This document shows positions 1 to 38,028 of a stretch of DNA of 38,028 nucleotides, in pieces. The DNA is from an uncultured Pseudomonadota bacterium (lineage in GTDB: Bacteria; SAR324; NAC60-12). The position numbers were made by a program, and so were the translations under genes. The notes below the pieces were generated by a model. It ran no database searches. It was not told the DNA's origin and saw only the letters and a list, made by a program, of their open reading frames with translations. Numbering within the stretch: position 1 is the stretch's first letter; the number at the start of each line of letters is the position of its first letter. The stretch is from positions 1 to 38,028 of the forward strand of contig CAJWCD010000015.1 in the NCBI GenBank assembly GCA_913020725.1. The letters are read 5' to 3'.

Positions 1-96
1 ATCCACCTGCACGGTTTCAATGTCCAGTCCTTTTTCGGCGATGAAGATTCGCGCCCGTCGGGGCGAGGGGGCCGGTTGGCAATCGTAGAATTTCAT
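1..96 (-). CDS. Glutathione S-transferase family protein, N-terminus (runs off the window)
   Basis: Manual translation from ATG at 96: MKFYDCQPAPSPRRARIFIAEKGLDIETVQVD, a typical GST N-terminal motif (PSPRR.RIF.AEKG). Confidence 0.85.
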   Translation of the reverse strand, partial: MKFYDCQPAPSPRRARIFIAEKGLDIETVQVD

Positions 97-113
97 GAGT
101 TTCTCTAATGTGT

Positions 114-212
114 TTAGTGGTAGAGTAAATTCGGCAGCAGCAGGACATATCCGGGAGCGAGCACGACGATCAGCAACCGGAAGATGTCCACGCACCAGAT
201 CAGCCTCTGAAG
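114..212 (-). pseudogene. C-terminal remnant of a TRAP transporter large permease (DctM-like)
   Basis: Manual translation FRG/(frame break)WCVDIFRLLIVVLAPGYVLLLPNLLYH* resembles the final TM helix of DctM (FRGV.PF...D..RL.....FP...L.LP). No start codon or upstream body. Confidence 0.5.
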
Positions 213-354
213 GGTAGAACGATAACAGTGTCTCAGCAAAATTCAATCCTGAAGTTGCTGGTTGAACGCCACTGGAAATGCTGTTATTTCTATAAAATCG
301 GTTTTGCTGGACCTCAGCTCATCATTTGCACACCTCCTGAATTCATCACTGGAA

Positions 355-1581
355 ATGCCAAAAATCAATCCCAAGCGTCTGCTGACCGATTTGCAGCGAC
401 TTCGCGAACATGGAGCTTGCGGTTCCGGAGTGGTCCGTCCCGCGTTCTCTGCCCAAGACATGGAAGCCCGCAACTGGCTGAAATCCCGTTACCAACAAGC
501 AGGTTTGGACACTACGATTGACGGAGTGGGCAACGTCTTTGGACGCTCAAAAAACTCCGGCCCTGCTCTGTTGATCGGCTCTCATTCGGACACCCAACCC
601 ACAGGCGGTTGGCTTGATGGAGCCTTGGGGGTGATTTACGGACTGGAAGTGGCCCGTGCGTTGTCCGAAGCTCCGGAAACGGCGGGTTTAGCGGTGGATG
701 CGGTTGCTTGGCAAGACGAGGAATCGCGCTATTACAGCTCGTTGGGAAGCCGCTCGTTTGCAGGCAAGCTCACTCCAGAACAAGAAGCGGGCGTGACCGA
801 CAAGCAGGGGTTTCCACTGTCAGATGCCATCGCAAAGGCGGGGTTGAGCCAGATTCCACGCCAGCACCTTGATCCGGATCGCTATGTCGGGTTCCTTGAA
901 GCGCACATCGAGCAAGGCCCCCACCTTGAAGAAGACGGTAAGAAACTCGGAATTGTGACCGACATCGTTGGTCTGCATGGCGCGGTGTTCAAAATCCGGG
1001 GGCAACAAAACCATGCGGGTACAACGATGATGTCCGGAAGGAAGGACGCCGCCGCTGCCCTTTATGCGTTGGCCAACGCCATCAACGAAGAATTTCCGAA
1101 AACCGCAGGCGACCGCTCCGTCTGGACGATGGGGCGGGCCGTGATCCATCCCGGTGCTGCTTCGATTATTCCCGGTTATGCCGAACTGGAATTGCAGTTC
1201 CGGGATCGTTCCAGCAGGGTGCTGGACTCTTTTGCTGAAACTGTTCAACGACTCGTTGTCGAACTCAATGCACGAGATGGCGCACAAATCGAAACAGAAC
1301 TCGCCCGTGAGAAAATCCCGCCAGCGCCAATGGACGAGGGTTTGCAGTCTCTCCTGATCCAAGCCGCCGAAAAAAACGCAGCGGGAAAGTGGGTAAAAAT
1401 GCCGAGCGGGGCGTTCCATGATGCTGGAGTGCTGCACGACGTAATGCCCTGCGCCATGCTCTTCATTCCTTCCATCGGCGGCGTCAGCCACGACTTTGCC
1501 GAAAACAGTCATGACGAGGACATCGTCATGGGGTGTCAGGTGCTCGCCGATGCCGCAACCTTGATCTTGCAAAACCTCTGA
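355..1581 (+). CDS. M20 family Zn-dependent amidohydrolase (allantoate amidohydrolase / N-carbamoyl-amino acid hydrolase type)
   Basis: Motifs GSHSDTQPTGGWLDGALGV, DEE, EAHIEQGP, NHAGTT, SGAFHDA, GGVSH. Likely start MPKINP at 355. Confidence 0.92.
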   Translation: MPKINPKRLLTDLQRLREHGACGSGVVRPAFSAQDMEARNWLKSRYQQAGLDTTIDGVGNVFGRSKNSGPALLIGSHSDTQPTGGWLDGALGVIYGLEVARALSEAPETAGLAVDAVAWQDEESRYYSSLGSRSFAGKLTPEQEAGVTDKQGFPLSDAIAKAGLSQIPRQHLDPDRYVGFLEAHIEQGPHLEEDGKKLGIVTDIVGLHGAVFKIRGQQNHAGTTMMSGRKDAAAALYALANAINEEFPKTAGDRSVWTMGRAVIHPGAASIIPGYAELELQFRDRSSRVLDSFAETVQRLVVELNARDGAQIETELAREKIPPAPMDEGLQSLLIQAAEKNAAGKWVKMPSGAFHDAGVLHDVMPCAMLFIPSIGGVSHDFAENSHDEDIVMGCQVLADAATLILQNL

Positions 1582-1605
1582 ACCTCAACCTGCTTGTACA
1601 CCTTC

Positions 1606-2550
1606 ATGGTCACTCCCAAAGACATCGAAGCCGCACATTTACGTATTGCCCCCCACCTCCATCAAACTCCAGTCCTCACCAGTCGTAGCCTCAATCAACT
1701 CGCCAATGCCGAATTGTATTTCAAGTGCGAGAACTTCCAGCGGGCGGGATCGTTCAAGTTTCGCGGGGCCACCAACACCCTGCGGCAGTTGGACAACGCA
1801 GCCTTGACAAAGGGGGTCGCCACCACCTCTTCCGGAAACCACGGGGCCGCCCTCACACTGGCCGCGTCCCTGCAAAATGCCCATGTCACCGTGGTCATGC
1901 CCCACAACACTCCGGCGGTGAAGGTCGAGAATGTGAAACGCTACGGCGGTGAAATCGTCTTTTGCGAGCCAACCCACGAATCCCGGGAAGGCACGCTCTC
2001 CCAACTGGTGGAACGGAGCGGGGCGACCGTGGTGCATCCCTACAACGACGAGCGCATCATTGCCGGGCAGGGCACCGCCGCGTGGGAGTTGCTGACGGCG
2101 CATCCGGATTTGGACGCCATCGTTGCTCCGGTGAGCGGGGGCGGGCTGTTGAGCGGGACTTTGCTTGCTGCCCAAGGCAAGAATCCGAAAATCCGGGTTT
2201 ACGGCGCGGAACCCTTGGAGGCGGATGACACGATTCGCTCCCTAGAGGCAGGCCGCATTGTCCCGAACCTGAGTGTGGACACCATCGCCGACGGCCTGCG
2301 GGCACAGATCGGCCCCCTCACGTTTCCCATCATCCAGCAGCACGTCACCAAGGTGCTGCCGATCACGGAAGACGAGATCATCGCCGCGATGCGCCTGCTC
2401 TGGGAGCGGCTGAAGATCATCGTGGAGCCGTCGGGCGCCGTCCCCCTCGCCGCCGTCCTCAAGCGTCCCGAAATCTTCTGCAACCAAAAAACCGGCCTCA
2501 TCCTCTCCGGAGGCAACACGGACCTCGACTCGCTGCCGTGGAGTCGGTAG
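1606..2550 (+). CDS. PLP-dependent threonine/serine dehydratase or serine racemase-like enzyme
   Basis: FKCENFQRAGSFKFRGA (PLP lysine), SSGNHG, PVSGGGLLSG, VEPSGA, LSGGN. No regulatory ACT domain. Confidence 0.92.
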   Translation: MVTPKDIEAAHLRIAPHLHQTPVLTSRSLNQLANAELYFKCENFQRAGSFKFRGATNTLRQLDNAALTKGVATTSSGNHGAALTLAASLQNAHVTVVMPHNTPAVKVENVKRYGGEIVFCEPTHESREGTLSQLVERSGATVVHPYNDERIIAGQGTAAWELLTAHPDLDAIVAPVSGGGLLSGTLLAAQGKNPKIRVYGAEPLEADDTIRSLEAGRIVPNLSVDTIADGLRAQIGPLTFPIIQQHVTKVLPITEDEIIAAMRLLWERLKIIVEPSGAVPLAAVLKRPEIFCNQKTGLILSGGNTDLDSLPWSR

Positions 2551-2725
2551 TCCCGGCCTCATGCAATCTCATCGTGGTTGGATTCACCCTCACCCACGTC
2601 CGGTCCTGCATTCTGTCCCATGCAAGTCGGGGAGGCTTCCCAATCCGCTTCGCCAAATACGACCTTTCTCCTCAACAGATTGCCAAATGATTGACCGTGA
2701 TCCGCAGCATTTGGAGGCGGCAAGG

Positions 2726-3703
2726 TCATTCTCGGTGGGGCGGTGGGGCGAGGACGCGGTTGCGACTTTTCACGGATTCGGAATAGACGCTGTAAATGCC
2801 CGCGCAAGCGATCAGGGCAATGCCACACCACGCAAACAGATCCGGCCAGTCCTGAAAGAGGAACACGCTCCAGAAGATGGAAAGGGGTAGGGCGACATAT
2901 TCGAACGGAGCCACGAGTCCGGCTTCGGCCTGTCGGTAGCCCTGACTAACGAGGTAGCCGCCGATGCCACTGAGCATCCCGGCTCCGGCCATGATCCACA
3001 AATCCTGCACAGTGGGCACCGTCCAGGCCCGGAAGAGAAAATCCACCGTGGGATTGTCCGGGTTGGCATAGCGGCCATCTCCGAAGACAAGGCCGATCCC
3101 GCCGCTGACCACGACGAAGGTGAGTTGGATGTAAAACGCCATCGTGGACGCCTTGTCCTGCTTGCCGATCAGCCGTGTCGTGATCTGCACCAAAGCGTAG
3201 GTCGTCGCAGCAGCCACAGGCAGCAGGCTCACCCACCGGAAAACCTCTGCTCCGGGCCGCAGCACCACAATCACCCCGCTCAAGCCGATAGCCACTGCCC
3301 CCCAGCGGGAAGCCGCAACCCGCTCCTTCAGCAGCAGCACCGAAAAAACCGTGATCAACAACGGTGCCACAAAGAAAATCGCCGTTGCCTCTCCCAGGGG
3401 CAAGGTGGCGAGTCCGGTGAAGAAACAGAAGTTGGCAACCACAATCCCCAAACCCCGCAGGACATGGAGCAATAAACGCCGGGTGCGCAGGTGTCCATAG
3501 CTTCCTTCCAAAGGGACAAAAATCAGCAGAGTCAGCACGAGCGCGACGCTCGCTCGCGTCAAGATGATCTGGTGCAAAGGATAGCTGCCACTGAGCCACT
3601 TGATCGCCGAATCTTGTGTCGTGAACGAGATCATTGCCCCAATGACACAACAGATGCCCAGCAAGTTGGGAGAGTTGGCAAATAAGTTTCGCAGCTTGGA
3701 CAT
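2726..3703 (-). CDS. DMT/EamA family transporter
   Basis: About 10 hydrophobic segments, LLKERV..SRW.AV.IG..GV.VVLRPG and A..VAPFEY motifs. Likely start MSKLRN at 3703. Confidence 0.9.
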   Translation of the reverse strand: MSKLRNLFANSPNLLGICCVIGAMISFTTQDSAIKWLSGSYPLHQIILTRASVALVLTLLIFVPLEGSYGHLRTRRLLLHVLRGLGIVVANFCFFTGLATLPLGEATAIFFVAPLLITVFSVLLLKERVAASRWGAVAIGLSGVIVVLRPGAEVFRWVSLLPVAAATTYALVQITTRLIGKQDKASTMAFYIQLTFVVVSGGIGLVFGDGRYANPDNPTVDFLFRAWTVPTVQDLWIMAGAGMLSGIGGYLVSQGYRQAEAGLVAPFEYVALPLSIFWSVFLFQDWPDLFAWCGIALIACAGIYSVYSESVKSRNRVLAPPPHRE

Positions 3704-3833
3704 GAACGATTTGGAAACAAAGCAATGGGAGCATGGTGCCGGACTGATCAAAACCCCTTGCAGCATCCTTGCAGAAAACCGTTGGCTTTGAAACCTTGTG
3801 TCGCTCGATGGACCCCGGAACAAGCAGAGATGC

Positions 3834-3861
3834 TTGCGAATTGTTAGCACTCTGCTATAGT
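3834..3861 (+). promoter_or_regulatory. Putative sigma70 promoter of clpB (TTGCGA-16 bp-TATAGT, extended -10 TGn)
   Basis: -35-like TTGCGA at 3834-3839 and TGC-TATAGT at 3853-3861, lying inside the CIRCE spacer. Confidence 0.6.
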
Positions 3862-3870
3862 GAGTGCTAA
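3844..3870 (+). promoter_or_regulatory. CIRCE element (HrcA operator)
   Basis: Exact consensus TTAGCACTC-N9(TGCTATAGT)-GAGTGCTAA, 29 bp upstream of the clpB ATG. Confidence 0.95.
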
Positions 3871-3899
3871 AATTCAATCATGATCCCAAGCGAGGTTTT

Positions 3900-6524
3900 A
3901 TGAATTCCCAGAAACTCACGCAGAAATCGGTGGCCGCGCTCGAAGCGGCCCACGCTGAGGTGGTGCGGCGCAAGCATTCGGAACTCACCACGCTGCATTT
4001 GCTCCACGCCTTGGTCACACAAGAACAGGGATTGGTGCCGCGCCTGCTCGACAAACTGGATGTGGAGGTCCACAACTTCAGCCGCAATTTGGAAAATGAA
4101 CTGGAACGACTACCGACGTTTTCCGGAGCAAATCTTGGACAGGTCTCAGCTTCCGGAGATTTCAACCACGCGCTGGTGGCCGCAGAGGACGAGGCCAAGC
4201 GGCTCGACGATGAGTATGTCAGCGTGGAGCATCTGCTGCTGGCTTTGCTCAAGCAGCGCAAATCTCCTGCCGAGCGGCTACTCACGGAGGCCGGGGTTTC
4301 GCGGAAAGACCTGCTTGCCACACTCAAGGAACTTCGTGGTGGGCAGCGGGTGACAAATCAGAATCCGGAGGAGACTTACGAGGCACTGGAGAAGTACGGC
4401 CTCGATCTCACGGAGCGTGCGCGTTCCGGAAAGCTCGATCCAGTGATTGGGCGCGACGACGAAATCCGCCGCGTGATCCAAGTCCTCTCCCGCCGCACCA
4501 AGAACAATCCTGTCCTCATCGGCGAACCCGGAGTTGGCAAGACCGCCATTGCAGAGGGCTTGGCCCAACGCATCGCCCGCCACGATGTTCCGGACAGCCT
4601 CAAGGACAAGCGGCTCGTCTCGCTGGACATGGGAGCACTGATTGCAGGAGCAAAGTTTCGGGGAGAGTTCGAGGAACGCCTTAAGGCGGTGCTGAAGGAG
4701 GTGCTGGATGCTGACGGACAGATTGTGCTCTTCATTGACGAACTGCACACCGTCGTCGGCGCAGGCAAGGTCGAAGGCGCGATGGATGCTGGCAACCTAC
4801 TCAAACCGATGCTGGCGCGTGGCGAATTGCATTGCATCGGCGCGACCACGCTAGACGAGTACCGCAAGCACATCGAGAAAGACCCTGCGCTGGAACGGCG
4901 TTTCCAGCAAGTGTTGGTCAATCAACCCACGGTGGAGGACACCATCTCTATCCTGCGCGGCCTCAAGGAACGCTACGAAATCCACCACGGCGTGCGCATC
5001 AAGGACAACGCCCTCATCGCCGCCGCGACGCTTTCCAACCGCTACATCACCGACCGTTTTCTGCCGGACAAGGCGATTGATCTGATGGACGAAGCCGCCG
5101 CCCGTCTGCGTGTGGAGATCAATTCCATGCCTGCCGAAATGGACGAGATTTCGCGGAAAATCCTGCAACTCGAAATTGAACAGGAAGCCCTCAAAAAGGA
5201 AACCGACTCTGCCTCCAAGGAGCGGTTGGAGAAGCTCGGCAAGGCACTTGCGGATTTTCGGGAACAGTTCAATGTGATGAAGGCACAATGGGAGCAGGAG
5301 AAATCCGGACTCTACGCCGTTGCACAGCTTAAGCAGCAGCTTGACGAAACCAACACGAAGATCGAGCAGGCTCAGCGCGACTACAATCTGGAGGAAGCCG
5401 CACGACTGGAGTACGGAACCCTGCCAGAGTTGCGCAAGCAGCTTGAGGCCGTGCAGGCGCACGAAAACGGGCAAGATTCCGGGAACCGCCTGCTCAAAGA
5501 GGAGGTGGACGCGGAGGACATCAGCGAGATCGTGGCACATTGGACGGGCATTCCGGTGTCCAAGATGCTGGAGGGTGAAAACGAAAAACTGCTACGGCTT
5601 CCGGAACACCTGCACCAGCGCGTGATCGGACAGGATGAGGCAATCCAACTGGTGTCCGACGCGGTGCAGCGTTCACGATCCGGGATCAACGACCCCAACC
5701 GCCCGCTCGGCAGTTTCATCTTCCTCGGCCCCACTGGAGTCGGAAAGACCGAACTGGCCCGTGCTCTTGCCGAATTTCTCTTTGACGACGAGCAGGCGAT
5801 GGTGCGGCTCGACATGTCGGAATACATGGAGAAACACGCGGTCTCGCGCCTGATCGGAGCGCCTCCGGGCTATGTCGGCTACGATGAGGGCGGGCAACTC
5901 ACCGAGGCGGTCCGGCGACGCCCCTACAGCGTCATCCTCTTTGACGAGATTGAGAAGGCGCATCCGGATGTTTTCAACACGCTGCTCCAGATTCTTGACG
6001 ACGGCAGGCTCACGGATTCGCAGGGCCGCACTGTGAATTTCCGCAACACGCTGGTGTTGATGACCTCCAACCTCGGCAGTCAGCGCCTCACGGAAATGGC
6101 GGGGCAGGTCGAGGACACCGAGGATGAGGATGCAGAACTAATCCGCAACGCCGAGCAGAAGTTTGCGGTGCAGCAGGAACTCCGGCAACACTTCCGTCCG
6201 GAATTCCTCAACCGCATTGACGACATCGTGGTCTTTCACCCACTGCGCAAGCGGCATCTGCGCGACATCGTGCACATCCAACTTCAGCGGCTGCAAAACC
6301 GACTCGACGAACGCAAAATCACACTAGCGTTGGACAACCGTGCTGTGGATTTTCTTATTGATGTGGGCTACGAACCCACCTACGGCGCACGACCTCTCAA
6401 GCGCACCATCCAGAAGGAACTCGAAACCCCCTTGGCCCGCGAACTGCTCAAGGGCACTCTCAAGGACGGCACCGTGCGAGTTTCCGTGGAGAACAGCGAG
6501 TTGCAGTTTGCTCCAGTGGGTTAG
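3900..6524 (+). CDS. clpB: ATP-dependent chaperone ClpB
   Basis: Clp N-domain, two AAA+ modules ([16 protein letters not shown]), coiled-coil middle domain, GAPPGYVGY. Start MNSQKLT at 3900. Confidence 0.98.
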
Positions 6525-6560
6525 GAAATCGACTCTTTGAGAGCTGAATTTTCCAACCCG

Positions 6561-8168
6561 TCACATCCGGAAGACTCCGTATTTGGTGGGGGAAATCGGA
6601 GCATTGAGCGCGGCGGCCAGCCCCAAGCCTAGCACGGTGCGGGTTTGGGCGGGGTCAATCACGCCGTCATCCCAAAGTCGTGCGGTTGCGTAGTACGGAT
6701 GGCCCTGCACCTCGTACTGCTCCCGGATCGGTTGTTTGAAAGCTTCCTCATCCGCTGCGCTCCACGATTGTCCAGAGGCTTCCAGATTGTCGCGTTTCAC
6801 GGTTGCCAACACAGCGGCGGCTTGCTCTCCCCCCATCACCGAAATCCTTGCATTAGGCCACATCCAGAGGAAGCGCGGCGCATAGGCACGCCCGCACATC
6901 CCGTAGTTGCCTGCACCATAGGAACCTCCAAGGATCACGGTGAGTTTTGGCACCTGCACACACGAAACTGCCGTCACCAACTTCGCCCCGTCCTTGGCGA
7001 TTCCGCCTCGTTCGTACTGCTTGCCGACCATGAATCCAGTGATATTCTGGAGGAAAATCAGGGGGACTCTGCGCTGTCCACAAAGCTCCACGAAGTGGGC
7101 ACCCTTGAGTGAGGATTCGGAAAAGAGGATGCCGTTGTTGGCAACAATGCCCACGGGGATGCCGTGGATGCGGGCGAAGGTGGTGATCAGCGTGGTGCCG
7201 AAAAGCGCCTTGAATTCCTGAAATTCGGAACCGTCCACAAGGCGAGCGATGACCTCGCGGATGTCGAAGGATTTCCGCAAATCCTTGGGCAGCACCCCGT
7301 AAAGCTCATCCGGGGAATACTTAGGCGGAAGTGCATCCGCCAACTCCGGAAACGACGATTGCTGTGGGGGCAAACCGGCGATCACGTCCCGCACAATGGC
7401 GAGCGCGTGGGCATCGTTTTCGGCAAGATGATCCGCGACTCCGGACTGGCGGGCATGGACGTCACCCCCGCCGAGTGCTTCCGGAGTGACCACCTCCCCT
7501 GTTGCCGCCTTGACGAGTGGAGGGCCACCGAGAAAGATCGTCCCCTGGTTGCGGACGATCACCGTTTCGTCGCTCATCGCCGGAACATACGCACCGCCTG
7601 CTGTGCAGGAACCCATCACCACCGCAAGTTGTGGAATGCCCTCGGCAGACATCGTGGCTTGGTTGTAGAAAATGCGGCCAAAATGCTCGCGATCCGGAAA
7701 CACCTCATCCCAAAGCGGCAGAAATGCCCCTCCGGAATCAACGAGGTAGATGCACGGCAAGCGATTTTCGCGGGCGATCTCCTGAGCGCGCAGGTGTTTT
7801 TTGACAGTGATCGGATAGTAGGTGCCGCCCTTGACGGTGGCATCGTTGGCAACGATCATCACTAGCCGTCCGGAAACCCGTCCGATTCCCGTGATGACTC
7901 CGGCGGACGGAACTTCGCTGTCGTAAAGCCCCCACGCCGCCAGCGGTGCGACTTCCAGAAACGGGCTTCCGGGGTCGAGCAAGCACCTCACGCGTTCCCG
8001 TGGTAGCAGTTTTCCCCGGGATTCGTGTCGCTGCCGGGAGCGTTCCGAGCCACCCTTGCCGACTTCTTGCATTCGACCCCGCAGTTCCTCGGCAAGTTGC
8101 TGATGATGGCGGGAGTTTGCCAGAAATTCGGCGGAGTTGGGATCAAGGCAACTTTCAAAAACAGGCAT
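6561..8168 (-). CDS. liuB: 3-methylcrotonyl-CoA carboxylase beta (carboxyltransferase) subunit
   Basis: [52 protein letters not shown]-terminal YGVFRM. Start MPVFES at 8168. Confidence 0.93.
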
Positions 8169-8294
8169 GGCGCATAGGTAATTTGGGTGAACAAATGAAG
8201 TCAACAGCATCGCATACTTCCGGAAAATCTTGAACCTTCCTGTTCCATGCGGCAAAACATGGAGCCAGACTGCAACGCAACGCAAAAAAAACCT

Positions 8295-9323
8295 ATGAGT
8301 ACCGTTAGCTCACTGGGCTACCACATGCCCGCAGAGTGGCATCCCCATACCTGTTGTTTCATGGGCTGGCCCTGCCGCCTCAAAACTTGGGGCGAGGGCA
8401 TGGCTGCCGCCAAAGTCGCCTACGCGAAAGTCGCCAAGGCCATCCGCAAGTTTGAGCCGGTGGTGATGGTCGCCCGTCCGGAAGACGCCAAAGCGGCGCG
8501 TTCCAAGTGCGGGAAGCAGATTGAAGTCTTGGAAATTTCCATAGACGACTCTTGGAGCCGGGACAGCGGCCCCACCTTTGTCATCAATCACAAGAGCAAC
8601 ATCGCAGGTATTGACTGGGAATTCAACCAGTGGGGAGCGGATTATCCGGACATCGAGGACGACGCAGATTTCGCCAAACGCCTGCTCGATCACTACGGCA
8701 TCCACTGCTTTGCCGCGCCCTTTGTGCTGGAAGGTGGTTCGATCCATGTGGATGGCGACGGGACGCTGCTCACCACCGAGCAGTGCCTGCTGAATCCGAA
8801 CCGCAATCCGGATATGGGGCAGGAGGAGATCGAGTTGTTGCTCAAGGAACACCTTGGCATCCACCATGTGATCTGGCTCGGCGACGGCCTGCTCGACGAC
8901 GAAACGGACGGGCATGTGGACAACATCGCCTGCTTCGTGAAACCCGGTGTGGTCCTCGCTCTCACGACGGACGATCCACAGGATGAGAACTACGAACCGC
9001 TACGGGACAACCTTGACCGGCTCCGGACGGAGCAGGACGCTCGCGGGCGCAATCTGGAGGTCATCACCATTGAGCAACCCGAACCAGAATGGCGGGACGA
9101 CACGCGACTGGCGATGTCTTACATCAACTTCTACCTGCCCAACGGTGGAGTGGTCATGCCCTCCTTTGACGATCCGGTGCGGGATGATGCCGCACGAGCA
9201 ACCATCGAACAAGTTTTTCCGGATCGCAAAGTGGTGCAGATTCCTGCGATGGACATTGTCTTTGGCGGCGGCGGAATTCACTGCATCACCCAGCAACAAC
9301 CCGAACCAGAGGAACGCGGCTGA
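8295..9323 (+). CDS. aguA: Agmatine deiminase
   Basis: [54 protein letters not shown]. Confidence 0.96.
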
Positions 9324-9326
9324 AGG

Positions 9327-9789
9327 ATGCGCACACTGAAACTCGCTGCCACCCAGATGACCTGTGGTTGGGACTGGGAGGCCAACCTATCCAAAGCGGA
9401 ATCTCTGGTCCGCAACGCCGCCCAGCAGGGGGCGCAGGTCATCCTCATTCAGGAGTTGTTTGAGGGACCGTACTTTTGCAAAGACCAGAAACCTGAGTAT
9501 TTCGAGCGGGCTTATCCACTGGCAAACCACCCTGCCGTTCAGCCTGGTCGCCTCCAACCGCATTGGCACCGAGGAAGGCGACAGTTGCAGCCTCACGTTT
9601 TATGGGTCTTCCTTCATCGCCGGACCCCTCGGAGAACTGCGCCAGCAGGCCGGGAGCCGGGAGGAGGCCGTCTTGGTGGAAACCTTCGATCTTGATGAAA
9701 TCCAAACGATGCGACAGGGCTGGGGCCTCTTCCGGGACCGCCGCCCCGACCTTTACGGTTCGCTGCTTTCCTTGGACGGTTCCGATTGA
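9327..9789 (+). pseudogene. aguB: N-carbamoylputrescine amidase with large internal deletion and frameshift
   Basis: The N-terminal ~72 aa (QELFEGPYFC) are in one frame, joined near 9543 to the C-terminal part (LVASNRIG..FYGSSFI..WGLFRDRRPDLY) in another frame. The central catalytic Lys and Cys motifs are absent. Confidence 0.9.
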
Positions 9790-9880
9790 CGTCCGTTGGA
9801 AAGGGCTTGTCATCCATCCTGCACTGCGGGTATGGTGTGTTTTATGAAAACCCTTGGGCAGAGTCACCTATAAAACGGCA

Positions 9881-12064
9881 ATGTCGAAAATCACGCTAAC
9901 CCCAGTTTCCTCAGGCATTTACTGGCTGGAAGTTGCAGAGGCGGACCTGCGTGTGCTGTGCGGTTGTCCCGCCGATTCCGTGAAGCACCTCATGAAGCGG
10001 GGCTTGATTTACAGTACGGAGGTCGGCAGCGTTCACTGCGAGACCGGTCCCAACGCCATCCTGCTCTCGGATCGGCAAATCCAGAACGGCAGCTTTGCGA
10101 ACCTTGCGGAGTTTCCAGTCCTCCAAATGCTCTACCGCCAGGGAATGCTCCTCCCCGGGCATCCCAACAACACCGGGGCCAAGCCGATACTGATTGGCCG
10201 GGATGAGGTGGTCCGGGCGCAAATGGATTACATCTATCGGGGCAACTACGGCCTCACCTCCGTTGAGGAAATCCTTAAGACGGGCCTTTCGGAAGAGCAA
10301 GCCGAGGAGATGATGCGGCTCAAGCTGCGCTTCGCCTTCGGAACCATCCACCCCACGGAAGACCTGCTGGAAGCCCGGATTGTCGGGAACGCCCCCGTCG
10401 AGGTCCGCAACGGAGTCACGGTCGCTCGGCAACGCACCAACCGCTACGAATTCACCTATCAGGGCGAGCAGGTGCTGGTCGATCTCAACCTGCCTCTGAA
10501 CCGGCACTACGAAACCCCTTACGATCTCGGTTTCCACACCCTGCCGAGAGATTACTTCTCGATCGTGCATACGGGCGAGGGGGATGGTTGGGACATCAAT
10601 CGCCCGTGCATGGCCAGCATCCTTGTCTTCCAAGGGCGCATTTACCTGATTGACGCTGGACCCAACATCGATCACTCGCTCAACGCGCTGGGCGTGGACA
10701 TCAACGAGGTTGAAGGTATCTTCCACACGCACGCGCACGACGATCATTTTTCTGGACTCACCACCCTGATCCGCACCGATCACCGTCTCAAGTACTACTC
10801 GACGCGGCTGGTCCGGGAATCCGTCTCCAAAAAACTCGCGGCCCTGATGTCGGTGGAGGAGCAGGATTTTGAGCAGTATTTTGAAATCCACGATCTCGAC
10901 CTTGACATCTGGAACAACATTGACGGTTTGGAGGTGCGGCCGATTTTCTCGCCGCATCCGGTGGAAACCAACATCTTCTTCTTCCGGACCCTCTGGAGCA
11001 AGGGCTACCTCTCCTACGCCCACCTTGCGGACATTCCCGCACGCGATGTTCTGGAGGGCATGGTCACGGAGGACTCTGACGCTCCGGGACTCTCTGATGA
11101 GTTGTTTGAGCAGGTGTGGGAGTACTACCGGGTTCCAGCAGATGTGAAGAAGATCGACATGGGCGGTGGCCTCATTCACGGCAAGGCCGTTGACTTCGAG
11201 GGCGACGAGTCCAAGAAAATTGTGCTGGCCCACACGGATCGACCTCTGACAGAGGGTGAGCAGGAAATCGGAGTGGAAGAAACCTTCGGCTCTATTGATG
11301 TGCTGATTCCGGGCAACGAGGATTACCTACTGATTTACGCAGAAAACCACCTCAAGACTTACTACCCCACCGTTCCACACAGCGATCTGATTATGCTGGT
11401 CAATTGCGAGCGCCGCTCCTATGGAGTCGGGGAAACGATCATCCCCAGCGGCGTCATTCCGGATTCCGTGCACCTGTTGCTCACGGGTACGGCGGAGTTG
11501 ATCAAGGACGAGTTTGGCATCAGCAACCCTCTTTCCAGTGCCTCCCTGATCGGCGACCTGAGTGTGTTGTCCGAAACTCCGACCACCAGCATCTACCGTG
11601 CCCGCAGTCCGGTGGAAACCCTCGCCATCCCTCGCGTGCTGTTCCACGAGTTCATTCTGCGCAACCAGATTCTTGAGCAAGTCGAGCATCTTCAGGAAAT
11701 GCTGGAGTTCATGCACCACTGCTGGTTGCTTCAGGAGATGATCTCCTATCCGGTCAAGATTCGCATTGCCCGCCACACCGTCCTCTCCAAGCACAAAAAG
11801 GGAGACACCTTCAATCCGGACGAAAAAGGCTTTGCCTTCCTGAAAACAGGCAAAGCCGTACTTTGGGACAATGGCAGATTGGTGCGAATCCTGACGCCCG
11901 GAGATTTCTGGGGGGTGGGGGCCGTGCTGGGTGGGCTGAGTCAAAACATTTCTGTGGAAATCGTGGAGGATGTCACAACCTACCGCATCACCAATCCCGA
12001 GGTCTTGCGGCAAGCGCCCATCCTACGCTGGAAGCTGCTCGAAAAAACGGGGCAGCGCTCCTGA
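9881..12064 (+). CDS. Metallo-beta-lactamase-fold hydrolase fused to C-terminal cyclic-nucleotide-binding-like domains
   Basis: YLIDAGP, HTHAHDDH (HxHxDH-like), HPVET. Two C-terminal CAP/cNMP-like beta-rolls (GETIIPSG..VHLLLTG..LIGDLSVL; GDTF..FLKTG..GDFWG). Confidence 0.8.
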   Translation: MSKITLTPVSSGIYWLEVAEADLRVLCGCPADSVKHLMKRGLIYSTEVGSVHCETGPNAILLSDRQIQNGSFANLAEFPVLQMLYRQGMLLPGHPNNTGAKPILIGRDEVVRAQMDYIYRGNYGLTSVEEILKTGLSEEQAEEMMRLKLRFAFGTIHPTEDLLEARIVGNAPVEVRNGVTVARQRTNRYEFTYQGEQVLVDLNLPLNRHYETPYDLGFHTLPRDYFSIVHTGEGDGWDINRPCMASILVFQGRIYLIDAGPNIDHSLNALGVDINEVEGIFHTHAHDDHFSGLTTLIRTDHRLKYYSTRLVRESVSKKLAALMSVEEQDFEQYFEIHDLDLDIWNNIDGLEVRPIFSPHPVETNIFFFRTLWSKGYLSYAHLADIPARDVLEGMVTEDSDAPGLSDELFEQVWEYYRVPADVKKIDMGGGLIHGKAVDFEGDESKKIVLAHTDRPLTEGEQEIGVEETFGSIDVLIPGNEDYLLIYAENHLKTYYPTVPHSDLIMLVNCERRSYGVGETIIPSGVIPDSVHLLLTGTAELIKDEFGISNPLSSASLIGDLSVLSETPTTSIYRARSPVETLAIPRVLFHEFILRNQILEQVEHLQEMLEFMHHCWLLQEMISYPVKIRIARHTVLSKHKKGDTFNPDEKGFAFLKTGKAVLWDNGRLVRILTPGDFWGVGAVLGGLSQNISVEIVEDVTTYRITNPEVLRQAPILRWKLLEKTGQRS

Positions 12065-12080
12065 GCTTCCGCAATCCGTG

Positions 12081-12527
12081 ATGGACTACCTCACCTGGAC
12101 TTTTCTTGTCCTTGGCGGCATATTGGTTTTGGCGGATTTCGTCATCCCCTCCGGAGGTTTGATTTCCGGAGCGGGAATCTCCCTGCTTGTGATGGCGGCC
12201 TTGCACCATCAGGGCTTCGAGTGGTGGGTGCTGGGGCTGGTGTTCTTTCCGATCACGATCGGGAGTTCCATCGTCATCTTCAAGGTGGCCGCAACCGGAG
12301 GTTCGTTGCTGGAGCGTTGGTTCGTCCCGGATCGCATCCAATCCGGAGTGGATGCACTGCCCGGTGCGACCGGAACCATGCTCGACGAATCCCACGCTCA
12401 GGTGCGCGGCGACCGTTGGAACGTCGAGAGCGAGGATCCCTTGCAGTCCGGAGATGCCATCCGCGTGATCGCGCTGGAGGGTTCCCGCCTGCGCATTGAA
12501 AAACTTTCTGTCGAAGGAGAATCATGA
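12081..12527 (+). CDS. NfeD-like (short form) membrane protein
   Basis: N-terminal TM helices and C-terminal OB-fold (VRGDRWNVES....GD.IRVI..EG..L.I). Overlaps the SPFH gene by ATGA. Confidence 0.88.
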   Translation: MDYLTWTFLVLGGILVLADFVIPSGGLISGAGISLLVMAALHHQGFEWWVLGLVFFPITIGSSIVIFKVAATGGSLLERWFVPDRIQSGVDALPGATGTMLDESHAQVRGDRWNVESEDPLQSGDAIRVIALEGSRLRIEKLSVEGES

Positions 12528-13384
12528 TCTACCAAGTCCCGCAAAATCACGTCATCATCATCGAACGACTGGGCAAGTACAGCGAAACCAAGCACGCTGG
12601 GTTGCGCATCCGCCTGCCTTTCGTCGAATCTCCCAAGGACATGTCGCATTGGGCCGGGATCGCTACCAAGCGCAAGCGCCTCTCCTACATCCTCATCTCC
12701 CAGCAGGAGCAGGTGATGGACACCGAGTCCCAGCCCTGCATCACCCGCGACAACATCACGGTCGATGTCAACGCCATCCTCTTTTGGCAGATCGTTGATC
12801 CGATCAAGTCGGTCTATGAGATCGAAAATCTGCCGCTTGCCGTTGGCAACGTCGCACTCACGACGCTCCGGGATGTGGTGGGACGCATGAGCTTGGACGA
12901 AGTGATCTCCGAGCGCAACCGCATCAACACCGCAATCCTAGACGAGTTGCAGGATGTGTCGGAGAAGTGGGGCGTGCGCACCAACCGCGTGGAGATTCAG
13001 GGCATCCGGGTTCCGGAAGAGGTGCAGGACTCGATGAACAAGCAGATGAACGCCGAGCGTGAACGACGGGCGTCGATCCTGACCGCAGAAGGCTCCAAGG
13101 AGGCACAGGTTTTGGAAGCCGAAGGAGAGAAGGCAGCGGCAATCCTGCGGGCCGAGGGTCAGGCGCGGGCCATCGAACTTAAGGCGCAGGCGGATTCCAC
13201 CTACCTCCACACCTTTGTGGAAAAGCTCGGCAGCGAAGGCGCCAAGCTTGCGCTCGGAGTGCGTTACTTCGACACCCTCGGCGAGATGGGGGACACCACC
13301 AAAGTCTTCCTCCCCACTGGTCTCAACAATGCCCTTGGTGCTCTGCTCAGCCAGAGCTTCGGCAAGGAGGACTCCAGCCTTTGA
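12524..13384 (+). CDS. SPFH/Band 7 (stomatin/paraslipin-like) protein
   Basis: IIERLGKY, CITRDNITVDVN, LRDVVGRMSLDE, WGV...RVEI, QMNAERERRA.IL.AEG. Confidence 0.93.
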   Translation: MIYQVPQNHVIIIERLGKYSETKHAGLRIRLPFVESPKDMSHWAGIATKRKRLSYILISQQEQVMDTESQPCITRDNITVDVNAILFWQIVDPIKSVYEIENLPLAVGNVALTTLRDVVGRMSLDEVISERNRINTAILDELQDVSEKWGVRTNRVEIQGIRVPEEVQDSMNKQMNAERERRASILTAEGSKEAQVLEAEGEKAAAILRAEGQARAIELKAQADSTYLHTFVEKLGSEGAKLALGVRYFDTLGEMGDTTKVFLPTGLNNALGALLSQSFGKEDSSL

Positions 13385-13465
13385 GTGCTCATCCAAGCAG
13401 CCTTCCGGGGCTATTTTCCGGTGATGCTTGTCGGATCGGCTGCTGACGGATTTGCCGATTCTTAA

Positions 13466-13879
13466 AACATCTCGGTTTCCACTGCTTCCAGCACATCTTC
13501 CCAGCCGCTCTTCCCGCTCACAGTCACGGTTTTCGAGCAACTCTCAGAAGAGGACGTGGAGCATCTGGATCAGTTGATCTATCGCTTCACCAAGATGCAG
13601 GATGCGATGGGCAAGCGTCTGTTTCCCTCGATCCATGGCTTGCTGGAGGAAAGCTCCGATCCGGTTGCATTTCTGGACATTTTGCACCGTTTGGAAAAAT
13701 TGGGGGTGCTTACCAGCGTGGCAGAGTGGCAGCTTTTCCGAAACTTGAGAAACAACTTGGCTCACGATTATCCTGAAGGTGTGTCCCAAACAGTGGACAC
13801 CCTGAACCTGCTGATAGAGAGGATGAGAGCCTTTATCGGACTTTTGAGACCGTACAAAAGGATTGGCAACGGCGCATGA
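13466..13879 (+). pseudogene. HEPN-domain (nucleotidyltransferase substrate-binding / HepT-like) toxin, N-terminally disrupted
   Basis: PLFPLT..FEQLSEEDVEHLDQLIYRFTKMQD..G.RLF and RNNLAHDY (Rx4H). In-frame TAA at 13463 and no start before the conserved region. No MNT partner nearby. Confidence 0.7.
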
Positions 13880-13937
13880 GCGCACGAGCATAATTTCCTC
13901 TCATCAGACATTACTCTTTTCCATTTTCAACAAACCA

Positions 13938-16181
13938 ATGCCACTTGACGAACCCACCCCGGAACAGATTCGAGACGAGCAGGTTTTTCTGGAAATGGGC
14001 CTGAATGCATCTGAATACAAAGAAGTCGTGCACCGTTTGGGACGCTTACCAAACCTCACGGAGGCGGGTATTTTCGGAGTGATGTGGTCGGAACACTGCT
14101 CCTACAAGAACTCGAAACCCCTGCTCGGACGCTACCCCACGGAGGGTCCGCGCATCATGCAAGGTCCGGGAGAGGGCGCGGGTGTGGTGGACCTCGGCGA
14201 GGGCTGGGCGGCGGTCTTCAAGGTCGAAAGCCACAACCACCCCTCTGCGATTGAGCCATATCAAGGCGCGGCGACGGGCGTGGGCGGCATCCTCCGGGAC
14301 ATTTTCTCGATGGGCGCGCGTCCAGTGGCAATCCTCAACTCCCTGCGTTTCGGCCCGCTTCAGGACGATCCCCGTGCCCCCCGGACTCGTTACCTGTTCA
14401 AGGAGGTGGTCGCAGGCATTGCAGGTTACGGCAACTGCATCGGGGTGCCCACCGTTGGCGGCGAAATTGATTTTGATCCGGCCTATTCCGGAAACCCGTT
14501 GGTGAACGCGATGGGGGTCGGCTTGGTGCGTCACGACCGACTCCAGCACGGACGCGCCGGGGGTATCGGCAACGCTGTGGTGTACGTCGGTAGCGCCACC
14601 GGACGGGACGGCATCCACGGGGCGACATTCGCCTCCGAGGAACTGAGTGCGGCATCCGAGGCCAAGCGTCCAGCAGTGCAGGTGGGCGATCCGTTCATGG
14701 GCAAACTGCTACTGGAAGCGTGTCTGGAGTGCTACGATTCCGGCGCCTTGCTGGCGGTGCAGGACATGGGCGCGGCGGGCCTCACCTGTTCCAGCACCGA
14801 GATGGCGGACAAGGGCGGCGTGGGCATGGTGCTGGACCTCGACCGCGTGCCTCAACGCGCCGAGAACATGTCGGCCTACGAGATCATGCTTTCCGAATCA
14901 CAGGAGCGCATGCTCTTTGTCGCGCATCCCGGACGCGAGGGTGAACTGCTCGTCATCTGCAAAAAATGGGGCGTGGAAGCGGCGGTGATCGGCGAGGTGA
15001 TCGCAGAACCTGTGTTGCGCTTGCTGCAAAAAAGCAACTGCGTGGCCGAACTGCCGTTGGAGCAGGTCTGCGGCAATCCCCCGGTTTATCACCGCGAATC
15101 CGTAAAACCGGACGCGCTCACGAGGCAGCAAGCAGAGCCGGAGGTGAGTTGGCCGGAACCAGAAAACTTGGGAGCGGAATTGCTGTCGCTGCTGTCCACA
15201 CCCAACGCCGGATCGAAGCAGTGGGTGCATCGGCAGTACGACTCGATGGTGCGAACCAGCACACGGGTGCGCCCCGGATCAGATGCCGCCGTGGTTGCGG
15301 TGGAGGGTTCCGACATGAGCCTCGTTCTCAGCATTGATGGCAACGCCCGCTATGTGCAACTCGATCCCCGTATGGGTGGGAGAATCGCCGTCGCCGAAGC
15401 TGCCCGCAACGTCGTCTGCGCCGGGGGACAACCCTTAGCGATCACGAACGGCCTCAACTTCGGCAGTCCGGAAAAACCGGAAGTGTTCTGGCATCTCGAG
15501 CAAGCCGTCACGGGCATCGCCGAGGCCTGCCGTCACCTCGACCTGCCCGTCACTGGAGGCAACGTCAGTCTCTACAACGAAACCGAGGGCACTCCGATTT
15601 TACCGACTCCAATAGTCGGCGTGATCGGGCTGGTGGAGTGTCCGGAACACGTCACCACGCAGTTCTTCAAGCAAGCTGGAGACATCCTTCTCCTCGTCGG
15701 CGAAACCCGTCCGGAGTTCGGCGGTAGCCTCTACCAGCACCACAAGGCGGGGCGGCTTTCCGGAAAAGCTCCGCAACTTGATTTGCTACAGGAAGCCAAG
15801 GTGCAGCAGGCGCTCTTGGAGACAATCCGGAAGGGGCTCGTGTCTTCCGCGCACGATCTCTCGCACGGAGGACTGGCCCTCGCACTTGTGACCAGTTGCA
15901 CCGAGGACTTGGGCGTGGAAGTGGATTGGCACCCGAACTTGCGCCCCGATCTCGCCTTGTTCAGTGAAAGTCAGTCGCGTGTACTGCTCAGTGCTGAGTC
16001 AGGGCAAGTTTCACAAATTGTGGGGATTCTCAAACGCTCCGGACTGGCTTGCAAAACCATCGGCACGGTTCAGTCCGGAATTTTCCGGATGCGCTTTCAG
16101 GGAGAAAATCGGCTTGAGGGCACACTCACAGAAATCCGCACGGCGTGGGCTGGAGCATTGGAGCGCCAATTGAAAGGATGA
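13938..16181 (+). CDS. purL: Phosphoribosylformylglycinamidine synthase subunit PurL (small type)
   Basis: [54 protein letters not shown]. About 747 aa, no glutaminase domain. Confidence 0.97.
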
Positions 16182-16252
16182 GGGGGCGTACTCATTCATC
16201 AGGTCTTGAGATGGCAATTTCTGACATTAGTGATCCCTGAAAAGTACGCAAA

Positions 16253-17551
16253 CTAAGTGACACTCAACTGCTCACTTGAGTATTTGGCATAAATTTTTTC
16301 TTCAACGATTACTTTTATTCGTTTAAGAGCCTGATGGATTTCAGTAAAAGTTGTATAGAGGGGGGTGATTCCTAATCGGATATTATCTGGTGCACGGAAA
16401 TCAGGGATTACTTGGACAGCAGGCGGAGGAGACTCTATCAACGCACGGCAAATTCGGTAGCTTTCCAAATGACGAAGAGACACATGCGAACCTCGGATCT
16501 TTGCCTCTCGAGGTGTCCCCAACGTAAATCCAAGCGGGGTTAGCCATTCATCCGCTAAATAAATTAGATATTCTGTTTGGTTAAGACTCTTCTTTCGCAA
16601 ACGTGTCATCCCCGCATCCAAAATAATGTCTAACGCCGGTTCGACAGCTTTCATCGAAAGCATCGGCGGTGTCCCGATTCGGAATCGAGAGATATCATCC
16701 GCAGGTGTAAAATCAAGCTCAAAATCGAAAGGTTTTTTGGAGGCAAACCATCCCCACATCGGTTGCATTAATTGCGCTTGTAAATCTCGTCGCACATAAA
16801 GAAAGGCTGGTGCACCAGGTCCGCCATTCAGGTATTTATATGTGCATCCAATTGCTAAATCCACATTAGTTCCATTTAAGTCAATCGGTACAGCCCCAGC
16901 GGAGTGGCATAAATCCCAAAGCATGAGTGCACCCGCCCGATGCACTTGCTTGGTTACAGCCTCCATATCGTACATGAAAGCACTTTTGAAGGCGACATGT
17001 GTTAAGCTGACCAAGGCCGTATCGCTGTCTATTGCGGTTTCAATTGCTTCGGGCGCAATGGTGATGCCGTCTACCGAAGGAAGCAAATCTAGGTGGTGAG
17101 TGTTTCCCAGTAAATTGATCACGCCTTGAAGAATATATAAATCTGAGGGGAAATTGAGAGTATCGCTGATAATTTTGCTGCGTCCATTTTTTGCTTTTAG
17201 CGCTGCGACTGCTAACTTGAAGAGATTGATGGACGTTGCTTCGGTGATAATTATTTCATCCGCGTGCGCCCCGACCAATTTTGCTATTTTTGCGCCTAAC
17301 TCAGTGGGAGAGTTTACCCAGCCATCATTCCAAATTCTGATGAGTCGATCTCCCCACTCATTTTCAATGGCATTTTTCATAAAATCTACGGTGCGTCGGG
17401 GCAGGCGTCCGAGAGAGTTGCCGTCCAAATAAATCAGATTGGTGTCGGCAATCACAAACTCATTTCGAAAAGCAGCTAAATCATCTTTTGCATCTAGTTC
17501 GTTTGCAAAATTAATATCCGTATTCATAAACTCCATAATTTGATAGTCCAT
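16253..17551 (-). CDS. kynU: Kynureninase
   Basis: IYLDGNSLG, NFPSDLY, WDLCHSAG, GCTYKYLNGGPG, GWF, RGSHVS, DFRAPD.IRLG. Start may be at 17527. Confidence 0.96.
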   Translation of the reverse strand: MDYQIMEFMNTDINFANELDAKDDLAAFRNEFVIADTNLIYLDGNSLGRLPRRTVDFMKNAIENEWGDRLIRIWNDGWVNSPTELGAKIAKLVGAHADEIIITEATSINLFKLAVAALKAKNGRSKIISDTLNFPSDLYILQGVINLLGNTHHLDLLPSVDGITIAPEAIETAIDSDTALVSLTHVAFKSAFMYDMEAVTKQVHRAGALMLWDLCHSAGAVPIDLNGTNVDLAIGCTYKYLNGGPGAPAFLYVRRDLQAQLMQPMWGWFASKKPFDFELDFTPADDISRFRIGTPPMLSMKAVEPALDIILDAGMTRLRKKSLNQTEYLIYLADEWLTPLGFTLGTPREAKIRGSHVSLRHLESYRICRALIESPPPAVQVIPDFRAPDNIRLGITPLYTTFTEIHQALKRIKVIVEEKIYAKYSSEQLSVT

Positions 17552-17755
17552 CTCTGTTGTAGTGTTCCTTTGAATTTCTTGAAAAATAACTGAAACCCAA
17601 GTAAACGTATCATAAAATCGAACCTATTCTAAAATCATAAAACGTGACAGGGTGAATTTTACTGCGGACAGGCACCAACCTCCAGAGGGGGCTATCGAAA
17701 TTCAAACTAGAGTCTTGAATGGTGTTGCCATTAATCTGCATAAATAGCCTGATCA

Positions 17756-17986
17756 CTACATATTACTCATGATTGGGTTCCTACCCCGATCAGTTGTTGC
17801 GCCTGCATCACACTTCTTGCAATTTAGTTTATGCCCAAGTTTGGATTTTCTTCCCTCATCAGGGATAACCCAAGTATGATTAACCCAAGGTGGGTTATGA
17901 CGAACATGCTGATAATGATCACAGGCTAACTCAGCCACCCAATGATGCTCTTCGTCTTGATGGTATCCAACTATACTTTGATCCAT
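17756..17986 (-). CDS. DUF3565-like small Cys/His protein
   Basis: IVGYHQDEEHHWVAELAC.H.QHVRHNPPW....W....GR...LG..LNCKKCD matches the DUF3565 pattern as I recall it. Confidence 0.85.
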   Translation of the reverse strand: MDQSIVGYHQDEEHHWVAELACDHYQHVRHNPPWVNHTWVIPDEGRKSKLGHKLNCKKCDAGATTDRGRNPIMSNM

Positions 17987-18332
17987 AGTAACTAACCTCG
18001 CAAATCACTGGATGTCAAAATGGAAAGGAGTCTGCGTGTCGGCTGGCTTTCGGGGAGACTGTAGAGAAAGCAGGAGGAATGAGCAAGGAGAAAGACCGTC
18101 ACTGACTGGAGCAAGTGCAGAAGTGAATGCGGCTCTGGCACGACTTCGTGTGTGCCGAGCGGCGATTGTGAGAGGGGCTTGTAAGTAGGCACGGAGAAGA
18201 TCGAGCGGTTTTGCACCTCGTATTGGAGCCTCCTTGCTTTCGTTGGAGAGACGGGCCACGATGATACCGCATCTCCCCTCACCGACAGGAGGAGTTGCAC
18301 ATACGAATTGAATCTGTGGCTTAAAGCAAACC

Positions 18333-19682
18333 ATGTGCGGAATTTTTGGCATCTTCAACCATCCCAAGGCAGCGGAGCTGACGTATCTCGGCATCCACGC
18401 CCTCCAACACCGCGGACAGGAGAGCGCAGGCATCTGCTCCAGCGATGGTGAGCAGCTGCATGTCCACCGCAGCACTGGGTTGGTAACGGAAGCATTTTCG
18501 CAGGCCCAGCAGCAGCAGCTTCCCGGAAACATGGCCATCGGGCACGTCCGCTACACCACCGCCGGGGCATCGGACAACCTCAACGCCCAGCCGCTTGTGT
18601 TCCGCTACAGTGGCGGTCAGGTTGCGGTGGCGCACAACGGGAATCTCGTCAACGCGCAGCGGCTCCGGACGCAACTGGAGCGGCAGGGTTCGATTTTCCA
18701 GACCACCACCGACACCGAGGTGATCCCACACCTCATCGCCCGTGCCGGACCTCCCATTCTCGATGCAGTTCAAGATGCTTTGCGCGTGATCGAAGGCGCA
18801 TTCGCGCTGCTTTTCCTGACCGAGTCCGGACTGATCGCCGCGCAGGATTCTCGCGGATTCCGGCCCCTCTCGCTCGGCAAGCTGGGCGAGGGTTGGGTGG
18901 TTGCTTCAGAAACCTGCGCCTTGGACATCGTGGGGGCGGAGTTCGTGCGTGACCTCCAGCCCGGCGAGTTGTTGACCATCTCCGCTGATGGTCTGAAAGC
19001 GACCGCTTGCCTGGCCCCGAATCCACGGGCGATTTGCTCCTTCGAGTATATTTACTTCGCGCGTCCGGATTCGGAGATCAACGGGGTCAGTGTCCATGCC
19101 GCCCGCAAGGCATTCGGGCGGAGGATTTTCGAGGAATCCCCCGTCGAGGCGGATATCGTGGTTGGAGTGCCTGATTCCGGAATCGCCTCGGCAATCGGTT
19201 ATGCAGAAGCGTCCGGACTGCCTTACGAGTTGGGGATGATGAAGAACCGCTATGTCGGGCGAACCTTCATCCAGCCCAGTCAGGAATTGCGACAGCAGGG
19301 GGTGCGCATGAAACTCAGTCCGGTGCGTAGCGCCATCACCGGAAAGCGGCTCGTGTTGGTGGATGATTCGATTGTGCGCGGCACCACTAGCGGGCGCATT
19401 GTGCGTATGCTCAAAGACGCAGGAGCCAAGGAAATCCACCTGCGCATCACCTCCCCGCCGATCACGCATTCCTGCCTTTACGGAATTGACACCGCCCGCC
19501 GCAAGGAACTCATCGCCGCCGAGTATGAGGTGTCTGCGATTCAAGAAAAAATCGGTGCTGATTCACTTTACTTTCTCTCTGCCGAGGGCATGGTGGAGGC
19601 CACCGGACGCAACGATTCCTCACCGAATCGCGGACACTGCCTCGCCTGCTTCAACGGTGATTATCCGACTCCCACTTCATGA
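18333..19682 (+). CDS. purF: Amidophosphoribosyltransferase
   Basis: N-terminal MCG nucleophile, LQHRGQE, GHVRY, VDDSIVRGTT, Fe-S cysteines (CSFEY, CLYGID, CLAC). Confidence 0.98.
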   Translation: MCGIFGIFNHPKAAELTYLGIHALQHRGQESAGICSSDGEQLHVHRSTGLVTEAFSQAQQQQLPGNMAIGHVRYTTAGASDNLNAQPLVFRYSGGQVAVAHNGNLVNAQRLRTQLERQGSIFQTTTDTEVIPHLIARAGPPILDAVQDALRVIEGAFALLFLTESGLIAAQDSRGFRPLSLGKLGEGWVVASETCALDIVGAEFVRDLQPGELLTISADGLKATACLAPNPRAICSFEYIYFARPDSEINGVSVHAARKAFGRRIFEESPVEADIVVGVPDSGIASAIGYAEASGLPYELGMMKNRYVGRTFIQPSQELRQQGVRMKLSPVRSAITGKRLVLVDDSIVRGTTSGRIVRMLKDAGAKEIHLRITSPPITHSCLYGIDTARRKELIAAEYEVSAIQEKIGADSLYFLSAEGMVEATGRNDSSPNRGHCLACFNGDYPTPTS

Positions 19683-20704
19683 GTGATGCCTACGGTGCCG
19701 CCGGAGTGAGCCTTGCCGCCGCCGATGACAGCGTGGCGCGGCTCAAGCCGCTCGTTCACAAAACACTGCGCCCGGAAGTCTTGGGTGGAATCGGTGGCTT
19801 TGGAGGACTGTTCCAGCTCGATCTTGCACGCTTTCAGCAGCCTGTGTTGGTCTCCGGAACAGATGGCGTGGGCACCAAACTCAAGATCGCACATGAGTTG
19901 GGCCGTCATGACACCATCGGCATTGACCTCGTGGCGATGTGCGTCAACGACATTTTGGTGCAAGGAGCCGAACCGCTGTTTTTTCTGGATTATTTTGCCT
20001 GTGGAAAGCTTGCACCCGCCCAGCTTGAGGCGGTGGTCGCTGGCATCAGCACAGGCTGTGTGCAGGCCGGATGCGCCTTGCTTGGGGGAGAAACCGCCGA
20101 GATGCCCGGAATGTACACCGGCGGCGAATACGACTTGGCCGGATTCGCGGTGGGCGCGGTGGACCGGGAACGGCTCATTGACGGGCAAAAGATCGCTTCT
20201 GGTGACGCCCTGCTTGGCATCGCCTCCAGCGGTGTCCACTCGAACGGTTTTTCGCTGGTCCGCAAGCTGCTCGCCGACCATCAGCTTGTGCTGGACTCCC
20301 CGCTTCCGAGAACAAAAACGGACCTCGGCACCGCTCTGCTCGCGCCCACGCGAATTTACGTCCAACCGATCCTGAAACTGCTGGAGTCGGTCGCGGTGCA
20401 TGGCATGGCGCACATCACGGGCGGTGGTTTGCCGGGGAATGTTCCCCGCATGATTCCGGACGGTTTGGGTGCAGTGCTGCAACGCAACGCATGGCCGCTG
20501 CCGCCAGTGTTGAGTTTCCTGCAAAAAGTGGGTGGCTTTGCTCCGGAAGACCTTGATCCCGTCTTCAACCAAGGACTGGGCTTTGTCATTTGTGTTGCCG
20601 AGGCGGACGTGAAAACCACGCTGGAAATCCTCAGATGCAGCGGGGAGCAAGCCTTCCGGATCGGCGGAATCGAAGCCTCCGCCAAACCATTCCAGTGGGC
20701 ATGA
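19679..20704 (+). CDS. purM: Phosphoribosylformylglycinamidine cyclo-ligase
   Basis: GGIGGFGG, TDGVGTK, AMCVND, GGETAEMPG, SSGVHSNGFS, HITGGG. Confidence 0.98.
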   Translation: MSDAYGAAGVSLAAADDSVARLKPLVHKTLRPEVLGGIGGFGGLFQLDLARFQQPVLVSGTDGVGTKLKIAHELGRHDTIGIDLVAMCVNDILVQGAEPLFFLDYFACGKLAPAQLEAVVAGISTGCVQAGCALLGGETAEMPGMYTGGEYDLAGFAVGAVDRERLIDGQKIASGDALLGIASSGVHSNGFSLVRKLLADHQLVLDSPLPRTKTDLGTALLAPTRIYVQPILKLLESVAVHGMAHITGGGLPGNVPRMIPDGLGAVLQRNAWPLPPVLSFLQKVGGFAPEDLDPVFNQGLGFVICVAEADVKTTLEILRCSGEQAFRIGGIEASAKPFQWA

Positions 20705-21306
20705 CCCTGCGCCTTGCCGTGTTTGCCTCCGGACGCGGCAGCAACCTGCTCGCCCTCCACGATGCAATACAGGACGGACGTATTCCGGGAGCCGAACTCG
20801 CCCTTGTCGTCTGCGACCGACCGGCAGCTCCAGTGGTCTCAAAAGTGTGGGAACGCAAGCTGCCGATTTTCGTGTTTAACTCCAAGGATTTTCCGGGCAA
20901 GGCGGATTATGAACAGACGATTCACGAGCAGCTTACCGAAAACGGAATTGGCCTGATCGTGCTGGCAGGCTACCTGCGGCTCATTGGACCCACCCTGCTG
21001 AAGCCTTGGGAAGGTCGCATCATCAACCTGCACCCCTCGCTGCTCCCGAAATTTCCGGGCAAGGACGCCATCAAGCAGGCGTGGAAGGCAGGAGTTTCCG
21101 CAACTGGAGTCACGGTTCATTTTGTTGATTCCGGGATAGACTCCGGTCCGGTGATCGCACAGGAGCAAGTGTGGCGCAAAGCTAACGACACGCTGGAAAC
21201 CCTATCCGAGCGTATCCATCAAACCGAGCATCGTTTGCTTCCGGAAGTGGTCCGGGCTTTGGTGGCACGGGAGCCGTTGCGCGTCTGGGAAAAAATTCGT
21301 TTTTGA
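20701..21306 (+). CDS. purN: Phosphoribosylglycinamide formyltransferase
   Basis: FASGRGSN, LAGYLR, INLHPSLLPKFPG, GVTVHFVD.GIDSGP. ATGA overlap with purM. Confidence 0.97.
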   Translation: MTLRLAVFASGRGSNLLALHDAIQDGRIPGAELALVVCDRPAAPVVSKVWERKLPIFVFNSKDFPGKADYEQTIHEQLTENGIGLIVLAGYLRLIGPTLLKPWEGRIINLHPSLLPKFPGKDAIKQAWKAGVSATGVTVHFVDSGIDSGPVIAQEQVWRKANDTLETLSERIHQTEHRLLPEVVRALVAREPLRVWEKIRF

Positions 21307-21326
21307 AGCGGTTGCGTTTGCAGCGG

Positions 21327-22373
21327 CTAACTCAGGGCGGTTTGCAAGTCCTGATGAGCGTCTAGCAGAATGCGGCGGGTGTTCTCCCAGTCGAGGCAGG
21401 CGTCAGTGATCGAGACACCGTATTCCATGTCCGGACCCACCTTCTGGCTGCCGCCTTTGAGGTTGCTTTCGATCATCACGCCGATCAGTGATTCGTTGCC
21501 GTCCTTGATTTGACGTACGATGTCACGCAGCACGATTTCCTGCCGCACCGGGTCTTTTCCAGAATTGGCGTGGTTGCAATCAACCATGATCTCCTGGCGC
21601 AGCCCGGCTTTTTCCAGACCGTCCTCGGCTTTCTTGACGGCAAGGGCATCGAAGTTCGGACCGTGCTTGCCGCCGCGCAGGACGAGGTGGCCATAGCGAT
21701 TGCCCCGCGTTTGGATCACGGAGGTCTGCCCGTCGAGGTTAATGCCAAGAAAATGATGCGGCTCCAGCGCGGCTTGCATTGCATTGATCGCAGTGTCGAG
21801 GTTGCCGTCCGTGCCGTTCTTGAAACCAACGGGCATGGAAAGCCCACTTGCCATCTCACGGTGCGTTTGCGATTCTGTCGTGCGGGCGCCGATCGCGCTC
21901 CAAGAGAGCAGTTCTGCGAGGTACTGTGGAGAGATGGGGTCTAGGGTTTCTGTGGCGGCGGGAACGCCGAGTTCGTTGACCTCCACCAGAATTTGCCGCG
22001 CCAGCCGGAGTCCCTTTTCAACCTTGTGGGTGCCGTCCAAATCCGGATCGTTGATCAAGCCCTTCCAGCCCACCGTGGTGCGCGGCTTCTCAAAATAGAC
22101 CCGCATCACCAACAGCAGCGTGTCCTTGACCTTATCGGACAAATCCTTGAGCCGCGCGGCGTAGTCCAAGGCAATGCGGGGATCGTGGATGGAACAGGGG
22201 CCGACCACCACCAGCAACCGTCGGTCTTCGCGGTCGAGGACGCGCTGGACTTGATGGCGTCCGGTAAGGACCGTCGCGTTTGCCACTTCGCTCATCGGCA
22301 AACGCTCCTTGAGTCTGCTCGGCGACATCAGGGGGCACATGTCCACGACGTTGAGGTTGTTCGTTTGCTGCAT
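21327..22373 (-). CDS. aroG: 3-deoxy-7-phosphoheptulonate synthase, class I-alpha (AroF/G/H type)
   Basis: VGPCSIHD, RVYFEKPRTTVGWKG, IGARTTESQTHRE, VGFKN, YGVSITDAC. The specific isoenzyme cannot be determined. Confidence 0.95.
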   Translation of the reverse strand: MQQTNNLNVVDMCPLMSPSRLKERLPMSEVANATVLTGRHQVQRVLDREDRRLLVVVGPCSIHDPRIALDYAARLKDLSDKVKDTLLLVMRVYFEKPRTTVGWKGLINDPDLDGTHKVEKGLRLARQILVEVNELGVPAATETLDPISPQYLAELLSWSAIGARTTESQTHREMASGLSMPVGFKNGTDGNLDTAINAMQAALEPHHFLGINLDGQTSVIQTRGNRYGHLVLRGGKHGPNFDALAVKKAEDGLEKAGLRQEIMVDCNHANSGKDPVRQEIVLRDIVRQIKDGNESLIGVMIESNLKGGSQKVGPDMEYGVSITDACLDWENTRRILLDAHQDLQTALS

Positions 22374-22419
22374 GGAGTGGGACTTGGAGTGTGCGGGTGG
22401 ATGAGGCAAGCTAAAGTGG

Positions 22420-22496
22420 TGGTCGGAGCGACTGGATTTGAACCAGCGACCGCACGCCCCCCAGGCGTGTGCGCTACCAGACTGCGCTACGCTCCG
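22420..22496 (-). tRNA. tRNA-Pro(GGG)
   Basis: CGGAGCGTAGCGCAGTCTGGTAGCGCACACGCCTGGGGGGCGTGCGGTCGCTGGTTCAAATCCAGTCGCTCCGACCA: 77 nt cloverleaf, anticodon stem CACGC/GCGTG with GGG, T-loop TTCAAAT, encoded CCA. Confidence 0.97.
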
Positions 22497-22508
22497 ACAC
22501 CTTTTGTT

Positions 22509-22537
22509 AGCTTAGGCGCATTGCCAGCGAGTGTCAA
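22509..22537 (-). promoter_or_regulatory. Sigma70 promoter for tRNA-Pro (and possibly the DAHP synthase gene)
   Basis: Minus strand TTGACA-17 bp-TAAGCT, ending 12 bp before the tRNA 5' end. Confidence 0.8.
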
Positions 22538-22648
22538 GCCCACTGAGGCAACCTTGTTTGCGGAATATGAGTCGTGGCATTTCCGGGCCAAGCCGATACG
22601 GTGTTAGGCGTGTCACGTACCGGAACAAACCCAAGGACAAGAAAAGGC

Positions 22649-23041
22649 ATGAGCAACGAGATCATCCGAATCGGCGGAGCCAGTGGCTTCTGGGGGGAAT
22701 CGTCACTGGCGACCCCACAGCTTTTGCAGGCGGGGAATTTGGATTTCATCGTGTACGACTACCTCGCCGAAATCACCATGTCGCTGCAGGCAAGGGCACG
22801 GGCGCAAGCTCCGCAACTTGGCTATGCGACCGATTTCCTTGACGCCACGCTCAAGCCCAACTTCCCGGAAATCGCCCGTCAAGGTGTGAAGCTCATCTCC
22901 AACGCCGGGGGCGTGAACCCGCACGCCTGTGCCGCCGCCGCCCGCAAAGCAACTGCCGAGGCCGGACTTGCCCTCAAAATCGCAGTGGTCAGCGGTAAGG
23001 CGAACAAACGAGAAAGAGAGTTTGATGAAAGCAAAACCTGA
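22649..23041 (+). pseudogene. atuA: Truncated AtuA (DUF1446, acyclic terpene utilisation) N-terminus fused to a BrnT-like C-terminal tail
   Basis: IRIGGASGFWG, YDYLAEITMS, GYATDF, NAGGVNP, KIAVVSG, then abruptly KANKREREFDESKT*. Full-length AtuA is several hundred aa longer. Confidence 0.85.
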
Positions 23042-23297
23042 TCGCGTCTCCCAAGCAGACTGGGATGAGGTCGATTCTCCCCCTCTGTCTCAAGCAATGC
23101 TGGCACGAATGCAACCTGTCTCTCAGGCGCACCCTGAAATCCCGCCTCGTGTACAAGCACCTCAACAAACTCAATCGAAAATACCGATTTCTGTTCGTCT
23201 CAGCCCCCAAGTGGTGAAGCATTTCAAATCTCTGGGAAGAGGATGGCAAGTCCGCCTTGATGAGATCTTGTGCGAGTACGTCGCCTCTCATAAGTAA
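23025..23297 (+). CDS. BrnA-family antitoxin
   Basis: DWDEVDSPPLS...K.PISVRLS..VV.HFKS.G.GWQ.R.DE.L, the RHH antitoxin pattern. Overlaps the BrnT-like tail as in BrnTA operons. Confidence 0.85.
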   Translation: MKAKPDRVSQADWDEVDSPPLSQAMLARMQPVSQAHPEIPPRVQAPQQTQSKIPISVRLSPQVVKHFKSLGRGWQVRLDEILCEYVASHK

Positions 23298-23328
23298 ATC
23301 TGAGTTGGGCTAAATTCACGGACCCCAG

Positions 23329-23420
23329 ATGAGCAAATTCCAAAGCATCCTCGTTGCAAACCGGGGGGAGATTGCCGTGCGGGTGTTGTGTTGCGTACCG
23401 CCACGCGCTTGGGCTTCCGT
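23329..23420 (+). pseudogene. Biotin carboxylase (acyl-CoA carboxylase alpha; AtuF/LiuD-like) N-terminal stub
   Basis: MSKFQSILVANRGEIAVRVL / LRTATRLGFR, frameshifted by a tandem GTGTT duplication (23383-23392). Similarity is lost after about 23420. Confidence 0.85.
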
Positions 23421-23779
23421 TTTGGTGGCGGGCGCGGCGGACTGTACCGTTGGAGCAACGGCCACTTGCGTTTTTGCCGACTCCACCTCATCCAAAGCAA
23501 AACTGCGCATTCCCTGAACATAATGCGCCTGCACTGCTGCCGATTTGTCATAGCGCCCGCCTGGCGTGAATACGGCCCCCTCCCCATCCCTGCCAAAAGC
23601 GGTTGCCAGCAGCTTGCTCGTGGAAACCTTTTTGATGATTTTTTTCGGATGCTCTCTCAAATAGCCCAACTCCGAACTCGTTGAAAAATCCGCCTATTTC
23701 TCGTATCATCAAATGATCCGCTCCACTCTTGGTTCAGGGACGAACCGGGAGTCGCAGAGACCGACAGACAGGGAACGTC

Positions 23780-25591
23780 ATGGCAATCACGCAGGAAGTC
23801 GTGTATGACGAGAGCAAGATCGTCACGCTTTCGTCGCTCGAACACATCCGCCTCCGTCCGGGCATGTACATCGGACGACTCGGCAACGGCTCACATCCCA
23901 ACGATGGCATCTACATCCTCCTCAAGGAGGTCATTGACAACTCGATCGATGAGTTCATCATGGGGCACGGACGACGCATCGAAATCCGCATTGACGGCGG
24001 CGAGGTCTTCGTCCGGGATTACGGACGCGGCATTCCGCAGGGCAAGCTGGTGGATTGCGTTTCGGTGATCAACACCGGGGCGAAATACAACGACGAGGTC
24101 TTCCAGTTCAGCGTCGGCCTCAACGGGGTGGGGACGAAAGCGGTCAACGCGCTTTCAGAAGAATTTGAAATCGCCTCCATCCGCGAAGGCAAATCTGTGC
24201 GAGCACTTTTTGGCAAGGGCGAGTTGATCAATGCGGGCAAGCCGGAGTCCTCGACCGAGAAATCCGGAACGTCCGTACGCTTTGTGCCGGACCTACAACT
24301 TTTTCCAAAGTACGACTATGAGCTTGCGGTCGTGCGCCGCAGGCTCTGGAACTACGCCTACCTCAACCGCAACCTCACGCTCATACTCAACGGCGAGCGT
24401 TTCAAGTCCGAGAACGGACTGCTCGACTTGCTCAGGGAGGAGGTGCAGGAGGAGAATCTCTACCCGCCCATCCACGCTAGTGTGACGCATGTGGAGTTTT
24501 CCTTCACCCACACCGACCGCTACGGCGAGGAGCATTTCAGCTACGTCAACGGCCACTACACCAACGACGGCGGCAGCCACCTGAGCGCATTTCGGGAGGG
24601 GGTTTTGAAGGGGGTCAACCAATTTTTCAAGACCAGTTTCGATGGGCCGGACGTGCGGGACGGTCTTGTGGGCGCAGTCGCTGTGAAAATCAAGGAGCCA
24701 GTCTTTGAATCACAGACCAAAAACAAGCTGGGCAACTCGGATTTGCGCTCGTGGTTGATGCCGCTGGTGCGGGACACGCTGGTGGATTTCCTCTACAAAA
24801 ACCCGGAAACCGCCGAGGCGTTACGCCAGAAGGTGCAGTCGAATGAGCGCATCCGCAAGGAGTTGAGCAAGGTCAAGAAAGCCGCCCGCGAGAACGCCCG
24901 CAAAACCGCACTCACTGTTCCCAACCTCAAGGATTGTAAAGTCCACCTCGGCGACAAGTCCAAGCGTGGAGAGGAGAGCATGGTCTTCCTCACCGAGGGG
25001 GCCTCCGCTGGGGGCAGCATGATCAGCAGCCGGGACGTGCAAACGCAGGCGATCTTCTGTCTCAAGGGTAAGCCGCTCAACACTTGGGGGCAGGGCATGG
25101 ATGTGCTTTACAAGAATCAGGAACTCTACAACATCATGAAGGCGCTCGGCATTGAGGACTCGATTGATGGACTGCGCTACAACCGGGTCATCCTCGCCAC
25201 CGACGCCGATGTGGACGGCCTTCACATCCGCAACCTGCTGCTCACCTTCTTCCTCACCTACTACGAAGGACTCGTGCAGCGCGGACACATCCACATCCTC
25301 GAAACCCCGCTCTTCCGGGTCCGGAACCAAAAAGAGACGCGCTACTGCTATAACGAGGAAGAAAAACAGGAGGCGCAAGCCGCGTTGAAATCCGGGCGTT
25401 TTCTGGAAATGACGCGCTTCAAGGGGTTGGGAGAAATCTCCCCCAAGGAGTTCGGGCAGTTCATTGGCGAGGACATGCGGGCGGTTCCCGTGGGCGTGGA
25501 ACACATGCATGAAGTCCGGGGGCTACTGGAGTTTTACATGGGACCGAACACCTCCAGCCGCCGTGAGTACATCATGGAGCATCTCGTCTGA
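23780..25591 (+). CDS. parE: DNA topoisomerase IV subunit B
   Basis: EHIRLRPGMYIG, EVIDNSIDE, GLNGVG, FESQTK, TEGASAGG, LKGKPLN, ATDADVDG, RFKGLGE. Short (~603 aa) ParE type. Confidence 0.93.
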   Translation: MAITQEVVYDESKIVTLSSLEHIRLRPGMYIGRLGNGSHPNDGIYILLKEVIDNSIDEFIMGHGRRIEIRIDGGEVFVRDYGRGIPQGKLVDCVSVINTGAKYNDEVFQFSVGLNGVGTKAVNALSEEFEIASIREGKSVRALFGKGELINAGKPESSTEKSGTSVRFVPDLQLFPKYDYELAVVRRRLWNYAYLNRNLTLILNGERFKSENGLLDLLREEVQEENLYPPIHASVTHVEFSFTHTDRYGEEHFSYVNGHYTNDGGSHLSAFREGVLKGVNQFFKTSFDGPDVRDGLVGAVAVKIKEPVFESQTKNKLGNSDLRSWLMPLVRDTLVDFLYKNPETAEALRQKVQSNERIRKELSKVKKAARENARKTALTVPNLKDCKVHLGDKSKRGEESMVFLTEGASAGGSMISSRDVQTQAIFCLKGKPLNTWGQGMDVLYKNQELYNIMKALGIEDSIDGLRYNRVILATDADVDGLHIRNLLLTFFLTYYEGLVQRGHIHILETPLFRVRNQKETRYCYNEEEKQEAQAALKSGRFLEMTRFKGLGEISPKEFGQFIGEDMRAVPVGVEHMHEVRGLLEFYMGPNTSSRREYIMEHLV

Positions 25592-26265
25592 TGATCGAAC
25601 TGGCACCCCTCTGGGAAGGCCCGTGGTGGTCGGACCTGCTTGGACTGTTTGGCTTGGGCGGAGTGATGATGGTCCCCCTCGGCATCTGTTCGGTGCTAAC
25701 CTTCTCAGTCATTATCGAACGCATCTGGTCGTTGCGTTCCGGACGGCTGCTGCCCGGTGAAGCGCTCCGGATCGTGCGCCAGCAAGTGGCGGAAAATCCG
25801 GGGCAGCCCTCAAAGCTTACACCAGAAAACACGCATCCGGTGGGGCGCATCTTGCGGCACGGGCTCGACTTGCTGCCGACCACGTCCGGGCATCTACAGG
25901 AAGCGTTGCGGGATCAGGCGCAGCGGGAGCGGCACACGCTGGAGCGCGGACTGACGACTCTGGAAGTGATCGCCGGCATCGCCCCGCTTTTTGGATTGCT
26001 CGGAACCGCGCTTGGCATGATCGAGGTTTTTCAGAATCTAGCACTTGCGGGTCCGGGACGCAACGAAGCGCTGAGCCGGGGGATTTCCGAAGCGTTGCTC
26101 ACAACCGTCCTTGGGCTGGGAATCGGCATTCCGGCCCTCGTGGCCCACTCGCTTTTTACACGAAAGCTTGACGCGCTCAGCCTACGGCTTGAAGAGGAGG
26201 TGCAATTCGTCTATGATCGTTTGCAGCGCAACAGCGCAAAGCAGCCGACGAAGCGGAGCGGATGA
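25591..26265 (+). CDS. exbB: MotA/TolQ/ExbB proton channel protein
   Basis: GGVMMVPL, IAPLFGLLGTALGMI, GISEALLTT..GL.IGIPA. Confidence 0.9.
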   Translation: MIELAPLWEGPWWSDLLGLFGLGGVMMVPLGICSVLTFSVIIERIWSLRSGRLLPGEALRIVRQQVAENPGQPSKLTPENTHPVGRILRHGLDLLPTTSGHLQEALRDQAQRERHTLERGLTTLEVIAGIAPLFGLLGTALGMIEVFQNLALAGPGRNEALSRGISEALLTTVLGLGIGIPALVAHSLFTRKLDALSLRLEEEVQFVYDRLQRNSAKQPTKRSG

Positions 26266-26678
26266 GACTCTTTGAGCCGAGAATCCGCCGACCGAGGATC
26301 GTCCTGACTCCCCTCATTGACATCCTTTTTCTGCTCATCATCTTCTTCGTGGTCTCCTCGCGGCTCGCGGACGAGTCCGGACTCACGCTCCGCCTGCCTG
26401 AAAGCGGGCAGTCGCAATCCTTGGAACGTACTCCGGTGTTGGTGCAGGTCGGGGCGGACGAAACCATGCAGATCGATGGATTGCCTGTGCAGCCCGGGCA
26501 CTTGGAGGACGCCCTGCGAGCGTTGCGGGCCTCCGAATCCGTGGACTTGCTGGTGCTGCAAGTGGACCGCCGCGTGCCGCACGGGCGGGTGGTGCAACTC
26601 ATGGACACCGCCAAGGCGGCGGGTTTTTTGCGGGTGGCCTTCGGCACACAACCTGCACCACTAGCTGAAGAGTTTTGA
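26262..26678 (+). CDS. exbD: ExbD/TolR family protein
   Basis: LTPLIDILFLLIIFF TM with conserved Asp, D..VPHG.VV.LMD.AK.AG. Confidence 0.92.
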   Translation: MRLFEPRIRRPRIVLTPLIDILFLLIIFFVVSSRLADESGLTLRLPESGQSQSLERTPVLVQVGADETMQIDGLPVQPGHLEDALRALRASESVDLLVLQVDRRVPHGRVVQLMDTAKAAGFLRVAFGTQPAPLAEEF

Positions 26679-26697
26679 CCTGATTTTTGGAAGCATT

Positions 26698-27006
26698 ATG
26701 GCAGATTTGCAATCCCTCGTGGGTGGCGGCGAGAACGAGGTTTACCACAACCACAAATTCGTTGAGGACGTGCCCATGCTCATGAGCGTGGAGATTGGGC
26801 GCACCGAGATGAACCTCAAGGACATCCTGAGCCTCAAGAAAGGATCGGTCATCGAGTTCCCCAAGGTCGTGGGCGAGCCAATGGACGTGGTGATCTCCGA
26901 GCGCCTGATGGCACGCGGCGAGATCGTGGTCGTGAATGAAAACTACGGGGTTCGCATCAGCGAAGTGACCCGCCCCGACGAGAAGGTCGGCGACCGCCGC
27001 GAATGA
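26698..27006 (+). CDS. fliN: Flagellar motor switch protein FliN (SpoA domain)
   Basis: DVP..MSVEIGRT.M..KDIL.L.KGSVIE....GEP.D......MARGEIVVVNENYGVRISE. Confidence 0.88.
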   Translation: MADLQSLVGGGENEVYHNHKFVEDVPMLMSVEIGRTEMNLKDILSLKKGSVIEFPKVVGEPMDVVISERLMARGEIVVVNENYGVRISEVTRPDEKVGDRRE

Positions 27007-27038
27007 ACTCCGTGCGGGCTGAGCGAATCGCAGCCCAA

Positions 27039-27392
27039 TCAGGCTAGTCCCCAGCCTTTCCGTTCCTGCATAAACATTTCCAGCAAATCCCGGTACTTTT
27101 CCTCCAATTCGTCCAGCACCTTGAATGATTGGTTCTTGACGAGTTTGAGCCCTCCGGACTCTGTTGTGGTGAACGAGGAGACGTGCCGCAGCACCCAACC
27201 CTCCGGGGTGGAATCCACAAAAAACACCTTGTCGGTTTCAATGTCTGGCTGGTTGGTGTAACGGAAGCGTACCGCGATGTGGCCGTGCTGCTCACCCGTC
27301 CAATAGCACACCGGTCCCCATTCTGGATGAGGGATTTCGCCCTGCACCGCGCTGGGCCAGTTTTGTTGAAGGGCGTCCTCGAGATCACTCAT
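27039..27392 (-). CDS. Hypothetical protein (117 aa, soluble)
   Basis: Start MSDLED at 27392 overlaps the stop of the upstream gene (ATGAGTGA). Protein-like composition, no recognised motif. Confidence 0.7.
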   Translation of the reverse strand: MSDLEDALQQNWPSAVQGEIPHPEWGPVCYWTGEQHGHIAVRFRYTNQPDIETDKVFFVDSTPEGWVLRHVSSFTTTESGGLKLVKNQSFKVLDELEEKYRDLLEMFMQERKGWGLA

Positions 27393-28533
27393 GTTCGTTT
27401 TTCGAATTGAGGAGGGAGCGGACGCAGTTCCGCGTGAGGGGGTCTCGCATCCGAAACGCCACCCGATCCAGATAATAGTGCGCAAAACCACTGGAGAGCG
27501 CCAACACGGTGGCGAATCCCAGCCACGGCTCGTGGGCCAACCCTGCCGCCAACTCCGGCAGCACCGCCAGCGGCGAGTCTTGTGCGGAGACGGCCCCTTC
27601 GACGTCAAGAATGGGGGAGAGGATCACAGAAATCAGCACCAATCCTGCGAGCGTGAATCCGAGTCTTTGGCGGTTGAGAGTCCTGTTGTTTGTAAGCGTT
27701 TTTCCATCCCGTGCGGACATGGCCACGACCAAGCCAAGATTGGCCAGCCAGTGCTGCATCGTCCACGCCATCAAAAAGAGTATCGGATCCACCACAAACG
27801 CCGACACTCCCAGCAAGCCCAAACCTCCGAGATAAAGCCGATTCGGCAAGCTACGGTTGCGATTTCGCCAAAGCCCCCAGCAGGTGCCACCCACAACGGC
27901 TAAGCATCCCACGGCGGTTCCTCCATCCACCACTCCTGTAAAGAATTCGTAGCCCAGCACCCCGGAGTCTTGCAGGAAGGAGGTGCCATGCAGGATTTCT
28001 GCAAAGGCGACCGCGCCCACCACAAAGTTACAGAAGCGTTGGTCCCTGTGTCCGGAGTCCTGAATTCCGGAGTGTGTTGGTCGTCGGTAAAGTTGCAGCA
28101 GCCCGTAGTGCTGCTTGGCGTAGTGATGCAAGCTGAGGGCGAAATCGAGTAGCAGCAAACCCAGCAGTGCCTCGCCTCGGTTAAAGGGCAAGATGTGTCC
28201 TGAGAGAAAAATCCCAACTCCCACTAAAACAACAACCCCCAGCAGGGTGTTCCTCAAGCGAACCCCGTCCCGGCTGCGTAGCGGCGCGTAGGCCGAGGTG
28301 CCAAACACCAGCCATGCGGAGGCAAACCGATGGGCGATCCAGACCGCAAAAAGTGCCAGCAGATAAATTCTGGACCACGCAGTGTGATCCAGCAGAACCG
28401 TCAACGGCACCAACCAGAGCGCCGAGTGGAGCCAGAAACCATCCCACCCCGGACTCTGCACCCAAGGAGCCTTGTAGGCAGGAAGGGTTTCGGAGCGGGA
28501 GGTGGAGAAGGAAAGGCTGGTCACAAGTTTCAT
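27385..28533 (-). CDS. Hypothetical polytopic membrane protein with spaced His motifs
   Basis: About 9-10 TM segments, AHRFAS, HHYAKQHYG, QHWL, AHYYLD...FRMRD. Confidence 0.75.
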   Translation of the reverse strand: MKLVTSLSFSTSRSETLPAYKAPWVQSPGWDGFWLHSALWLVPLTVLLDHTAWSRIYLLALFAVWIAHRFASAWLVFGTSAYAPLRSRDGVRLRNTLLGVVVLVGVGIFLSGHILPFNRGEALLGLLLLDFALSLHHYAKQHYGLLQLYRRPTHSGIQDSGHRDQRFCNFVVGAVAFAEILHGTSFLQDSGVLGYEFFTGVVDGGTAVGCLAVVGGTCWGLWRNRNRSLPNRLYLGGLGLLGVSAFVVDPILFLMAWTMQHWLANLGLVVAMSARDGKTLTNNRTLNRQRLGFTLAGLVLISVILSPILDVEGAVSAQDSPLAVLPELAAGLAHEPWLGFATVLALSSGFAHYYLDRVAFRMRDPLTRNCVRSLLNSKNEHE

Positions 28534-28685
28534 GCATCGGGAACGGTTTCCATGATGATAGCAAAGCTCCGGATCAGAAGGAAGGCTGTAGTGAGTTTGA
28601 GGTTAGCTGTAGTCGCAAACGTAATGGGCAAGGTACAGTAATTGCTTGAGTGGGGCGGAAGTTGTTGCACCCGAGACGGACAAAC

Positions 28686-29570
28686 GTGACCCCATCACAA
28701 CAGTTTGAGGCAATGGATGTCTTCATCCAGCTGCTTCAGGACACCATCTGTGCCGCACTGGAAGCCGAAGACTCCGTGAGTTTCCGGGAAGACACTTGGC
28801 AACGCCCCGAAGGTGGGGGAGGTTGCAGTCGAGTACTGGAAGGCGGTGCGACGATTGAGAAGGGCGGTGTGAACATTTCTCGGATTCACGGGGAGATGTC
28901 TGAGGAATTGGCCAAGCAACTCCGCACGGAGCGCACCCCGTTTGCAGTGTGCGGACTCTCGCTGGTGATTCACCCACAGTCGCCGCGGGTGCCGACCACG
29001 CACATGAACGTGCGTTATTTTGAGACGGAAGCTGGACGCGCATGGTTTGGTGGAGGCATTGATCTCACGCCGTACTATCCGCACTTGGAGGATTTTCGGC
29101 AATTCCACCAAGTCCTCAAGGACACCTGCGAGGGCGTCCGTCCCGGATCGTATGATGGCTACAAGACATGGTGTGATGAATATTTCACGATCCGGCACCG
29201 TCAGGAAATGCGCGGGATTGGCGGCATTTTCTTCGATGATCTCGATGGAAATGATCCCGCCAATTTTGCGTTGGTGCAAGCAGTCGGCGAGGCGTTTCTA
29301 AGCGCCTACCTGCCGATGCTCCAGGCTCGCAAGCACGAGCCGTTTACAGAGGCAGACCGTCAGTTTCAGCTTGTGAGACGTGGACGTTACATTGAGTTTA
29401 ATTTGGTCTATGATCGTGGCACCCTATTTGGATTGCGCTCCAACGGGCGCATTGAGTCGATTTTCATGTCTCTGCCCCCGGTGGTGCATTACCCTTACGA
29501 CTGGCATCCGGAGCCGGGTAGCCCGCATGTGGACCTGATGCAGTACTATCAACCCCAAACTTGGGCTTGA
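28686..29570 (+). CDS. hemF: Oxygen-dependent coproporphyrinogen III oxidase
   Basis: EKGGVN, SLVIHP.SP.VPTTHMNVRYF, WFGGG.DLTP, RGIGGIFFD, RRGRYIEFNLVYDRGT.FG. Start (GTG) approximate. Confidence 0.96.
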   Translation: MTPSQQFEAMDVFIQLLQDTICAALEAEDSVSFREDTWQRPEGGGGCSRVLEGGATIEKGGVNISRIHGEMSEELAKQLRTERTPFAVCGLSLVIHPQSPRVPTTHMNVRYFETEAGRAWFGGGIDLTPYYPHLEDFRQFHQVLKDTCEGVRPGSYDGYKTWCDEYFTIRHRQEMRGIGGIFFDDLDGNDPANFALVQAVGEAFLSAYLPMLQARKHEPFTEADRQFQLVRRGRYIEFNLVYDRGTLFGLRSNGRIESIFMSLPPVVHYPYDWHPEPGSPHVDLMQYYQPQTWA

Positions 29571-29640
29571 TCCGCCAGCGGATGAGTCCGGGAACGACAG
29601 GAAGGGAATCCGTCGTGAAGCAAAGCAAAGGAGAGCTGAC

Positions 29641-30810
29641 TTGATCCGGCATTTGATTTTTAAAGGGGCCGTGCTAAGTATGGCGTTGCTGACTTTCGGG
29701 TCGGTGGCGTCTGGAACTGAAGATCCGATCCGCAAGCATTCCTCGCACTACAAAGCCTTCCTGCTTGCCGATGCCCAAACCGGGCGCATTCTGGACACCG
29801 ACCGTCCCCAGCGGCTTATCTATCCAGCTTCGCTTGTAAAGATGATGGTCGCACTGATTGTGCTGGAGGAGGTGGATTCCGGCAAGCGGCGACTGCGTGA
29901 AAAGGTGCTGGTTTCGCGCTCGGCCAGCAAGATCGGAGGCAGTCAGGTTTATCTGCGCGAGGGTGAGGTGTTCGAGCTTCGGGAATTGATGAAGGCGATG
30001 GTCATCAGTTCTGCAAACGATGCCGCAGTGGCGGTTGCCGAACATGTCTCCGGCAGTCGTGCCAAGTTCATGAAGCGCATGAACCGCCGTGCTTGGGAAT
30101 TGGGGATGCAGCGCACCCGCTTCCACTCGCCTCATGGCCTGCCGGTCCGTCGCGGGCAGCAACCGGATGTGACTACCGCTTATGATCTCTACCTGTTGGC
30201 CTTGGAGTTGCTCAAGCATCCGCAGTACCTCAAGTGGTCCTCCACACGCCTCGACACTTTCCGCAACGGCACTTTCCAACTGACAAACACCAATCATCGC
30301 CTGATCCGGAACTATCCGGGCATGGACGGCATGAAGACGGGCTTTTACTCCAAGGCGGGCTTCAACTTGGTGGCTACGGCGAAGCGCAAAAAGATGCGAC
30401 TGCTCTCGATTGTGATCGGCACTCCGAACCACCGCTGGCGCAGTTTTCTCACCACCAGTTTGCTGGACAAGGGCTTCAAGGAATACATGGCCGTGCAACT
30501 CAACCCCACCGGGATCACCGTGCGCCCAACTGTGCAGGTGCTGAATGGCGAAGTTGAACGTCTGAAACTGCAAACCGCTGCCCGTGCAGTGGTGATGCTC
30601 AACGCTCAGGAACAGCAGCAGGTGACGATGCAGGTACGCATTCCCGCGCTGGTGGAAGCCCCGGTGGTGGCAGGCTCACGGCTGGGAACGTTGGAGTACA
30701 TGCTCGGTGGGAAGGTGTTTTACCGCGTGCCGCTACAGGCGAGCCACGACGTCGGTCCTCGCAGCCTGCTCGCTACACTGACGCACTCCCTCGGTTTCTC
30801 GCTCGACTGA
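29641..30810 (+). CDS. dacA: D-alanyl-D-alanine carboxypeptidase (PBP5/6 family, S11)
   Basis: Signal peptide, PASLVK (SxxK), SAND (SxN), PHGL, KTG, and a PBP5 C-domain. Confidence 0.93.
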   Translation: MIRHLIFKGAVLSMALLTFGSVASGTEDPIRKHSSHYKAFLLADAQTGRILDTDRPQRLIYPASLVKMMVALIVLEEVDSGKRRLREKVLVSRSASKIGGSQVYLREGEVFELRELMKAMVISSANDAAVAVAEHVSGSRAKFMKRMNRRAWELGMQRTRFHSPHGLPVRRGQQPDVTTAYDLYLLALELLKHPQYLKWSSTRLDTFRNGTFQLTNTNHRLIRNYPGMDGMKTGFYSKAGFNLVATAKRKKMRLLSIVIGTPNHRWRSFLTTSLLDKGFKEYMAVQLNPTGITVRPTVQVLNGEVERLKLQTAARAVVMLNAQEQQQVTMQVRIPALVEAPVVAGSRLGTLEYMLGGKVFYRVPLQASHDVGPRSLLATLTHSLGFSLD

Positions 30811-31594
30811 CCTGCTCCTGTAAGCCCTGTGCTGCGTGTGCTGCTGCTGCTGCGTAATGCGTCCCGGAAGAGGCATAGAGAATGCTACGGGAGGCGTTGA
30901 TCAAGCAAGGCAATCCCGAGCCATCCTCGGCATCCCGCAAGGTTTCTTCCAAACTTCCCCCCTGCGCTCCCACTCCCGGCACCAGAAACGGCATCGGCCC
31001 AGACAATTCCCGGATTTCCCGGACTTGCTCGGAGCGAGTCGCCCCGACCACCAAGCCGGCGTTGCCGTGGTCGTTCCACTGCCGCACCTTGCGGACCACG
31101 TCTTGAAACAAGTTCGGAAGCTGAAAGTCGGAGGCTCCGGGGTTAGAGGTCAAACCCAACACAAAAACCAACCGATCTCGGTGTGCAAGAAAGGGCCGCA
31201 CGGCATCCTCGCCCTGATACGGTGTCACCGTGACGGCGTCGCAACCGTAAATCTCGAAAAGCGCGTGAGCGTAGCGCTCTGCCGTGTGCCCAACGTCCCC
31301 ACGTTTAGCGTCCCCGATCACGGGAGTGTGGGCCCGGATTTCCTTGATCAATGCTTGGAGCAGGCTCATCCCTTCCGGACCAAGCGCCTCGAAAAATGCG
31401 AAGTTGGGTTTGAAGGCAATGGCGTATTCGCGGGTGGCCTCGACGATTTCTCGAAGAAAATCCCCGATTCCTGCGACTGATTTCGGAACCGATTCCGGAA
31501 GCCGTTCCGGATCGGGATCAAGACCGACACAAAGCAGAGAGGAGCGTGCTTCCGCGAGTTGCTTGAGTCGTTCAAGGCAGGTGGGGAAAGTCAT
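30773..31594 (-). CDS. pyrF: Orotidine-5'-phosphate decarboxylase (type 2 subfamily)
   Basis: LCVGLDP, FKPNFAFFE, DAKRGDVG.T, LTSNPG, GLVVGAT, LVPGVGAQGG, NASRSILYA. Confidence 0.96.
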   Translation of the reverse strand: MTFPTCLERLKQLAEARSSLLCVGLDPDPERLPESVPKSVAGIGDFLREIVEATREYAIAFKPNFAFFEALGPEGMSLLQALIKEIRAHTPVIGDAKRGDVGHTAERYAHALFEIYGCDAVTVTPYQGEDAVRPFLAHRDRLVFVLGLTSNPGASDFQLPNLFQDVVRKVRQWNDHGNAGLVVGATRSEQVREIRELSGPMPFLVPGVGAQGGSLEETLRDAEDGSGLPCLINASRSILYASSGTHYAAAAAHAAQGLQEQVSRARNRGSASV

Positions 31595-31643
31595 GGTTTC
31601 AGGATTTGCATGGCACTAGAAGCACAGGGTTGGCATAATGAAA

Positions 31644-32249
31644 TCAGAACAGTGACATCTGCTCGGCTTCGACCTTCTGGGGTTGAGGACTCCAATCCAC
31701 TGCGACGCTTTTGATCCCGCTACGGGAATCGTAGTGCAACTTGCCATGCTCAAGCGCGTGGAGGTAGAGGTCCCGTGTCACTTGGACATCCATCTTGCAA
31801 TACTCGATGATCTTGTCGATCTCTCCCAGCTTGTACCATTCGAGGGCTTGGAGTCCGTCGGCAGACTTCCCAGTGCCGAGTGTCGGACGGGCCACGGCTT
31901 CAAGCTTGAGTCGGTGCCCCAACTGTTTCTTGAGTTCAACGAGCATGTCGAAGTTGTTGAGTCCAGCGAGGTCGGTGTGGAGTTGGGAACGCTGCTGCTG
32001 GTCCGCAAAGCGGGCACCGGCGAGAACATGGTAGTCAAAGCTGACATGGTTGAACCCCACCACAAGGTCGGCGCGTCGGCAGTGTTCCTCTAAATCCAGA
32101 ACTTGGTGATCGAGGTAAACGTGAAAACGCTCATCGTGGGAATCCCAAACCACGCCCACGGACATGCCCATGTCTTCAATGTGGTTCCAGCCTCCGACCT
32201 CATCGGCGGAATACTTGGTTTCAAGGTCAAAGTAAACGATGCGCTCCAT
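31644..32249 (-). CDS. RNase H-like / DEDD exonuclease (YprB/RNase_H_2-like)
   Basis: YFDLET (ExoI), VGFN..SFD (ExoII), LGHRLKL..VA..TLG.GK, IIEYC.MDV (ExoIII). Start MERIV at 32249. Confidence 0.85.
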   Translation of the reverse strand: MERIVYFDLETKYSADEVGGWNHIEDMGMSVGVVWDSHDERFHVYLDHQVLDLEEHCRRADLVVGFNHVSFDYHVLAGARFADQQQRSQLHTDLAGLNNFDMLVELKKQLGHRLKLEAVARPTLGTGKSADGLQALEWYKLGEIDKIIEYCKMDVQVTRDLYLHALEHGKLHYDSRSGIKSVAVDWSPQPQKVEAEQMSLF

Positions 32250-32269
32250 GAATCTCCTTAGCTGACAGG

Positions 32270-32956
32270 ATGGACGATCCTTATCGGTTGTTGCAAGTGG
32301 CTCCAGACGCAAGCCCGGAGAAAATCCGGAGCGCGTTCCGAAGAGCGGCGAAAACCGCGCATCCTGACCTTTATCAAGGAGGTTCCGAAGAAGAACATCG
32401 GAGGCGGCAGTTGCAGTTTGTGCGACTCACTCAAGCCTATGAGACGCTTTCCGACCCGCAGCGTCGAGCGGTTTATGACCAAAGCCACTGGAAGCAAACG
32501 AATCGTGCATCACACCACCAGAAATCCCGGACAAGCACAAGCGCATCCCCCCGGAATCACGCATGGCAGCAATCCACCCGAACCCGCCCTCAACCTCCCC
32601 CAGAACCCGAACCCGAGCAGGCGTTGGATGAATTGCTCGATGAGTTGCAAGAGTTGCTGGGGCGGTTCGACCTGAAATTCCGGGATCCGCTTGATTTGCT
32701 AGTGGACTGGGCGAAGCGGGTGTTCCGGGATGTGGTGGATGTATGGGACACCACAAACCAAGAATCTTCCCCAACTCCGGACTCGCAAAGCACCCAAGAT
32801 TGGAAGAGTGAGATTGAGGCAGAACTGAACCGCCTCCGGAAGCAAGCCGCCGCAAGTCCACGGCGCTCGGACTCTACATTTTCCTCGTCTCGCCCCCGGA
32901 CCACGGATGTCGAAATTGAGGTTGAGCTTTCACGGCTCAAGGAGCAGCATCGTTGA
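32270..32956 (+). CDS. DnaJ (J-domain) protein, class C
   Basis: DPY.LL.V..DAS.E.IRSAFRR.AK..HPD...F..L..AYETLSDP..R..YD, with a PspA-like tail (EIEAELNRLRK, EIEVELSRLK). Confidence 0.9.
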   Translation: MDDPYRLLQVAPDASPEKIRSAFRRAAKTAHPDLYQGGSEEEHRRRQLQFVRLTQAYETLSDPQRRAVYDQSHWKQTNRASHHQKSRTSTSASPRNHAWQQSTRTRPQPPPEPEPEQALDELLDELQELLGRFDLKFRDPLDLLVDWAKRVFRDVVDVWDTTNQESSPTPDSQSTQDWKSEIEAELNRLRKQAAASPRRSDSTFSSSRPRTTDVEIEVELSRLKEQHR

Positions 32957-32978
32957 ATTCCTCACCCCAAAGGTTTTA

Positions 32979-33974
32979 TTGAAGTCCATCCCTGCTACGC
33001 CTCCGCGCATCGCCATACTGATCCCGTGTCTCAATGAAGAGGTGACGGTGGGCGCAGTGGTCCGCGATTTTCGCAACGCCCTGCCGGATGCGGTTTGCTA
33101 CGTCTTTGACAACAATAGCACCGACCGCACGGCGCAGGTTGCCACAGAGGCCGGGGCTGAGGTGATTTCCGTTCCGCGACCGGGCAAGGGAAACGTCGTG
33201 CAGGTGATGTTCCGGGAGGTGGACGCGGACTACTACGTGATGGTTGACGGTGACAACACCTACTCCACAAACCACGCCCATGCGCTACTCGAACCCATCC
33301 TTGAAGGACGAGCGGATATGACGGTGGCCACCCGGCTCAACGAATACGCCGATGATTCCTTCCGGCCCCTCCACGTTTTCGGCAACAATCTCGTCCGTGC
33401 TCTCGTCAACTGGACCTTCCGGAGCCAACTCACGGACATCATGTCCGGCTACCGGGCCTTTTCCCGCGAGTTGGTGCGGAGCGTGCCTGTGCTCTCGTCC
33501 GGGTTTGAGGTGGAAACCGAACTGACCATCCGCGTGCTGGATTTCGGCTTCCGCATCGAGGAGATTGAAGCACCCTACCGCAAGCGCCCAGACGGCTCGG
33601 AATCCAAACTCCACACCTTTCGGGACGGGTTCCGGGTGCTTTCCGAGATTGCCAGCATTGCCAAAGCGTACAAGCCACTGACCTTTTTTGGCACAATTGC
33701 CCTAGCGTTCTTTTTGGCCGGGGGCATCGCCGGAGGCTGGGTGATTTGGGACTACTTGGAGGACCAGTATGTCAACAAGGTGCCCACCGCAATTCTGGCG
33801 ACCGGATGCATCCTGCTCGGTTTTGGAAGCTTTGGCATCGGAATCATCCTCCACACGCTCAGCCACCGCCTACAGGAAACCCGACGCCTGCTGACCCAAC
33901 TGCTACGGGAACGGCGGGAAAGCCCACCGCCTGAGCGACCGTCCTCCAAACAAAACGGAGCGGCAAGCTCGTGA
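32979..33974 (+). CDS. GT2 glycosyltransferase (DPM1/ArnC/GtrB-like, polyprenol-phosphate glycosyltransferase)
   Basis: ILIPCLNEE, DNNSTD, GKG, MVDGD, D..SGYR, GFEVETE, two C-terminal TMs. Start approximate (TTG). Confidence 0.9.
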   Translation: MKSIPATPPRIAILIPCLNEEVTVGAVVRDFRNALPDAVCYVFDNNSTDRTAQVATEAGAEVISVPRPGKGNVVQVMFREVDADYYVMVDGDNTYSTNHAHALLEPILEGRADMTVATRLNEYADDSFRPLHVFGNNLVRALVNWTFRSQLTDIMSGYRAFSRELVRSVPVLSSGFEVETELTIRVLDFGFRIEEIEAPYRKRPDGSESKLHTFRDGFRVLSEIASIAKAYKPLTFFGTIALAFFLAGGIAGGWVIWDYLEDQYVNKVPTAILATGCILLGFGSFGIGIILHTLSHRLQETRRLLTQLLRERRESPPPERPSSKQNGAASS

Positions 33975-34011
33975 CGCTCTCCTGTTTCCTCACCTGACCT
34001 GAAGACAGCCC

Positions 34012-35640
34012 TTGCTCGCGCGCTTCCGCATTCCCCTGGTGCTACTAGCTCACTTCACCGTGTTCTGGGGAGTGAACCAAGGCATCAACCCCCATCCGGA
34101 CATGGTGGACCACTGGGAGTGGTCGCGGACACTCTACCTGTCATACTACGAGCATCCACCGATGGTCGCAGTGATCTTCCGGGGGATCACGTTGCTGTTT
34201 GGCTCTGCTGAGTGGGCGTTGGAGCTTGGAGCGCAGTTGGTCAATCTTAGCATCATCGCACTCGCGGCCATGGTGGCCCAGCAAGCCTTTGGAGGAACAA
34301 GCGGGTGGTGGACACTCCTGTTGCTCTGTGGAACTCCGTACTTCACGCTGGGTAGCATCTTCCTGCACATCACGCAGGGGTTGGTTCTGAGCTGGCTGAT
34401 CGGGCTTTACGGCTATCTGCGCTACCAGAAATCCGGCAACCCACGTTGGTGGTTGCTGATCGGAGTTGCTGGAGGTTTGGGGGCGCTCTCGAAGTATGTG
34501 ATGATCCTCTTTTACTTGGGCATTGGGGTACACCTGCTTGTTTACAAGGATCAACGCCGTGGGTTGCTCAACCCTTGGCTCTATGCAGCGGGGTTGCTTT
34601 CGTTGCTAATCTTCGCTCCAGTGCTGGTTTGGAATGCGCAACATGATTGGGTCTCCTTCCGTTGGCAGTTGGGGCGTGGCACGTCCGGAGCCGAGTTTGG
34701 GCTCAATACTCTTTTCTTCACGGTAGGGCACATCCTCCTGTTTTCACCAGTGCTACTGCCCGCAGGAATCCTGAGCTGCTGGAAGCTGAGGGAGCGATTG
34801 CGCGATAGCCGCACTCCGGAAGCAGTCATTTTTGTGCTGGGGGCTACCCCCCTCGGATTCTTCACGCTAGCCAGCCTGAAAGGCAGCATCGCTGATCCGC
34901 ATTGGGCGAACCTGAGCTACTTGGGTCTTGCGATGATCACGGCAAGGGCCATAGACTCCCTTAAGCTGAAGCGTCCCGCGTGGATCATCACTGCGGGATT
35001 GTTCTTCAACCTACTGGTCGCCTCGGCAGTTCTCATCCACGTCCACGCCCCCTTTCACGATATCATCCCCTACGATTTGGAGAACTACCCCTACCTTCAG
35101 GAGCAGGGAGTCCCAGAATCTGTGCTGGAGAAGCTCAAGGCTGACGACGGGCTTTATTTTGGCACGCAGACCTACCGGAAGGTGCTGGAAGGGCAACTCG
35201 ACAAAAGCGAGCGGGATCAGTACGAGCAGGTCGTGCTACGCACCGCAATGGAAGTCTCCGGGGATCGCTTCACAAGGGTCTTGGGGTGGCAGGAAACCCG
35301 CAAGCAGATCGAGAGGATTCTTCGTGAACACAACCTTGGACTTCCGGAGTATGTCGTCTCCCGCGAGTATCAGTTGAGCAGCGCGGTCGCCTACTATCTC
35401 CACCAACAGCCGTGGCCCCACAGTATCGAAAAACCCGAGCGCAACCAGTGGAGTCCAGAGAAGGCGGTGCGGGCGGGGCCGTCCATGTTCGTTTGTGAAC
35501 TCTACGAGTGTGTCCGCGCCACTCGGGCGTTCAACAAGCGATTTGGACTTCCCCTGAAGCGGTTGGGTGAGGTGATTGTGTATCGCGGCGGAAGGCTTGT
35601 CCGCGACCTGCTTCTCTACCGGATCGTTACCGGGGAGTGA
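34012..35640 (+). CDS. ArnT/PMT-like GT-C glycosyltransferase (family 39/83)
   Basis: HWEWSR.L..SYYEHPPMVA, G.G.LSKY, P.LVWNAQHDW.SF.WQ, multiple TMs, C-terminal periplasmic domain. Confidence 0.88.
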   Translation: MLARFRIPLVLLAHFTVFWGVNQGINPHPDMVDHWEWSRTLYLSYYEHPPMVAVIFRGITLLFGSAEWALELGAQLVNLSIIALAAMVAQQAFGGTSGWWTLLLLCGTPYFTLGSIFLHITQGLVLSWLIGLYGYLRYQKSGNPRWWLLIGVAGGLGALSKYVMILFYLGIGVHLLVYKDQRRGLLNPWLYAAGLLSLLIFAPVLVWNAQHDWVSFRWQLGRGTSGAEFGLNTLFFTVGHILLFSPVLLPAGILSCWKLRERLRDSRTPEAVIFVLGATPLGFFTLASLKGSIADPHWANLSYLGLAMITARAIDSLKLKRPAWIITAGLFFNLLVASAVLIHVHAPFHDIIPYDLENYPYLQEQGVPESVLEKLKADDGLYFGTQTYRKVLEGQLDKSERDQYEQVVLRTAMEVSGDRFTRVLGWQETRKQIERILREHNLGLPEYVVSREYQLSSAVAYYLHQQPWPHSIEKPERNQWSPEKAVRAGPSMFVCELYECVRATRAFNKRFGLPLKRLGEVIVYRGGRLVRDLLLYRIVTGE

Positions 35641-35703
35641 GCCAAGGGTTCACCGCGTGACCGTCACGGCCCCCTCAACACCAGTTGTCTTCCTGATCGC
35701 TGG

Positions 35704-36312
35704 TTAGAAGGACAGGCGATAGGCGATTCCCACCCCGTGCTTCAGGGCAAGGGGCTGGACGTTCCAAGAGTTTTGGTGGTTGGCCGTGGGACGCGGTGCT
35801 GAGGGATTCCAGAGACTGCGGGTGCCCAGCATCATCCCAACAAGTGCCCCAAATACGCTGCCGGATCCGATGGTCCGGAACTGATCTCTGGTGGAGCTTT
35901 CTTGCGTGATGAACGCGAACCATGTGCCCAGCATCAATCCTGTGCCAGCCCCATAGCCGATGTTGGCGGTGGCTTGCTGCCGCTCGACCACGATCAATTC
36001 GCGTTGGGCCAACTCGCTGAGTTGGAGCTGGCTTTCGGTATCTAAGCCAAACTCATCATCATCCATGAAACCATCTCCAGCAGGAGCGTCGAACGAGTCA
36101 TCCAAGCCTCCATCCAAACCGGGATCCGCAAGAAAGCCATCCTCTGAGAAGCCAGAGTCGTTTGAAAACCCGTCATCATCCTGCATGAATTCATCCATGT
36201 CGCCGTAGTCGTCCTCGAATCCTTGGGCCAAGGTGGTGGGAACGCTGAAAGCAAAACTCCAGACGACCGAGAAAATGATAAGCGCGAGAAGCGGAAGGAT
36301 ACGAAGTTGCAT
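35704..36312 (-). CDS. Hypothetical exported protein: acidic D/G/F-rich region, Gly-zipper hairpin, C-terminal Phe strand
   Basis: Signal peptide (..TTLA|Q), low-complexity acidic tract, GYGAGTGLMLG, GSGSVFGALVGMMLG, ends GIAYRLSF. Confidence 0.75.
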   Translation of the reverse strand: MQLRILPLLALIIFSVVWSFAFSVPTTLAQGFEDDYGDMDEFMQDDDGFSNDSGFSEDGFLADPGLDGGLDDSFDAPAGDGFMDDDEFGLDTESQLQLSELAQRELIVVERQQATANIGYGAGTGLMLGTWFAFITQESSTRDQFRTIGSGSVFGALVGMMLGTRSLWNPSAPRPTANHQNSWNVQPLALKHGVGIAYRLSF

Positions 36313-36420
36313 GACCTTACAGTGTGGCTAATGAGTCCGTCGAAAAGGGGAATGCAATTCCCATTCACAGCGGCGAATAATTCTAAAACTTCCTGAAGTT
36401 TCTCACAGGACAGCGAAAAG

Positions 36421-36855
36421 ATGAAGCCGGTTCAGAGCAAATCAGGTGGAGCCGAAAAACTGAAACACGCCCGTCGCCTTCTGGTGGGGTGCGTTGTGTC
36501 GCTGTTGATGATGACCACTCCCCTGCGTGCCCAAGAGAGTGGGCCGATGCTGATGAAGCAGGAGCTTGGATACAGCCTTGGGGGGGGAGTTTTTGGAGCG
36601 GGATTTGGTGTGGTCTTGTGGTTCATGGACCCTTTAAACCCAGACAGAGAAATGAAGGATTCCGTGAAAGACGGATTTGTCACCGGAGTGCTCCTCGGCA
36701 GTTTGTTCGGTTTCTACCTCCTTCAGAACGCAGCACAGTTTCCCATGCAAGGGGACTCACTGCCAGCCCTCCCCTTGGGATTTGAGCGGAAACAGAATCC
36801 CAACCTCAACGCCTACCGGGAAATTCAAATCCCGTTGTTCTCCATGAAGTTCTGA
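36421..36855 (+). CDS. Hypothetical exported Gly-zipper protein with C-terminal Phe
   Basis: Signal (..PLRA|Q), GGGVFGAGFG, GFVTGVLLGSLFG, ends IPLFSMKF. Confidence 0.75.
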   Translation: MKPVQSKSGGAEKLKHARRLLVGCVVSLLMMTTPLRAQESGPMLMKQELGYSLGGGVFGAGFGVVLWFMDPLNPDREMKDSVKDGFVTGVLLGSLFGFYLLQNAAQFPMQGDSLPALPLGFERKQNPNLNAYREIQIPLFSMKF

Positions 36856-36857
36856 TT

Positions 36858-37301
36858 ATGCGCATGCGAATTTCGGCCATCGTTGTTGCTTTGGTGCTGG
36901 CATGGAGCGCGTCCGGAGTTCAAGCTCAGGAGGCTGCTTTGGGAGCGCCAACGGGAAGTCAACCCGTGATGCAATCGGTGTTTTGGAACACCGTGTGGGG
37001 CTCTGCGTGGGGTGCGCTCATCGGCACGAGCAGTTCCTTCTATAGCTATAGCGAGGCCAGACGAGAACCTGTGATTTCCGGAACCTCCATCGGTGCTGTC
37101 ATGGGCTATGGCATGGGAATTTATTTGGTTATCAACGGAGTCACGTTTGACAAACGCTTCCTTTTAAACCTCCCTGCTCCGCAGTTTGGCCCTAGCCCAC
37201 AAGCCCAACTCAGCGAGGGCGATCCCTTCCAGATCCAAGCTTCTGCCACCCCAGTGGACTGGAGCGCATGGCAGGTTTCCTTATTCAAAATCCGCTTCTG
37301 A
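36858..37301 (+). CDS. Hypothetical exported Gly-zipper protein with C-terminal Phe
   Basis: Signal (..GVQA|Q), WGSAWGALIG, GTSIGAVMGYGMG, ends VSLFKIRF. Confidence 0.75.
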   Translation: MRMRISAIVVALVLAWSASGVQAQEAALGAPTGSQPVMQSVFWNTVWGSAWGALIGTSSSFYSYSEARREPVISGTSIGAVMGYGMGIYLVINGVTFDKRFLLNLPAPQFGPSPQAQLSEGDPFQIQASATPVDWSAWQVSLFKIRF

Positions 37302-37316
37302 ACCCCTCCCCGGCAC

Positions 37317-37922
37317 ATGTGGTTCCGGGACCATGAACTCTTCGCGGGCTTTCTCCGCGAAAACCGCTGGGAACTGCTCACCTTGCTGGTGTTGGCTGGG
37401 TTGCTCTCCGGAGGCGCAGTTTACTACACCCAACAATCCAATCTGAGTCCGGTTATCCGCGAAGAACGCGGGGCCCTCAAACTTGAGCAGGTGGTGATCG
37501 ATGACTATCGGCTTGACCTGAAACGCTGGCGGATGCGAGGGGAGCGGGCCATCGTGTTGGAGACTTCTCGGCGGATGCGCATTGAACAGGTGCGTCTCGA
37601 GGTGTTCGTCCCGTACTCTGCCGCAGTGAATGACCCCAAGGTGAATCTGGACATTTCAGCAAATGAAGCACTTGCCGAGTGGCAAGACCAGCGGATCACG
37701 CTGCTCGGTGATGTGAAAATTCGGCATGACACAGGCTTGGAAATCCATACCGAAGTCGCCGTTTATGATGTCCAAAAAGAATTTCTCACGATTCCAAAAC
37801 CCCTCACCATAAGGCAAGCAGGACATGTGGTCACGGGAGACTCGCTCACCTACGATCTCCGGAGAGGAAAGTTGAAACTTGTGGCTCCGAAAGCTCTTTT
37901 CGTGCACGGATTCAACTCGTAA
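37317..37922 (+). CDS. lptC: LPS export periplasmic protein LptC-like
   Basis: N-terminal TM anchor followed by beta-jellyroll pattern (W.M.GE.A, I.L.GDV.I....G.EI.TE...YD, V.G..L.YDL). Confidence 0.75.
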   Translation: MWFRDHELFAGFLRENRWELLTLLVLAGLLSGGAVYYTQQSNLSPVIREERGALKLEQVVIDDYRLDLKRWRMRGERAIVLETSRRMRIEQVRLEVFVPYSAAVNDPKVNLDISANEALAEWQDQRITLLGDVKIRHDTGLEIHTEVAVYDVQKEFLTIPKPLTIRQAGHVVTGDSLTYDLRRGKLKLVAPKALFVHGFNS

Positions 37923-37966
37923 GTGCAACTCACCAGACGGTGAGTTGCACTTACGAGTTGAATCCG
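37907..37966. terminator. Perfect 28-bp inverted repeat, likely bidirectional terminator or palindromic element
   Basis: CGGATTCAACTCGTAAGTGCAACTCACC-AGAC-GGTGAGTTGCACTTACGAGTTGAATCCG. Confidence 0.7.
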
Positions 37967-38028
37967 CGGACAAGCGTTTTGCAGAAATGATGTCGTTTTT
38001 GCAGATCTTCACGGGGATTTTCACCGTG
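37951..38028 (-). CDS. Possible 3' end of a convergent gene entering from beyond the window
   Basis: Open frame HGENPREDLQKRHHFCKTLVRGFNS* ending in the right arm of the inverted repeat. Only 26 codons visible. Confidence 0.4.
   Translation of the reverse strand, partial: HGENPREDLQKRHHFCKTLVRGFNS

Follow-up and report, generated by a model that had tools for sequence, protein, structure and literature searches.

The window (the whole 38,028-nucleotide stretch analysed) contains 86 dispersed TCCGGA sites between 424 and 37863, unstranded, at a density of 2.3/kb. They occupy every reading frame and lie in genes on either strand. An Rfam scan of the window returned one tRNA and no other family. 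The sites start at positions 424, 672, 873, 1033, 1831, 2103, 2506, 4122, 4152, 4364, 4425, 4589, 5304, 5600, 5963, 6197, 6566, 7345, 7440, 7480, 7693, 7731, 7869, 8219, 8477, 8645, 8807, 9022, 9218, 10983, 11458, 11815, 12150, 12165, 12342, 12447, 13012, 14487, 15467, 15641, 15710, 15759, 15826, 16038, 16074, 16084, 18664, 18825, 19064, 19176, 19212, 19853, 20455, 20542, 20655, 20728, 21240, 21430, 22042, 24263, 25320, 25738, 25766, 26376, 27153, 28051, 28066, 28568, 29507, 30305, 31374, 31494, 31506, 32325, 32776, 32835, 33418, 34095, 34684, 34815, 35343, 35874, 36912, 37077, 37407 and 37858. Dinucleotide shuffles of the window (n = 100) gave a mean of 14.5 sites (sd 3.7, maximum 23). The initial annotation had claimed about 80 sites, in good agreement with the 86 counted against 14.5 expected, and the ten site coordinates that it cited were all exact.

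The longest site-free stretch of the window (16090..18663, unstranded) contains a 43%-GC islet with the kynureninase gene kynU (16253-17551, minus strand). The absence of TCCGGA from this islet, which had been offered as an argument, was confirmed, but the argument itself is weak: 1-kb tiles of the source genome with less than 46% GC average 0.65 sites/kb (observed/expected ratio, O/E, 4.2, versus 7-8 for other tiles), so that approximately 1.2 sites are expected in the 1.8-kb islet and zero is not significant.

Genome-wide abundance and coding controls

The source genome (G000, genus g1; 3.45 Mb, 56.7% GC, 93.3% complete) is a fragmented assembly of 204 contigs, contig C1 being 92.6 kb long. 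It carries 7,675 TCCGGA sites (2.2/kb, 2,227 per Mb), the commonest of all hexamers, with an O/E of 7.3 against base composition. The excess persisted genome-wide under a second-order Markov model (O/E 3.37, the top value among the 64 palindromic hexamers), and fell to 1.00 under the maximal-order model. The excess is a multiplicative effect of the half-sites TCCGG/CCGGA (O/E 1.56) and not an all-or-none property of the hexamer. Near-matches were tolerated in a graded fashion, CCCGGA being the strongest and ACCGGA and TCTGGA (O/E 1.81) weaker. In a background panel of 80 unrelated loci, retrieved by PurL search, the density of TCCGGA had a median of 0.22/kb and a maximum of 0.85/kb. No origin-like dense or in-phase cluster was found in the source genome, and its ribosomal-protein cluster was not depleted (34 sites versus 36.3 expected).

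Frames were assigned to 3,081 genes called in the source genome with our own gene caller. Sites in the frames TCC-GGA, NTC-CGG-ANN and NNT-CCG-GAN numbered 2,135, 1,140 and 3,815, versus 566-613, 590-610 and 870-889, respectively, in five per-gene synonymous shuffles. Coding DNA holds 92% of the sites; non-coding DNA holds 575 versus 114 expected from base composition, with an O/E of 2.57, and TCCGGA is the top hexamer there. The frame-independence asserted in the initial annotation was accordingly borne out, as was its view of TCCGGA as a HIP-like element, that is, a lineage-specific, highly iterated palindrome outside cyanobacteria. Dipeptides that permit the motif were raised (SG 1.48, PE 1.66, PD 1.42), the values in the 80 unrelated loci being 0.98, 1.07 and 1.05. 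In a 218-kb alignment of the source genome with G002 (88.7% identity), GGA was conserved at 0.87 inside the motif and 0.70-0.73 outside, CCG at 0.91 inside and 0.78 outside, and raw conservation of TCCGGA ranked 26 of 1,257 hexamers. Raised conservation inside the motif is also expected from biased repair or uptake drive.

Spacing of sites along the helix

The most informative feature of TCCGGA, absent from the initial annotation, is a helical-phase rule. Pairs of sites in the source genome follow a period of 10.58 bp with a phase near pi, whole-turn distances being avoided, and this half-turn signal was the strongest among 449 frequent hexamers (z -12.4). When only amino-acid-permitted positions were considered as a codon control, 45 in-phase pairs were observed at distances (d) of 14-56 bp versus 183 expected (0/200 simulations fell below 155), and half-turn pairs numbered 229 versus 218 expected. 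The amplitude was 0.05 for the availability of permissive pairs versus 0.39 for their occupancy. Both congeners in g1 conformed, with 2/23 and 3/42 pairs at d20-23/d25-28, and 2/30 and 7/65 at d30-33/d35-38. Near-matches share the phase of TCCGGA in each genome (CCCGGA in the source genome: amplitude -0.38, z -10.6). The first trough in the source genome lies at 12-13 bp and distances of 9-10 bp are favoured, a pattern that a plain same-face rule fails to predict. Only 13 events bore on a possible compensatory turnover of in-phase partners.

The 14 pair distances of up to 66 bp in the window are 10, 12, 15, 15, 28, 30, 36, 36, 38, 40, 46, 49, 59 and 61 bp. A triplet at the purL end (16038..16089) has distances of 36, 46 and 10 bp, each of which coincides with a peak in the genome-wide profile, and a pair at 7693..7736 lies at a favoured distance of 38 bp (~3.5 turns), as do the pairs 19176/19212 (36 bp), 25738/25766 (28 bp), 15710/15759 (49 bp) and 32776/32835 (59 bp). 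The pair at 31494..31511, 12 bp apart, is an exception, being one of only 4 such pairs genome-wide where 17 are expected. These features are unstranded.

The rule has a period of 10.4-10.6 bp, and its sign differs between genera of one family. Within this family TCCGGA is abundant in g1, g2, g5 and g12 and scarce in g3, g8, g9 and g10. Pooled genomes of genus g12 (n = 14) contained 1,071 in-phase versus 239 half-turn pairs; d30-33 exceeded d35-38 in all 14, with p<0.001 in 11. In the g12 genome G019, the reversal case (794 kb of 3.3 Mb), the amplitude was +1.31 (SE 0.10, period 10.4), with 84 in-phase pairs versus 29 expected under the codon control. Genus g2 was mixed (31/81, 70/62 and 128/83), and g11, of moderate TCCGGA density, gave 2/15 at three turns and 11/8 at two. 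TCCGGA was too sparse in G013 (400 kb) for a spacing profile. Viral in-phase triplets were discarded as evidence, most being tandem-repeat-like arrays selected by the search pattern.

Candidate reader and DNA-modification machinery

Among proteins conserved in 1.2 Mb from two g12 genomes, a CopG-like ribbon-helix-helix (RHH) protein, single-copy and conserved (G000:C1:54785-55057), was picked by eye and is a doubtful candidate for the TCCGGA reader. It was found in 34/38 family genomes and 0/18 sister-family genomes, and also in the TCCGGA-poor genera g3 (7/7) and g8 (2/2); the C-terminal helix of the g1 protein is missing from the g12 orthologues. Its PDB matches were weak (CopG, E 0.012), no fold match reached E<=0.001 (CdbA being among the weak ones, E 1.4), and no TCCGGA lies within 70 bp upstream of the gene. 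Metatranscriptome contigs covered the gene in at least 2 of 4 runs among the matches listed, contig depth being unable to rank genes. Of other chromosomal proteins, no histone was detected by Pfam or by a motif search, and three HU/IHF genes are present, a family of weakly or differently specific DNA binders. SeqA was detected in 0/5 genomes at E<=0.1.

The orphan TCCGGA/CCGG methyltransferase suggested by the initial annotation did not emerge. The 5mC methylase family PF00145 was detected in 0/3 g1 genomes (the 93.3%-complete source genome and two congeners) and in 14/41 genomes overall, where its presence does not track TCCGGA density; neither does that of an orphan N4/N6-type methylase-like gene (G000:C49, PF01555), conserved across the order and found in 36/41 genomes, TCCGGA-poor ones included. 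Methylation-directed repair, likewise suggested, fared no better: no Vsr was found in the source genome, where MutL is present, and the inner C is not hypermutable, its C>T difference being 0.044 per C versus 0.070 at other CG. None of the one-step precursor words of TCCGGA was specifically depleted, TCTGGA being raised instead. A polarised test over 71 kb, with G001 as outgroup, gave 15 apparent TCCGGA>TCTGGA losses versus 1 gain; 5mC deamination was rejected as their cause, since strong-to-weak changes are in the majority across the genome (2,004:799 and 1,566:868) and at other CG sites (501:152). It should be noted that 5mC is poorly seen by SMRT sequencing. A published SAR324 MAG, 28.5% complete and of uncertain TCCGGA content, encodes an RHH protein of the g12 type and is listed with no methylated motif (0, subread coverage 538x; PMC8919816). 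The methylation reading of TCCGGA is weak.

Interpretation and related systems

On balance, and with a little better than even confidence, the sites are interpreted as selected targets of a putative symmetric architectural DNA-binding protein, mutually exclusive in g1 and cooperative in g12; chromosome organisation is thus the best supported of the functions offered in the initial annotation. Selection likely maintains TCCGGA at about 1 site per 450 bp, as far as the encoded proteins permit. In g1, two same-face sites within ~55 bp would not be usable together (through occlusion or opposed bending), and the second would consequently decay to near-background levels. In g12, and to a lesser extent in g5, same-face pairs at least two turns apart would accumulate through likely cooperative binding, as on a wrapped or bridged duplex, and the change of phase sign would follow from altered oligomerisation of the protein. 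The multiplying effects of half-sites and the phase shared by near-matches are as expected from additive binding energies. More tentatively, SAR324 might possess a methylation-free chromatin code, in which a single small architectural protein, perhaps the conserved RHH protein, reads thousands of TCCGGA sites in genes, enough of them to alter dipeptide usage. The oligomeric geometry of this protein would decide whether neighbouring sites lie on one helix face or keep off it, and an altered geometry (g12 without the C-terminal helix) would have rewritten spacing genome-wide.

A codon or amino-acid artefact (Ser-Gly, Pro-Glu/Asp or alpha-helix periodicity) is scarcely credible: the coding location of most sites, the common PE, PD and SG and the maximal-order O/E of 1.00 would suit it, but it was refuted by the enrichment of every frame over synonymous shuffles, the non-coding excess and the protein-level pair control, and it is opposed by the low availability amplitude relative to occupancy and by the opposite phase in genera of one family. 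Intrinsic DNA shape is rather improbable; in that reading TCCGGA is an easily bent step exploited together with nucleoid proteins that lack specificity, net curvature being favoured by selection in g12 and disfavoured in g1. Selected dinucleotide periodicity is widespread according to the accessible text of PMC7537859, A-tracts carry a 10.4-10.5-bp signal in G000 and G019, and A/T content is in phase with the sites in G000 (z 3.0) and weakly half-turn offset from them in G019 (z -3.9). However, the signal is restricted to the CCGGA core, whose amplitude was 0.6-1.3 versus 0.02-0.07 for A-tracts, and <0.01 for CG or CC/GG in G000, and the status of commonest hexamer in g1 is at odds with selection against curvature. 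General DNA-shape selection may nevertheless contribute, since the A-tract signal in both genomes, although weak, is a half-turn one.

Enrichment of a receptor-preferred TCCGGA through transformation or recombination, with an oligomeric uptake receptor giving the phase rule, is unlikely. A link between HIP1 and transformation appears in the part of PMC13756078 available. ComEC (PF03772) is present in 33/39 family genomes, the source genome included, and the lower O/E of low-GC tiles and the shifted usage of SG, PE and PD would also fit. Uptake sequences of Neisseria and Haemophilus shift dipeptide usage as well; to our knowledge, however, known uptake sequences are longer than TCCGGA and not palindromic, which was counted against this explanation. 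ComEC is also as frequent in the TCCGGA-poor genera g3 (6/7) and g8 (2/2), a simple motif search found a single type IV pilin-like N-terminus, and, if kilobase-sized fragments are taken up, it is hard to see why a second site 21-53 bp from the first should be excluded. A HIP1-like methylation/repair ratchet (the Elhai model or a Vsr-type process), in which a methylase marks the site, biased repair converts near-matches and the sites are functionless, is judged quite improbable. The conserved orphan C49 gene, MutL, the incompleteness of the source genome and the raised near-match words, as a decay halo would give, speak for it; the distribution of PF00145 and of the C49 gene, the lack of Vsr in the source genome, the undepleted precursor words, the lack of hypermutability of the inner C and the MAG data speak against it, and a sign-changing phase rule is not readily explained by repair.

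The TCCGGA sites were compared with known systems. HIP1 (GCGATCGC) and the alternate HIPs of cyanobacteria are, in the portions of PMC5861425, PMC4390886 and PMC13756078 available, dispersed palindromes of thousands of copies like TCCGGA, more frequent than low-order models predict, more conserved than codon effects explain and variable between lineages, with a HIP1 density of about 500-2,500 per Mb per Elhai, a range that includes TCCGGA at its 2,227 per Mb. Unlike HIP1 (O/E 15-300 in the same texts), TCCGGA is a hexamer with graded half-sites (O/E 3.4), and no cognate methylase of PF00145 was found in g1 genomes. HIP1 periodicity is reported, in the available text, at 18-94 kb with bins of at least 25 bp (PMC5861425, PMC4390886), the word 'helical' being absent from the former and 'spacing' from the latter; given that binning, a pair test at base-pair resolution is apparently new for HIP1. 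Dam/SeqA GATC of E. coli is, in the accessible part of PMC2691817, likewise a dispersed palindrome whose protein prefers same-face pairs; unlike in that system, SeqA was not found in the five genomes searched here. E. coli GATC pairs numbered 450 at d30-33 versus 470 at d36-39, so SeqA leaves no comparable genomic signature at these distances. CdbA of Myxococcus xanthus is described, in the text available, as a small RHH tetramer and nucleoid protein with specific binding and DNA bending, ~7,000 monomers per cell and >500 motif-bearing sites, and so offers a precedent for an architectural protein of this fold; its target is a direct repeat with a one-turn offset, whereas TCCGGA is a palindrome, that text reports no hyper-abundant phased motif (PMC7156744), and CdbA, a weak fold match, is at most a putative homologue of the SAR324 RHH protein. 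The 10-11-bp dinucleotide and A-tract periodicity is, in the part of PMC7537859 available, a helical-period spacing under selection chromosome-wide, as for TCCGGA; that paper covers dinucleotides ('CCGG' and 'hexamer' are absent from it), whereas the present signal concerns one hexamer, is far larger and has opposite sign in related genera. A literature search, with most subscription papers outside its reach, found no TCCGGA highly iterated palindrome, no SAR324 methyltransferase or methylated-motif account of TCCGGA and no phased genomic palindrome besides that of SeqA.

What highly iterated palindromes do has been an open problem for three decades, and TCCGGA in SAR324 offers an independent case outside cyanobacteria, apparently without a methylase link, adding a spacing rule at base-pair scale that is naturally reversed between related genera. 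The g1 binder is predicted to be negatively cooperative at 21, 32, 42 and 53 bp and the g12 binder positively. If this is true, coding sequence in a marine lineage of high abundance could both reveal the geometry of a chromosome protein and be shaped by it. As a separate observation, treated as unrelated, CCWGG is depleted in g1 alone (0.18-0.36 versus 0.83-0.96 in G013, G019 and G020).

Abundance of TCCGGA in the window and genome

The window is contig C15 of G000 (genus g1) and contained 86 TCCGGA sites vs 14.5 expected from 100 dinucleotide shuffles, which bears out the strong enrichment (~80 sites vs ~12 expected) proposed in the initial annotation. Genome-wide, TCCGGA was the top-count hexamer (7,675 sites), with observed/expected ratios (O/E) of 7.3 for base composition and 3.37 for a second-order Markov model, unlike other palindromes, which were mostly depleted. 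Under the maximal-order model the O/E was 1.00, the two half-sites acting multiplicatively. The motif occupied 7,090 of the 21,424 coding positions permitted by the amino acids and exceeded synonymous shuffles in all three frames (3.6-, 1.9-, and 4.3-fold); it was again the top hexamer in non-coding DNA, in line with the earlier claim that the sites are not tied to one frame. The islet (43% GC, inserted between purL and purF) that holds kynureninase (kynU, window 16253-17551) was correctly described as free of TCCGGA, but its absence carries little weight because only about 1.2 sites are expected at the islet GC content. RNA runs with G000 sequence were seawater or marine metagenomes.

CCWGG was strongly depleted in G000 (O/E 0.18-0.21), a depletion restricted to g1 and found despite the lack of a detectable 5mC methylase in G000; CCGCGG, CGGCCG, GTGCAC, CTCGAG, and CTGCAG were likewise depleted genome-wide.

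Helical spacing and its reversal among relatives

Pairs of TCCGGA sites in G000 were counted at each distance (about 17 expected each), and troughs (0-2 pairs) were found at 13, 20, 22, 23, 31, 32, 43, 52, and 53 bp and peaks at 9-10, 27, 36-38, 48, and 57-60 bp. The best period was 10.58 bp with a phase near pi, the signal faded by about 110 bp, and it was the strongest of its kind among 449 frequent hexamers. When only protein-permitted positions at 14-56 bp were considered, pairs whole helical turns apart (in-phase) numbered 45 vs 183 expected, and pairs offset by half a turn 229 vs 218 expected; 200 simulations never gave fewer than 155 in-phase pairs. The trough O/E (0.07-0.25, minima chosen after the fact) is compatible with about 0.16, a hand estimate for the case where an additional site simply brings no benefit. 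Specificity was graded: among one-letter variants, CCCGGA was strong at the same phase, ACCGGA and TCTGGA were weak, and most others gave no signal.

Density varied by lineage, with 1.4-2.2 TCCGGA/kb in g1, 2.2-2.9 in g2, 0.57-2.1 in g12, 0.66-1.1 in g5, and 0.13-0.24 in g3, and less than 0.6/kb in 18 of 18 genomes of the sister family. Three turns were compared with three and a half by whole-genome pair counts at 30-33 and 35-38 bp, in genera whose kin genomes are not independent. The counts were 11/87, 7/65, and 2/30 in g1 and reversed in g12 (1,071/239 pooled, same direction in 14 of 14 genomes) and g5 (85/40); g2 was mixed (31/81, 70/62, 128/83). The two-turn comparison was concordant for g1 and g12. 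GATC in E. coli, used as a control, gave 450 pairs at 30-33 bp vs 470 at 36-39 bp. The profile of the phase-reversed relative G019 (794 kb) had peaks at 20-21, 30-33, 41-43, and 52-54 bp and was low at 6-18 bp, and its in-phase excess held under codon control (84 vs 29); another relative, G020 (400 kb), had a broad gap at distances under about 28 bp followed by weak in-phase peaks.

A ParE-like single-gene tree of 23 genomes joined g1 and g2 (92/93) and placed g1, g2, g3, g5, and g12 in one unresolved clade (99/96). From this topology, in-phase preference may be the older state, with avoidance arising later in g1 and in some of g2 and enrichment disappearing from g3; a single gene with a polytomy is insufficient to establish that order.

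Even with TCCGGA masked, AAA/TTT tracts autocorrelated genome-wide at 10.4-10.5 bp (amplitude 0.02-0.04) in both G000 and G019, with peaks near 36, 47, 57, 68, 78, 88, and 99 bp, the half-turn phase, in both genera. A similar phase was hinted at in 50 kb of E. coli, and this signal may not be special.

Conservation, methylation, and alternative explanations

In 218 kb aligned between G000 and G002 (88.7% identity), GGA and CCG inside TCCGGA changed about half as often as the same codons elsewhere, and TCC inside the motif was barely more conserved (0.89 vs 0.86), the same as TCC before other Gly codons. No precursor word of TCCGGA was specifically depleted, and its central C was not hypermutable. 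Dipeptides permitting the motif were raised in G000, G019, and G020 vs an unrelated panel; the panel is crude, and PE reached 1.39 in E. coli (50 kb). Together these results are consistent with selection or a drive of equivalent effect, without distinguishing chromosome selection from uptake drive; enrichment by DNA uptake is considered unlikely. G000 carries ComEC, MutL, and three HU/IHF genes. Intrinsic DNA shape as the cause is rated somewhat lower than uptake.

Lower still is a methylation ratchet. The TCCGGA/CCGG methyltransferase suggested initially did not emerge: searches of G000 detected neither a 5mC methylase nor Vsr, SeqA, or a histone, and its sole N4/N6-type methylase-like gene is an order-wide orphan (L001:514-2253 on contig C49, long charged N-terminus, kept in 36 of 41 order genomes). 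PMC8919816 gives methylated motifs as absent in a MAG encoding the g12-type protein P0058 and likewise in three further Deltaproteobacteria MAGs, which we infer to stand for TCCGGA-rich genomes.

We lean toward a reading in which a putative symmetric protein would contact TCCGGA via additive half-sites and selection for a structural role would retain sites genome-wide, same-face neighbours being mutually exclusive in g1 and cooperative in g12. TCCGGA resembles highly iterated palindromes in abundance and dispersal, but differs in the methylase feature and is not classed as HIP1. The likeness to SeqA, which reads GATC in same-face pairs (PMC2691817), and to ribbon-helix-helix (RHH) nucleoid proteins lies in face-dependent reading and does not imply membership. 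No prior description of such a system was found in the literature searched, mainly papers outside subscription journals.

A candidate reader and associated observations

Among proteins common to G000 and 1.2 Mb from two g12 genomes, a 90-aa RHH protein (G000:C1:54785-55057) drew attention through its 81% identity across 57 residues. It comprises a GGxRxGAGRK arm, a CopG-like RHH, and a C-terminal helix (missing in g12), and was present in 34 of 38 family genomes, nearly always as a single full copy, but in 0 of 18 genomes of the sister family. The strand sequence is [VI]KKILLGLP across the four rich genera; the g3 loci examined have VRKI, and g7 and g8 have VQKI. The protein is a candidate TCCGGA reader as a lead only, since the strand match was spotted after the fact and tracks phylogeny, and the protein also occurs in poor genera.

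Upstream of its gene, a conserved TATCGGCA...TCTTGA element (L206:3090-3110 and orthologues) resembles, on the opposite strand, the consensus of a sigma-28 promoter directed away from the RHH gene. RNA contigs spanned 3151-3833 of this locus in 4 of 4 runs. A serA-like gene (L206:4050-5591) appears to be in pieces in G000, its two downstream parts matching adjoining stretches of the G019 locus L115; the RNA contigs there include one that differs by a single base at 4676 and one that skips 4182-4799.

The viral contig L276 (IMGVR_UViG_3300014208_000003, 158 kb), which was selected through its TCCGGA triplet pattern, contained 48 TCCGGA sites within 10 kb of 31% GC; they are dispersed, not tandem, and about 70-fold more numerous than base composition predicts. 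AT-rich 21-bp TCCGGA triplets were common to viral contigs L251, L284, L315, L263, and L300, and they may be akin to replication-origin iterons.
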